From Iphione sp. A-MEVVRFRX5 (lineage: Eukaryota), in NCBI GenBank assembly GCA_976226885.1, contig OZ320319.1, forward strand, positions 59,582,001 to 59,646,000: 64,000 nt of DNA. The letters are read 5' to 3'. This document shows positions 1 through 64,000 of this stretch, piece by piece. A program made the translations under genes and the position numbers. Numbering within the stretch: the first letter of the stretch is position 1; every line of letters starts with the position of its first letter. A model generated the notes under the pieces. It saw nothing but the letters and a program-made list of their open reading frames with translations, ran no database searches and was not told the origin of the DNA.

Positions 1-249
1 AAAAATCGATAATAGAGACCCTAGTTGGAGGAGAGGTGGAGTAATATCGCTTTCATTGAGATAATTAGACTATCAAGGAACGTAAGGGAGGATTGTGCCT
101 AAATAGTACGGGACAAAGAGGACAGGAGACAGGAGGAGAGAAAGTAGGAAAGAGAGAGTATTAAAGGGAGACGGGATAGAAGTACTGCTTGAAGGATACA
201 GGTATATGAGGGCGCCTAAAAGCAGCAATGGGAAAGGAAACAGGAGGTG

Positions 250-600
250 TCACTTGCTGAAGGAGGCAGAAATCGGGTGCCAACACACTACCAACATTAT
301 TGACATTTGTTTAAATCGCAGGGCCTTAGTGTCAGTACAGATTCAAGTGTACGGATGGCAAGGTCGGTGGACTCTTTACTGCACCTGCTTCTGCGTGCCT
401 CTGCATGTACATATTATACTAGTCTATTTCGCCGAACATTCCATGGTAATCTAATTAGATTTAGGGTACTGCATTCCGATATCACACGCGGAGTGACGAT
501 TATAAGAAATGTTCCAGTTAATGTTGGTTGTGATCCCTAAAGCTACAATGACTCAAACATTACCCTCTTTTAAATATAAAGGAATATTCCATAATTGTCC
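250..600 (-). mobile_element. Decayed non-LTR (CR1/L2-like) RT fragment
   Basis: Broken frame NRLV*Y...KESTDLAI...CDLNKC, resembling RT motifs STELA.. and DLSKAFD. Confidence 0.4.
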
Positions 601-1654
601 TCCGGATTTCCTCTTCGAGGCGCCCACCTGGTTGCGTCCCTGACTCTCCTCTTCATGTGCCTGCCCTACCATTCACGCTTACCGGCCTTCCTCACCAACT
701 TGCTGTCCTATTCTCTCTCATCGTTCGCTAAATATCTTTCCTACCCTGACCCTCTAACATGCCTTTTTCTCTCCCGTCTCGCGCAAGCTTTCCGCCTCTC
801 CGTTCGCTCGAACTATCAGTTTATAGCCCACTATGACCATTCTTGTGCCACGAGGGGCTGAATAGATAATACCTTGAACAAGCATGGCTCGTTCTGGTGA
901 TACTTGACTATATAGAGGATGAAAAACGTTCTGCATACATGTATTTGACATCTTGAATGTGCGCGGAAACGGTATCTTTTTAACTTTGACAAACACGGGA
1001 TAAACTGCAGCTTACTTTTCTACAGTTTACCTTTTCTCTCACATTAACCTATTGAACTATCGTCTGCATATGAGGCGGTCCGTACTACTTTTTAATTTAT
1101 TTATACTGAATGCCCCCCCCCCAAAAACCTTTCCTATTTCAATGCTATAGGCCCAAGCCGCATATCCTTCTGTTTGCTTTCTTACAAAGCTACCAGATCA
1201 CACGTAACTGACATTTTATCACAGGTGTTAAATCTGCCAACCTGGGCTTGGCTGTGACATCGCTCCGCCCTCCATCCTCGTTAATCCCGCGGGACGTTGG
1301 CCCGTGCCCGTTACTTCCGGTTGAATCATCGACGATGGCGAATACGCCGGAAGGGAGGGTTGGCCGCCGTCAGCTGGCGGTCTTTGGCGAATACGGCCGG
1401 GGACTGTCAATTCAACAGCTGTATCAGTGGTATGAGAAGGGTTCGGACCAGGAGCAAGGTGGTGGCCGTACCCCTGGCCGCGTCGGCCGTGAGTAGGGTC
1501 GGAGGGGCCCGGTAGGCCCTGGTTGGGACTGGGAATGCGGCCGGTGCCGGGGTCGGAAGGGCTGTGGCTACGCAAGGAAGCATCGGGCCGTCGGCCTGCC
1601 GTCGCTGCATGCCGCCCTCCTCGCCCGTCGGCCGGTTGCAGTCGCTGCTGCCTC

Positions 1655-1745
1655 TGCCCTTGTCGCTGCTGCTGCTGCTGCTGCTGCTTTTGCCACCGCT
1701 GTTCTTGCTGCTGTTGCTGCTGCTGCTGCCGCTGCTGCCGCCGAG
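1655..1745. repeat. Imperfect (CTG/CAG)n trinucleotide tract
   Basis: GCTGCTGCTGCTG runs at about 1666-1687 and 1705-1740. Confidence 0.9.
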
Positions 1746-3559
1746 GCTGGGAGCAGGCAGAACCCTCCCCTACCTGCCGGGAGCGGTGCTGGTGCTGTGG
1801 TCTCCGCCGAGCCTCCTGCCCTGAGCGGCGGTCCCCGGTGAAGCGACTGTGAATAAATTCCACCACTTCCTCCATGATATCCGTAGCTAGGACACCAGCC
1901 CTTCTCTCCACCATCCTCCTGGCCCTCCCCTTCCCTCTTTGCCTCCTCCTCCTCCCCCTCCTCTTCCTCCACCTTCTCCCACTATAGTCTCCAGCACTAT
2001 GTCTGTCTGTGTAGGTCTATGTGTTCGGCTCACCCGTTGAGTCCTCCTCCTTCTGATACTACTACTTCCCCTCCACCACCAACACCACCACCACCACCTC
2101 CTCCTGTGTGTTTCTCCAGGTAAAGGGACTGTGCAGTGACTGTCGCCATCACTGCCTCTACCTCTACCATCACTGACTCCCTCTGCCTCTCTCCGCACGC
2201 CTCCGCACACAGCCACCCCATGCACACAATACCGGCCGATCCAGCTCAACTCAACTCATCGAAGGGCATCCCTCCAGCATAACGCACACTAGAAGATACT
2301 CTCGTCCTAATTTGAGTCCTGTTCCCGATGCATGTATTTCCATGCGCACATTTTCGCCGACTGCATGAAGCAGGATTACATGTACGATTTTTGGTAAGCT
2401 AATGCTAGATTGATCAAATAATGGTCATTTGTGAGGTAATTCCTCCTGTTAAAACTTGAGGTATCTTGGCAATGGATGAAATGAATAGATCTTGATTAAC
2501 ATTTTACTATTCAGAGCACACCATTTTAGCTACCGTCTATGCGAGTCGGAGCTTTTTTTAATATTTTGACGGGGGTCACCTCACTGACTGTTTGGGCTAA
2601 ATACAGATTAGACCATATCTGGCGTTGTCATCGAATTAAACCGTGTTCAATATGACAATAAAATGCAATAGAAGTCCATCAACTACAAGATAGTGGATGG
2701 GTTTGTCTCATTGTCGCATTACGGTTACCAGTACGTCACGAAGAAGTGCCCCCCTAGTCTAGAATACATTGATCCTTAAATTCAATACCGCCTAGTCATA
2801 TGAAACCGTTGCTGGTTGATTCTTGTATTAAACAACAAAGATCGGCAGATTAAGGTGTATCCATAGCATGATTTGCTGCGAGTAAAAGCATGTAATATGT
2901 GCTAATTTTGAAAAATGAAACAGTAGAAGTGACGTTCCAAAGACCCAGCCAGTTGATTTCCTGTCAAGGTTCCTACGGAGTCCGCCAGAAGTACATGATA
3001 CCAAATCTACAACGGATATCAACACAGATTTAAGTGCAGAGGGTAATTTACTATCCCGCAAATGAGGACCAGAGAAACTGATGTAATCCTAAATTTATGA
3101 CAGCTTGTTTCGGTGTCAGGGGAACCAATGAGTCAAGGGAACAAAATGGCCGTCTCAACAAGGTCAACCGCCCGAACTTCGAACTGGACATCACTGGGAA
3201 ACGTATGCAGTGATCAGTACAACAGCGTTGTGCGAGTTGTCATGCCCATGTAGCTTATGCCCAGGCCTAAGTCTCAGGTAGCGGTATATGTGCCGGGTAG
3301 ATTTTGACAGGTCCGCGCCCTCCGTCCTCCTCCTGTCGCCCAACCACCCATCCTCCGGGCAGACTTATTTCCTGTGGCAGCAGAACATTGCGTTCAAAGC
3401 CATTGAAACGTCAATGTTAGCTGCCCCCGTGGGCATCCTTCTAATATCGCCCAAGTACCAAGTGCCGTATTGTTGCTCAGGCCCAGGTTTCTGTTTTGGA
3501 CAGGATCATCTCTCTCCCTCAGATTCTCCTACCAGTCCAGGTTTCCCTTTCCTGTTCAA

Positions 3560-4000
3560 TGTATCCTCTATCCTAGAGTTTTAAATATTTGGGGTTTTCC
3601 AATATACAACAGATTTAGGCACCTTCCTCCGTCTACGATTCTTTGGCTTTTCCCTCTGAACTTTCTTTCCTCGCTTCTCTCCCTGCACGTATTTGCTACT
3701 TTGTTCTCTGTCACTCTTGCCCCCTCTCATTTGCTCTCTCCCTCACTCCTCCATTCACTATCTCGAAGGTAAACCAAGGCAAATCCTAAGACCTGCCCTA
3801 AAAGTGAATAATACTTTTTCGGGGCTTGACAAAAACTCACCCGAGAAAGCTTTCCCTATGACTAATTGATGCAAATAAAATCAATGCAGACTGAAACATG
3901 TTTCACTGTGATTTAAGCCGTGTATCCGACAGAAAGCACGACATGTGAGGAAGGGTATCATCTTCAGGCTGACTGACTATCTTGGCTGGTGGTCAGATCT
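3560..4000 (+). mobile_element. Decayed non-LTR RT fragment
   Basis: FSGLDKNSPEKAF (cf. GFRK..STE.A), MFHCDLSRVSDRKH (cf. FLDLSKAFD..H), IFRLTDYL. Confidence 0.5.
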
Positions 4001-4272
4001 CCCTTTGAAGGAATTTCTATCCCTGTTCTCTTCCTGTTCATGTCATCCCCCTGGCCACCATCCCTCTCTACCACAAGTCCAACTACTTCTAGCGCCAGCA
4101 ATCGATCGGCTGACCTCGATCCTTTGATCATTAGGCTCTTCAGCAGCACTGCCGCTGCACCCCATCCATCAGTACGTTTGCCATACCTCTCTCACCAGGA
4201 CAAAACTCCACGTTTACCTGCCCGATGACCCTAATATACATAGATCTTAGTAGGCAATAATACAGTAAGTTA

Positions 4273-4406
4273 TAGTTACATACCGAGTAGAGCAATTTAC
4301 ATGATATATTCATACAGCAGGGATCAAGCCCCGAGGCGTGAACTGAGGGGGTTAAGCCCTGCTGTACAAAAATATCCCGTACAATGCTCTACGAGGTATG
4401 TAACTA
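4273..4406. mobile_element. Palindromic MITE-like element with probable TA target-site duplication
   Basis: TAGTTACATACC (4273) / GGTATGTAACTA (ends 4406) perfect inverted pair; inner arms TACAGCAGGG/CCCTGCTGTA and GTAGAGCA/TGCTCTAC. Confidence 0.75.
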
Positions 4407-4431
4407 ATTTAAAGCATGGCCCCCTCCCACA

Positions 4432-4912
4432 AACAGAGGGTTACACATGACACACAACAGGTAACAGATGCCTCTAGAGAGGGTTACACATGACACACAA
4501 CAGGTAACAGATACCTCTACAGAGTGTTACACATGACACACAACAGGTAACATACACTTCTATAGAGTGTTACAGAAGATACACAACAGGTAACATATGC
4601 CTTACAGAGGGTTACAGTGGACACACCATAGGTAACACACACTTCTACAGAGAGTTACAGAGGATGCACAACAGGTACCAGACGACAGAAGGTTACACAT
4701 GACACACAACAGGTAACAGACACCTCTACAGAGTGTTACACATGACACACAACAGGTAAAATACACCTCTACAGAGTGTTACAGAGGATACACAACAGGT
4801 AGCAGACACCTCTACAGAGGGTTACACATGACACACAACATGTAAGAGACACATCTACAGAAGGTTACAGGGACACACAACAGGTGACTGTCACTTTTAC
4901 AAAGGGTTACAT
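4432..4912. repeat. 43-bp minisatellite, about 11 diverged copies
   Basis: AGAGGGTTACACATGACACACAACAGGTAACAGATGCCTCT unit; starts at 4435 and 4478. Confidence 0.92.
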
Positions 4913-4918
4913 AGTGAA

Positions 4919-4990
4919 GTCTCTATGGTCAAGTGGGTTAGAGTGCCGACACCCCTAGGCAGAACACATCTGCATGGGTTCAAGTCCCCT
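4919..4990 (+). mobile_element. tRNA-derived SINE head (Pol III A and B boxes)
   Basis: A box TGGTCAAGTGG 4926-4936; B box GGTTCAAGTCC 4977-4987; no convincing cloverleaf. Confidence 0.65.
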
Positions 4991-6649
4991 TAGCAACCTT
5001 AAGAGACAATGAAGAGGTCTGTCGTTCTCACACCTACAAACGCTAATCCAAACAATGACTTTATGTGTTATATTGATACACTTTGCCATATAGGCCTAAA
5101 GAGAAAAGAAAGATGGCTGCCGTGCTTTAAAAGGGCTAATACTATTTCGAACGGGAGGCACCTTCACACGCACACAGCCTCCCATATAAAAAGCCGAATC
5201 AGCGCACATGTATATTTCTGTCGTATACAGATGAGATGCCTGAAAATATGTGCCTTCACATAACGTTTAGTGCTCACTTCATAGGCATTTCTAATGAATA
5301 AATATAATATACAGACATAAATATTTTTTAAGAAAATCTTCCCTACAACCGTTACTTGTAAACGTTCCTGACGAGCGGACACAGATGTTGACAACTGATT
5401 TGTAAACAAACACATGCAAGAAAATAGTAGTGTAGACAACAGAACACACAAAACGTAACATATCATCTCCTGTCACACTTACTCCGGAGTGTTTCTTTGC
5501 ATGTTTGCTTGTCATTACATCGATCACTGTTGCTAACATAGGTAAAGACATAAACGTCCCTTTAAACAGATGTAAACTGATGCTCAGAGATCCACGCACA
5601 GACGGACTCTAAAAGGTATACATACACAGGCATGACTATTTAAAGGAATTTAGGGGCAATTATATCAGAGCGGAAGGCTGCAATCGAGACAATTTGTTGC
5701 CAGAGACGACTATTAAAATAAAATATGCATGATATGCCCGGCTATGTATTTAATTGAACCATATACCATATATCAATCTACCCAGGTATCCTGGATCAAT
5801 GCATGTCTTATGCGCATGTTTTACTTAATCTGTACTTGTAACTAGCCTACATCTACCTCAATATTACCATCTAAATATAGTCATCTACTCCTTTTCCGTG
5901 AATGTAAAGTCATGTATAGCTACATGTTCAAGGCTACCCCTTAACATGTGTGCCCATGGACATCTCAATCTGCACCTGTTAGGGCAAAGTTGCTAAGACA
6001 ACCCGTACACACTTATAGTTGAATGTATTGATAGATCTCAGTATGTTTATAGCAAAGGACCACTAGAGTAGTTGTGATGCACGGATGGAAAGATTCGACA
6101 ACTGACGGTACACACATGCCTGCGCAGACATGCGGACTCGCGCACACGCTATATTGATGATTCCTTGTTGGAGGAGCTTGATGCTGCGAAAGACACTCTT
6201 TCGCGGAACAAGACAGTCACGCCCATACACTTCCACCAACAATACGCACACAATAACCCCCTCACTCCCCCCAAACACACAGCGACACTGATACTTCGCA
6301 TCATGAGGAAGAGCACCCAGGGGACTATACGTATGGTCGGCCATCCCCGTCACCCCTACTGCTTTATCATCAAATATTAATCTCAAGCGTTGAAATAATG
6401 TACATGGTTCGTGACCTCACGCAGAGTGCAATAAGGGGAACTCGACGCACCAATGTCGCACAATGACTGAGTTGACTGTAGAACAAGTAGTTAAGTGCTG
6501 CTTTAATATGCTATCTTAAAGATGCAATGCAAGCATTGGTTGTTCAGAGTGAAATCTTTGGGTTTAATTCCATTGGCTCGACTGAAAATCATGTCAAAAA
6601 TATTGTAGAATTAAATGTTGCCTTTGGGAACAGGTCTTCTACGGAACGC

Positions 6650-7300
6650 ATTTATATAGAACTACATGTATCTGATGCAGTGCACCAGTATGATGTCGCA
6701 GCTATCTGGTATACCACACACTGCTTGTATGATGCTATTAACAAACCTAACCTACAGATACCGGTGTCCCCATGTTCATCACCATCTCTACCTCGAACTC
6801 GTAGTCTGTTAGGTATGAGAGGCTCAATTGAACTATGAATGAGTGTACATGAGGGCCCAGTTGACCTGAAAGAGGCTGGTAATGGCGTAGGAATCAAAAC
6901 CAGAATTTCGGTGTGCCCACCTCTTGTGTTACGAATATGGGAAGTGTGAAATACAGACTGAATTGGAAGAGACGATACAATGCGATCTTTATTTTTTGCT
7001 GATGTGCAGTTTGGGTAGCAATTTAGATTTTGGAAACTGGAATAAAGAATTTGTAGATAATAGGTAACTGACATCTGATAAGCCGATTGTAGACCTAATA
7101 CACTGAATATGTATGCTGATGACCTTTTCGAGAAGGAAATTGAAGTTTTCAGAAAGGTCGGCAGCCTTTTACTAAATCACAAATCTTTCTGGGGAAATAT
7201 TTGTCTTTTTTTGCATTAAACCTTCACCTGTATGAGGCAATACCCGATCTTGAGATACATTATATCCTCATGAGTCACCTGGTATCGCTCAATGAGAACT
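6650..7300 (-). mobile_element. Decayed L2/CR1-like ORF2 3' end
   Basis: SAYIFSVLGL..., FHTSHIRNTRG (6920-6951), SFRSTGP resemble the post-RT C-terminal tail of L2-clade elements. Confidence 0.4.
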
Positions 7301-8089
7301 ATGTCAGTCGGGAAGGACATTAATTGTGAGAGTAGGGTCAACTATGGGCAAAAAATCACGTGGCAGTGCTATTTGTCTGAGATCCCCCAAAGAAGAATCC
7401 CTTTATATTTTCATAACTGTGGGAAAGTACTATTGTGCACGTGAAGTATTCACCTGTTTTATGTTCTACTTATTCATTTCATGTACGATTCAAGGGCCAA
7501 TGGTTCTGCATAATTTTAAGGCGAATCGTATTTTGTATATGACGTCTACATCGGGGATTATTCAGAGGCTGTTCATATTTGTATATGAGAAAACATGATG
7601 CAATTACCTTTAGTTGCACTATGCTAAGATTTATCACATTTGCTTTGATTTGGGGAATACGTATCTACACTGGAGGCCATTTATACTGTGAAATATGACC
7701 TGTTGGTTAGGAACCATACTCATTTCAACTAAACCTCGGTAGTTCTGTGTCAGGAAGTAAAAGAAGAACTGTAAAAAATTGAGCTATTACAGAACAAATA
7801 TGAAGCATTCCCGCAGACGGGCCGCGGTGTACTGGCAGCCAAATGATCTCCTTTTTCGTGTCCCTGTATTGGAAAATGCCAGGATATGGAAGACAATTAT
7901 CACAAATCAAAATCGATTAATGGATGATTTACCGAATACCTATACTTACAAATGATAAATAAAATAAAATATTGAGCACTGGTGCGATATGAAGTATATG
8001 AATGAAACAAAAACAATGCAGTGGAGGGGACCAGGTCCTCCGCAAAAAAGCAGCTTATAACCTGCACTGGCATGCCAAATAATGCTGAC

Positions 8090-8608
8090 CTGTGACTTTA
8101 CACTGTAGAATGATTGTACTGCCTTCCCTGACGGAAACTGGCTTTGGAGGTTCTAAAATCGTCGGCCGTCCAGGCAACTTGTTATCATGGATCCTCTCCG
8201 TTTCAGACTGTGATGCTCCAGCAGTTATCTCCGGTAAATCTGTCAGAACCTCTTCAAGATCAGCTTTAGAAGTTTGATGGAGTGTTGCATGAGACTCTTC
8301 AGGTTGAGAAGTCACAGCTTCTTGGTCAAAAACAGGGACACTCTCTTTATGTGACATGCTGGATACTTTAGCTGGTCTGGGCTCATCTGTGGATGCCTTG
8401 ATGACTACCGGGACCAGGGCAGTGGCCGTTCCGCATGGGTTGGAAACGTGTAGTGTGTATTCCCCTGCATCTGTGATCTCTGCTTTCCGGATCTCAAAGA
8501 TGTAGAGGTCTTCTTCCAAATCCCAGTTCAGGAAAATACGTTTGTCCTTCTTGGACATCATCAGGCGGCGGTCTTCCTTGTACCAGGCAATCTCGGGCGG
8601 TGGGTGAC
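8090..8608 (-). CDS. Ig cassette exon (519 nt); last exon found, next exon must lie left of the window
   Basis: (G)HPPPEIAWYK...IILQCKVT-G|GTCAGC; no Ig C-part exon seen in 1-8089. Confidence 0.88.
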
Positions 8609-11600
8609 CTATAGGTTTGGTAAAGGAGGCAGGTGTCACCCAGTTATCCCTACATCCTTATTGTAGCGAATCCCCAGGACTGGATAGGAAATATTTATTC
8701 CATCCATTAAATTGAACTGTCGATAGACGTATTTGATTTTCCATACCATTAGCTGAGCATTGCAGGTAACTGAACTCTTTACTCACAAGTCTGGCCACTT
8801 TAAATTTGAATTGCACTTAACTTCAAATGCCTATTAAAGATTATCTGTGGTTTTAAAAGTACTTAAGCAAAAGCACATTAGAAGATATTCATATATGTCA
8901 GTATACGAACGAATGATCGCTTTATAATACAATATTACTATTTCAGAATCAAGACGGCAGTATATTCATCTCCTAGTACTTAGTTATATGATCATACAGA
9001 AGTGGCTCCCTCTAGTTTCTCGAACAAACGACATATATCCTGCTAAGTCTCTTTCAGGCTAATATATAGTACTTTCCTTCTATCTCAAACCTTGTTTTTA
9101 TCTATGTATTCAAACTTATTAGAAACTAGGCTTTTACATTTCTTGTACGAAATGTGGAGACATCCGAGATACAAAAGTTACCAAGATTGCTTCATGTTAA
9201 AATTGACTCAGTCGACATTTGGGGAAAGGGACAGCTCCACATAACACATCAATAAAAACAAAAGAACAAAACAAGAAAAACACTAAGTTGAAAACAAACG
9301 TTCCTCCAATATCTCAGTCAGATCAACTAGGAAAATTTTTGGAATTACAATTTCCATATGTAACATCATATTTAGGGAATTTTTTACACAAGACTTCTTC
9401 TGTACAATTGATACCAATCATGTATTCATACGCAAGGGATAAATACCTCTTGCATGAAATACGAGATACCTGACTATGTATTTTAAATGCGTTTAGGTAA
9501 TCGGTAACAGAGTAGTAAAATGATACGAGAAAGTTATTACTATAAAATATTGTGATAAATTGTGGTTATACGGTCAGGTAAGTCCAAAGCAATATCAAAA
9601 TATGTTAGAACGGAACAGACTCGGTTTCAACTGCACATTCTATAAGTAAGATAACGAAAAACAATTTAGTATAACGTAAATGAATATTTTGGTATGTAAA
9701 GTAAATATTTCATTCAAACAACTTTACGGGATTTGAACATATAAAAGCAACTCCGTCAAACCGTCAGTCTGGCACGTCACACCGTGCCTTGATGGGTTAG
9801 GACTTCAAATTTTAGGAGTTAAGATGTTGACTGAATGATGTCTCCACAATCCTTTTAATCCTATGTAAACACATACCCATAAATGAACTACCGACTTTCT
9901 ACATCTAAGATTTGACATTAGAATGATTTCAGCTTCAACTGAGCAACAGGCTACCTATATGGGTAAGCTTATTAATTCTACGCTCCCCAAGTTCCCCAAC
10001 AGTGCAAGAATGCAGAACTGTTAAAAGCTTTTGTGAAAAGCAAGCTTCTTTGAGATGCCAGCCCTGATGCGATTGGCAGGAAACAAGAATGTGTTATGCT
10101 CATGCCAGCTGACCTGAGATCTTGCAGGTGATTCTGACCAGGCCGCCTTGTAAAATGGCTACTGGCTCTGGAGGTATGACAATCTTGGGCGCTTCCCAAC
10201 CCAAGTACTTGATTCCTTTCTTTGGTTCTGACGCCACCTCCCAGACTTTCACTTTCAGTTCTGAGGTGTCCTCAGTAGTCAGGTATTTAGGTTCTTTGCT
10301 TTTTGCAATTCCTTTCTGAACTTCAGACTTCTTGCTGCAAAGCTCCTCCAAAACTGTGGTGAAGGGTTCTTTTTTGCCTGTCTTGGCTTTCTTTTCGGTA
10401 CGAGTCATCGCAGGTTGGACTTCCTCCTTCAGTGATTCCCCTTGATTATTAGAGGGTATGATCACTTTAAAACTTCTGGAAGATTGGCCTTCGTCGGTGG
10501 TTGCTCTGACTGTGTACTCACCACAATCTTGTTCACATGAATTAGCAATTTCCATGGAATAAATCCCGTCTCCATCATCGCAGTCGAAGGCCAACCGGTT
10601 TCCGAAGGATCCGCTTGAAAGTGGCTCTTGATTATCTCCCTTGAACCATGTGACCGCCGGTTGAGAAGATGCTGCCAGTTTAAATTTAGTCATATTTCAC
10701 CAGTACTCATTACCTTAAATTTCGTAACAAAAATTAGAACCACTTAGGGGAAAATCGAATGTTTCGTGGATCAAATTACATGGTCTTAAATGATATTGAC
10801 AAACATAGCATACATTTACCGAAGATTTTACTTTTTATGAAACAAACACTTCCAACCTGTAAGAAAACATATATTAACAGCAACGTGCAATAAGTGGCAA
10901 GGAGGAACAAGCAGCTAAATAAAACAAAGGGGCTATACAGAATGTAATTCTCGTCGAACATTCTGAAAAGGATAACCTTCAAGTTCAATAAGAAACAAAA
11001 GCAATACGCTTAGAACATGTGACAATGCATGTTTGTTGCATATTAACTAGTGAAATTCGGAGAAGGATTCTACTGGTACATAACAGACAATAGTAAATGA
11101 TGATAATATGCATGCTGAAATGAGATAAAGGGGCTGCTAGGGGAGCTGATGTTTAGGGAGTGAAGCAACAACAAATATTGACAAATAAGCCGAGAAAGGA
11201 AATAACATCAAACAATAATGCAGGCAATATGCAAGGTTTGAGATCCCAACCTGTAATCTTGCATTTAAGACGAATAACTCCGCCTTCGGAGACTGTGACT
11301 GGTTCTGGCGCAATTTCTATCACGGGAACCAGTTCCTCTGTCTTTTTCTTTGGTGTCGGGGGTACTAGGTCAGGCTGCGTGGGTATACTGGCAACATCTT
11401 GAACAACGGGTTCCTCAAGAATTACTCCTGATGCATGGATGGGCGAATCTACCGATGGCTTTTGTTGTGAAATTTCGAAAGAAGCCTCTTCCTCGACATA
11501 GGCTGCTTCCTTGTGGACAATATCTCCACTAATGGTGACTACCTCTTCACGTTGTGAACTAACCTCTCTGGTAACAGTAGTGTCCTCCTTCTGTTTCTGT

Positions 11601-14600
11601 TTCATTAAAAGATCTCCGCTAACAGTAACAGACTCATCTGTTCTTGAGCGTTTCTTCTTTGACTTTAATCTCCCTACTTCATCGACTTCGTCTGGTCCAT
11701 CCAACAGTAGCTCACCACTCACTGTTACTGACTCATCAGTGCGCCTCAATTTTCTCAGGGCAGCTGCATGATCTATTTCATCAAGATCTCTATCATCAGT
11801 AATAGTAACTGATTCCTCCATGGATTGGCTTACTTTCTTTGCTACCTCATCAGCATCTTTGATTTGAAAATCTCCAGCTGCACCTTCTACCTCATCAAGA
11901 TCCTTCTGGATTATATCACCAGTGATGGTAACTGATTCCTCCATTGAAGATTTGATTTCCTTTGTCACCTCATCATCATCTTTGATCAGAAGATCTCCAG
12001 TGACAGTCACTGACTCATCTGCACTACTTATCTTTTTTAGGGCAGCAGCATGTTCCAATTTATCATGATCTTTCTGGATAATATCATTAGTGATAGTAAA
12101 GGATTCCTCAGTTGATGACTTGATTTTCTTCATCACCTCATCATCACCTTTGATCTGAAGATCTCCAGTGACAGTCACAGAATCAACTGCACTACTTATC
12201 TTTTTTATGGCAGCAGCACTTTCTACTTCATCATGATCTTTCTGGATAATATCACCAGTGATAGCAAAGGATTCCTCAGTTGATGACTTGATTTTCCTTG
12301 TCACCTCATCATCATCTTTGATCAGAAGATCTCCAGTGATGGTCACAGAATCATCTGCACTACTTATCTGTTTTAGGGCAGCAGCACTTTCCACTTCATC
12401 GTGATCTTTCTGGATAATATCACCAGTGATGGTAAAGGATTCCTCAGTTGATGACTTGATTTTCTTTGTCACCTCATCATCATCTTTGATCAGAAGATCT
12501 CCAGTGATGGTCACAGAATCATCTGCACTACTTATTTCTTTTAGGGCAGCAGCACTTTCTACTTCATCAAGATTTTTCTGAAGAATATCACCTGAGATGG
12601 TAACAGATTCTGCTGTGGATGATTTGATTTTCTTTGTCACTCCTTCAGTATCTTTCATAATAAGATCCCCAGTAACTGTCACTGACTCATCTGTGCGTTT
12701 TAACCTTTGTAGGGCAGCAGCACTTTCTGTTTCATCAAGATCTTTCTGTATGACATTACCAGTGATGGTAACTGACTCTTCAGTAGAAGATTCTACTTTC
12801 TTTGTCACTTTATGACTGTCTTTGGTGAGGATGTCTCCCGTTACAGTTACAGATTCTTCTGTGTGGCATTTCTTTTTAGATACAATGTTATCTATCTCCT
12901 CACTCATCCGCCGCTCAAGTGTAGCAGTCGTACTGTCTGACTCTTCTCTGCTTGGCGTTACTTTCTTTGCTACTGACCCGATAGCTTCATCTACAGAGGA
13001 TGAACTGTCTTTCCTCTTGACAAGCTTGCCATCAATCAATGAAAAGGAGGACTTTCTCTCGGGTGGTTTGGAGATTGGCTTAAACACCATTACATTGACG
13101 ACTACTGATATACCACCTATATCATTGAAGGCAACCATGGTGTATTCTCCGGCATCTTCAATTTTGGCATCGAGAATCTCGAGGAAATGCATGTCTTCTG
13201 GTTTATCGTAATCAACAGAGACTCTTGAGTCAGGCTCACCGGTCTTTAGTTGGGTATCTCCTTTGAACCATTCGACCTCAGGTTTAGGATCACCTGTTGG
13301 AAAACAAAATGTCGAGGATTAAGAGAGTGCATCAAGAGTAAAAAGAGGAATTAACTAACTGCTCTGAATTTTTATAGCACGGTTAACATTTAAATTTGAG
13401 TAAATTACAATAGCCCAAAACTGACTCTTCAAAAAGATGTTAGGGCCATCAATATATTTTGCACTATAACTATAATCAATAAATATTAACACTATCCATT
13501 TGGTACGTGGTCACGCCTCTTTATGTATGTATTCCTGTACAAATAATGCAAGGAGGTAGCTGCATGTGTTTGACTTATACTAGACATGGAATTCTGTTTG
13601 TATGCAGTCTGAAAAGAATAGGTACCTTTTCGGTTTGTCAAAAAAACTGTCAACAATGGTGTTAAAAGTGGTTCCTGACCTGCAACGCATCCGAAGAGGA
13701 AAATCGGTTTCCCTGCGTCTACGTAAACGGATTTTGGTGGAATGACGATCTCAGGGGATCCTTCGGTGTGTTCTATATCCCCTGGAGTTCCACTGCCAGA
13801 TGCTGGTTTCGGAGGCTTTGGTCTTTCGGACATTGAGGGTTCCGTGCCAGCTTGATCTGCTGGAGGTTCCTTGGCTTTACGGTCCGGTTGGCCTGTCACT
13901 ACCACCCGAACAGTAACAGACATGCTTCCATGGATGTTCTCAGCCTTGATGCTATATTCACCAGTGTCGCTCTCCTCGGCATTGTGGATGATAAGGATAT
14001 AGAGGTTGTTCTCTGCATCGCACTCTATTTCTATACGGGTGTCAAACTTATCACTAAGTGGGGTATCCTCTCTGAGCCAGGTGACCTCGGGTACTGGCTC
14101 ACCTGGGAGTGCAGAAAATACACCGACGGGACATAGATGAAGCACAGATCCACAACACAAATACATGTAGTACTTATCAACGTAACGTAATATTAGACAA
14201 ATAACTTAATTATCAATGAAAATAGCTACAGGACACTGAATATCTAGGAAGTGGTTCTATTTTTATCGGTATTCTCTTGATATTTTATAGATGTAAGTTC
14301 ATAGATGTTAGTTGTTTAAGCTGCAAATGAAGCTGAAAGTGATATAGATGCATCTAAAGATATGTAACATATTAGAGCAAGACACAGGACATGCAAAGAA
14401 AACATTGACGCCGAAATAATGTAATAACACACCAATGTATTATAACTAGAGCATTACAACAGCTTGGTGCAATTGTCTTTCATGTATAAAGCTCCTGGTT
14501 TACCAAGAAACATTTCAACAATCCTGGGGAAAATGTCCGGACTTCAACAGTCTCAAAAGTGATAACGAAAAGACCAGTTTGTTTCAAAAGACTACCCGGA

Positions 14601-17600
14601 AAAGCTCTATTCCAAGCATCGTTTCTTCCTTGGCAATGAAAGTGTCCATTAGTCCTTGGAGGGAGTGCTGCAAATCGTAAGCGAATTTTAGACCGGAAAG
14701 ACCTTCAGCAACATTACAATTATGCTATTGCCCACACAAAACCTTGTCTATGAACGTAGGTACACGTTGTCAGTTCGGCAATATTTCCCACTTAAGTCAA
14801 CTCAACGACGCATCTCAGAGAGGGGGCTCCTGGCTGGGGTATATATGTATATAAATGAACAGTTCACACTATAATGTATGTAGATTCATAAAGTCCATTC
14901 ACGATTAACTGAACTTGGATCCAAACTTCATCGCGCCACGGATGTCAGAGAACATGGGGTCCGACAGCAGCCGAGATGAAGAGCTTGAGCTGCTGGAAGA
15001 GCTACTGCTTTGGACAACACGTCTCTCATAAGAACCAGATGAAGATGATCCAGAGCCAACCGTAACACTGACGGTCACGCTGGTGCTTCCCTTATCATTC
15101 TCGGCGACAGCTTTGTATTCACCGGCATCCTCCTCGGTAGCATCCCGGATTTCCAAGAACTGGATGTCGGTCTTCAGGTCCCAGTCAACCCGAATACGCT
15201 TGTCCCACTTTCGAGGTTTGATTCGTTTGCCATCTTTGTACCAGATCACGTCTGGCTCGGGATCACCTGAGGATGAAGGATACAAGAACGTGTTAGAAAT
15301 CGCCAGGCGTTTTATGTTGCATGCGATTTTCTAACATTTGGCAGATGAATAAGTCTCTTTTATACTCCTATATTTAGTGTAATTGAATATATTATGCAAA
15401 TACATGTATGTATTGTATATCGCTTGTCAGATTTGTAATGTACCCTACATTTGAGGAATGGCCATGAAATGAGAATGCTGGAACGCAAAGGGACATAGTA
15501 ATGGAATGTATATAATACGTGAGGATAACATTTGTATTGAATGGCAATAGTGGGACATTTCTAAACACAGACAAATATGGCAGTCGCAAACCACGCAAAA
15601 AGGGGAAATATATGTTAGGAGCTTTTTTAGGAACCAAACATAAAAACATTAGCGGAGAGACAAAAACTAAACAAGTGGTTAGTGGAAAAACAGAATACAA
15701 AGAACCATGATTTTGACAGTTTTCCAATGAAAGTAAAGCCATGTTTAAAGGTACATAATAGAGTTTTCAAGCAGAAAGGGATAACAGATGGAATAATATT
15801 CTGGACAACGTATGAAATGGAAACAATACGAATGTAATCAACAAGTGCTTAGCAGGTGCTGCTCATAAGACAAAAAAGCATTTTAAACGTATTTTAATGT
15901 GCCTGGTAATTATAAGAAGCATTTATGCGGGACTATTTTAACTGTGTGGGAATTGTGGAAGACGCGTTTCCAAGCTTTCAGTGACCTGACCTTCAGTACT
16001 ACATGTCAATCGGATGGTTTCACCAACTTGCGCTGAAACCGGTTGCGGAGAAGTGGTAAATACTGGGGAGCCTTTGCGCCTGGTAGAGCTTTGCATTTGT
16101 CTCGTCTGAACTGATTCAGTCCCCAAGCTTCCTAGGTCAAAGCCAGCTCCAAGGTCACGCATTACTGATGAGGCACTCATATCCTGGCCAACGGAAAGGC
16201 GAAGGTCATCACCTCCTTCAAGGTCAAACTTTGTAGATTTTATATGCACTTTGGCCCCAGTGAACGGGAAGTCTGGAAACTCTGACGCAGCTTCTGAGAG
16301 TGTCTGAAACTGTTTTTGATCTTCCATCCTGAGGGGGCCTCCACCAGAATCAATACTAATACTAACGGTGCGACGCACCCTACCGCATTCATTCTCTGCT
16401 ATGACGGTATAATCTCCGGAATCATCAGAGGTGCTATCGCGGATGGTGAGAACATGCATCCCACTGGATGATAAAAAGTCTACTGTCATGCGTTTGTCCC
16501 ACAAATCTCCAGTTATTGCCTCATTGTCCTTCAGCCAAGTAACAGTTGGTTCTGGTTGACCTACACAGCCAATAGGCAGTGAAAACAAACATACAAAGGG
16601 GCTTGAGTGATGGAAAAGAGATTTAGACCTTTGGAAGAATTTCTCAACTGGTTACAATGTTAGTTTTTGTTCTGAAAATATTTCCTTACTTATATTTTTA
16701 TAATCTGCACATTGGCTTGGGAACACATATGGAAGAAAATTTGAACTAAATAAATAATAAATCTTATGCTTTATCTTTCATCACTGGGAACTAGGTTGTC
16801 AACATTTTGCATGTACCTGTAACTCGGCACGTCAGTCTCACAGGCTCTCCCGCCTTGACAACCTCAGGCTCAGGGCTTACTTCAAAGTGAGGGGGATAGG
16901 AGTCACCGTCAGTTGTTGACAATTGTCTGACAGCAGATTTGGCTGAGGCAAGCTCTCTTGCGATGATTTCTTGGACAGACATTTCCGCTGCGTCATCTGG
17001 TTTTGTTGAGTGGGAGGTTTCTTGTATTGTTATGCCAACTGGTTCTGAGTCACCACTAACGTGGCGTTCTGAAGACCGCTCTTCAATGACAACTTGCATA
17101 ACTTCATCAGTGACCACTACATCTACAGTTACAAGTAGGATGCCTCGAGAATTTTCTGCTTGCACTGAGTACTTCCCACTATCTATGATGGAGGCGTTCT
17201 CTATGATAAGGCTCGACATCCTGGAGGACTCCTCGTACACTCTACATATTCGGGCATCTCTATTGTCAAAGGCTATGGGTGTCTGATCTTTGTACCAGGT
17301 CAAGGTCGGTTCAGGGTCACCTGTAGGCAAACACATTATCAATTTAAATACTCCATTAAATCATGGGTTTTAGCGGTATCTTAAATTTTAATTTCATTGC
17401 GTTTTCCTCATATTATACAAGTTTATCGATATTTGAAATCGATTAGGTTATATTATTAATTCAATAAAGGTTAAAATCATGAATTTGTCATGCCGTGGTA
17501 TCAACGATGAAGTAGGGAGGAGGACTGGAAAAAGAATCTCATTCTCAAAGAACCGTTCGATCAATACGTGTCGATAGGGATGCATGTTGACATATCCAAT

Positions 17601-20600
17601 TTTCCTGGAAATGTGAATGCAGGAAAATCATCAACCATACTATGAGTGCTTTGCAATCACTATGAACGATGTATAGTAAACTGCATCAGCTGCAACAATT
17701 CCCATGTCATATAGCATCAACATCCGCCAACCACAAAATGTTGTGGTTTTAAAGGATTTGTTTGTTTTTTTATATAAACCAGCTTGAACGCGAATTATCA
17801 ACAGTAGTCAGCATACAAGTCAGAAACACCTAACATGCCATAATGAGCTAGTTGTTGACATTCGGTTCGATGAGTAAACGTTACTAAAAAGACACTGAAG
17901 AGCCAGCTTGGTGAACAGAAGCTGGTTTTCAGTGCCATCATCCAAAATGCGATTCTGAAGTTATATATAGAGTATCTAACCTGAAACTTTACAGCTGAGC
18001 ATTATAACTTCGCCTGGGACTACTACCACTGGGTCAGGGTAAATGTCCATGACAGGTGCTCCTTCGGGCAATTCTGAGGAGGCGGCACCTTCAGTGACCT
18101 CACTGGTCGACTCTGTAGTCATCTGAGATAATACTTCACTATCCTCCCCTTTGGGGTTCCGAGAGGGATTCCCAGTAGGATTCCCAGTAGGACTATCAGT
18201 AGGATTCCGAGTAAGACTATCAGTAGGATTATCGTTAGGATTATCAGTAGGATTCCCAGTAGGACTATCAGTAGGATTACCAGAAGGACTATCAGTAGAA
18301 GTATCCTTAGGATTATCAGTAGGATTGCCAGTATTTACATCCTCATGAATACTGGTCACTCCATCTGTTTTTGATTCGGTTGCCTTCAAAGCAGAACTAG
18401 CAACAATTTGCTCATCTGAGACTGATTCAGTGGCAGTTGAAGTCTGCTCCTCTTCCACTTTAGTCTCCCTGGATAGAATTTCTTTGATGGTCTCGCGTGG
18501 ATCAATCTCCACTTCAGTCAACTTCAGAATCTCGGTTGGCGTATAATGACCAACATAGACATTTACCGTGTAACTGGCAGTTCCCAGTGAGTTTTCAGCC
18601 TTCACTGTATATTCACCAGCATCTTTCTTTGTACATTTCATGATATTCAAGATGTATTTCTCTTCTTGTTTCATGACTCTAATCCTTCGATCCCATTTCT
18701 TTGGCCTAATGGGTTCGTTGTTATGATACCACGTTACCGTGGGCTCTGGGAAAGATGACACTCTGCATGAGAGACGTATAGCTTTATCGTCTTCCACTAC
18801 AACAGGATCTGGCGGTTGAAGAAACTTTGGGGGAGAATCCTCCCTTTCAACGGCAGTTGCAAGTTTGCTTGTTTCAGAGTCGGGGACCTTCTCTTCCTTT
18901 GGCAGATCTTCAATCATGACATTGACGGTATGACTTATTCCTCCATAGTAGTTGTCAAACTGAACAGTATATTCTCCTCCATCTGCGTGTGTGGCTTTGC
19001 TGATATTCATGATGAAGTAGTCTGTTTTCATAAACCTGATGCGCCGATCCCATTTCTTGGGTCTAATAGGGTCGTCTCCTTTGAACCAAAACAGCTCCTT
19101 CGGCTCTGGATCAGCAGTGACTTTGCATGCGAGACGTATAGTATCTCCAATCTTTACAGTTACAGGTTTAGGAAGCTCCACAAATCGGGGGGCCTTCGGA
19201 TGATCTGATTCCAGTTTTCGTTCAGATGCCTTCGAAAACCCTGTAGACACTCGTACAATGTCATCCTCTTCTGCAACAGCCTCTACCATCTTGTTCTCGT
19301 CTAGAACTTCTGTTGTTTCCACCATCTGCTTTGGGAGGTCCTCTGTCTTGATAGGGATTTCATCTGTCCTGATAGATACCTCCTCGGGAATTTCTTCCTC
19401 TACCAACTCTTCCTCCTTGGTGATACTCATGATACTTTCTCTTCCCACAATGGTCTCTGAAGTTGACGCACCTTGCTCCTCCATCTGGGCCGCTGGTTGC
19501 TCCATGCCTACTAAGACTGTAACAATGAATGAGGCTCTTCCGAAACTGTTCTCAGCGAGGACTTTATACTCTCCCGAATCTTCAGAAGTCGAGTTCTTTA
19601 TTATCAAGCTGTACATATCCGTGGCAATGTCCCATTTAACTTCGGTTCGCTTATCCCACTTCTTTGGTTTGATGAGCATTTCATCCTTGTACCATGTGAT
19701 TTCTGCCTCTGGTTTAGACGAAACTCCACATGTTAAGTTGATTGTATCACCAATATCAATGCTTGCAGAGCTTGGCGGTTTTACGAAAACCGGTGCCATA
19801 GGCTCTTCTTCTGCTTCTGCTATGCTAGGTGCTTCTGCTCCATGCTTCCCTCCCGTCAGAAAATCTGTCTCTGATGCGTCAACTGCTACATGCTCAATAA
19901 CCTCATCGGAAAAGGTAACAAATTTCTTCGATTTATCATCCTCTGCAGAGATTTCTTGAACAACTTCGTGTGTTTCTTCAACTTTTCCTCCTGTCAGTTC
20001 AGGGGAACTTGCCTTTACTTCTGGGAAGCCAACTAAAACAGATACAGTATGTGTGGCGGTTCCGCATGTATTCGATGCAAGGATCTTATACTCCCCAGAA
20101 TCATCAGGAGTACACTCGTGGATAGTTAGGCGGTAAGTGTCATCAGCAATACTCCATTTCACCTCAATTCTTTTCTCCCACTTCTTCGGGCGAATGGCTT
20201 TCTCTCCTTTGTACCATGCTACATCTGGTTCAGGATCACCAGCTACCTTGCAGACGAGTGAAGCACTTTGTCCTGGTTCCACTATAACATCATTGGGTAC
20301 CTCGGTGAAGATTGGTTTTCCATCCTCCTCCTCAGATGATGATGATGTTTCTTCCGATTCTTCTATTGACACAGTCTTAAACCCTGTTACAGTTTCTTCT
20401 GTTTCTTCAAACTGAAAGGTCATATCCTTCGGTGGTGATTCAACAGAGGAGACCGTTTCATCTTTTAACTCCTCCTCATGTTTCTCGTCAACCTCCTCTA
20501 CGGCTTTACTTATACTGTTCTCATCTGTTTCTACATCCAGTCTCTTTGTGCCCTTTTCTTCACACTTTGTTTTTTCGTCGGTTTTCTCTTCTGTTATTTC

Positions 20601-23600
20601 TTTCGCCTTCACTTGTATTTCCTCTTCTGTTTCTCCTTTAGGTTTTCCCTCAGTTGTCACGTCCGTCGTCTCTTCTATTTCCTCAATTACTTCTTTTTCA
20701 GGCTTCTTGTCAGCTATTTCCTTTATTTCCTCCTCAGCCTTCTGTTCTGCTTCTATAACTGTCTCCTCTACTATCTGATCAGTCCCAGCTTCGAGTGTGC
20801 TTGTCGCTGGTATTTTATCTTCGATGGCTTCATCTTCCTTCTGTGCAGATTCGTCATCTGCTGTCTTTTCTGCCTTCTCTTGGGGTTTTTCTTCAGTTAT
20901 TGGTAATTCAGTTTCTTTAGCTAATGTGAAAGCGTCTGGCTTACCAACATGGACGGTTACAGCGTGAGTTGATACGCCACAGGTGTTCGATGCCACCACT
21001 TTGTACTCCCCACTATCTGCCTTGGTGGACTTGAGTATTGTAAGGACGTACGTATCATCTGCAATATTCCAAGTAACTTTCACACGCTGATCCCACTTCT
21101 TGGGTCTAATGGGCTTGCCGTCCTTGTGCCAAGTGACATCTGCCTCTGGATCCGCTTCTACTTGACAACTTAAGGTGATTGTCTCTCCCGGGTCAACAGT
21201 AACTCCTTCAGGTGTCTGTACAAATGCTGGAACATTACCCTCCTCCTCTGATTCACTTGATGAATCATCACTGACTGAAACGGTATCAAAAGCTGTGACA
21301 GATTCACTTACTTCTTCCAGCTGAAAATCCATCTTGGTCTCTGACTCTGCCAGTTTAGTTGAGACTGGTTCCTCTTTCTTAGGCTCTACGAAGCTTTCCT
21401 CAGTTTCACCTTTCAGACTGACATGAGCTTCTTCAGATGAGATTTTTTCCGAGATTTTATCCTTGACGATGAATACGTCTTCTGTTTGCTTTTCTATTGT
21501 CGCCTCTTGTGTGGTCTCTCTGCTTTCTTGTGATATGCTTTCTACAGTTTCAGCTTCTTGCGTGATTACCTTAATGTCTGTCTGTACTTGGTCCTCTGGA
21601 ACCTGCCCGATTTCCTCAGTGGTTTCAACTTGCCTTTTGCTTTCCTCAACGATATAACCAACATGGGTTAGTTCTAGGATCTCGGTTGAGGTGTAGTTGC
21701 CCACATAGACTGACACCGTAAATGTGGCACTACCTTCCGAGTTCTCCGCCTTCACAGTGTACTGTCCTGCATCTTTCTTGGTGCATTTCATAATATTAAG
21801 TATCTGCTTGTCGTCCTGCTTTGATACACGAATTCTTCTGTCCCATTTCTTTGGTGTGATTGGTGAATCAGAATGGTACCAAGTAACACTAGGCTCAGGG
21901 AAACCTGAAACCTTACATGAAAGGCGAATACCTTTGTCTTCTTCCACCACCACAGGCACTGGAGGTTGTACGAATTTGGGAGCAGATTTAACTGCCTCAT
22001 CTCCTGGAGCTGTATCTTCAGTGGTTTTTGCCTCTGGACTTGGAACTGAAACTTCGCCCAACACGACGACCGTCACATTGACTGTGTGAAATATTTCTCC
22101 ATAATAGTTATCAAACTGGACTGTATATTCTCCCGCGTCTTCTTGAGTGGCTTTGGTAATATTCATGATGAAGCGGTCAGTCTTAGAAAACCTGATCCGA
22201 GGGTCCCATTTCTTAGGTCTGATGGGCTCATTTCCTTTGAACCAAAACAGTTCTTTAGGATCTGGATCTGCTGTCACTTTGCAGGCAATTCTTATGGTAT
22301 CACCTACATTAACTTTGACCGATTCAGGTAGGTCAATGAATCTCGGTGCTTTGGGGTGATCAGAATTCAATGGTTTCTTCGACAGTTTAGAAAAGCTTTT
22401 GGTAACGTTAACAGCCAGGACGCTTTCCTCGGAAGGGATGTCCGGTTGCCCCGAAGACTTTATATCACCTTTTAAATCAATGCTTGATGTTTTTTTCTCT
22501 ACGCTGACGTTTTCTGCTTCTTCGGTCACGTCTGGAACGATTTCAACCGTAATGCTCTCTTCTACATCGGACAATTTAGAGTCCATTCCAGTAGCTGCCT
22601 CTAATTTGCTTTCACCTGCTTTCTCTACTAATGAGGTTTCTTGTGTCGTTACCTCGGCAGTAGTTTGGTGTTCTCTCTGCTCTGTCGACTGTGGTAAAGG
22701 AGCTGGAGGGATTTCTGCTGCTGCTGCTGACTCTGTTGGCTTACTAACCTCTTTGCCGACAACGACAGACACACTCCGTGATGCACAGCCCTGCATGTTG
22801 GAAGCTACTGCTTTATATTGACCAGCATCATCAACCGTCGCTCTTTCAATTACCAAAGTATAGCTGTCGTCTGCGATGCCCCACTTCACCTTGATACGGG
22901 TATCCCATTTCTTCGGCCGTATCGCCTTGTCGCCTTTGTACCATGTTACATCTGGATCGCCGGAAATGATGCATTTCAATATGATGGTCTCTCCAATATC
23001 AACCGTGACATTTTGTGGAGCCTGCTCAAAGTTTGGTTTACCTTCGTCATCTGACTCTGATTCTTCTGAGGATGAATCATCACGTTCAAGTGTAACAGCT
23101 TTAAATCCTGTTACTGTTTCTTGCACCTCTTCTAGTCGGAAACCCATAGTAGTTCCCTCTGTTTCTCCAGTACTTTTAGCTTCCTTATCACTACTTTCTT
23201 TATCCTTGACAGCATCGCCTTCCATATGTCCTGGGTTATCCTTCACTGCTGTCTCAACATGTGATCCTTTCTCTGAATTAGCTGCATAATCTCCTTTCTG
23301 TTCATGCTTACCTTTACCTCCATCAGTGGGATTAGGCTTCGGGTTACCAAGATTAGGTGGGTGCGGGTTTCCAATATACACATCTACGGTATAGACAGCC
23401 GTTCCAAAGCGATTGGAAGCAAGGACTTTGTACGTACCGGTATCCTGCTTGCATGTTCCAGTCACCTTGAGACTATAGACATCACTAACTACATCCCAAT
23501 GGAGGACGATCCTAGTCTCCCACTTTTTGGGCTTGATCACCTTATCATCCTTGTACCATGTGATGTCTGCTTCAGGATCAGCTTCAACCTTACATTTCAG

Positions 23601-26600
23601 CTCGAATGTGGCTCCGACACCTAACACAACAGGTTCAGGACAGAGTACAAACACAGGAGCCTTGCCTTGTGCTGATTCAGACTGAGTTTCTTCAGCATGG
23701 CTTATGTTAACTGATGTTTGTGTTACATCGGTGTCTGATGTATCTCCGGTTATGATTTCAGTGACTATATGACTACCAGTAGAAGTACTCTCAGTGACCA
23801 CAGAATCATCAACTGTTAAATTGTCTATTTTGCCCCCCTTCACACTTTCCAGCTTCGGCTCTATATCCTTCACTAGCACAGTAACAGTATAATGCACACT
23901 GCCATGGACATTTGAGACCTTAATGGTATATTCTCCGGTATCCTCCAATGTCGCTTCCTCTACAAGGAGGGTGTACTGGTTTTCTGCCTCATTAGTCTCG
24001 ACCGTGAACCCTGGTTTCACCTCTTGACGATTTATCAACTCATCTCCCTTCCACCAATCTACATCAGGTTTTGGTTTGCCTGTAGTGAATATAACCCACA
24101 CAGTCCTTTTAGTATTATTTTGTTGCGCATATTTAAAAGGCAGAGTGCTTAATTATTCATGGTTGCTTGGTGGGACTGTCTTTTACTTTTTCAGCGGACT
24201 GGTTAGATGTGTAATGTAATGGAGGGATGGAATGGTATTTTATGGTTTGCAAATTAAGTTTGAATAAGCCGCAAAACTAAACTGGAAGTATTGCTGAAAT
24301 TAACATTTGTTAATGTAACTCCTTTTGAACTAGTCGTATCTAAGATTAGTTTATTGGGTAAGACTGTTATTTTGAAGACCGGAAGGTATCGGGGAGGAAT
24401 AAATGAATGTTAAAGAGAGGTTACCTTTGCATTGTGGCAATAAAAGTAATTTAACCTAAGAAACGCCTCATGTACCCATACGCTCACAACGTCTAAACGT
24501 GCATTGAGTATCTTAATATCCCAAATCATTTACAACTAAAAATCATTTCTATGGGTCTTCCTATGTTTGAGAAATGGAGAGTTCCAAAGTCAATCTCTAA
24601 GTTTAATAGGAAACGCAGGTACCACATGAAAGGTTAAAGTCAGTGTCTATGGCAAATGGGTAGTAGAGGGAGAAGGCGAAAGGAAATATGGGTCTCACGC
24701 ATAGTTGAATTGTTCACATTGACGAGGAAATGGCTCCGACGAGGAAAAGGCACAAGCAGTAGAGAACTTAACTATCAATTCTCTATGGTTGTTGCTAACC
24801 TGAAGCAAGGCAGGAGAGTTTGATTGTCTCTCCGACCCTGACGGCCACCGGTTTCGGGGAAACCTCCATGACTGGAGCGCCAGGGACGGTGGGGCCTGAT
24901 GTCTCCAAGAGGGAGGAGGAATGCTTAGTGCTAACAACTTCCGTAACGGACCCCTGGGGTTCACCCTTCGTAGTGCTCCTGCTTTCCTCGCTCACCACTT
25001 TCTGCGTACTCGAAACAGATTTCTGCGCCATGTCCACTGTCACAGCACCCTGGGCGCTAGACACGTCAGTACCCGAGGCTTTCTCCATGACCACAACTTT
25101 CACTTTTAGTGTGAAGTCACCGTTCGGATTCTCAGCCTTAACGGCATATTCCCCTGCGTCATTAAGGGTGGCGTCAGAGATGGTAAGTATGTACAGGTCA
25201 TCAGCCATTTTCCAATCAATTTTGATACGAGTATCTCGCTTTTTGGGCCTGATCTCCTGGCCATTCTTATGCCAGGTAACTTCAGGTGCCGGATCACCTG
25301 GCGTGGACAGCAGAAACACAAACAGCGAAAAGAAACAAGAAAAAAAAACTAAGAATCACCAAGAAGCATGTCCGACATTTGCGAAATAAATATTTATAAA
25401 TGTCTACAATAAAATATCTTATGAAGAAATTAGTACGTGATGTGAAATAAATGGTAAATAAATCTTTACTATATGCAGAAAGATTTAAACCTCAATTGCC
25501 GTATATCGATATAAAAAATGACTCTAATCGATCCTTTTCAAAATATCGCCTTTCCAAAAAATCAATACTAAATATAACATCAAAGGTTCCTGAGTGAAGC
25601 AAAAAATGGTAACCCAATTTCAAATAAAAATGTTAACAAAATCAAATCGAATGAAAAAGAAAGAATGGTATTAACCTGATTGTAAACCTACTGAGTAAAT
25701 AAATTGTAAAGAAAATAAATGTGAAATACTAGCGTGCGATATGTCTATCAAAACAACAACGATAACCCATTATTTTAAGGTATGTTAAGAAACAAAATCC
25801 TTTTCAGAACTGAAGACATTATTTCTAGATGTGCCTATTGTAAACGATTCCTGTGGAGGGAGGGTGAAAATGAAAAAGCATAAAAAGGGTGAGCAGTAAA
25901 TGGACTGACCTGTAACTTTACACTTCAGGCAGATGGTCTCTCCGATGCTAACGCTGACTGGCTCTGGAGCAACTTCTATGGTTGGAGCTCCGCTGTCGTC
26001 TTCCCACTCGGAATCCTCCGAGGAATCCTCGGTGAACTCCTCCTCCTCCTCCTTCTCCTGGGCTACTTTCGTTGACTTACTCTCCGACTTAGTGGTCTTG
26101 GTAGTCACTATCTCACCCCCTTCAGTCGTGCTCGTCTCTTCCACAACTACCGACGCGCCCTCACCCTCACCCCCCATAGTCTTCTCGACTCTCCTGAAAG
26201 ATCTGCTTATTTTGACAGGAGCAGGCTCCGAAGGCTTCCCTACGATAACACTGACAGTGAACTGCACCACACCGCTAGAGTTCTTTGCTTTGACCATGTA
26301 TTTCCCGTCATCTTTTCGAGTGGCGTCCTTGATGACCAAGGTATACACGTGAGTGTCCTTGTCCCAGTCGATATAGCTTCGCTGGTCGGGATTCCTGTTC
26401 TTGATCTGAGTGCTTCCCTTGAAGAACGAGACTTCGGGATCCGGTGTGCCTGGAACAGCAGGGAATATATCCTGAATGTCATTTTCTATCTTTTGTAAAT
26501 AAAGCCTTCCGAGTAAAATTTGTATAACATATGCCAAATATATTTAGTTTGAGCTTGCGATTTGGCTGTTTACTGTTACGGCTGTAATCCTCAAGGAATG

Positions 26601-29600
26601 TCCGTGAGATGTAATTATTACAAGATCATATTAATACGGTGAGTGCAGTAAATTTAACAAAGGAAGTTTTATTTATTATGATTTTTTTGCTATAGCACCG
26701 CAGATATGCGTATGAGCAATAGTACTATTCAGATACTTAGTAAATAACCATACACAGACAATACATAATCAATGGGGCATAGGAAGGAGATATGATATGG
26801 TCGCAGCGCATATTCATGCGTACACTGAGGGCAAAACAGATTATGTCAAGAAAATGCCGAAGAAACGTACCTGAGAATTTGCAGGAGACCTTGATCGTCT
26901 CACCCACATCGACGACCACTGGTTCGGGCGTTAGCTCCATCTTGGGGGCAGTGGGCGGCAATTCCACAGTTGCTTCCGAAGACTCGGTAGCCAATGTCTT
27001 AGACTCCTGCTCGGCAACCGTTTTAATAGTGGTAACTACTTCTTCCTTGGGCGTGGTCACCTCAGACGTCTCCAAAGCTGCGGTTACTGTGGTCTCCTCA
27101 ACAGACACAGTCTCTTGGCCTTCAGCTACTGGCTCTTGCTTAACGTCCGCCTCTGCAGACAAGGCCAAAGATACACCCACCGATGCTTCTTCCACCGCTG
27201 TGCTCTCAGCTGCTGGCACTTCGATTTGAATAGTTTTGCTGACATCCTCTTGAGCACTTTCTGCTGAGACTTCAGTGGTGCTACTCTCAAGCACCACTGT
27301 CTCCTCTGTAGACTGCACCTCTGTGGCACTACTGGTGGACAGCTGAACTACCTCGGTGGTCTCCTCCTTTGCGATTGCAGCTTCCTCAGAAGTGGGCTTC
27401 ACCTCAGCTGAAGAGCGAACGACAACTTTGGCGGTGACCTCAGTTTGGCCATGTGTGTTCTCTGCCTTTAGGGTATACTCACCAGCATCGTCGAGTGTGG
27501 CGTCAGCAATCACTAGATGGTTGAGGTCATTCGTCATGTCCCAGGTGGTCTTAATGCGTTTATCAGTCTTCCTGGGTTTGATCAGATCTTGTCCTTTGTA
27601 CCAGCAGACCTCTGGTTCGGGGTCCCCTAAGGGGTGAAACACCGAACTCATGAACTTCCCTCCATTGACACTGTTCTCTCATCATTCATCATCATCATCA
27701 TTCTCATATCTAGTGATCTTTATTCATCGCTTTGTTGCCGTGAGCCCTCCATTACCGACTGACAACATTATACCTGGTAAGAGCATTCCCTTAAAAATGA
27801 ACTGATTTTCTCTAATAACAAATGAAAAAATATATATATATAACGTGGGCAACAATACTCTCTCTAAATGATAAAAGTCTGGACAGAACTTTCCCCAAGA
27901 TTGAATAAATGCTCTATGATTCATGACAATGAACTGTCATTGCTATAGGAATCCAAGTGTCTGAAACAGACCTAAAATGGTAGAGACCGATTAGAATAAA
28001 AGATTAGCATGTGGATATATATGTATATTTGACATTAAGGCATACACAAGTGTATCACCGTAACTCTTTTTGTATTGCCTAGTTTTCTTTTAATACACAT
28101 GATTGACATATGGTGTGTGTACATACCTTTTAGTAAGGCGAATGTTTGAACAATAAGTCTTCACACAAGGCATGCCTTGGATTAAACAGAGACAAGACAC
28201 ACCCTGAAAAAGCAGAGTCGCGAACAATTTCAAGAAACAAAAAGGCCTTGCGCGGACATCAACGTATGTCCTTGGCCCCATTTGTGACCTTACAACTGAT
28301 GCGCACTGCTTTCGTGTTGCAATAAAAAGTAGTGGATCATTCGGGGTTTTGTATGGAAATTGGTGGCAGGTACAGGATATGATTCGGCAACTGGAAAAAA
28401 TGGAAGAAGTGTGTAATTTGTTACTGAGATGTAGGAGTCAATGAATGGGGAAATCAGGTCACCAGATCAGTCTGAATCGACAAGATACAGGGGTTTGTGT
28501 TACCAGAATAGCTGTTACATGGGAACACTGACCACACATTGAAACTAGGCTTTTTGATTCAATGTAGGTGAAGCACAAACATGCAAACTGGGAAAAGCAG
28601 GTTGACATGGACAGGACGCAGCAATATTCTGTGTATGTGCTAATCATACGGTCAGCGCTGGTATTTAGCATAAATACCAAGTGAATGGAACACATGACGT
28701 GGTATATAATAAGCAGCTGGCAAAGAACAGACATGCCGCCGAGTGACAATTGCCGTGTACAAATACCTACACATAATGTTATATCCTCAAGTCAGCTACT
28801 TAAACATAATGATAACAAACATCAAATAAAGAGTACAATAATACTTGTTATGATTAATCGCACGTTGTCATGCATGTTGATCAAATTGCATTTGATGTGG
28901 TGCAATTTGGGCTGCCGGCTGTGATTCACTGTGTTGAAGCAGCGTGCGCTGGAGGGAGAGTAAAGACACTAACCTGAGACTTTGCAGGTCAGCTTGATGG
29001 TTTCACCGACGTCTACCTCAACCGGTTTGGGAGGGACCTCAATCTCGGGAGACTTCTTCTTCTCTGCAGGTTTGGCTGCCTCCACCTTGCTGGTCTCTTG
29101 AACACTGATGACCTCCTCTGTAACTTCCGCCTTCTTAGCAGCCTTGGTTTCATCACGTGTCTCGCTCACCACAGCTACGGCGGAGTCCGTATCGTCTAAC
29201 TTCTCCACTTTGACGTCCTCCTTCTCAGTACGTTCGACCACCTCACCATCAATGATCGTCTCCTTGACAGAAGTCGTCTTGCGTGTCGTCTCAACGATCT
29301 GAGCACCCTCGGGCTTGCCCACAATCACGGTGACGGTGTATTTGAAGCTGCCAGAGGTGTTGCTCGCCTTCACGGTGTATTCACCCGAGTCTTCTTTGGT
29401 GGCATCTCTGATGGTCAGGACATAGATGTCTTGCTTCATGTCCCATTCCGTTTTGATACGCCGGTCAACTTTGTTCTTCTTCAGCTCCTTCTCCCCACGG
29501 AACCAGGTCACATCAGGATCAGGATCGCCTGATTTAATTTTAAAAGGCATAAAGCGGGTTAAAATCACGAGAATATGTTTAGAGCAAACCGATATGAAAC

Positions 29601-32600
29601 ACTTATAAAATCTGAACCCATCTTTTTTTAATGAATTATCAGTGATAACATTGTGACTAATGTACTTTTCGAAAGAAAAGTCAAACACGTATAATAAATA
29701 AATCTACCAAGTACACTCCTGAAACGAAACACACGTGTTCATCGCATAAACAATAAGACATGCGTGATGCTTCAAGAATCGTCGAAAATTCATGCCAAAC
29801 TGTAATAGCAATGAATGATTCACATTCCCCTGAAAGGAACTCAGACAATTACCTATGAAACACAAATAAGAGTAAGAACCAAAATGAGGGAGAACTGACG
29901 AAGTGGTGGAAGATGAACAAATAACATGATAACGGAATATAAATAGATCACTGGTAAAAAAAAAAACACAAATAAGAAGTAAAGGCAAAGACCTTTCTGC
30001 TTGAAATAATCCAAACCTACTCATCTATCTAGATACAAATCTAGTGCTAGAGTTCTATATCTCCTCGACCGCTACACAATCCTGCTGCAAACCCTACAGT
30101 TCAGAAGCAACTCTGGCAGCCATCACACAGTAACCTGAGATCCTGCAGGAAAGCGTTAGAGTTGATCCAACATCGAAGTTCTGTGATTCAGGTGGTTCGA
30201 GTAGTTTTGGTGTCTGGCCACCGCTAGCCTCCGAAGATAAAGGTCTTGCCGCTAATTGCCTTTCCTTCCCTTGTAAATGTTCTACCTCAGAGATAGTAAG
30301 CGTTGCCACGTCCTGAGATTCAGGAGATGGGCCATCTTCAGTTTCGGAAGAGGAGGAAGATTCCTCCCATGGCTTGCGTTTGACAGGCTGCATGGTTCTT
30401 AAACCGACACCAGGTAATTGGTCAGTGGTGGCGTTGGAAGTATCTCCACTCTGGAGTTCCATCTCAAAAGCACCAATGGTGTTTTGGCGCTGCGATTCGA
30501 TAGGTTTCAGTGATTCTGATGTCTGGTCATCTTCCCTCTCAGACGAAGATGTTGAGGACTCTTCCCACGGTTTGCGTTGCACTGGTTCCTTGACACTTGA
30601 ATGTACAATGTGCAACTCTTCATTCTGAGGGATGACACCTTTGCTATCATCGGGTTTGCATATACCCACATTGGCGCTGAGATAAGCCTCCTCAGGAACA
30701 TGCACTTCTGAACTACTCTTGATGGCATATTCACTTGTGTTCATTTCTGAACGTGTTCTAATTTCGTCAGATACTTCTTTATTAACTATTTCTTCCAGTG
30801 AAGAAAGATTTTGGGAAGATTCCTGCATTACCTCATTACTGCTTGGCTTTCCAATAATGACAGTAACTGTAAATTTGAAGGACCCATGTTGGTTTTTGCC
30901 ATCGACTGTATATTCTCCTGCATCATCAGGCGTTGCTTTACAGATGGTCAACCTACTAAGCCCAAGCTTAATATCGTACTCAAGGAATATCCTGGGATGA
31001 TCTTTCTTCGGTCTGATTGGTTCTCCCAGTTTGTACCATGTAACTTCAGGTAAGGGGTCCCCTAGAGAAATAATTATGAAGCTATCAGGACAAAGCTCAA
31101 ATAATGAGGCCTGTTTCACTCTTTCAAATATTGTTAAATAGCACGTTACGATGGCTGATGTGATAGTAAATTTGAAATAAATTTTAATTATAGTTTCCTC
31201 ATTATATAAACACCTTGAAAAGGGGGCATTAATTTAAAGGTGAACGAACAAAATCTGGCATGGTGTTTTTTTGTGAAGATTGGACTATAAGCCCACCTTC
31301 CACCGCACATGTAAGAATGATATCTCCTCCAATATCTACGTAGACTGGGTCCGGCTGCTGCACGACACGTGGTGCAGTCCCAGGAGACTCGGGGATGGTC
31401 CATTCATCTGTGAAAACTAGCTTCTGTCCCTTTTCAGCAAGCAAGAGTGTGCCACCGGTGGTGACGTCATCATTGCAAGTGACATCTGTATGGGAAGAGA
31501 TATCCGAGCTAGCAACACCAGTGTCTGTATTAATAGACATGGTTTGTGACTGTAACTCCTGGTCAGTCTTCAGAACGACTTCTGTGTTTCGTAATCCAGT
31601 CTCACTGTCAGATTCCACTGTAAGGGAACTCGTACGGTTTGACCGCTTCTTCTCCTTTTCATTAGTTGGTGCTTTTCCGACAGCGACAACGACAGTGAAT
31701 GTAAATGAACCATTCTTGTTTGTGGCCGTGATGGAGAAGTCGCCCCCATCCTCCTGCCTGGCATTATCAATTGTCAATGAAGACCAACCAGTCTTAAGGT
31801 TGTATTCAGTGAGTATGCGATCACCAAAGACCGCCGTGACAGGCTTCCCATCCCGGCACCACCTGACTTGTGGCATGGGGTTGCCTGTTCAAGAGTAAAT
31901 GGTATAAAATAGTATTACCACCTAATTTTAGATTTTACATAAGGCCAAAGAACATCTACGAATTCCAAGATCTACTGTACTACTAGGCACCTACACTTGC
32001 AGAACGGTACTACATGTACAATGTATTTGAATGATAGCATGCGTACAAAGGCAACCTGATTCTTTTACTTCAACACTGGCCTTGTAAAATTCAAATGACC
32101 TACTACTGTTTATTTTAAACCTGAAATTTCTGCTGGGCAATACGCATAACCATCGAAGAAGGAATGCTTCAAACCTGTCACTTGACAGAGGAGTTGGATT
32201 TTCTTCCCAACATCTACGTATAATGGTTCTGGTGGCAGAACAAAGTGAGGTGGTACACCCCCTTCATCTTCCGAGGAGCTCTCCTCCTCAGATGAAATAT
32301 CTTCCCACGGTTTACGAAGCTTTGTTTTAGTTTCCCTGGTTTCCATCTCTATCTCTTTGGTATCTGTGGTTTTATTGCTGTCGTCCAGTGCTGATGTTTC
32401 TAATTGTGTTGTTTTCAGTTCAGTAGTTTTTAGTCTAGTTGTCGTGGTTTCTCTGACTTCAGCACTGAGAACACTCTTTTCCGACAACTCTGTTGTTCGG
32501 GTCGTATCAGACAACTGGGAAGTCTGTGATAATGACTCGTGTGTAGCTCCGTAGTCTGGCATCCCAACAATGACAACTACTGTGAAGCGAAAGCTACCAC

Positions 32601-35600
32601 AAGAGTTTTTCGCCTTTACAGTATAATCCCCTGAGTCGTCATTCTGCGCTTCTCTGATGAATAATTTGCAAAGTCCTTCCTTCGAGTCATGTGAAATGTC
32701 AATTCTAGAATCAGATTTCTCCGGTTTGATACGCCTTCCAGCTTTGTACCATGTTACCTGTGGCGCTGGGTCGCCTAAAGTAGAAGACCATACACTGTTA
32801 ATATAGTACAACTGTTGGTTATGCTTCAACAAATTCTCCCAGTTTAAACGCTATTCAGCCTTCAGAGTAACGGTATGATGTTGATGTGAATCGTTGCCAT
32901 ATACCATACACAACTAGCGCTAAAACGACATGTTCTCTTCCGATCTCACGGAGAAAAATACGAATACATGTATCTCTAAAATACATGATTTACTCTAATA
33001 TATGTGCCCTGTACATATGCACTATACTGTCACAAACGCAGATCTACTAAGCTAGGATATCTCGATATCTCTAAATGTCTAAGTTCTAAGTCTAGGACTA
33101 GATAATACTTTCAATAACTAGTCTATAGTTATCTCTGTATCTATCTACGATTGTTTTAAGACGTCTGACCTTTGACCTGGCAGTTGATCTCGATAACCCC
33201 ACCGACATCCACATGAACTGGTTCTGGGGGTACGACGAAGTGTGGTGGCCTGCCTTCATATGTACCAGCAGCCAAGCCCTCCTCCTCACGAGGAACAGCC
33301 ATGTCCTGTGCAGTTGAAGTATAGAGAGTTTCAGGCCTGCTATCCCCAGTTATCTCTTGAATATTCACACTGGCCTCTTCTGTATTGCCCCTTTCTGTTG
33401 GTTCTTCAGTGACCTCACTTTTTACTGTTCTCTCAACAACTTTTCCATCCACTAATGTCTCCTCCACTACAGATACGGACCGTTTGGTCGTGACTGTCTT
33501 GAGAACTTTTCGCTCGACAGACGTCTCCTTGTCGGCCTTAGACTCAGCAACAATAACTGTTATTCTGAATTTGAAGGCGCCATGTTCATTCATTGCTAGA
33601 GCCATATATTCGCCTGAGTCATCAGTATTAGCGTCACTGATGATGAGTATGTGGAGGTCCTTCTCTGAATCACATATGATGTTTATTCGAGTATCGTCAT
33701 CGGGTATGATAAGGATGTCATCTTTATACCATTCGACTTCAGGCACGGGATCACCTAAACATTATACAGATAGAGAGGAAAGGGTTATCATATTGTTGTT
33801 CCTGCAGGAATTTCTATGAGTTAAATGATTTATCATTGTAAATTGCTAAAAAAATGGTCGAAATGGTCTACCTGAGCATTGTAGAACTAAATTAATGATT
33901 AGGCTTTAATATCTTAGCACAAACAAAGGAAGGCAATACAGAAATGAAATGTTGAACAACTATGAACGTGACTAAACCAAGATATCATGGTCAGGGTCAG
34001 ATAATAGAAACAGTAACTGAGACTGCAGGATTTTAATCCGAATAGCAGGATATAATCAATGTTGAGATTCTCGCAACTGTGTAATTCCTAGCTTAAACAT
34101 AGGTAAAGTAGAACTGAAATGATGAACAGGGAATTAAAGGAGCAATTTAAGAAATAATAGGCCGGACGTCAAATCATTATCCGAAGCTGTAAGAGATCTA
34201 AAAATATCGGGTTTGTTAATTAGTACATATCTATGAAAGATAGCATGTTAAAGAAGACAGCAGGGGAGGGGGGTACATGGAGTCCAACCTGAAACTTTGC
34301 AGGTGAGTCGGACTGTTCCGCCAACGTCTACCAATGCTGGTTCCGGAGGCTCTACAAACTTGGGTGGGTTTCCCCGCTCTTCCAAAGTTACTGTGCCACC
34401 TGCTTCCTCCACTACAAGTGATCGTTCCTCGGTGGCCTCTGGCTGTTGAAAGGTCTCCTTTGTATCTGTGCTCATTACATGCACTGAACTGATAACATCT
34501 GATGGTTCTAGCGATGCTGTAACTGACTTCAACGAGGTATCAATTTCTGTAGAGGCCAATTCTTTAGCCATTGGCTTTTCTCCAACATCAGCTTGCTTGT
34601 TTTGTGCAGCCTCAGTTAATACTTCTGCTTTGACTGTTTCCGTGAGTTGCGTCCTGTCTCTTGTCACCGGCGTGGTCTCCACAACACTCGTATCACCACC
34701 AACGATTGCAAACTTCACAGTCTCAGCAGACTCGGGTTTACCGACAAGAACAGTCACAGTGAACTTGAAACTGCCATACTTGTTTCTTGCCAAAACCGTA
34801 TATTTCCCAGCATCTTCAATGTTGGCATTAGTGATGACCAGGCTATGAACGTCTCGTTCCTTATCATAGTAAATAGAGGTGCGTGAATCTTGGCCAATAG
34901 GATTTCGTTTTGTGTCCTCCTTAAACCAACTGACTTCTGGAGTTGGTTTACCTGAAGAGTGTCATCACATAAGAACTAGGTAAGTTCCAATAATATGTAG
35001 CAGAAGCAGGAAATGTATTAAAATGAGGGTTTTCCCAGTTGACAAGAGAATATAGTGATGATATCCTTATAATTTAGGACAAAAAGTTTAAACTATGGTT
35101 TAATTCAAATCGATGGGTAGAATATAGCATGTCCCATCAGCAAACTCCACTGAAAACAACATGTCCAATATTAAAAGCTGGATGTCGAAGGACATGATAG
35201 ATAAATACACGGAATATTCTTAACATATGCTGAAGTGATTGACAAATAGAAGCATTTTCTGGACCTGTAAATAGAAGATTGTGGTAATTAGGAATTCAAT
35301 AGCAAGTTAAATCATTGATTCTCTACTAAAAATCAAAACGGCAATTTTATTTGAATTAAAGAAAGAAACATGGAAACCATATAGGTAGTGGAAGACTTTC
35401 GAGACTTGTTATTGTTTAGATGTTAATGCAGCTGTTTAACATTTCAAATTCATGAATAAATACCAAAACATAAGCTCGATGAAGGAATGCATTACAACGA
35501 AAACACGGTCATCACATGAGTCACAATATCGAAACCGAAAGAGATTACAGTTGAAACCGCCCGGTCTTCTGACAACGTCGAATACCAAGCAAACCAGTTG

Positions 35601-38600
35601 GACAAGAATGGAAGCACATGCAAACATATATGAAGCCATATAAAGTACCACGCCTTACGCAATAAATGTAAATACACAGAATAAACAAGCTAATTTACCA
35701 GCTTAACTGGACAGATTCTTCTATAAGAGAAAGTTCTTCTCTTGCCCAGACATTGTCTAGAGCATCTCACACGCACTCCAATGGATATTCAGCACTTCAA
35801 AGAAGGACTCCTTGGTTGAAGAGTCTAAGATCACCTTTGATCCGTTCTGTAAAATCTTCTCAAATTAAGGAAAAAAACAATGACGAGAATTATCCCTTTT
35901 CCTCTACACTAATAGATGCTTCAAGAGAAAGTTTTCCTTTTTTGGATGATGTGAAAAGTATTCCAGCAGAATCAAAGCAACAGCCTCTATTGCCTTTATT
36001 ACAAGTTCTGAATCTTTCTGTCCCTGTGTTTGTGTCGATGGGTCTGCAGTCCTCCGCTTTTGAATTACTGCCTATTAACTATCGCCCCTTTATCCACGTG
36101 GAGTGTGCTTCTTTCAGTAGTTTGCTGAACAATGTGAGATCCTTCTCACTTCCAAACTGTGACAATTATAGCAAGTTTAACATCCCGTGTGTGCTCTATG
36201 TAAACATGATGTAATCCCCATCACCACAATGGTGTTAATTGATAGTCTTCTTTGACATACAGTTTCGCACAACTGTCGTCTTTGCAGTTACAGTATCTTT
36301 AAATTAGCTTTGTCCTGGACAAGTTACAAATAAAGTGGTAAGACGGAGAGTCAAGACAAAAGACAGAAAGGGATCATAGTATTATGAAAAGTTTCCAATT
36401 CTTACTAACGTCTAATGCTGCCCAGATAAAAAAAAGGTATGATCAAACAAGATTTGGTGGCTCACTTTTTTGTATTCACAATTTTATGACCTTTTTATTG
36501 TCGTGAAATTGTGAAATTGGCTCTCTTCTAATGGTGTGGACTTCCTGATTATTTTCTGGGAAATTTTCTATATTTCAGTGATTTTCTCACCTTACCAAAG
36601 CATTTGTCGCTTTCTGGAATAAGAGTAATTCCCCTATTCAAGGAGCGCACATCTGACTGACTTATAACTGCTTGAGGACACAAGGAGGAAATGTAATGAA
36701 ATGACGTCAGTTACAGTTACTTAACAAGGACAAGAGGACGGTAGAGACCTTGCCTTTTGACTGCATCTAGGATTAAATTCTTTTTCCTACGTAAAATTTT
36801 GTTCTTATGTCTCTGATTGTAACTATGAAATTCCCTATGGAGATCATGTCCAGTAAAGGCACATATAGCATGGAGTTATTATAGAAAAGGAACAAAGATT
36901 TCTACAGGGTAGACCTTAAAATATATATATTTATAATTTGATATATTCTCTATCATTTTTCCTTCCTTAAGCAAGATTACCTAAAAACAATAACTATAAT
37001 GCTAAGAAAGGAATTTCTAACTACTAAAGAAAACTCCCACTTCACAATGGCTTATATAATCAGTACAAAGTAAAAACGTATTTCAAGGTGTCCTCGAAAT
37101 GAACTGATCGCCAGCTGCGAAAGAAACGGGCAGTGTGTACGTCACTTTAATGAATTTGTGACATTGCCGCAATTCTCAGTGATTTGATTGGACGATTCTC
37201 AATAAAACGTCACAATTTGTAAAAGTGAAGTGCGCACTATCCATTTCTTTTGCCACCAGCGATCGGTCTATACAATCAATGGAAAAAGCAAGTATTGCGA
37301 AGCAGGAGCATTGGAAGAGAAAGCATACCAATCCTAGCCAAATGAACTTAAGTTATCCAAGGCACTTTCTGTTGACAATCTTAAATGAACAATAACAAGT
37401 GCTCCCTATACGTATAATCATTGGAACCAATCAGTTCAGAAAGGTAATAATGCATAAATAAACAAAAGAGATTTCAGGAGAAAACAAATGATGCTAGCCA
37501 GAACGTGCAATATAACCTGAAGTAGCCTGACAGCCAAGTAAGTATGAAATGTCTCAAACAAATCCAAGTTATAAATTCTATGAAATTAAAAAGACCTTTC
37601 ATCTCGACCACATTCTCATTAGCAACAGAGCTTAGTCTAACCTGAGACTTTGCATGCCAGTTTGATAGTTTCACCAACATCAACCACAAGAGCTTCTGGA
37701 GCTTGTACAAAGTGAGATGCCTCTCCTATCTCTTCATCTGATGATTTTTCTGATGGTTTTTCACTAGAGGATTTTTTTAAAGAAGACTCCTCAGTAGATG
37801 ATAGAATGTGCTTCTTTGTTGCTTCATCTTCAACTTTTTCTACCTCAGATTCTTTTTCCCTGGACATAGGGATATCTTCAGGTTTCTCAATAAGAGTTAC
37901 ATCCTGAGTAGAAGATGCTTGTTCTATCTCTATAGCTGTTATGTGGAGTATATCAGTTTCAGAACTGACTATCTCTGTGATTTCTACAATATCATCAATT
38001 TGTTTCTCAACTTTTGTTGAGTCTACAATCATAGATGGTTCTTTTAATTTGTGTTCTAAAACTCTCTCCTGAGTCGAATCATCAGTGACAGTCAAACCTT
38101 CAGTTTCTAATGTCTGAATACTATCAACATCAACTGTTTCCTTTTCAGCTACTTTGATTGAACTCTTGGACTTCACAGTCTTCTGCATAAGTTCTGTTTC
38201 TGTAGTGTCTTTAACAATAACAGTCACTGTAAATTTGAAGCTTCCATATGTGTTCTCAGCAATCACTGTATAATCACCAGCATCTTCTAGTATTGCATCC
38301 AATATAATGAGAGTATGTAGTTTGTTTTTTATCAAAGTGTGGATAAATATGTTTGCTTTCCTAAGATGCCTGAATTCTTTTCCCAGTCTTATGCCAGGTA
38401 ATGCTTGGTGTTGGAATTCCTACATTATTAAAAGAATTATGCAGTAAATTGCCTTCCTAAACCTTTTAAGTATATTCTACTGACAAAATAGTACTTAAAA
38501 GATTCTATCATATAAATATACTGTGTATTGAGAATGTTTGTCCGTATTAAAATAAACAGGTGGTAAGAATACTTGTACGTTATCCAAGAATATATAGCTT

Positions 38601-41600
38601 TCAATATATTTCCAACTTTCCAAGCCCAACAAAGCAACTATAATATATTAACACGATTAGTGACTGCTATTGAATCCATACAATAAAATCCAAAACAGAG
38701 CCATGAAAAATAAAGACTAAAACTGAGAGCAAACTGCCGGATCAATGAATGAGCTGGACTGTGACAAAACCTAATATAATTGAAATCTTAGGAGACAGGC
38801 TTGAATATGCTATATTCAGTTAACCATCAATGCAAGTAAGAGAATTGCTCCATATTTGAAACAAGTTCTATTTACGGCCCAACACTAAAATTTTGATATA
38901 AGCTTTCTTACATATATCATACATAATTTAGCATGCCATGTGAAGAGAAATGATCCAAATAAGACAATAAGCGATGATAGAAAGTTACATCACCAAATGA
39001 AAAAGTGAAAAAGGCAATACACAAAAGCTTGAAATCAGGCCAAATTATCAACAGCAATAGTTTAAATCTAACCTGAAACTTTGCATGTCAACTTGATAGT
39101 TTCACCAACATCAACCACAACAGCTTCTGGAGCTTGTGCAAACTTAGGTGCCTCTCCTTTCTCCTCAGCAGATGACTCTTCTGATGATGATTCTTCACTG
39201 GAGGATTCTTCTGAAGAAGACGCCTCACTAGATGATAGCATAGGTTCATTTGCTGTTTTGTCTACAACCTTTTCCATCTTAGATTCTTTTCCTCTGGATT
39301 TAGGTATATCATCAGCCTTTACAACAGGAGTTACATCCTGAGTGGTAGAAGCTTGTTCTGTCTCTATGGTTGTCACATATAGTGTATCAGTTTCAGTACT
39401 CACCACCTCTGTAACTTTCACTATAATATCTTCTTCTTTCTCATCCTTTGTTAAGTCTACAATCATAACTGGCTCTTTTGTTTTGTACTCTGTAGGTCTT
39501 TCCTTTACAAAATCATCAGTGACAGTCAAACCTTCAGTGACTGATGTCTGAATGGTATCAAAATCTAATGCTTTCTTTTCTTCTACTTCAGTTGATCTTT
39601 CAGACTCAGTGGTCCTTCTCCTTTCTTCAGTCTCTTTAGAATCTCCTACAAAGACAGTGACTGTAAATTTGAAGCTTCCACATTTGTTCTCAGCAACTAC
39701 TGTGTAAACACCAGCATCTTCTAGCTTTGCATCTAATATGATGAGGATATGTAAGCCTTGTCTTTTATCAAAGTGTGGATTAATACGTTTGCTCTCCTTC
39801 GATGTCTGAATTCTTTGCCCAGACTTATGCCAGGTTACACTTGGTGATGGAATTCCTACAATATGGTTATGAGAAATTGAAAATAATAATCCTCCTTAGA
39901 CCTCCTAAATCTATCACACTTATAAAAAGTAAACATTTTGCTTTTTCTCTATCATTTAAATTTTCTCTATATCTTTAAACGTATGTCATTAAAAAATAAA
40001 CAGCAGAAAAGAGCAAAGTTGAGATTTAGGGTAAAGGTTATATGTTTAAATACATATGTTTCCTCCTCTCTAAAGTTCAACAAAACAAGTTCAGTACATC
40101 TAGTTAGTTACTTCCTGATCAATTCTATGAAATCCGAAACTGAACAATAATGAAAAGCATAACACTGAAAACAAACCATCATATCAATGAAATAAGCCGG
40201 AATATAATAAAACCTAATGAAACAAAAGTCTCAGAGAATACACTTCAATATGCTGTAATAAATCAAATATCAATAAATGTGGGTGAATTGCTACTCCTTT
40301 GTAATTAGTCCTTTTCAGGACCTAAAACTCCAACCTAGGTATATGCTTCATAATAGATATTAAATGAAACAAATTAACATGCATATGAAGTAAAAATAAT
40401 ATAAATAAGACAATAAGCAATGATACAACAATCAAATAACAAAGCCAAAAAGATGATATACAAAAGATAGCAAATGAGGCTGAATTCTCATAAACAGCAG
40501 TTTGAATCTAACCTGAAACTTTGCATGTCAGCTTGATAGTTTCACCAACATCAACCACAACGGCCTCTGGAGCTTGCATAAACATAGGTGCCTCTCCTTT
40601 CTCCTCATCAGATGACTCTTCTGATGATGAATCTTCGCTAGAGGATTCTTCTGAAGAAGACTCCTCACTAGATGATAGAATAGGCTTCTTTGCTGCTTTA
40701 TCTTTAACCTTTTCTATCTTAGATTCTTTTCCTTTTGATTTAGGTATATCATCAGGTTTTATGACAAGAGTTACATCTTGAGTGGTAGATGCTTGGTCTG
40801 TAACCACAGTTGTCACATAAAGTGTATTACTTTCAGTGCTTAATATATCTGTGACTTTTTTTGCAACATCATCTTTTTTCTCTTCTTTTGTTGAGTCTAC
40901 AATCATAACTGACTCATTTGTTTTGTGTTCTAAAACTCTGTCTTTGGTCAAATCATCAGTGGCAGTCAAACTTTCAGTCACAATTGTCTGAATGGTTTCA
41001 GCATCAACTGTTTTCTCTTTGGTTACCTCACTTGAACCCTTGGTCTCTGTGACCTTTCTCATCTGTTGAGTCTCTTCAGTATCTCTGACAACAAGAGTGA
41101 CTGTAAATTTGAGGCTTCCATATTTGTTCTCAGCAATCACTGTATAATCACCACCATCCTCTGACTTTGCATCCAGTATGATAAGAATATGTAAGTTTTG
41201 TTTTTCATCAAAGTGTGGATTGATATGTTTATCCTTTGCTGCCTCAATCCTGTGTGCATTCTTATGCCAGGTTACTTTTGGTGCTGGAATTCCTAAAATG
41301 TTGTGAGAAGAAATATGAAATAGTTACTGTTCTTTTACTGACGTCCTTCTCAATTTAATTAGGTTCACGTAGTAATGAAAAAAATTTAACTCCTATTTTT
41401 GGTATTCAAAACTCGTATAGCTTAAACGTTGTCCTTCATGAAAGGAACTATTGGTAATCAGTTTTGAAATAAGATTCTGAACTTCTTAAGTAGAAAATAA
41501 ATATTTCCTATACTCCCTTTGATTCAACAAAGCCACATGGAATGGGCAAAAATATTCTTCGGGAAACCTACTTTATAACTATTTGTATGAACTATTCACC

Positions 41601-44600
41601 CTGACCGGTCAAAGAGCAAATTTTAACTCAAAGAAAACTGTCATGATAATGAAATCAGGCTAAAAATAAAGAACTACTAGAATAAAACTCTTAAGACGCT
41701 GAACCACAGAACATTCAATCATCACCGAAAATGGGGGAAATCTGCTCCTTTCAAAGAAAACCTAGGAACTTCTATGTGAAACTGTCACATAAGACCCAAT
41801 ACCATACGAACTTCTGACAACACAACATGCTACATGAACAGGATAAACAAACATAGCAACAGAGACTCTTAATGAAGCGTTGTAACAATGTCACTTTTCT
41901 TTAGCATTACATTAAAGTCTAACCTGAAACTGTGATAGTTTCACCATCATCCACAATGGCTTCTTGAACTTGCACCAACTTTGGCGCCTCTCCTTTCTTC
42001 TCATCAGATGATTTTTCTAATGATGATTCCTTATTAGAGGACTCCTCTGAAGAAGTCTCCTAACTACATGATAGAATAGCCTTCTTTAATGTTTTGTCTT
42101 CAGCCTTTCTTTTTTAGATTCCTTTTCACTAGATTTATGTATATCATCAGCTCTTACAATGAGTTACATCCTGAGTAATTGATGCTTGTTCTCCCTCTAT
42201 AGCTGTTATATGAACTCTATCAGTTTGAGTACATATACTTACTACCTCTGTAACTCTAACAGGATCCTCGTCTCCTTTCTCAGCCTTTGGTGAGTCCACA
42301 ATCATTACTTGCTCTTTCGTATTCTGTTTTAAAACTCTGTCCTGAACCAAATCTTCAGTGACAGTCCAACCTTCAATTTCTAATGTCTGAATGGTTTCAA
42401 TATGACCTCTTTCCTCTTCAACTACCTCTTTTGAGTTGTTAGATTCTGTAGTCTATCTGCAAGTTCTATCTGTTTAGTACCTCTAACAAAGATAGTTACA
42501 GCAAATTTGATGCTTCCATGTTTGTTTCGGTAACCACTCTGTAGTCACCATCATCTTCTACCTTTGTTTCCAATATAAATATATAGATATTATTTTTATC
42601 AAAGTGTGGATTAATATATTTGCTTTCCCAAAATGTCTGTATTCTTTGCCCTGTCTTAGGACAGGTTACACCTGGTGATGGAATTCCTACAATATGGTCA
42701 GAATAAGTATAAAATAATTACCTGTTATGTCATAAGAAAAGTAATGAACATGAAATACGAAAAGTAGTTTGAAAGAGTTCGAATTATATATTTGTCTGTA
42801 CTTGCCGTCCTTACAAGGTTCTTAACACTGCTCCTGTGATCCTAAATAAAGTAGATTAGTCCTCGCTACACTATTGTGGTTAATACTGATGTAACTCAAG
42901 CAAACATAAAGTAATTTAATTTAAACGCAAACTTTGACACCAATTAATTCAGTTAAAATTCAAATAAACTAACGTAAAATTAATCTGAAGGAATAAGGTC
43001 AACTGCCCTGAATTAAATCAATAATTATTGCATTGAAGTAAAATCTTTTCCTTAGGAGAAATATGATCTTGTACATCCGATGCCAAAACCTAACGACCTG
43101 GCAGGGATAAAGGGTTTTTCATATACATGTACTTCCATGAGGTATAGTGGAGTGTTAACCTAGGAAGAGAGTCAGATATCTTATAGCTGAATAAAGGATA
43201 AATTGATCGGCTAAAAACCAATTTAAGCTATGCATTAGTTGAATAAAGGAAAAGGAGAGTAATTTAAGATACTTCTTGGTTTAAGTCAGAATGAACTACT
43301 CTGGAAAAAGTCGGTTTCAGATACCTTTTGACCCAGTTTAAAAAACACGAAAAATGGGAATAGAATGAGAGGTAAAACCGAAGAGAGGAAGAGAGGAGTG
43401 GCAGAGGCAGAGGGACGGGGGGAAGAATGATGAGAGAGGAAGGAGGACGAAGCAGGATGAATTTCTTGGCTAAAAACCATTCCAGATATTTCTCGGTTGA
43501 ATAAAGAAGCCCTGATCAATAAAAAAAAAAATTCCAGATACTTCTTTATTTTACTAAGTTTAAACTACTCCAGCAAATTCCAATGTCACATATCTTTCGG
43601 CCTACTTTATGAAGCAGAAAGATGGGGCTAGGACAAGGGGTGGAGGCAATAAGAAGGGTAAGGATGGAAGGATTAAGGCGTAGGAGTGAAGGAGGAGAGG
43701 GAAGAGTACAAAATGGAGGAGGTGCATTTCTGAATGAATTTGTAGCAGTCTGTATTTTCATAAACAGGAGAATGCATCAGGTAGGGAAACCTTTGGCTCT
43801 CCCCTAAATTGCTCATAAGGAGATGTGTCAATATGAGTAACTTACTGTAATGTCCAGAAAATATAACCTGTTCTTGCCTAAACATGCCATAATTATCCCG
43901 TTTAGTAACGAGCGTTGTTGCTATTGTTTCATTACCTGTTATTACAGAAATCTTGACCAAATACTAATTCTCCATATTCTGTGGACTAAACCCTCGGTAA
44001 GGTATATGGGACTATCTTTAGGGTTCAGCGGTTGTTATACCACTTATCACTTCTAAATATGAGTATTGTTATCACGATCACCTTGACCACTGCAACATTT
44101 GATATCAAAAGAAATAATCTAAATGAGAAAATGAACAATAACAGAACTTAACACATACAAAAAAAAGAATAAAGACAACTCACTAAAGCATTGAGTCACG
44201 CCCAAGTCTCAAAACAGCAGTCTGAATCTAACCTGAAACTTTGCATGTCAACTTGATAGTTTCACCAACATCAACCACAATCGCTTCTGGAACTTGCACA
44301 AACTTAGGTGCCTCTCCTTTCTCCTCATCTGATGACTCTTCTGATGATGATTCTTCACTGGAAGATTCTTCTAATGAAGATCCTTCACTAGATGATAGAA
44401 TAGGCTTCTTTGCTGCTTTATCTTCAACTTTTTCTATCTTAGATTCTTTTCCTCCAGGTTTGAGTATATCATCAGCTTTTACAACCAGAGTTACATCCTG
44501 AGTGGTAGATGCTTGTTCTGTCTCTACATTTGTCACATGTAGTGTATCAGTTTCAGTACTAACTACATCTGTGACTTTAAAAGAAACACCTTCTGCCTCA

Positions 44601-47600
44601 TCTTTTGTTGAGTCTATAATCATGACTGGCTCTTCTATTTTGTGTTCTAAAACTCTGTCTTGAGTTAAAGCTGTAGTAAAAGCCAAACTTTCAGTCACCA
44701 ATGTCTGAATGGTTTCAGCATCAGTTGTTTTCTCCTCAATTACCTTACTTGAACTCGTGGTCTCTGTGATCTTTTTCATATGTTCGGTCTCATCAGTATC
44801 TCTGACAACAACTGTGACTGTAAATTTGAAGCTTCCATATTTGTTCTCAGCAATCACTGTATAATCACCAGCATCCTCTGACTTTGCTTCTAATATGGCC
44901 AAGATATGTTTATTCTGCTTTTGGTCAAAGTGTAGATCAATGCCTTTGCTCTCCTTGGATGCCTGAATCCTTTGCCCAGTCTTATGCCAGGTAACACTTG
45001 GTGAAGGATTTCCTACAATACATGGTTATATGAATCATTCAAGAGATACATTCTTTTTACATATTTCCTGACAAGCAAACCGTGTTTGAAACATATAGAT
45101 CAAAATCCACGTATTTGAGTTATCTTCAATTAATATTTATCTGTACTATTATATATTTATACAAGAAAATCAGGATGACAAGAAGTTCTTAACAAAGTTA
45201 GGTTTTCAAGACGGTATAAAGGATCAGTTGTACAAAATCAATTCAGACTTGCTATCTATTTACTGCCATAAAACAGACAACTGATCCAAATGAAAGCAAG
45301 ATGTAACTCAAAAGAAACTCTCATATCCACAAAATTAGGTGACAACTACATGTGGCTGTTTGCTGAGCAGCTTTACCGCTGCATTCATGACGGCCTATGA
45401 ATATCTATCCTCTGGCCGCAGAATTAAACGCATACATGCAGTTATTACAGGCAATCATCAAGGGCCTTCTATAATATGCTGTGACAATTTGTCCACCTAA
45501 ATAACCATGGACAGTCATTTCTAACAGGCTGTGAGCACCTTCACATCAAGGTACTTTCTGAGGACCTTCTTCAACAGGGTGGGAGCACATTCCTTCCAAA
45601 GCAGCAACCAATAGTCATCTACATCTAAAGATGAAAAACTCCAGGCGCCAACAGGAATCAACACGGGAAATAATCAAAAGAGTATTGAAAAAAGGAAACC
45701 AATCACAGAAAAAGGATTGATACCAACAATCATGGCCTGCTGTATAAACTATTCCATGGCTTCTAATTTGCGCAGGCTTTCAGGAGGAAGCCAAGAAACA
45801 TAACTTCTGAAGTAAGAAACTTTATCGCACTTAACTGGATCAACAATCAATTAAAGTGAGTAAAAACGCTCTCTTAGAGAAACATATGATGAATGCCTAA
45901 TGTGAAACCTTAGAAGATGTGTCAATATCAAGATCGCATCTAGCAATTCAACATGCAACATAATGAGAAATATTGCAACAAACCCAATGAAATAATATAA
46001 ATCAAATCACAAAATAAGTGACACAAGTGCAACATAATATAATTCTGATCTAAGCCCAGTTCTCACTGGTAACAAATTTGAATCTAACCTGAAACTTCGC
46101 ATGTCAACTTGATAGTTTCACCAACATCAACCACAATGGCTTCTGGAACTTGAACAAACTTAGGTGCCTCTCCTTTGTCTTCATCAGATGACTCTTCTGA
46201 AGATGATTCTTCACTGGAAGATTCTTCTAAAGAAGATTCTTTACTAAAGGATAGAATAGGCTTCTTGACTGCTTTATCTTCAACTTTTTCTATCTTAGAT
46301 TCTTTTCCTCCAGGTTTGAGTATATCATCAGCTTTTACAACCAGAGTTACATCCTGAGTGGTAGATGCTTGTTCTGTCTCTACATTTGTCACATGTAGTG
46401 TATCAGTTTCAGTACTAACTACATCTGTGACTTTAAAAGAAACACCTTCTGCCTCATCTTTTGTTGAGTCTATAATCATGACTGGCTCTTCTATTTTGTG
46501 TTCTAAAACTCTGTCTTGAGTTAAAGCTGTAGTAAAAGCCAAACTTTCAGTCACCAATGTCTGAATGGTTTCAGCATCAGTTGCTTTCTCCTCAATTACC
46601 TTACTTGAACTCGTGGTCTCTGTGATCTTTTTCATATGTTCGGTCTCATCAGTATCTCTGACAACAACTGTGACTGTAAATTTGGGGCTTCCATATTTGT
46701 TCTTGGCAACCACTGTGTAATCGCCAGCATCCTTGAGGGTTGCCACCAGTATGATGAGACTATGTAAGTCTTGTTCGTTATCAAAGACTTGCTTTATACG
46801 CTTTGCATCTGTGGATGTTTTGATTTGTATTCCCTTTGTGTGCCAGGTGACAATAGGTGAAGGAATTCCTAAAATATATATCAATTATGAATTTTAAGAG
46901 AGCGATCCCTTTTATTTTCAACATATCTTTATATCAATATTACAGAAAATGCGTTGCCTAAATAGATACTCCTTTCCTTTATCTATTATTGTATGTATTC
47001 ATGTTTCATCTGATAAAAGTAAGTAACATTTACTAATGCACTTAAGGGCGTAAATTTAATCACTGAAAGAAAGACAATACTGGAATGAAATTAAAACATC
47101 AAATTCCAAGCAAACTGGTGATCAAGCAGGTGTTAATAACATTGATCAGAGAACTCCATACATTTATCGGACTCACTGAAGCAATACGCACTGAGCTACT
47201 GAAACCACTTGAACTGAAAACACCGTAAAGATCAACAACCACATTTATGGACACTATACCTATGAACACTGTCAGACAATAACATTTGATTGACACAGAC
47301 ATGACTATCAAGACATCACTAATGTTCCAATTAAGTCAAGGCACAAATTGAACTACTGCATCAAACAGATTTATGTAGAACAACGTGACCAAATAGAAAA
47401 TGAGCCATTCCAAAACAATCAAGTCCACAGAAAGCACAACTGCAAAATCTCCAGAAAGATCGACCAAACCTTTCACTTTGCAGGTAAGTGTAATAGTGCC
47501 TCCAACATCAACCACAGTAGGTTCTGGAGTCTGTGTAAATTTGGGCGGTTCTCCTTCCTCACTTTCGCTGGATGACTCCTCTTCACTGGAAGATTCGTCC

Positions 47601-50600
47601 TCACTGGATGATTCCTCAGAGGAAGATTTCTCACTCAATGGCCGAGTTTTTAGTTCCTTGCTATCCTCTTTAATTATAACTGTCTGTATTTCACTAACAT
47701 CTGTCTGATCTTCGGTTGTGATAGTCTTAACGTCTTGGATATCTGTGACAGCAAACCCTGAAGTTTCTTCCAACATCACTTCAGCAGCTGTGTGTTCAAC
47801 TTTATCTGGAACAATTGCAGTGAAACTAACTTCTTCTTTCCCTTCCTTTACCTCTGGTGCATCTTCAGAAACCTCCTTCACTGTCCGATCAACAACTTTC
47901 CCATCTACAAGAGTCTCCTCAATGACTTGAGTGGTACGTTTGCTTTCAACAGTCTTTGTTATTATCTCAGCACCCTCGGGCTTACCGACAAGGACAGTAA
48001 TGGTGTACTTGAATCTTCCAAATTTGTTCTCAGCAATAACTCTGTATTCTCCAGCATCATCCGTGGTAGCATCAAGTATAGTTAAGATATAAAGGTTCTG
48101 ACCTTGATCGTAGTGGGGAACCACACGCTTGTTATCCTTAGTTGCTTTAATTGGTTTATCAGATTTATACCAGGTAACTTCAGGGGAAGGCACACCTAAA
48201 ATGTCATTAATATGAAAAAATATTATTGCATCAATCTAAGCTCTTGCTTTTTGGTTCCATATTAGTTTAGGATAAAGATAATACTTGTACAATTATCTAC
48301 GAAAGGAATTTCATTTAATATACATATACATGAAAAAATGTACCAGCAGCGTCGGTCAAACGTGATAATACTGATGTCACACAGAAAACGAAGCATTCCG
48401 AAAAAAATAAATCCAAAACATATGCTATGAAAAATGAAGTAAAATCAAACTTCTCAAAAGCAAAACTTCTACAAAAAAAGGATCTAGACCTGGTACTACT
48501 GAAGAAATGAAGTAAAACGAATGAGCTACAAAAAAGACCAAAGATAGAATGTTCGACCTTGTTTGAAATATAAAGCCAAAACATATAAACCAACGTTGAG
48601 GCCATTCCATAAATCATGTTGCCAACCAATAACTGTAGAAATATCACACCTGTAACTTTGCAGGTTAGGGTTATTGTCTCCCCAATATCCACAAGAACTG
48701 GTTCTGGAGGCTGTGAAAACTTGGGGGGCTCTCCTGTTTCATCGTCGCTCTCCTCCACTGATGATGACTCTTCACTTGATGATTCTTCAGGAGATGAGGT
48801 AACAACCTTCTTCTTTTGGGTAACTTCAGCAACCTTTTTCTCAACCATATCTTCTTTCTGCACCGTAACATCTTTTGAAACTCCCCCAATTATCATGACA
48901 TCTTCAGGAGTTTCACTCACTTCGGAGAGAATGGTAAAAGTCACCTCGGAATCTGCTGTAACATCTTTGGGTTTGGTATATCTTTGCTCGACAGTTTCCT
49001 CAGTGGGTACATCATCCGAAACCTCTTCCTCAATAACTCTTTGAATAACATTCCCATCAACAACAACCTCCTCCACGACTTTCTTGGTTCTCTTGCTTTC
49101 CACAGTTTTCTTGATTAACTCTACTCCTTCAGGTTTACCGACCAAAACAGTTACTGTGAATTTGAAACTACCACAAGTATTCTCTGCAACAACTGTATAG
49201 TCAGCTGCATCGTCCGATGTTGCATCCAAGATTACTAGTATGTGAAGATTTTGTCGCTGGTCATAATGTGGTTTAATACGAGGTTCATCATCCTTGGCCA
49301 CTAATGGTGTCCCAGCTTTAAACCATGTCACCTTCGGGGTTGGTTCACCTAAATGGGCGGCATTATATTATGTGAAAAGGCTGATATTTATATTCATAAA
49401 TATAATCATTTGTTATTTGGATTTGGATTATTCAAATGATTTTTTGCCTTTATACAAAATATTACACTGCATAGGAAAAATATCCAATTATCCTCCGGGG
49501 TAATGATATAACAATTTATAAACGGAGGAGCATTTCTACTGATTGATACGAACATTTTTTTCGACATATCATGAGACACAGTAAGTGATGCAGCTTTAGC
49601 AATGAAAATAATAGAACACAACATAATCAGTGAGTGTTACAAATAACGGCAAAATTCTCACAGGGGGCTGAGAGTTGGCCCCTTTCTTCCTGGAATAAAA
49701 CATGATTAGCGTCTCATGCATGATATGAGCAGCGAAAAAGAAGAGAAAGAAACAAGATGTGTCTGAAATGAATACGGAATACAAAAGCCATTTCACATAT
49801 TGCTAAGAAGCAGGGGGTTTGAACATTGAAGTAAGGGTGACTCTCTCTTTGCCAACCTGTGACTTGGCAGGTCAGTTTGATGGTCTCGCCAACGTCTACC
49901 AGTACTGGTTCCGGAGGCTGGGTGAACTTTGGTGCCTGGCCTTCACTGCTCTCCTCCATTACAACAGTCGATTTCACATCCGGAGTGACCATACTGTCAG
50001 CAACTGTTACTTTTGTCACCTGGGCAGAATCTTCTTGTGATACATCAGTTTTCACTCTCACCACATCTGAGGCACTGCTTTCGGCAGTGACTGTCTTTGA
50101 GAAGGATTGTTCTGTTGCTTCTCCAATCTCTCCTGACTCACCAAGAGTTAATACAAATGCTGACTCAATATCTTCTTTGGCTTTACCAGATACAGCCTCA
50201 ATAATGGAGAGGCTTTCTGCAGTTTGCTGATCACCTACAGTCATCTGCATGTGAACATCAGCATCTGATTTACTAACTACAGCAGCCTCTTGTTCTTTCA
50301 TTGTTGTTTCAGTGGGCTCTTGTGTGGTCATGATAGTCTCTGAAGTGATGGCTTTTACAGTTTCGATATCACCAGTTATTACCTCTTTTTCTGTCACTGT
50401 TTCAGAAGTAGTACTTTCAGCAGTGACTGTCTTTGAGTAGGATTGTTCTGTTGCTTCTCCAATCTCTCCTGACTCACCAAGAGTTAATACAAATGCTGAC
50501 TCAATATCCTCTTTTGTTTTGCCAGATACAGGCTCAATAATTGAGAGGCTTTCTGTAGTTTGCTGATCACCTACAGTCATCTGCATTTGAACATTAGCAT

Positions 50601-53600
50601 CTGATTTACTAACTACAGCAGTCTCTGGTTCTTTCATTGTTGTTTCAGTGGGCTCTTGTGTGGTCATGACAGTCTCTGAAGTGATGGCTTTTACAGTTTC
50701 AATATCACCAGTTGTTACCTCTTTTTCTGTCACTGTTTCAGAAGTAGTACTTTCAGCAGTGACTGTCTTTGAGTAGGATTGTTCTGTTGCTTCTCCAACC
50801 TCTCCTGACTCACCAAGAGTTAATACAAATGCTGACTCAATATCCTCTTTCGTTTTGCCAGATACAGGCTCAATAATTGAGAGGCTTTCTGTAGTTTGCT
50901 GATCACCTACAGTCATCTGCATTTGAACATCAGCATCTGATTTACTAACTACAGCAGCCTCTGGTTCTTTCATTGTTGTTTCAATGGGCTCTTGTGTGGT
51001 CATGACAGTCTCTGAAGTGATGGCTTTTACAGTTTCAATATCACCAGCTGTTACCTCTTTTTCTGTCACTGTTTCAGAAGTAGTACTTTCAGCAGTGACT
51101 GTTTTTGAGTAGGATTGTTCTGTTGCTTCTCCAATTTCTCCTGACTCACCAAGAGTTATTACAAAAGCAGACTCAACATCTTCCTTTGACTTGGTGGTTT
51201 CAGCAACCAAGACAGTTGCTTCAGAAGGCTGATCCTCCACAGGTATCTGCATTTGGGTATCAGTGACTACTTCACTAGTGGCAACGGGGTGTTGTTTAAC
51301 AGTTGCTTCGGAAGGTTCTTGTGTCATGAACACAGTCTCTGTAGTGCTTGCAGTGCCACTTTCAACATCTGTTGTGGATTTTGTTATCTTTGCTGTCTCT
51401 GCATCCACTGAAGTGACACTCACAGTTTCATCCAGGGTGATGGCCCCGCTGATTTCTGTAGATTCCTCTGGAGACGTCTTCACGGTAATGACACTACCCT
51501 GATAGTCACTATTCCCAACATCTTCCGTAACTTCCTCTTTCACAGTAGTGCCTACAACCTTTCCATCAACCACCGTCTCCTCTATCACTTTGGTAGTACG
51601 TTTGCCTTGGATAGTCTTTGTTATAATCTCGGCGCCCTCAGGTTTACCCACAAGGACTGTCACAGTGAATTTGAATCTGCCATATTTGTTTTCAGCAACA
51701 ACTGCATAGTCTCCGGCATCTTCCTCAGTGGCATCAATAATGATGAAGATGTGCATGTCATCACTTTCATCATACTCAACCTTGATTCGATCCCCAGTTT
51801 CCATTAGAACATCCTGCCTGTACCATTTCACTTGGGGCTTTGGAAAACCTGGAGGGTCATTTTGGAGGAAAACCAAACGGACGTATCAACAATGCTACCT
51901 CTGGTACCTTTGCATTTGGTACCTACTAAAGTATGATATATGTGTATTGGATATGAACATATATATCATTTTCGAATGAGATAGAAGAATGGGATAGTCA
52001 CCAAACAGTGAAACAGTCGATGAATTTATGCTAGTAAACTAGATACCTGCTTTGGAAATGTTGATGTACAAAAAAAGAAAGTGATGCTACCAAAACTATA
52101 TTTCAAATTTAAATATACGAAATAAAGGATGAAATGATCACATGAGTCTACTCGTAACGTTTCTCAAAAGTATATAACGGAACAGAATTTCAGAAAGAAA
52201 ATTGATAGACGTGAATAGAAATGTAGAAAAACATAAAGTAGTAACACTTACCTTCCACTTTGCAAGTCAGTTTGATGGTCTCTCCAAAGTCAACCAGTAT
52301 GGGTTCAGGGGGTTGGGTGAATTTTGGCGGCTGACCTTCTTCTACCGGTTCTGCCTCAGTGGTAATCGTCATTGTAGCTGCTGCTGTGTCAGATACCTCA
52401 GTTTTTGAAGTGACAGATCCTACAGCTTGAACAGGTGCTGCCTCGGTGACCTTCATTTCCTCCACTACCATCTGTGGTTCGTCTTCGAAGACCTCTCTTG
52501 TGACAGTTCTTTCAACTTCACCATCTACAACTGTTTCCTCAACAACAGTGACAGTCCGCTTGCTTTCAGTGGTTTTCACAATTTCAGCACCTTCTGGCTT
52601 ACCAACAAGTACCGTTACAGAGAACCTGAAACTACCAAATTTGTTCTCTGCAACTACAGTGTACTTGCCGGCGTCTTCCGCTGTAGCATCCCGAATGATT
52701 AAAACATTGAGGTCTCGCTTCATGTCCCAGTGTATTTTAACTCTCTTGTCGCTGGGTTTGGGTTTCAGCTGGACGTCCTCCTTGAACCATGTCACCTCAG
52801 GCTCGGGGTCACCTTGAAAATGCAGTAATTCGTTATATATATACAAGACCCGTCTCATTCATGGGAAAGCTGTTCTATTCTATTCGTCGATAACAGTTAA
52901 GAGAAAATACATCGATAGCTTAATCTAGCTACTCGAAGCTAATTTGAAACATGTGTCTGATAAAAAGGAGTGAAAGACATTTGAAGATTATTTCTAGATT
53001 TTGAAAAATACCGGTGCCCTTTACCCGCCTAAGCGATTATGTGTTCGCGAGATAATGAAGAAGCAAGAGGGGACGCAAAAGTGAGCTTCCCTATAAATAT
53101 TCCACCTGCTAACGGCATTGTTTACCTGTGACTCGGCAGGTAAGTTCTATCGTCTCGCCAAAGTCGACTAACATGGCCTCTGGTGGTTGCTCGAACTTAG
53201 GAGCAGCTCCGGCTTCCTCCTGCACTTCAACCACCTGAACGGGCTGTTCCTCAGCCGGCTTCTTGGTAACCACTTTTGTCTCTGGCTTGTCCTCTGACGT
53301 TTCCTCTTTGACGACGCGCTCGACAACTTGGCCACCAACCACTGTTTCCTCCACGACAGTCACTTTGCTTTTCGTCTCGACCGTCTTGATCTCTGCTCCC
53401 TCAGGCTTACCGACAAGAACAGTCACTGTGAAGCGGAAACTTCCAAAGTCATTCTCTGCTACCACCGTGTACTCCCCTGCATCCTCGGCCTTGGCGTCTT
53501 TGATGATTAGGAGGTTAAGATCCTGCGCCATATCCCAGTCGATCTTTAAGCGAGGATTTCTCTTGGAAACCTTGAGTTTTGTGTCGCCCTTGTACCATGT

Positions 53601-56600
53601 GACCTCTGGCTCTGGCTCACCTGTTCGTTGAAAATCATATTACAGACGTATTAATAATGTGCTTATTCTTGACTAGGGTTCCTAATTTGAATTCCTTATA
53701 AAGCAGTAAGCAATTTATATTATACCTAGGCCCAGACGGGAATATTTGAACCTAAAGTGTATATATGCTAGGAATTAATTTAATATTGGATAAGTATGCG
53801 AATCATTAATCATAATGATTTTCTGACCAAAATGCAAATGTCACTCAATATCAGGCATCTACTGAAGTCTGAAGAACCAGTCAACTAGCAAACATGACAT
53901 GCGATTCAATAATTCATAACAGAAACAATGTCAACTAGCTGAAGAGATGACTACTCATCTATTGAAAGTAACCAACAGTACGTAATAAACAGCAGCAGAT
54001 AAAATGCGCAGTGTAGGCAGAAACAATGATAAGCAGATGCAAACAGTCGCGCAGACTCCAAATAAAATGTTTCTTCTATCGGCCAAAACTATGGAGGAAA
54101 TGTTTGAATCCAGTGGGCAGTATAACTGAAAGCTGATAAAATAAAAGTTCACAGCAAGCGCACAACATGATCGCGCATATGTAGATATATACATTTTGCT
54201 TTATTCAACCCTGGAACGAAGGTTGTATATAATGAACCAGGCAGGCAGTGTTAAGAGCATATGACCGCCAGTTACTTGCGTACAAATGCAAAACGTTCCC
54301 ATGCTCATTCAGTGCTGGATAATCGCATATTCTTGCAACAGTAACAGTTGAATATGTTTCAACAGATGTATCCAGCATTCAAATCTGACCTGATACTTGG
54401 CAAACCAAGCGAATCTCTTCTCCGAAGTCTACAAGTACAGGCTCCGGGCGACGAACAAACTTGGGTGCCTTGCCTGCCTCCTCTTCTTCGGAAGAAGACT
54501 CTTCTTCAGAAGAGGTTTCCTCCGGTTCGGAACCTTCAATAGATACAATTGTCAAACCACTAGCGATTTGGGTCACATCCTTTTGTACTCCAGTCAACAC
54601 AGCTGTTTCTGTAACCTGGGACTCCTTCGTGTCAATACTTATAGTTGTAGCAGTTTCGGCAACTTCAGTGGTTTCTTCGGTTGTCTGTGCACTAACTTTT
54701 TCACTCACATCCGCCACTTCCATAATGTCTGATACATTAATAGCTTTTGGCTCTGGTTCTTTTGCAGCTTCAGCTTCTGGCTTCTTAATAGATTCAGGCT
54801 CTGGTTTCTTAACATCTTCAACCTCTGGTTTCTTGGTTACCTCAGGTTCTGGTTCCTTCTGTTCTTTTGGTTCTTTTGTAACATCAGGTTCTACTTTCTT
54901 TGCAACTTCTGGTTTTGGTGCTCCCTTTACTTCAGGCTCTGGTTCCTTGGAGACTTCAGGCTCTGGTTTCTTGGCAACATCAGGCTCTGGTTCCTTCTTT
55001 ATCTCTGGTTCCTTAGTAACTTTAGGCTCTGGTTTCTTGGCAACATCAGGCTCTGGTTCCTTCTTTATGTCTGGTTCCTTAACAACTTCAGGCTCTGGTT
55101 TCTTGGCAACTTCAGGCTCTACCTCCTTTTTAACCTCTGGTTCTTTAACAACTTCAGGCTCTGGTTCCATCTTTAGCCCTGGTTCTTTAACAACTTCAGG
55201 CTCTGGTTTCTTGGTAACATCAGGCTCTACCTCCTTCTTTACCTCTGGTTCCTTAACAACTTCAGGCTCTGGTTTCTTAGCAACTTCAGGCTCTACCTCC
55301 TTCTTGACCTCTGGTTCTCTAACAACTTCAGGCTCTGTTTCCATCTTTAGCCCTGGTTCCTTAACAACTTCAGGCTCTGGTTTCTTGGTAACATCAGGCT
55401 CTACCTCCTTCTTAACCTCTGGTTCTCTAACAACTTCAGGCTCTGGTTTCCTGGCGACTTCAGGCTCTAACTCCTCCTTAACCTCTGGTTCCTTAACAAC
55501 TTCAGCCTTAGCTTTTTTGGCAACTTCAGGCTCTACCTCCTTCTTCACTTCTGGTTCCTTAATATCTTCAGGTTTTGGTTTTTTAACAACTTCAGGCTCT
55601 GGTTCCTTCTTAGCTACTGGTTCTTTAATAACTTTAGGCTCTGGTTCCTTAACTACTTCAGGTTGTGGCTCCTTCTCTACTTCTGGTTCCTTGATAACTT
55701 CAGGCTCTGGTTTCTTAGCAATCTCTGGCTCTGGCTCCTGAGCCACTTCAGGTTTGGGTTCCTTCTGTACCTCTGGTTCCATAACAGCAACAGGCTCTTC
55801 CCCAGGTTCCTTAGAAACTTGAGCCTCTGGTTTCCTAGCTATTTCTGGCTGTTGTTCCTTAGCAACTGCTGGCTTTTCTTCCTTGGCAGCCTCAGTCTCT
55901 GACTCCTTCCTGACCTCTGGTTCCTTAACAGCTTCAGGTTCTGTTTTCTCAGGAACTTCAGATGCTGGTTTTCTTGGTGTTTCAGCCTCTGGCCCCTTAG
56001 TTACCTCATCTTTCGGCTCCTGAGGAACCTCAGGCTTTGGTTTCTGCACAACTTCTGGTTCTGGTTCATTCTTGACTTTAGGCTCTACTTCTTCAGTAAC
56101 CTTCGGCACTGCTTTTTTCACAACTTCAGGTTCTTTGGGGATTTCAGGCTCTGCCTTCTTGGGAGTTTCTAGTTCTTTTGGGACTTCTGGTTTGGTTTGC
56201 TCTTTGAGCTCTAGGGTCTGAGACAGTGCAACGTCTTCAACTGTCTTCTTTCTGCGTGACATCCCTACATCTACATCAAAGTTACAATCAAATACTCCAT
56301 GTTCATTGATAGCTTTGACGGTGTACTCCCCAGCATCCTCCTCGGTGGCATTGTTAATTTCCAGTAAGTATACGTCTGTCTTCATATCCCAGATAATTTT
56401 AATTCGCTTGTCAGATCTTTTCACCTTGATAAGTTTACCGTCCTTATACCACTCTACCTCTGGCTCTGGTTCACCTGTTGAGGTCAAATTCAGATAATGT
56501 GTAAACATTCTTTCAAGCAATATACAACTATGTTGGATTAAATGTTCATTATTCAAAAGACAGTCGAGTATCTCCAAAGATGCAATAAACAGGTAAGTGG

Positions 56601-59600
56601 AGGTACATTCAATTCTGCAAAAACGTTTTGCTCCTATTGCTTGTACAAAGGTAAAGCAATAGTGGGTACTGAATAAAAGTTAATCAGCAAATTTTTATCA
56701 GTGTGATTTCATTAACATTGGACATTATCAATAGCTGCCTACTGTCATGCAGCTTCGTAGTATTAAATATCATACACAGCTGGTGTTTGGGTGCTAGTCA
56801 GATTATTTCCTTGTAAACTTTGTAATGTTAAATATCATACACAGCATCTATTGTTTTCATTTGATTGAACATATCTTTTAAATGTGTCTGTTGGGGTGCT
56901 AGTCAAAGCTCAATCAACAAGGGGATTATTTCCTTGTAAACTGTCCATGTCACAAGCCTTCACAGTAGCAAGGAAATGTCTCAAGTTAACAACGCAACAG
57001 GTTTCTTGAGGAATATTTCTTCCTAACCTGACACTTTACAGCGCAGGGTGATGAGGTGGCCAACTTCCACCGAGACAGCTTGTTGGTCTACAACAATGTG
57101 TGGTGAACCATCGTCTACTGAACTTGATGCACTATCACTGGGATATTCATGACCTCTGCTTTCTATGGGTTGCTTTTCTCCTTGCGGCAGTTGTCCTGTA
57201 ACTGCCTTAGGTTCGTCTACATGCTCTTTCAAAGGTTCTGATGATGGTTTTGGTGATAGCTCAAAGGGTGCTACTTGAACTGGTTCCGAAATTGATTCCT
57301 TGGTATCTATTAATGAAGATGCTGTGACAGATTCTACTACTTTTGCAGGCGTTATTACAGTTTCTTGCACCACCTTTGAAACTCCTTTCTTTTCTTCTCT
57401 TAGAGCTTCAAAACCACCAACACGGACTTGCACCTCTTTGACGGCTGAACCATGAACATTGTTTGCTTCAACTTTGTATATTCCTGCATCCTCAGACGTA
57501 GCATTACGCACAGTGAGGACATATTCATCAGTGCTTATTGACCAGTCGATTTTTATACGCTTCGACCATCTGGACATCTTGAGCTGTTCATCGCCTTTGT
57601 ACCATTTGATATCTGGGTCGGGTTCACCTAGTCCAAATGGTTACAAGAAATGTTAGGATTTTGGAGATGTAGCAATCATAGCTACTATAGTATCTGTACG
57701 TGACAAAGTGAAAAATACGTATAACATAACAGCATGGATAACCATCATCAAGGATCGTACATGCATGAGGCAAATGTTCCAAACTCTCTCCTAGGTACCT
57801 GAATGCGCTGCTTCTTCATGCTCTTCACATCTACCCAGACAAAAAGATGCACATGAAAATAGCACACTAAAGTATTTCTACCTTTGTCTATGACATTCAA
57901 ATGTAAGGCCTGAAAATGAATACAAAAATAAGGACCTAAGGCTCTACATACCACACAATAAACCGGCAACTAAGGGTTCATAATTACTATGATAAACATA
58001 AGTTCGACGCCTATGGAGATCAAGCCTGAGCAAATGACTTATTCCTTGCCTTTCACTTTGTATGTGAGTCGAATTGTGTCACCCACATCGACAACCACTC
58101 CCTCCGGCTCCACCTCAAATACTGGGGCACCCGGTGCTGGCAAATTCTCTAGGTCAAGGTCATTTGGCTCTTGTGCCACAGCTTTATTGGTGGCTAACTT
58201 CTTATTATCATGGTGTCTTTTAGTGGGTTTCCTCTTTTTTTCCTCATCCGATGGCGTAGCCTTTCTTTTGCCTTTTCGGTGCTCATCGGTTTTACCGTAT
58301 GGAAGAGCTGAATCTGACAAGGCATCATCACTATATCCTGAAGAATCTGAATCCCATGGCTTGCCACCTGTCTTTAAACTCAAGATCTCTTTGATGGACT
58401 CATGCTGCTTGCGCTTCTTTTTCTTTTTCTTGCTTGACATATGCAAGTTATCATCTCCTGCCACGCTGCCTTCACTTGACCCCTCTTCGCCACTCCCGAG
58501 CCTGTCTCGAGTTTTGGCAGCAGGGGAGGAAAGACTGCGACTGTTCTCAGACTGAACCATGTCACTTCTCAAATCCATTCTATTATTTGCAGCCTTTTCA
58601 TCAACGTCGGTGTGTCTGTCAGCTTCACTTATTCTTGTATCTGGGGGTATATTATTTGTTTCAGGTACATTTCCACTCTGGCGAGCGTTTTTCTTTACAG
58701 AGAGATCATTAGTTCTGTCAGTTTGAGAGCTGTGTACATTTCGCAGATCTTTTATAGCTGTTATGCCTGTGTCTTCTTCAGTAGGGGTAGACATCAATAC
58801 TATCTCTACAGGAGCATTTGTTTGGAGATGCATGCCAACTGATTCTGATTGGCTCGGCGATGCTTCTGTTGGTACCTTGAAACTCTTTTTCGATGTATCA
58901 TCATAGAGAGGCGAGATGCCAGTATCAGTAGTAACAACCTTACCACCACATGTGGCTTGATTGTCCTGCGTGTTAGGCCAGCTCATATCCATCAGATTCT
59001 CAATTGATTTCGTATCAGAATCAGCCTCATTACCCGATGGCCACTTATTTAATTTCTGGATTGGATCGAAATCAGAGAGGTCGATCAGATCTTGGAAGGG
59101 TTCGATTTTACTCGAGTCTCTACTGAAAACAGTTTTAGATTGATCTGAATCAGGAACCTGCGCTGGTTGGTTTGAAGCAGGAGCATCAGTAAGAGGTTCT
59201 GTCGATTCTTTGGGAGCAGCACCAGTTTGAAGTTTATTAGAACTGGCGACAATCTCCAAGGAGGTTCCTTTAGGAATAATAGTTTCCGGGGACTCAAATG
59301 GCAGTACAGAGGAAGGCTCGACCTTGACCTTGACAGCACAGGCAACCTTGGCTTTTGGATTAGACGCAATAAGAGAATAGTAGCCGGAATCGGAGGGTTT
59401 AGCATCCAGAATCTCTAGAATATAGAGATCTTGCTGGCCAGCCATGTGGATCCGGACACGGGGGCAAGATTTGTCTGACTTGACCCTGACCCCATCCTTG
59501 AACCACCTGACCTTGAGACCGGGCTCATCTGTAAGGCAGAATCACATGACAAACCAAAGGGGGAATTATATCGGGAGCTGACATACAGCCTTTTCAAACA

Positions 59601-62600
59601 ACCACGAGGAGCAGGGTTGTATGTTGAAACCATTCTTACATCCATCTTTGAACACATTGTGCAAGGGAGTTGAGACCATACTCACTTTACAGTTAGTATT
59701 CAGACGGTAAAGTGCACCACAATTTAAGAGGAGTTACTTGAAAGAGAGGGAAACACCACTGAACACCTTCAAGATTATTTTTAGAGGTGATTGTTACTAG
59801 TATTAGGTCTCCTTATTGACGGTACAGAACATATATTTCACATTGTTATGAACACTCTTAGATTATGAAAGTCTGCAAGAAAAGGAAAAGGCGGAGGCAG
59901 TCAATTCGAAAGCAAAAGACAGACTTTTCACCTTCAGTGATCAGAACATTTGGACAAGTAAATAATCACGAATCTCAAAAGATATTCACCTTTAACTTTG
60001 CAGGTGAGCCTTATGGTTTCCCCTTCCTTAATAGCCACTGGTTCAGGTGCTGCAATGATCTGTGGGGCTGGGCCTTTGACAACCTCTGCCGCAGCAACCT
60101 CTTCCTACAACATCAACGATCAAAACGAACTGGATATGATATCAAGTTAACAGTGTGCCCTCGCAAATGTGCATAACGTTCATTAATATTTTTGACAATA
60201 AATGCCTTTGAACAACATTGTTCGAGAAGTAACATTTCGAATGGCGATTCCTTTCTACACTATGAAACCTTATCATTCTGATAATTCTTATATTTTGTGT
60301 AATTCTCATATTAATGAGATAATTTCAGTTTATCAAATAATGGCAATTTACCTGAACTGCTGGCACTTTGACAATATCCTCGGTTTCACCTTCAGTGCTG
60401 AGTCCAACCTCATTCTCGGCATAAACCCTGAAGATATACTCATGGCTTGCCTTGACGTTGTCAACAGTGAAGGTGAACGTTTTGCCATCGACTGTGCCGG
60501 CTTCTCGGAACTTCTTTTTCTCCATATCCCTCATAACAATGGTATACTTGCTGATATCGGCATTGCCATCAGCCTCTGGCATTTCCCAGGTGATGGTGAC
60601 TGATTCTGAGGTTACCTGACGTACTTTGATGTTTCGAGGAGGAGAAGGGACTGCCTTTGGCTTTTCTTCTTTTGGCTTTTCTTGTGTGATAGGTTTCTTC
60701 TCTTCTTCAACAGGTTTCTCTTGTACTGGTTTCTTTTCCTCAGTAACTGGTTTCTCTTCCTCCACAATGGGTTTCTTCTCTTCTAGAACTGGTTTCTCTT
60801 CTGCAACTGGTTTCCTCTCTTCTACTGCTGGTTTCTCTTCTGCAACCAACTTCTCCTCTACGACTGGTTTCTTCTCTTCTACTAGTGGTTTCTCTTCTGC
60901 AACAGGTCTTGTTTCTTCCACAGTTGGTTTCTCTTCTGCAACTGGCTTTTTATCTGCCACAATCGGCTTCTCTTCAACAAGTGGCTTTTTCTCTTCTACA
61001 ACTGGTTTTTCTTCAGCAGCAGGTTTCTTCTCTTCCACAACTGGTTTTTCTTCAACTTTCTTTTCCTCCACAGTAGGTTTCTCTTCAGTCAGTGGCTTCT
61101 TTTCTTCAATGACAGGTTTTTCCTCAGCTGGCGCTGATGCAGCTGTTATCACTTTACCTGCTTCAGCCTTCAATGCAGCTTCTTGAGAGATCACTGTCCG
61201 CTTCTCTGGTACGAGAATCGGGGTCGCCAACTCTGCGCCTACTGCGCTTACTCCAGCATCATTCTCCGCATAGCACACTATGTTGTACTCGTGGCCTACC
61301 TTGATTTTGTCACTAATAACAAGACTGAAGGTGGAGCTATCCACCCTTCCCACTTTGCGGAACTTCTTGTTGGAGGCAGCATCTCTCATGACGACGACAT
61401 AGTTGGTGACCAGTGACCCTCCGTCGCTCTCAGGAGCCTCCCACGTGATAGTGATGGCATCTGGTTGTGCTTCTGTCACGCGTAGGCTCTTGGGTGCAGA
61501 CGGTGCTGCAGGTTTGCCTGTGAATACAAAATTCTCTTGATAATGGACCAAATAGGATATGAAAGTGTCGTTCTGTACATTGGTAACAGCATAGATTACA
61601 TCATACGCATAACCAAAAGGTTGCACGTTCCGACTGAATTACAATTTGAATAGATCTCGTTTTTTCCATTCATATACGATTTTGAGTAGCACAAAAGTAA
61701 TCTAATAAATTCCTTTAAATATATATATATGCTACTTTTCTAATCACCTGGCCTAGGTTCTAGCCTTTCCTCAGGCTTCGCAGGTTTCTTCGCTTCTTTA
61801 GTGGTGACAGATTCGGGTAACTCCGTTGGTTTGCTCTTTCCTTCTGAATTCTGAGCTGTGACCTGCAAATGGTCCAATCGAACATATTCGTTCCAGAATA
61901 TCACGGTCGCTTTATATTTTAAGAAAATTCAAGAATATATCTCTAATATCGTATCTATAAAGGGCAGTTTTGAGTATTATTCCCTGCTTTTAACAACCTG
62001 CTTTTAAGGGTGTAGCATGGTTAGGCTTAGCAGGAGTTGAAAAAGCAGATGTTTTAAGGGAACATTTATCAACTGACCTTAACTTTGTACTCAGTTCCTG
62101 GCGTAAGACCTGTGAGGGTTGCAGAACGTGTGATGCTATCGACAGTCATTGCTGGCACAAAGACGCCCCCTTCTTCCTGGATCTCAATGAAGTATGCCAG
62201 AACGCGGGCGCCACCGTCACTCTCTGGAGGTCCCCAAGTGATACTCAAAGACTCGCTTTCCACACGGTCCAACAGGACATTGCGAGGAGCGGTTGGGATA
62301 GCTGCAATGAAGTTAACGTAGGAATAGTCTCGCGGTTTCACTACGTAGATACAATCCAATGAAAAAAGCTCAGATCGTATATGAAGAGGGCACATTCACT
62401 GAATGCTATACTGGAAGAAAACCGAACATTATATTTTCAGTAGAAAGCAATGTTTTGTTTTGTGTTCCAATTTTCTGCCTGGCATGTTATTTTATTTACA
62501 TAGTGCAAAACTATATATTTAATTGAATAATGTTGCCCAAATTGTTTAGCTCTCTATCAGAATTACTTTTTAAAAGTTCGAACAGCCATGCAAATAACGT

Positions 62601-64000
62601 TTCCAAGTAAGACACGAATACGTTATGGTTAGCCAGAAACAGGCGAACGTTTCTTGTAGAATCAGAACATACCAATAAGAGAACAATGCATAAACGATTG
62701 CTATTGAACATCAGTTTCCTGACCGCCTATACGTTTTGTGCAAAATGAAACCAATAAATAACATTTTGATGTCAGACATATACCAACAAAAGTTAATGGG
62801 CAACACTAAAAGCACAAACATAGAGTTGAATTAACATGTATGGATGAAATGTTGATCCCAGCCAAAGTTGTTTTAATTGTCTGGAAAAGAGAACTAAATT
62901 AAATGGATCTATTTGAGCTGAAACAAAACAAAAAAGAAACGAAGATTATTACGGAATATCAAGCTTGGGATATTCATGCCAAGACCTATCTGACCAACAA
63001 AACATTGAACACGTACGTAGCTTGAACCTTTTAGTGGCGGCTAGGATTTATAGCACATGCTCAAACTCATGGAAACGCCTTTATGTGAACCCCATTTTAT
63101 AGACAACTCACCTTTCGCTACAGGTGACACTGGCTCTGGCAGTTCAGCATAATCCTCACTTAACCCACCAGCATTCTCGGCCCGGATGCGAAACTGGTAA
63201 CCCAGTCCAGGCCGCAAGTCAAACACCTCATATTTATATTTACTCTGTGGTATTCTTACAAGGGGCCTAAACTCAGCCATGTCTGGCTTTTTCATCTCTA
63301 AAATGTACGCAGTGACCAGTCCACCACCTGTTTTCTCTGGTTCGTCCCATGTCAGGGTAACTGACTGATGCCCCACCTTTTTCACCTTGAATGCCGTTGG
63401 AGCTGATGGGGTGGCTGTAAGGGGAAAATCAAAGCCTGTTATCTCCCAGTTTTTAATTTCATGAATTCTCCCACAGTTCTATGGTACTGTCTCCCTTGCC
63501 CATTTAAAATACATAAGACTGGCGGTAAAGTAATTCTTCTTCCTTAACCACCGTCACTGTAGGAAACAACAAGTCCTTGACCTACTGCTGTTCTCTTTAT
63601 CGCTCTCGACCTTCCCGAATTAAATAGGATTGGCGGAGTTTGAGTTTTGAATATACATTTATTATCTTCTACCTAGGCAAGTGGGACATTATTTTGTAAC
63701 TTTTACTTTCTTATTTGGTGTCAACGAATATTCACTGACAATTAAATCCTCGCCAGAAGACGACGTCTACATGCATTATATTTCACTCACCAACAAAAGG
63801 CCTTGGTCGAACAGGTTCAACTAACGACGCAGCATCTTGACTGGGACCCATGGCATTTATAGCCTTTACCCTAAAGTAGTATCCCAACTGGGGATTGAGG
63901 CCATATGCGCGATAGCCGGGCATGCTAACGCGACCGACAATGGAGAAGCGGTCTTCGTTTTCTGGTCGCATCTCCACCAGGTAACTGGTTACCGGACTAC
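8090..64000 (-). CDS. Giant titin/connectin-like muscle protein (I-set Ig + FN3 + PEVK-like linkers), multi-exon, partial at both ends
   Basis: Repeated I-set signatures (P.F...P..V.V..G....L.C.V.G.P.P.V.W.K ... D.G.Y...A.N..G), FN3 signatures (W..P..DGG..V..Y.. / Y.FRV.A.N..G) and PEVK tracts, in about 35 GT/GC-AG-bounded exons that join in frame. Orthology to a named gene cannot be fixed by eye. Confidence 0.93.
10114..10671 (-). CDS. Ig cassette exon (558 nt), divergent
   Basis: GGCAG|(A)SSQPAVTWFKG...DCGEYTV...VRITCKIS-G|GTCAGC; weak pyrimidine tract. Confidence 0.78.
11251..13293 (-). CDS. Ig cassette exon (2043 nt) with 56-aa tandem repeats
   Basis: (G)DPKPEVEWFKG...IRLKCKIT-G|GTTGGG. 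Confidence 0.9.
11630..12870 (-). repeat. 168-bp (56-aa, 2 x about 28-aa) coding tandem repeat, about 7 copies, degenerating at the ends
   Basis: GGCAGCAGCA at 12041, 12209, 12377, 12545, 12713. Confidence 0.92.
13680..14102 (-). CDS. Ig cassette exon (423 nt)
   Basis: (G)EPVPEVTWLR...IFLFGCVA-G|GTCAGG. Confidence 0.85.
14905..15266 (-). CDS. Stop-terminated exon: Ig C-part plus poly-Ser tail (probable alternative last exon)
   Basis: (G)DPEPDVIWYKDG...DAGEYKA...SSSSSS..MKFGSKFS*; no following Ig N-part and no strong donor. Confidence 0.8.
15991..16560 (-). CDS. Ig cassette exon (570 nt)
   Basis: (G)QPEPTVTWLK...IRLTCSTE-G|GTCAGG. Confidence 0.87.
16817..17320 (-). CDS. Ig cassette exon (504 nt)
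   Basis: (G)DPEPTLTWYK...VRLTCRVT-G|GTACAT. Confidence 0.9.
17981..24079 (-). CDS. Giant cassette exon (6099 nt): 9 uninterrupted Ig domains plus two half-domains
   Basis: 2041-aa ORF; (G)KPKPDVDWWKG ... IMLSCKVS-G|GTTAGA. Confidence 0.93.
18150..18335 (-). repeat. 12-bp coding repeat, P-T-(D/G)-(N/S) tetrapeptide x about 15
   Basis: (CAGTAGGATTAT / CAGTAGGATTCC)n; NPTDSPTGNPTDNP. Confidence 0.9.
24800..25297 (-). CDS. Ig cassette exon (498 nt)
   Basis: (G)DPAPEVTWHKNG...IKLSCLAS-G|GTTAGC. Confidence 0.9.
25910..26449 (-). CDS. Ig cassette exon (540 nt)
   Basis: (G)TPDPEVSFFKG...ICLKCKVT-G|GTCAGT. Confidence 0.9.
26871..27626 (-). CDS. Ig cassette exon (756 nt)
   Basis: (G)DPEPEVCWYKG...IKVSCKFS-G|GTACGT. 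Confidence 0.92.
28974..29528 (-). CDS. Ig cassette exon (555 nt)
   Basis: (G)DPDPDVTWFRG...IKLTCKVS-G|GTTAGT. Confidence 0.92.
30135..31061 (-). CDS. Ig cassette exon (927 nt)
   Basis: (G)DPLPEVTWYK...LTLSCRIS-G|GTTACT. Confidence 0.86.
31297..31884 (-). CDS. Ig cassette exon (588 nt)
   Basis: (G)NPMPQVRWCRDG...IILTCAVE-G|GTGGGC. Confidence 0.85.
32175..32774 (-). CDS. Ig cassette exon (600 nt)
   Basis: (G)DPAPQVTWYK...IQLLCQVT-G|GTTTGA. Confidence 0.88.
33170..33754 (-). CDS. Ig cassette exon (585 nt)
   Basis: (G)DPVPEVEWYK...IEINCQVK-G|GTCAGA. Confidence 0.88.
34289..34951 (-). CDS. Ig cassette exon (663 nt)
   Basis: (G)KPTPEVSWFK...VRLTCKVS-G|GTTGGA. Confidence 0.88.
35690..36314 (-). 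pseudogene. Possible ancient relic of an Ig cassette exon
   Basis: TTGTCCAG acceptor; broken translation GDYIMFT*STHG / VKLAIIVTVWK*EGSHIV.. and IEESVQLSW*IS, resembling GDYTV.A.N.HG / FKFTVTVLVGKPEGAEIV and VGETIKLTCKVS. Confidence 0.45.
37103..37267. mobile_element. Palindromic MITE-like fold-back element
   Basis: Nested inverted arms GATCGC/GCGATC, AAAGAAA/TTTCTTT, GTCACTTT/AAAGTGAA, TTGTGACATT/AACGTCACAA. Confidence 0.65.
37642..38419 (-). pseudogene. Decayed Ig cassette exon (778 nt), tandem-array copy 6
   Basis: In-frame TAG at 38361-38363 and a 2-nt deletion in the A-run near 38320 relative to the 780-nt copies; splice sites intact. Confidence 0.8.
39073..39855 (-). CDS. Ig cassette exon (783 nt), tandem-array copy 5
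   Basis: (G)IPSPSVTWHK...IKLTCKVS-G|GTTAGA; read through without a stop. Confidence 0.83.
40513..41292 (-). CDS. Ig cassette exon (780 nt), tandem-array copy 4
   Basis: (G)IPAPKVTWHK...IKLTCKVS-G|GTTAGA; open frame. Confidence 0.85.
41430..41850 (+). mobile_element. Possible LINE ORF2 fragment in intron
   Basis: DPIPYELL at 41793-41816 (cf. GPD.IPYEML) in a stop-ridden frame. Confidence 0.3.
41924..42686 (-). pseudogene. Decayed Ig cassette exon (763 nt), tandem-array copy 3
   Basis: Clear homolog of neighbours with acceptor and GTTAGA donor retained. Core Trp changed to Cys (ACC TGT), frameshift near 42525, in-frame stops, and deletion of the CKV-encoding segment at about 41930. Confidence 0.85.
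43080..44000 (-). mobile_element. Decayed LINE RT fragment lengthening one array intron
   Basis: NWVKRYLKPTFSRV (43297-43338), TIPHGST (about 43130-43148; cf. GVPQGS). Confidence 0.45.
44233..45012 (-). CDS. Ig cassette exon (780 nt), tandem-array copy 2
   Basis: (G)NPSPSVTWHK...IKLTCKVS-G|GTTAGA; open frame. Confidence 0.85.
45290..45800 (+). mobile_element. Possible decayed LINE (RTE/L2-like) C-terminal RT fragment
   Basis: AIIKGLL*YAVTICP (45451-45495; cf. A.V...LEYA..VW.P); not shared with other array introns. Confidence 0.3.
46089..46868 (-). CDS. Ig cassette exon (780 nt), tandem-array copy 1
   Basis: (G)IPSPIVTWH...IKLTCEVS-G|GTTAGA; open frame. Confidence 0.82.
47470..48195 (-). 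CDS. Ig cassette exon (726 nt)
   Basis: (G)VPSPEVTWYK...ITLTCKVK-G|GTTTGG. Confidence 0.88.
48650..49348 (-). CDS. Ig cassette exon (699 nt)
   Basis: (G)EPTPKVTWFK...ITLTCKVT-G|GTGTGA. Confidence 0.88.
49857..51848 (-). CDS. Ig cassette exon (1992 nt) with 112-aa tandem repeats
   Basis: (G)FPKPQVKWYR...IKLTCQVT-G|GTTGGC. Confidence 0.9.
50060..51230 (-). repeat. 336-bp (112-aa) coding tandem repeat, about 3.4 near-identical copies
   Basis: GATTGTTCTGTTGCTTCTCC at 50105, 50441, 50777, 51113. Confidence 0.95.
52252..52812 (-). CDS. Ig cassette exon (561 nt)
   Basis: (G)DPEPEVTWFKE...IKLTCKVE-G|GTAAGT. Confidence 0.92.
53126..53620 (-). CDS. Ig cassette exon (495 nt)
   Basis: (G)EPEPEVTWYKG...DAGEYTV...IELTCRVT-G|GTAAAC. 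Confidence 0.92.
54390..56474 (-). CDS. Ig cassette exon (2085 nt) with PEVK repeat linker
   Basis: (G)EPEPEVEWYKDG...(KPEPEVVKEPE)n...IRLVCQVS-G|GTCAGA. Confidence 0.93.
54750..56190 (-). repeat. PEVK coding repeat: 66-bp (22-aa) unit with a 174-bp (58-aa) higher-order period
   Basis: CATCTTTAGCCCTGGTT recurs at 55168 and 55342; KEPEVKKEVEPEVAKKPEPEVV units. Confidence 0.85.
57028..57627 (-). CDS. Ig cassette exon (600 nt)
   Basis: (G)EPDPDIKWYKG...DAGIYKV...ITLRCKVS-G|GTTAGG. Confidence 0.9.
58050..59528 (-). CDS. Ig cassette exon (1479 nt) with Ser/Asp-rich linker and basic clusters; probable GC-AG donor
   Basis: TTACAG|(D)EPGLKVRWFKDG...DSGYYSL...VVVDVGDTIRLTYKVK-G|GCAAGG. Confidence 0.75.
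59990..60104 (-). CDS. Small exon, N-part of the first Ig (phase 0-1); missed by the ORF track
   Basis: TTGTAG|EEVAAAEVVKGPAPQIIAAPEPVAIKEGETIRLTCKVK-G|GTGAAT. Confidence 0.88.
60352..61517 (-). CDS. Exon: FN3 - EEKP/PEVK-like repeat - FN3 (phase 1-0)
   Basis: Two FN3 signatures flanking (AEEKPVVEEKKP)n; CAG|GTAAAT donor. Confidence 0.9.
60660..61130 (-). repeat. EEK(K)P 6-7-aa coding repeat
   Basis: AEEKPVVEEKKPLVEEKP.. about 25 short units. Confidence 0.85.
61748..61862 (-). CDS. Small exon, FN3 C-part plus linker (phase 0-1); missed by the ORF track
   Basis: TTTGCAG|VTAQNSEGKSKP...RPG|GTGATT completes the FN3 begun in 62078-62301. Confidence 0.85.
62078..62301 (-). CDS. Exon, FN3 N-part (phase 1-0)
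   Basis: IPTAPRNV...ITWGPPESDGGARV...YKVK; donor AAG|GTCAGT. Confidence 0.88.
63112..63414 (-). CDS. Exon, one complete FN3 domain (303 nt, phase 1-1)
   Basis: acceptor TTACAG, TPSAP...LTWDEPEKTGGG...YQFRIRAENAGG; donor GTGAGT. Confidence 0.92.
63791..64000 (-). CDS. Exon, FN3 domain (5' part outside window)
   Basis: SPVTSYLVEMRP...YYFRVKAINAMG; donor G|GTGAGT. Confidence 0.9.

Follow-up and report, generated by a model that had tools for sequence, protein, structure and literature searches.

Out-of-register Ig-linker exons form a uniform array in an obscurin/UNC-89-like gene of Iphione sp.

Organization of the locus

The locus lies on the minus strand of a 64,000-nucleotide stretch of the Iphione sp. 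genome, called here the window. Mapping of open reading frames and splice sites places 28 intact array exons between positions 8090 and 59528, each made of strands C-G of one Ig domain (the C-part), a unique acidic linker, and strands A, A′ and B of the next Ig domain (the N-part). This count and layout, together with exon lengths divisible by three, had been claimed in an earlier note on this DNA and were reproduced in full. The flanking introns are phase 1 on both sides, and the length is a multiple of three, in 28/28 intact exons of the window and in 39/39 overall. The array exons in the window are 423–6099 nt long (median 631) and the introns 235–2690 nt (median 601). The array runs past the window to about -36 kb (window coordinates), where 11 further exons were strictly verified, which gives a verified total of at least 39; these open exons span ~12,000 codons and include exons of 6.1 kb and 4.0 kb.

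The linkers comprise 7–600 amino acids and are acidic and rich in E, K, P, V, S and T. The N-parts are highly similar, with a mean identity of 50% among the array paralogues compared. PEVK-like spring segments, which are not exclusive to titin, are present. The features are listed from the upstream end of the gene; a slash within a sequence marks the intron position.

60328..63998, minus: upstream FN3 exons of the same gene; EEKKP repeat spacer; ordinary donors (purine at +3)
59990..60104, minus: entry mini-exon, 115 nt; entered in phase 0 and left in phase 1; first Ig N-part, ...RLTCKVK + G/GTGAAT
58050..59528, minus: array exon 1, 1479 nt; split codon G/AT (Asp); Ig C-part, 397-aa linker, and N-part with Tyr replacing Cys
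57028..57627, minus: array exon, 600 nt; phase 1-1; supplied the N-part for the chimera test
54390..56474, minus: array exon, 2085 nt; true PEVK-like linker (E 26%, K 17%, P 16%, V 14%)
53126..53620, minus: array exon, 495 nt; C-part equal to I-set positions 26-90
52252..52812, minus: array exon, 561 nt
49857..51848, minus: array exon, 1992 nt; linker of ~3.5 tandem repeats, each roughly 115 aa
48650..49348, minus: array exon, 699 nt
47470..48195, minus: array exon, 726 nt
46089..46868, minus: copy 1 of a young six-copy array, 780 nt, intact
44233..45012, minus: copy 2 of the six, 780 nt, intact
41924..42686, minus: copy 3 of the six, 763 nt, decayed
40513..41292, minus: copy 4 of the six, 780 nt, intact
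39073..39855, minus: copy 5 of the six, 783 nt, intact
37642..38419, minus: copy 6 of the six, 778 nt, decayed
34289..34951, minus: array exon, 663 nt
33170..33754, minus: array exon, 585 nt
32175..32774, minus: array exon, 600 nt
31297..31884, minus: array exon, 588 nt; supplied the C-part for the chimera test
30135..31061, minus: array exon, 927 nt
28974..29528, minus: array exon, 555 nt; C-part equal to I-set positions 26-90
26871..27626, minus: array exon, 756 nt
25910..26449, minus: array exon, 540 nt
24800..25297, minus: array exon, 498 nt
17981..24079, minus: giant exon, 6099 nt; C-part at the start, N-part at the end and, in between, 8-9 unsplit Ig domains separated by linkers; zero introns
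16817..17320, minus: array exon, 504 nt
15991..16560, minus: array exon, 570 nt; N-part with two possible partners, the C-part of 15266 or that of 14102
14905..15266, minus: irregular exon; Ig C-part, Ser-rich tail and TAA, without an N-part
13680..14102, minus: array exon, 423 nt
11251..13293, minus: array exon, 2043 nt; linker of tandem repeats, ~55 aa each
10114..10671, minus: array exon, 558 nt; split codon G/CA (Ala)
8090..8608, minus: last array exon in the window, 519 nt; next C-part ~20.5 kb downstream, outside the window

A match to LQCSANG at ~8745 was rejected as an N-part.

Identity of the gene

Downstream of the array and on the same strand, SH3, RhoGEF and PH domains follow one another in this order at -39 to -47 kb, and same-strand Ig exons reach to within ~1 kb of the SH3 exon. 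The SH3 domain matches Pfam SH3_2 (1.2e-8) and is 42-44% identical to that of C. elegans/nematode UNC-89, and the PH domain is SOS1/NGEF-like (Pfam, 2.2e-12). The RhoGEF exon pieces matched in direct Pfam scans at 8.2e-6 (26.5 bits, with a cut-off of 27.6 for one exon piece) and 0.012, while a genome-wide RhoGEF scan does not list the locus. The first kinase, PK1, was located by a Pfam Pkinase match (7e-10) and by tblastn exons at -66.5 to -71.7 kb, and the second, PK2, by a catalytic-loop exon at -79.1 kb that comes from tblastn only, with an Ig domain between the two at -75 kb. The two kinase cores are collinear with obscurin-like proteins. I-set matches reach 9e-194, with 10 stretches in one exon, and fn3 matches occur both upstream and downstream of the array.

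The best-scoring homologue is annotated unc-89 (E = 9e-196), with ~30% identity over the Ig array. No close orthologue (>38% identity) was found among 1.84 billion representatives, and the best architectural match is an Anneissia japonica ‘titin-like’ protein (XP_033111500) of 7754 amino acids with 22 long linkers.

Because of the SH3, RhoGEF, PH and kinase matches, the two collinear kinase cores and the annotation of the best homologue, the gene is, by its predicted protein, obscurin/UNC-89-like and not titin. It would combine a long I-set array and a few FN3 domains, an SH3-DH-PH cassette and two C-terminal kinases, as expected of the obscurin/UNC-89/SPEG group, where Ig/FN3 domains precede each kinase. 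Titin/connectin proper, which has a single C-terminal kinase behind A-band Ig/FN3 super-repeats and no RhoGEF cassette, is excluded by the SH3-DH-PH cassette and the two kinases, and the earlier description of the gene as titin-like has to be abandoned.

Position of the intron within the Ig domain

The C-part at the start of each exon maps to I-set positions 26-90 (Pfam), and the ~26-residue N-part at its end corresponds to I-set positions 1-25 of the next domain. In the structural model the intron, at I-set position 25/26, falls at residue 28, the first of the B-C loop (pLDDT 94.8). The split had been described as one into half-Igs; the cut actually falls where the B-C loop begins and divides the domain into 25 and 65 residues. 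The position of the split codon is as uniform as had been stated, but the codon itself is not always Gly. It encodes Gly in 36/39 array exons, Asp (G/AT) at 59528, and Ala at 10671 (G/CA) and in one downstream exon (G/CT). In the unsplit Ig domains of the giant exon the residue at this position is A, A, G, A, G, S, A and S, and Gly is not conserved where the intron is absent. Elsewhere in the gene there are whole-Ig exons without a B-C-loop intron.

In giant-protein genes of Lingula and Tubulanus some introns are placed at the identical Gly codon (VISG/KPEP, ECIVTG/NPTP, ECKVTG/FPTP), which indicates that the B-C-loop intron position is old. The proteins compared, of X1 isoforms, are paralogues with mixed intron positions, both inter-domain and other intra-domain ones.

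Splice signals, decayed copies and the irregular exon

An AG acceptor is present in 28/28 array exons of the window and a GT donor in 27/28; the single GC donor belongs to exon 58050 (AAAG/GCAAGG). A pyrimidine occupies donor position +3 in 31/39 array exons vs 0/7 non-array exons of the same gene (Fisher p = 1e-4). Donors weakened in this way would fit regulated splicing.

The six exon-plus-intron copies at 37.6-46.9 kb align across both splice sites. Two of them have decayed to a length of 1 modulo 3: copy 3 (41924..42686) carries 20 stops and an N-part shortened by 12 nt, with the acceptor AG and donor GTTAGA still intact, and copy 6 (37642..38419) has its earliest in-frame stop at codon 20, again with intact splice sites. 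The irregular exon 14905..15266 may be a relic, or else it may serve as an alternative last exon. The two decayed copies with intact splice sites, together with this stop-terminated exon that lacks an N-part, imply that hybrid Ig domains already arise at up to three junctions and are tolerated.

A search of the window introns for half-exons revealed no orphan N- or C-parts. Half-exon shuffling of the Dscam kind, to which the array had been likened, does not apply, as each exon consists of a C-part, a linker and an N-part and there are no clusters of alternative half-exons in the window.

Compatibility of a chimeric pair

Since all exons are phase 1-1 and are cut at the same structural position, skipping any run of them would rebuild a full-length Ig, and the earlier claim that skipping is frame-neutral and yields a complete but chimeric domain is arithmetically correct. 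One such combination of non-adjacent halves was modeled as two chains, the N-part of 57028..57627 and the C-part of 31297..31884, which lie 14 exons apart. They are predicted to assemble like one Ig, with a score of 0.61 vs 0.02 for the best control, a partner pLDDT of 75 and a contact agreement of >=93%, in a test that addresses compatibility with a very common fold only and that close relatives of the true partner are known to pass. The mark used in this test is reached by 51/78 solved complexes and by 2/108 mismatched pairs. The modeling thus agrees with the suggestion that chimeric halves can fold, in that this one pair is predicted to be compatible.

Origin and splicing of the array

The locus probably represents an exon-unit duplication array in an obscurin/UNC-89-type gene, mostly constitutively spliced. 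It would form the central spring region of a giant muscle gene of ~165 kb on the minus strand, grown by repeated tandem duplication of one unit, namely the exon [Ig strands C-G]-[disordered acidic linker]-[Ig strands A, A′, B] with its phase-1 B-C-loop intron. Because this unit and the domain are offset from each other, all introns fall at the same codon and all exons are symmetric by inheritance and not by design; the uniformity cannot be due to chance and reflects descent from a single duplicated exon unit. Gain, loss or skipping of a unit would stay in frame, and a complete Ig would be regenerated from the N-part of one unit and the C-part of another. Most exons are presumed constitutive and would encode a chain of ~50 Ig domains with entropic-spring linkers between them, the modularity acting mainly in evolution through exon birth and death. 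A few exons (42686-41924, 38419-37642 and 15266-14905) may be skipped or serve as alternative ends, giving a small number of hybrid Igs. Similarity among N-parts tracks the C-part of the same exon slightly better than that of the same domain (rho 0.37 vs 0.28, Mantel-type test), a result treated as weak because the difference is small.

A less likely explanation, although a serious one, is a regulated cassette system, in which different muscles skip different exon runs to produce many isoforms that differ in length, linkers and hybrid Igs at the junctions. Every exon is frame-neutral and domain-completing, the one chimeric pair is predicted to assemble, the non-consensus donors are specific to the array, and the decayed exons that keep their splice sites suggest that skipping is survivable. 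However, duplication alone fully accounts for the uniform register, the introns contain neither alternative half-exon clusters nor orphan halves, and the chimera test speaks of a common fold and no more. Long exons combined with short introns, as found in this array, favor constitutive intron-spanning splicing over cassette skipping through the pairing of splice sites. A precedent exists in human OBSCN, whose phase 1-1 Ig exons are skipped under developmental regulation (PMC11871629), and since symmetric Ig exons of both OBSCN and TTN are left out in the course of development, a degree of cassette use is not improbable a priori (PMC11871629). That muscles would adjust how long and how stiff an obscurin-type filament is through the regulated omission of exon runs, joining strands A-A′-B to foreign strands C-G in hybrid Igs and producing isoforms with different springs and Ig surfaces, is considered somewhat more doubtful still.

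It is rather improbable that the locus comprises two or more genes, with the Ig-linker gene stopping in 15266-14905 and the part from 14102 onward, including SH3-DH-PH and the kinases, forming a separate unit or an internal-promoter isoform. Such a division could explain the in-frame stop and missing N-part at 14905 and the in-frame ATG that precedes the 14102 acceptor in the same open frame, and internal promoters and alternative last exons are known in obscurin/UNC-89 genes (PMC11871629; PMC3388081). But a protein starting at 14102 would open with an orphan Ig C-part, AATAAA is absent from the 800 nt after the stop (only TATAAA at 14289 is found), and the identical exon architecture continues unbroken on either side. 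A decaying, non-functional locus or an assembly artefact from collapsed or expanded repeats, which the two decayed copies and the highly repetitive sequence might suggest, is very hard to reconcile with 39 exons open over their whole length, with paralogues too divergent to be collapsed copies (mean 41-50% identity) and with zero N in the window.

The unit duplicated by evolution in this array, and potentially removable by splicing, is the back of one Ig, a spring and the front of the next. The array would thus be a natural test of the interchangeability of Ig β-strands, and it illustrates how one intron position can spread ~47 times through duplication. It also points to titin-like springs in a lophotrochozoan obscurin. 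Regulated skipping, should it prove to occur, would be a new route to diversify protein surfaces; otherwise the array would be a clean case of exon-unit birth and death that preserves a frame of 12,000 residues.

Comparison with known systems

The tuning of mechanics by skipping in-frame Ig and PEVK exons has its textbook example in the giant elastic muscle proteins. To our knowledge, the exon equals the domain in every described case, and we know of no splice-generated chimeric-domain system described for giant sarcomeric proteins. A search of the published literature found no description of this exon register or of a lophotrochozoan obscurin gene structure.

Ig domains encoded by two exons occur in NCAM and perlecan. 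The Lingula ‘titin homolog’ and the Tubulanus ‘titin-like’ gene share with this array the Gly codon that follows strand B as the site of some introns, but their intron positions are mixed, whereas here the B-C-loop intron is the sole type over ~47 consecutive domains.

In Dscam, a cluster of alternatives exists for one half of one domain, and exactly one of them is chosen. In Dscam1 the exon boundaries of clusters 4 and 6 are located inside Ig domains, and one domain can be completed by different exons (PMC8042237). The present exons resemble these in having boundaries inside Ig domains, but each consists of a domain end and the start of the next, the protein is of an intracellular muscle type and there are no alternative clusters.

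Kettin/Sallimus contains Ig domains separated by linkers, with uniform spacers of ~35 aa and 35 modules in 12 exons (PMC3207145). It is similarly a muscle protein of Igs parted by linkers; here, however, the linkers are unique, vary from 7 to 600 aa, and each module has its own exon.

UNC-89 of nematodes and fly carries the SH3-DH-PH cassette at the N-terminus, while in the present gene it comes after the Ig array. In vertebrate obscurin, SH3-DH-PH and then two kinases follow the Ig array, and the same arrangement is found here.

Developmentally regulated skipping of Ig exons and alternative last exons are documented for human OBSCN (PMC11871629). In OBSCN and TTN one exon encodes one complete Ig, and skipping drops whole domains (PMC11871629). 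The gene described here likewise codes for a giant sarcomeric protein, and in it phase 1-1 exons whose lengths are multiples of 3 follow one another in long runs. Unlike in those genes, its exon is shifted by 25 residues and includes a long and unique linker, and all junctions are intra-domain, so that a skip would always make a hybrid Ig. The array is an off-register variant of the known titin/obscurin Ig cassette exons.

Architecture of the array exons

The array of split-Ig exons is coded on the minus strand and includes 28 intact exons between window positions 59528 and 8090. As the earlier note had described, subject to minor corrections only, each has a length divisible by 3, is flanked on both sides by phase 1 introns, and encodes the C-part of one Ig domain, a linker and the N-part of the next. 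The exons are 423–6099 nt long (median 631) and the introns of the window 235–2690 nt (median 601). Exons start as ...AG|G.. and end as ...G|GT.., with a single exception ending in G|GC.

Individual exons of the array and its entry (window coordinates)
60104-59990, minus strand: mini-exon of 115 nt, leading from the FN3 region in phase 0 to phase 1; source of the first N-part
59528-58050, minus strand: array exon ending AAAG|GCAAGG; phase and position match those of the neighbouring GT donors
42686-41924, minus strand: decayed copy of the young family (six exon copies at 37.6–46.9 kb), 763 nt, 20 stops
38419-37642, minus strand: decayed young-family copy, 778 nt, first stop at codon 20
15266-14905, minus strand: irregular exon lacking an N-part; its C-part is followed by a Ser-rich tail and a stop

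The intron after exon 59528-58050 (donor at 58044-58050) is probably of the GC-AG type.

The start of each exon encodes G-[DE]-P-x-P-x-V-x-W-[YF]-K ..., some 68 Ig residues covering positions 26–90 of 90 of the Pfam I-set domain. A linker of 45–600 residues separates it from the trailing Ig piece, which ends ...P-x-F-x-x-P-P-E-P-x-x-V-D-x-G-E-T-I-x-L-x-C-x-V-x-G. In the AlphaFold2 model (pLDDT 94.8) of a domain that lies unsplit within the 6.1-kb exon, strand B comprises residues 20–27 and strand C residues 33–38; the split falls on residue 28, where the B-C loop begins. The N-part is thus made up of strands A, A' and B, with ~25 residues, whereas the C-part holds strands C to G, with ~65 residues.

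Flanks of 100 kb on each side of the window, which covers 59582001-59646000 of its contig, were also examined. Exons of this type go on downstream, beginning at -12.5 kb and reaching about -36 kb (negative positions lie beyond the window start), where 11 strictly defined exons, one of 3993 nt, and about five irregular ones are found. At least 39 array exons are verified in all, coding for ~12,000 residues. Exon 8608-8090 and the next C-part are separated by ~20.5 kb without array exons (window 1-8089 and the flank to -12.5 kb), possibly one large intron that harbours a repeat or some other element. Window positions 1-2300, within this gap, are GC-rich (52%) and of low complexity, with poly-Q, poly-A and Gly-rich open frames on both strands.

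Possible interchangeability and skipping of exons

Every exon is 1-1 symmetric, always at the same structural position, so that removal of any run keeps the frame and connects an A-A'-B piece with a C-G piece, which bears out the frame arithmetic of the earlier note. Judging by the sequence, the exon design permits in-frame, Ig-restoring skipping. The modelling check on a chimeric pair, carried out as a two-chain complex prediction, placed the two pieces together: a divergent N-part (57029-57127), tested with the C-part found 14 exons further on (31670-31885), scored 0.61 versus 0.02 for the best control, with a partner pLDDT of 75 and a contact agreement between runs of at least 93%. This mark is attained by 51 of 78 solved complexes but also by 2 of 108 mismatched pairs, and common folds and close relatives of a true partner pass easily. 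The predicted contacts are tightest along N-part strand B and where A' meets the last strand, an arrangement resembling that of an Ig sandwich. The model shows compatibility of the distant pair and says nothing of folding in the cell.

A combinatorial splicing system made from these exons, the possibility raised earlier, appears unlikely, and regulated skipping of array exons is improbable to a similar degree. The exons are long and the introns short, a combination that favours pairing across introns and constitutive inclusion, and a search of the window introns for clusters of alternative half-exons found none. The donor sites of the array (e.g. 57027, 46088, 44232, 40512, 39072, 28973 and 17980) lean the other way. 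They read (C/A)AG|GT[T/C]AG, and 31 of 39 have a pyrimidine at +3, whereas GTGAGT, GTAAAT, GTACGT or GTGAGA is found at seven donors placed in non-array exons of the gene (Fisher p = 1e-4), a comparison that is only indicative, the latter being hand-picked from open-frame ends and domain ends. Moreover, the intron following 12 of the 39 exons starts G|GT TAG, placing an in-frame stop right after the split codon on intron retention. A precedent is human OBSCN, where phase 1-1 Ig exons are skipped in development and the last exons are switched (PMC11871629).

A few hybrid Ig junctions are implied by the irregular exons, which together with the two-chain prediction make such exchange more than a formal possibility. 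Both decayed copies retain the consensus acceptor and the GTTAGA donor of the young family, and because of their decay a productive mRNA must leave them out, joining 44233 to 41292 and 39073 to 34951. Exon 15266-14905 has no N-part, so any continuing mRNA must join 15991 to 14102. Should this exon also serve as a last exon, the same N-part would have a choice of two C-parts; no AATAAA is present in the 800 nt following its stop.

Origin of the uniform intron position

Copies of the six-copy family can be aligned across both splice sites and a short way into each intron. The duplicating unit is thus an exon with its intron, comprising C-part, linker and N-part. Over the whole array, N-part similarity correlates with that of the C-part of the same exon (rho 0.37) and of the same domain (rho 0.28), both significantly and with a small difference.

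Ig domains of the same gene outside the array are single-exon and have no B-C-loop intron. As for conservation of the intron position, giant-protein genes of Lingula and Tubulanus have an intron at exactly this Gly codon in some Ig domains, which makes the position old, but also inter-domain introns and other positions. That Lingula and Tubulanus are the named relatives suggests a lophotrochozoan source. What is special to the array is that the B-C-loop position is the sole one used, copied about 47 times.

The same codon is split throughout, as first noted, but it encodes Gly in only 36 of the 39 verified exons. At the corresponding intron-free positions of the 6.1-kb exon the residues are A, A, G, A, G, S, A and S, and the 'conserved Gly' would at least partly reflect the G|G splice-junction consensus. 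Within this exon (17981-24079) the Ig types form a two-fold super-repeat (ADPEAD..., GDP..., ADPxPKELFW..., [GS]FPEP...), and its C-terminal linker carries an NPTD/PT-type repeat (Pfam PF04886, 1.4e-5). No Ig within the super-repeat has the B-C-loop intron, which suggests block-wide intron loss, e.g. via a cDNA copy.

Linkers

Linker sequences are acidic, with a net charge between -2 and -75; E, K, P, V, S and T abound in them, internal repeats are common, and one linker is truly PEVK-like. Those of 11251-13293, 49857-51848 and 54390-56474 are themselves tandem-repeat arrays. The repeat units are ~55 aa (ESVTITGD...KD.DEV...), ~115 aa and, PEVK-like, ~28 aa (EPEVxKEPEVKKE), and expansion of such internal repeats seems to be how the springs grow. 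Several linkers finish in Ser/Glu clusters right before the next Ig, and (S)n(E)n runs such as SSEESSSEESSSEESS lie just upstream of many N-parts:

40540-40640, minus strand: (S)n(E)n run
44260-44360, minus strand: (S)n(E)n run
46110-46210, minus strand: (S)n(E)n run
47500-47600, minus strand: (S)n(E)n run
48680-48760, minus strand: (S)n(E)n run

These runs look like casein-kinase-2-type phosphorylation clusters, and possibly act as a stiffness switch.

Gene identity and comparison with known systems

About 1 kb past the last Ig exons, on the same strand, lies an SH3 domain (1.2e-8), followed by RhoGEF/DH exon pieces (8.2e-6 and 0.012), a DH-associated PH domain (2.2e-12), Ig domains, an FN3, further Ig and a protein kinase (7e-10), then one more Ig and a second kinase catalytic core. 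This order is collinear with a 7608-aa obscurin-like protein, and, in a search of 1.84 billion representatives, the top match carries the annotation 'Muscle M-line assembly protein unc-89' (E = 9e-196). By its domain content and top match the gene is obscurin/UNC-89-like, not titin, and the titin-like label of the earlier note is replaced. At least 10 FN3/Ig exons lie upstream of the array, with one Ig at about +84 kb; two FN3 domains at 60328-61638 are spaced by ~180 residues of EEKKPxxEEKP repeats, a PEVK-like spacer. The gene probably spans ~165 kb, and the next downstream genes encode an EamA transporter and a TIR/Fz protein.

The ~50 Ig domains alternating with linkers would form Ig beads on entropic springs, a titin-like elastic region inside an obscurin-type scaffold bearing RhoGEF and kinase signalling modules.

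In Tubulanus polymorphus (OZ123226.1, L001:24202-36212), a called 3422-residue product without Pfam match lies within the range of a 'titin-like' gene and is probably a giant linker/spring exon skipped in the annotated isoform. No description of an exon register from B-C loop to B-C loop was found in the literature searched, and the array can be seen as a variation on the in-frame Ig cassettes already known from giant muscle genes.

Vertebrate obscurin has the same order as found here (window -39 kb to -79 kb), Ig array, SH3-DH-PH and two kinases, whereas in nematode and fly UNC-89 the SH3-DH-PH cassette is N-terminal. The placement of the Ig array before SH3-DH-PH and two kinases thus bears on the question of the ancestral arrangement.

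What the first reader, a model, noticed from the sequence alone, without database searches (positions are those of the whole stretch)
37642..46868. Young six-copy tandem exon array undergoing birth-and-death
Seen: six homologous exons of about 780 nt, all with donor GTTAGA, start at 37642, 39073, 40513, 41924, 44233 and 46089. The base period is about 1.41-1.44 kb; the two longer gaps contain LINE remnants. Intron sequence is also homologous between units (e.g. AATAAGACAATAAGC near 38960 and 40405), so exon plus intron were duplicated together. Four copies are open and two are broken. Inference: this is an evolving variable cluster like Dscam or myosin mutually exclusive exon arrays.
Basis: partly seen in the sequence, partly recalled or inferred. 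Interest (0 to 1): 0.7.

Follow-up and report, generated by a model that had tools for sequence, protein, structure and literature searches.

The report
Duplicated Ig-spacer exons in titin-like gene
Six tandem copies of one exon (four intact, two decayed) are a local expansion inside a giant muscle-type protein gene built from about 26 such exons, so they most likely lengthen the protein chain rather than act as a Dscam-like pick-one switch.

Summary
Six homologous minus-strand exons of 763-783 nt all keep the donor CAG|GTTAGA at the stated coordinates. U2, U3, U5 and U6 are open; U1 and U4 are broken.

Two details fail:
- "LINE remnants" in the long gaps found no support.
- "Young" is overstated. 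Copies are 72-84% identical with dS 0.3-0.5. Only a 416-nt gene-conversion patch between U5 and U6 is near-identical.

The Dscam/myosin-style mutually exclusive reading is not supported. The whole window is one giant titin/obscurin-like gene made of about 26 serial "split-Ig" exons. Each encodes the last two thirds of an I-set Ig domain, an acidic disordered spacer, and the first third of the next Ig domain. All are in phase 1-1. The six copies are one clade within that series, and the neighbouring exons are homologous too.

The enforcing features that I know from mutually exclusive clusters were each looked for and not found:
- Introns are long (631-1546 nt).
- All splice sites are ordinary GT-AG.
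- Intact exon lengths are multiples of three.
- No docking/selector complementarity was detected.

The intact copies are under purifying selection (dN/dS 0.34-0.56). The best reading is tandem module amplification with birth-and-death, as in obscurin and titin.

No RNA data could be obtained, so the splicing pattern itself is untested. An earlier first-reader note of this scan (s1-334843) covers the whole exon series.

The parts
46089..46868 (-). U6: intact 780-nt exon, phase 1-1. Its first ~184 nt (Ig C-terminal part) are an older, divergent sequence.
   Evidence: Open frame; acceptor TTTTAG|GA, donor CAG|GTTAGA.
46269..46684 (-). Gene-conversion tract in U6. Its partner in U5 is 44413-44828. 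There is 1 difference in 416 nt.
   Evidence: Exon positions 185-600 are near-identical. Flanks are ~60% identical (5' side and intron) and 92% identical (last 180 nt).
44233..45012 (-). U5: intact 780-nt exon, phase 1-1.
41924..42686 (-). U4: pseudo-exon, 763 nt. It has 8 stops, several indels and a 12-nt deletion in Ig strand B. Splice sites are retained.
40513..41292 (-). U3: intact 780-nt exon, phase 1-1.
39073..39855 (-). U2: intact 783-nt exon, phase 1-1.
   Evidence: open frame of 275 aa, no stops.
37642..38419 (-). U1: pseudo-exon, 778 nt. It has an in-frame TAG about 20 codons in and a 2-nt deletion. Splice sites are retained.
39856..40512 (-). Intron U3->U2, co-duplicated with intron U2->U1 (38420-39072).
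   Evidence: 69.3% identity over 629 nt, JC distance 0.395, close to dS of U2-U3 (0.33).
42687..44232 (-). Intron U5->U4 with a ~900-nt insertion of unknown origin. No LINE evidence.
45013..46088 (-). Intron U6->U5 with a ~430-nt insertion of unknown origin. No LINE evidence.
46869..47469 (-). Intron U7->U6. It is not homologous to the array's introns and marks the 5' edge of the duplicated block.
   Evidence: z about 0.
34952..37641 (-). Intron from U1 to the next unit (exon 34289-34951). It is not homologous to the array's introns and marks the 3' edge of the block.
47470..48195 (-). U7: older unit of the same design (726 nt, donor GTTTGG).
48650..49348 (-). U8: older unit of the same design (699 nt, donor GTGTGA).

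Best explanation
The six exons are a local tandem amplification of one module of a giant titin/obscurin-like protein gene on the minus strand, presumably sarcomeric. The gene is built from about 26 serial split-Ig exons in this window and continues beyond it.

Each exon encodes three things in order: strands C-G of one I-set Ig domain, a ~165-residue acidic Ser/Thr/Glu-rich disordered spacer ending in SSEESSSEESSS, and strands A-B of the next Ig domain. All exons are in phase 1-1. Joining any two of them therefore rebuilds an Ig domain and keeps the frame.

Unequal crossing-over, with breakpoints inside the exon, copied a block made of the spacer and Ig N-terminal part, the intron, and the next Ig C-terminal part. 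This happened several times. The intact copies U2, U3, U5 and U6 have since been kept by purifying selection. U1 and U4 decayed. A 416-nt patch was later homogenised between U5 and U6 by gene conversion.

Inferred, not shown: the intact copies are spliced in series. Either all are included or a variable subset is, as with the I-band spring exons of titin and Sallimus. Each adds about 260 residues (one Ig domain plus spacer) to an extensible chain. A productive mRNA must skip U1 and U4.
For: Gene architecture:
- Every unit ends ...CKV.G|GT and the next begins G.P.P.VTW.
- Pfam finds I-set halves at both exon ends.
- The 2041-aa exon holds 10 I-set domains, and its best PDB matches are titin.
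- Fn3+Ig exons lie upstream and more split-Ig units lie downstream of the window.

The six copies as a subfamily:
- U1, U2, U3, U5 and U6 form one clade (support 99/88) within the unit tree. U4 was too broken to include in that tree and is assigned to the family by nucleotide alignment.
- Single-exon ORFs from other genomes pair one-to-one with other units of this gene. None falls in the clade.

Selection:
- dN/dS is 0.34-0.56, and pN<pS by Fisher test with p from 0.003 to 9e-7.
- The unconstrained copy U4 collected 8 stops.

Duplication history:
- Intron JC distance (0.395) is close to dS of U2-U3 (0.33), so whole units were duplicated.
- The flanking introns are not homologous, and U6's Ig C-terminal part is as distant from U2, U3 and U5 as the older unit U8 or a single-exon ORF from another genome (P0001) is. 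This places the block boundaries inside the exon.
- U5 and U6 share a conversion tract.

Spacer:
- It is predicted disordered (pLDDT about 30 for residues 74-230) while the Ig parts fold (pLDDT 73-86).
- Net charge is -14 to -24 and the P+E+V+K fraction is 0.37-0.52.

Precedent:
- OBSCN exons are mostly tandem duplicates with repeated introns (PMC9013439).
- Spring exons of Sallimus and titin are cassette-spliced (PMC12063666).
- A 1172-aa ORF from another genome (P0128) shows the same Ig-linker-Ig chain written continuously, without introns.
Against: There is no transcript evidence of any kind. No sequencing run was listed, so serial inclusion, the skipping of U1 and U4, and even expression are inferred. 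The near-constant length of the intact copies (780 or 783 nt) would also suit interchangeable exons. One 40-nt stretch of the intron upstream of U6 has complementary 10-mers in four of the five inter-copy introns, which is matched by only 1 of 170 control segments.
Confidence: 0.78

Rival explanations
1. This is a mutually exclusive exon cluster. One of U2, U3, U5 or U6 is chosen per transcript. The choice gives alternative hybrid Ig domains and spacers, as in Dscam or myosin heavy chain.
For: The intact copies have the same length (780 or 783 nt) and phase. All donors are identical and the acceptors are similar. All four are under purifying selection. There is a marginal clustering of complementary 10-mers in the intron upstream of U6.
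Against: - The flanking exons U7, U8 and 34289-34951 are homologues of the same design, and the whole gene is a serial repeat.
- Exon lengths are multiples of three, so including two copies is in frame.
- Introns are 631-1546 nt, so steric exclusion is not expected.
- Only GT-AG sites are present.
- Inverted-repeat search gives scattered 16-30-nt pairs with no shared arm.
- The 10-mer matches lie at non-homologous positions in the target introns. Duplex energies of the candidate hub are no better than those of 21 of 40 control segments.
Confidence: 0.07
2. The whole six-copy block is a decaying, normally skipped region. All six are effectively pseudo-exons, and the four open frames are left over from the past.
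For: Two of the six are already broken. All share a donor with T at +3, which I take to be a weak match to the usual consensus. There is no expression evidence.
Against: pN is significantly below pS in all six pairs of intact copies. Four frames of 259-260 codons remain open at dS 0.3-0.5, while U4 acquired 8 stops and several indels. Ig core residues are intact.
Confidence: 0.1
3. The array is an assembly artefact, produced by mis-assembly of a repeat or haplotype.
For: U5 and U6 share 416 nt with a single difference. Read depth could not be checked.
Against: Copies differ by 16-28% and have different introns and different lesions. The identical patch lies inside otherwise diverged units. There is no duplicate of the locus elsewhere in the assembly.
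Confidence: 0.02

Closest known systems
Tandem Ig-exon duplications in giant sarcomeric genes (human OBSCN; the differentially spliced I-band Ig and PEVK exons of titin)
   Same: These are serial homologous Ig-coding exons of symmetric phase. Intron sequence is duplicated along with the exons. Amplification is local and non-functional copies occur. Inclusion adds modules to an extensible chain (PMC9013439; PMC12063666).
   Different: Here the intron sits inside the Ig domain, after strand B. Each exon carries parts of two Ig domains with a long acidic spacer between them. To my knowledge, vertebrate titin and obscurin Ig domains are mostly one exon per domain.
Sallimus/kettin (insect I-band titin) and other invertebrate I-band titins
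   Same: The protein is a chain of I-set Ig domains separated by linkers, with spring-like disordered segments. Spring exons are spliced by muscle type (PMC12063666).
   Different: Orthology is not shown. The best database matches are only about 23% identical and are named unc-89, obscurin, SPEG, MLCK or titin-like. The spacers are Ser/Glu-rich (SSEESSS) rather than classic PEVK. Fn3 exons lie upstream in the same gene.
Dscam exon 4/6/9 and myosin heavy chain mutually exclusive exon clusters
   Same: These are tandem homologous exons of equal length that encode part of an Ig domain (Dscam exons 4 and 6 encode half-domains). They evolve by birth-and-death.
   Different: No docking/selector signal was found. 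Introns are long. Including two copies stays in frame. The flanking exons are homologous to the variants. See the membership test.

Membership tests
Mutually exclusive exon cluster (Dscam-like) | Tandem homologous exons of the same length and phase | tested here: met
   The intact copies are 780, 780, 780 and 783 nt, all in phase 1-1.
Mutually exclusive exon cluster (Dscam-like) | Exactly one variant per mature transcript | not testable with these tools
   No sequencing run was listed, so read laying could not be used. No spliced homologue was found in the protein databases.
Mutually exclusive exon cluster (Dscam-like) | An enforcing mechanism: competing docking/selector RNA pairing | tested here: not met
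   Inverted repeats are scattered with no shared arm. A k-mer hub test was marginal. The matches are non-homologous 10-mers, and duplex energies are no better than controls. Imperfect pairing could still have been missed.
Mutually exclusive exon cluster (Dscam-like) | Alternative enforcing mechanisms: steric hindrance from a very short intron, U2/U12 splice-site incompatibility, or a frameshift with NMD on double inclusion | tested here: not met
   Introns are 631-1546 nt. All sites are GT-AG with the same donor. Exon lengths are divisible by three.
Mutually exclusive exon cluster (Dscam-like) | Variants are flanked by constant exons that are not their homologues | tested here: not met
   U7, U8 and the exon at 34289-34951 have the same design and are homologous.
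Serial tandem-module expansion in a giant Ig-repeat muscle protein (titin/obscurin type) | The gene consists of many serial homologous Ig-coding exons | tested here: met
   About 26 units lie in the window and more lie in both flanks. Pfam finds I-set domains.
Serial tandem-module expansion in a giant Ig-repeat muscle protein (titin/obscurin type) | Symmetric intron phase, so that copy-number change keeps the frame | tested here: met
   The phase is 1-1 throughout, with a split Gly codon at every junction.
Serial tandem-module expansion in a giant Ig-repeat muscle protein (titin/obscurin type) | Exon and intron duplicated as one block | tested here: met
   I3-2 and I2-1 are 69% identical, with a distance close to dS. 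Other introns show partial homology.
Serial tandem-module expansion in a giant Ig-repeat muscle protein (titin/obscurin type) | Copies are maintained by selection as coding sequence | tested here: met
   dN/dS is 0.34-0.56, with Fisher p of 0.003 or lower in all pairs.
Serial tandem-module expansion in a giant Ig-repeat muscle protein (titin/obscurin type) | Copies are included together in one transcript, and the gene is expressed in muscle | not testable with these tools
Orthologue of titin, Sallimus, twitchin or obscurin specifically | Diagnostic domains (kinase, Z-repeats, RhoGEF) and an orthologous sequence relationship | tested here: inconclusive
   Only Ig, spacer and Fn3 were seen within 50 kb of flanks. 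The best named hits are about 23% identical and their names are mixed.

The most novel reading that the evidence does not exclude
The four intact copies are not constitutive. A regulated choice among them, either mutually exclusive or combinatorial cassette splicing, would generate different hybrid Ig domains (strands A-B from one exon, strands C-G from another) and different spring lengths in different muscles. The splice-competent pseudo-exons U1 and U4 would act as poison exons that lower output through NMD.
Probability: 0.1. Interest if true: 0.7.

Novelty: new member of a known kind. Interest (0 to 1): 0.3.

Why it matters
The locus is a clean, datable example of how giant elastic muscle proteins gain and lose modules. 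It shows unequal crossing-over in register with a symmetric intron phase, then selection on some copies, decay of others, and local gene conversion.

It also guards against a common over-reading. Tandem homologous exons inside a repeat protein are not evidence for mutually exclusive splicing.

The broader design is the more unusual aspect. Every Ig domain is split across two exons, so each splice junction assembles a domain. That design is the subject of a separate note of this scan (s1-334843). If the copies turn out to be alternatively spliced, the locus would offer a simple system for studying spring-length tuning in a lophotrochozoan muscle.

Tried and rejected
- RNA evidence: the look-up of sequencing runs listed no run, so read laying was never used.
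The ENA and Logan contigs that encode homologous exons in other genomes could not be fetched, so synteny and copy number in relatives are untested.
- The search for related loci on metagenome contigs found nothing.
- LINE claim: Pfam on all ORFs of 45 aa or more (40 or more in the U6-U5 gap) in the two long gaps, and of 50 aa or more in the intron below U1, found nothing. Own-genome DNA and protein searches returned only self matches. blastn against the window found only a weak internal 170-nt direct repeat.
- Docking/selector search: full-length duplexfold is uninformative, with z near 0. A sliding-window RNAduplex scan timed out. It was replaced by k-mer and local-energy tests with natural-sequence controls.
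- Naming the gene: the profile search returned generic Ig giants named unc-89, hemicentin, obscurin-like and titin-like. P0126 is a generic tandem-Ig protein and not an orthologue.
- Naming the organism: mitochondrial COX1 was found on contig 89 with TGA read as Trp. A search with a stop-free piece gave only unnamed fragments. "Annelid-like worm" comes from earlier notes of this scan only.
- All searches were exon by exon, by reference.
- No seventh decayed copy hides in the long introns.
Full report
**Observation**

The repeat finder shows six register-matched copies between 37.6 and 46.9 kb, and two more diverged copies at 47.5 and 48.6 kb. The coding strand is the minus strand.

All six copies end ...CAG|GTTAGA at 37642, 39073, 40513, 41924, 44233 and 46089. 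All begin after a TAG or TTTAG acceptor followed by GAATTCC or GAAATCC. The exact exons are:
- U1 37642-38419 (778 nt)
- U2 39073-39855 (783 nt)
- U3 40513-41292 (780 nt)
- U4 41924-42686 (763 nt)
- U5 44233-45012 (780 nt)
- U6 46089-46868 (780 nt)

U2, U3, U5 and U6 are open from end to end. U1 has an in-frame TAG about 20 codons after the acceptor, plus a 2-nt deletion. A six-frame search of the whole 1.18-Gb assembly finds this exon family only at this locus. The core observation is therefore correct.

**Points of the observation that do not hold**

The long gaps (42687-44232 and 45013-46088) carry insertions of about 900 and about 430 nt. I found no support for LINE remnants there:
- No ORF has a Pfam match.
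- The stretches match only themselves in the genome, by DNA and by protein search. The tool warns that very common words are skipped.
- They have no other copy in the window.

The array is also not especially young. Exon identities are 72-84% and synonymous distances are 0.3-0.5. The one exception is a patch of 416 nt with a single difference between U5 (44413-44828) and U6 (46269-46684). That patch is embedded in sequence that is about 60% identical on the 5' side and in the intron, and 92% identical in the last 180 nt of the exon. This is a gene-conversion tract, not a fresh duplication.

**What the exons encode**

Each exon translates in three parts:
- About 68 residues that match the C-terminal two thirds of the I-set Ig profile.
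- A spacer of about 165 residues.
- About 27 residues that match the start of the I-set or Ig_3 profile (PKF.Q.PE..VVDVGETIKLTCKVS).

The last base of the exon is the first base of a Gly codon, which the next exon completes. The intron phase is therefore 1-1, and every junction assembles one Ig domain from two exons.

The spacer is acidic (net charge -14 to -24). It is 26-29% Ser+Thr in the six-copy family (21-25% in U7 and U8), poor in hydrophobic residues, and ends in SSEESSSEESSS. AlphaFold2 on the exon alignment gives pLDDT 73-86 for the Ig parts and about 30 for residues 74-230. The spacer is thus predicted disordered.

**Context**

A motif scan of the minus strand shows the same design about 26 times, from about 57 kb down to 8 kb of the window. 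Spacer lengths vary from about 100 to about 700 residues. One 6.1-kb exon holds ten uninterrupted Ig domains.

The flanks show that the gene exceeds 100 kb. Upstream there are Fn3 and Ig exons. Downstream, more split-Ig units are seen in two sampled stretches: one 10 to 20 kb past the window and one 30 to 40 kb past it.

The best solved-structure matches of the Ig-rich exon are titin fragments. Database relatives are only about 23% identical. Their names are mixed: unc-89, obscurin, SPEG-like, MLCK and titin-like. I therefore call the gene titin/obscurin-like without claiming orthology.

Single-exon ORFs from other genomes (ENA and Logan sources) have exactly this exon design. So the intron position inside the Ig domain is conserved beyond this species. 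Earlier notes of this scan call the animal an annelid-like worm. I could only confirm an invertebrate-type mitochondrial code in COX1.

**History of the array**

In a maximum-likelihood tree of 25 units of the window plus eight exons from other genomes, U1, U2, U3, U5 and U6 form one clade (support 99/88). U4 was too broken to include in the tree. It is assigned to the family by nucleotide alignment (72-77% identity to the other copies). Three foreign exons pair one-to-one with other units of this gene, and none falls inside the clade.

A database search with U6 found no closer relative than 47% identity. This suggests, weakly, a lineage-specific expansion.

The introns between U3, U2 and U1 are 69% identical over 629 nt (JC distance 0.395). 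This is close to the synonymous distance of U2-U3 (0.33). Whole units were therefore duplicated, and the introns then drifted neutrally.

The intron upstream of U6 and the intron downstream of U1 share nothing with the internal introns. U6's first ~184 nt are as distant from the other copies as the older unit U8 or a single-exon ORF from another genome (P0001) is. The repeated block therefore starts and ends inside the exon, as expected for unequal crossing-over between neighbouring homologous exons.

The four intact copies are under purifying selection. Overall dN/dS is 0.34-0.56. It is 0.24-0.47 in the Ig C-terminal part and about 0.5-0.6 in the spacer. pN is below pS with Fisher p between 0.003 and 9e-7. 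Birth-and-death is thus supported.

**Serial or mutually exclusive**

No RNA data could be obtained, so this rests on anatomy. The arguments against a Dscam-like switch are:
- The exons flanking the cluster are homologues of the same design, and the whole gene is a serial repeat.
- Intact exon lengths are multiples of three, so including two or more copies stays in frame.
- Introns are 631-1546 nt, too long for steric exclusion.
- All sites are GT-AG with one and the same donor.
- An inverted-repeat search gives only scattered 16-30-nt pairs with no shared arm.

A k-mer test did flag one 40-nt AT-rich stretch of the intron upstream of U6. It has complementary 10-mers in four of the five inter-copy introns, which only 1 of 170 natural control segments matches. 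However, the matches lie at non-homologous places in the target introns. The duplex energies of that stretch are also equalled or beaten by 21 of 40 control segments. I treat this as chance.

For the serial reading there is also precedent:
- OBSCN is largely made of tandemly duplicated exons with repeated introns (PMC9013439).
- Spring exons of titin and Sallimus are cassette-spliced by muscle type (PMC12063666).
- A 1172-aa ORF from another genome writes the same Ig-linker-Ig chain continuously.

**Mechanism, with status**

Shown:
- The module structure, intron phase and duplication block.
- Selection on four copies and decay of two.
- The conversion tract.

Inferred:
- The intact copies are joined in series, all or a subset, each adding one Ig domain plus about 165 residues of acidic disordered spacer to an extensible chain.
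- Productive mRNA skips U1 and U4, whose inclusion would shift the frame (778 and 763 nt) and introduce stops.

Because U1 and U4 keep intact splice sites, some exon skipping at this locus must be tolerated. This makes cassette-type variation plausible.

**Limits**

- No sequencing runs were listed.

**Verdict**

The interpretation as an evolving duplicated cluster is right. The mutually exclusive analogy is unsupported. This is an ordinary, well-preserved case of tandem module expansion in a giant Ig-repeat muscle-type gene. Its moderate interest comes mainly from the unusual split-Ig exon design of the gene as a whole.

Noticed in passing
window 8090-57028 (minus strand), and flanks L004, L006: The whole gene is a chain of about 26 or more exons. 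Each runs from the middle of one Ig domain to the first third of the next, with a phase-1 intron after the CKV.G motif. The same exon design occurs in single-exon ORFs from other genomes (P0001, P0163, P0165, P0166, P0210, P0226).
   Followed up: partly
window, donors listed: Most donors of this gene have T or C at intron position +3 (GTTAG, GTCAG, GTTGG, GTTTG) rather than the usual purine. I did not check whether this is typical of the genome or a mark of weak, skippable exons.
   Followed up: no
window 47471-48193, 48651-49346, and relatives P0001-P0003, P0163, P0165: A conserved motif directly follows each Ig domain in the older units and in other genomes (VLVGKPEGAEI..KT.ESKR..V.EET.VDGKVV.R). 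It is eroded in U1-U6. It may be a binding element rather than a plain linker.
   Followed up: no
window 43195-43358 and 43454-43626: There is a weak internal direct repeat (65% over about 170 nt) inside the ~900-nt insertion of the U5-U4 intron. The region is Pro/Ser-codon-rich low-complexity sequence of unknown origin.
   Followed up: partly
L005 (G000:C15:59646001-59656000), minus strand: Several Fn3-type exons and an Ig exon lie just upstream of the window in the same orientation. The gene therefore mixes A-band-like (Fn3) and I-band-like (Ig-spacer) parts.
   Followed up: partly
L008 (G000:C15:59572001-59582000): This 10-kb stretch just downstream of the window has no recognisable Ig exon, while split-Ig units resume further on (L004, L006). 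It is either a very long intron or a boundary between two genes.
   Followed up: no
window 1-2000: This is a GC-rich stretch (52% against about 40% elsewhere) with overlapping ORFs on both strands, at the low-coordinate edge of the window.
   Followed up: no
G000:C4:89642397-89642808: Short COX1-like fragments lie on a nuclear chromosome, probably a nuclear mitochondrial insertion.
   Followed up: no
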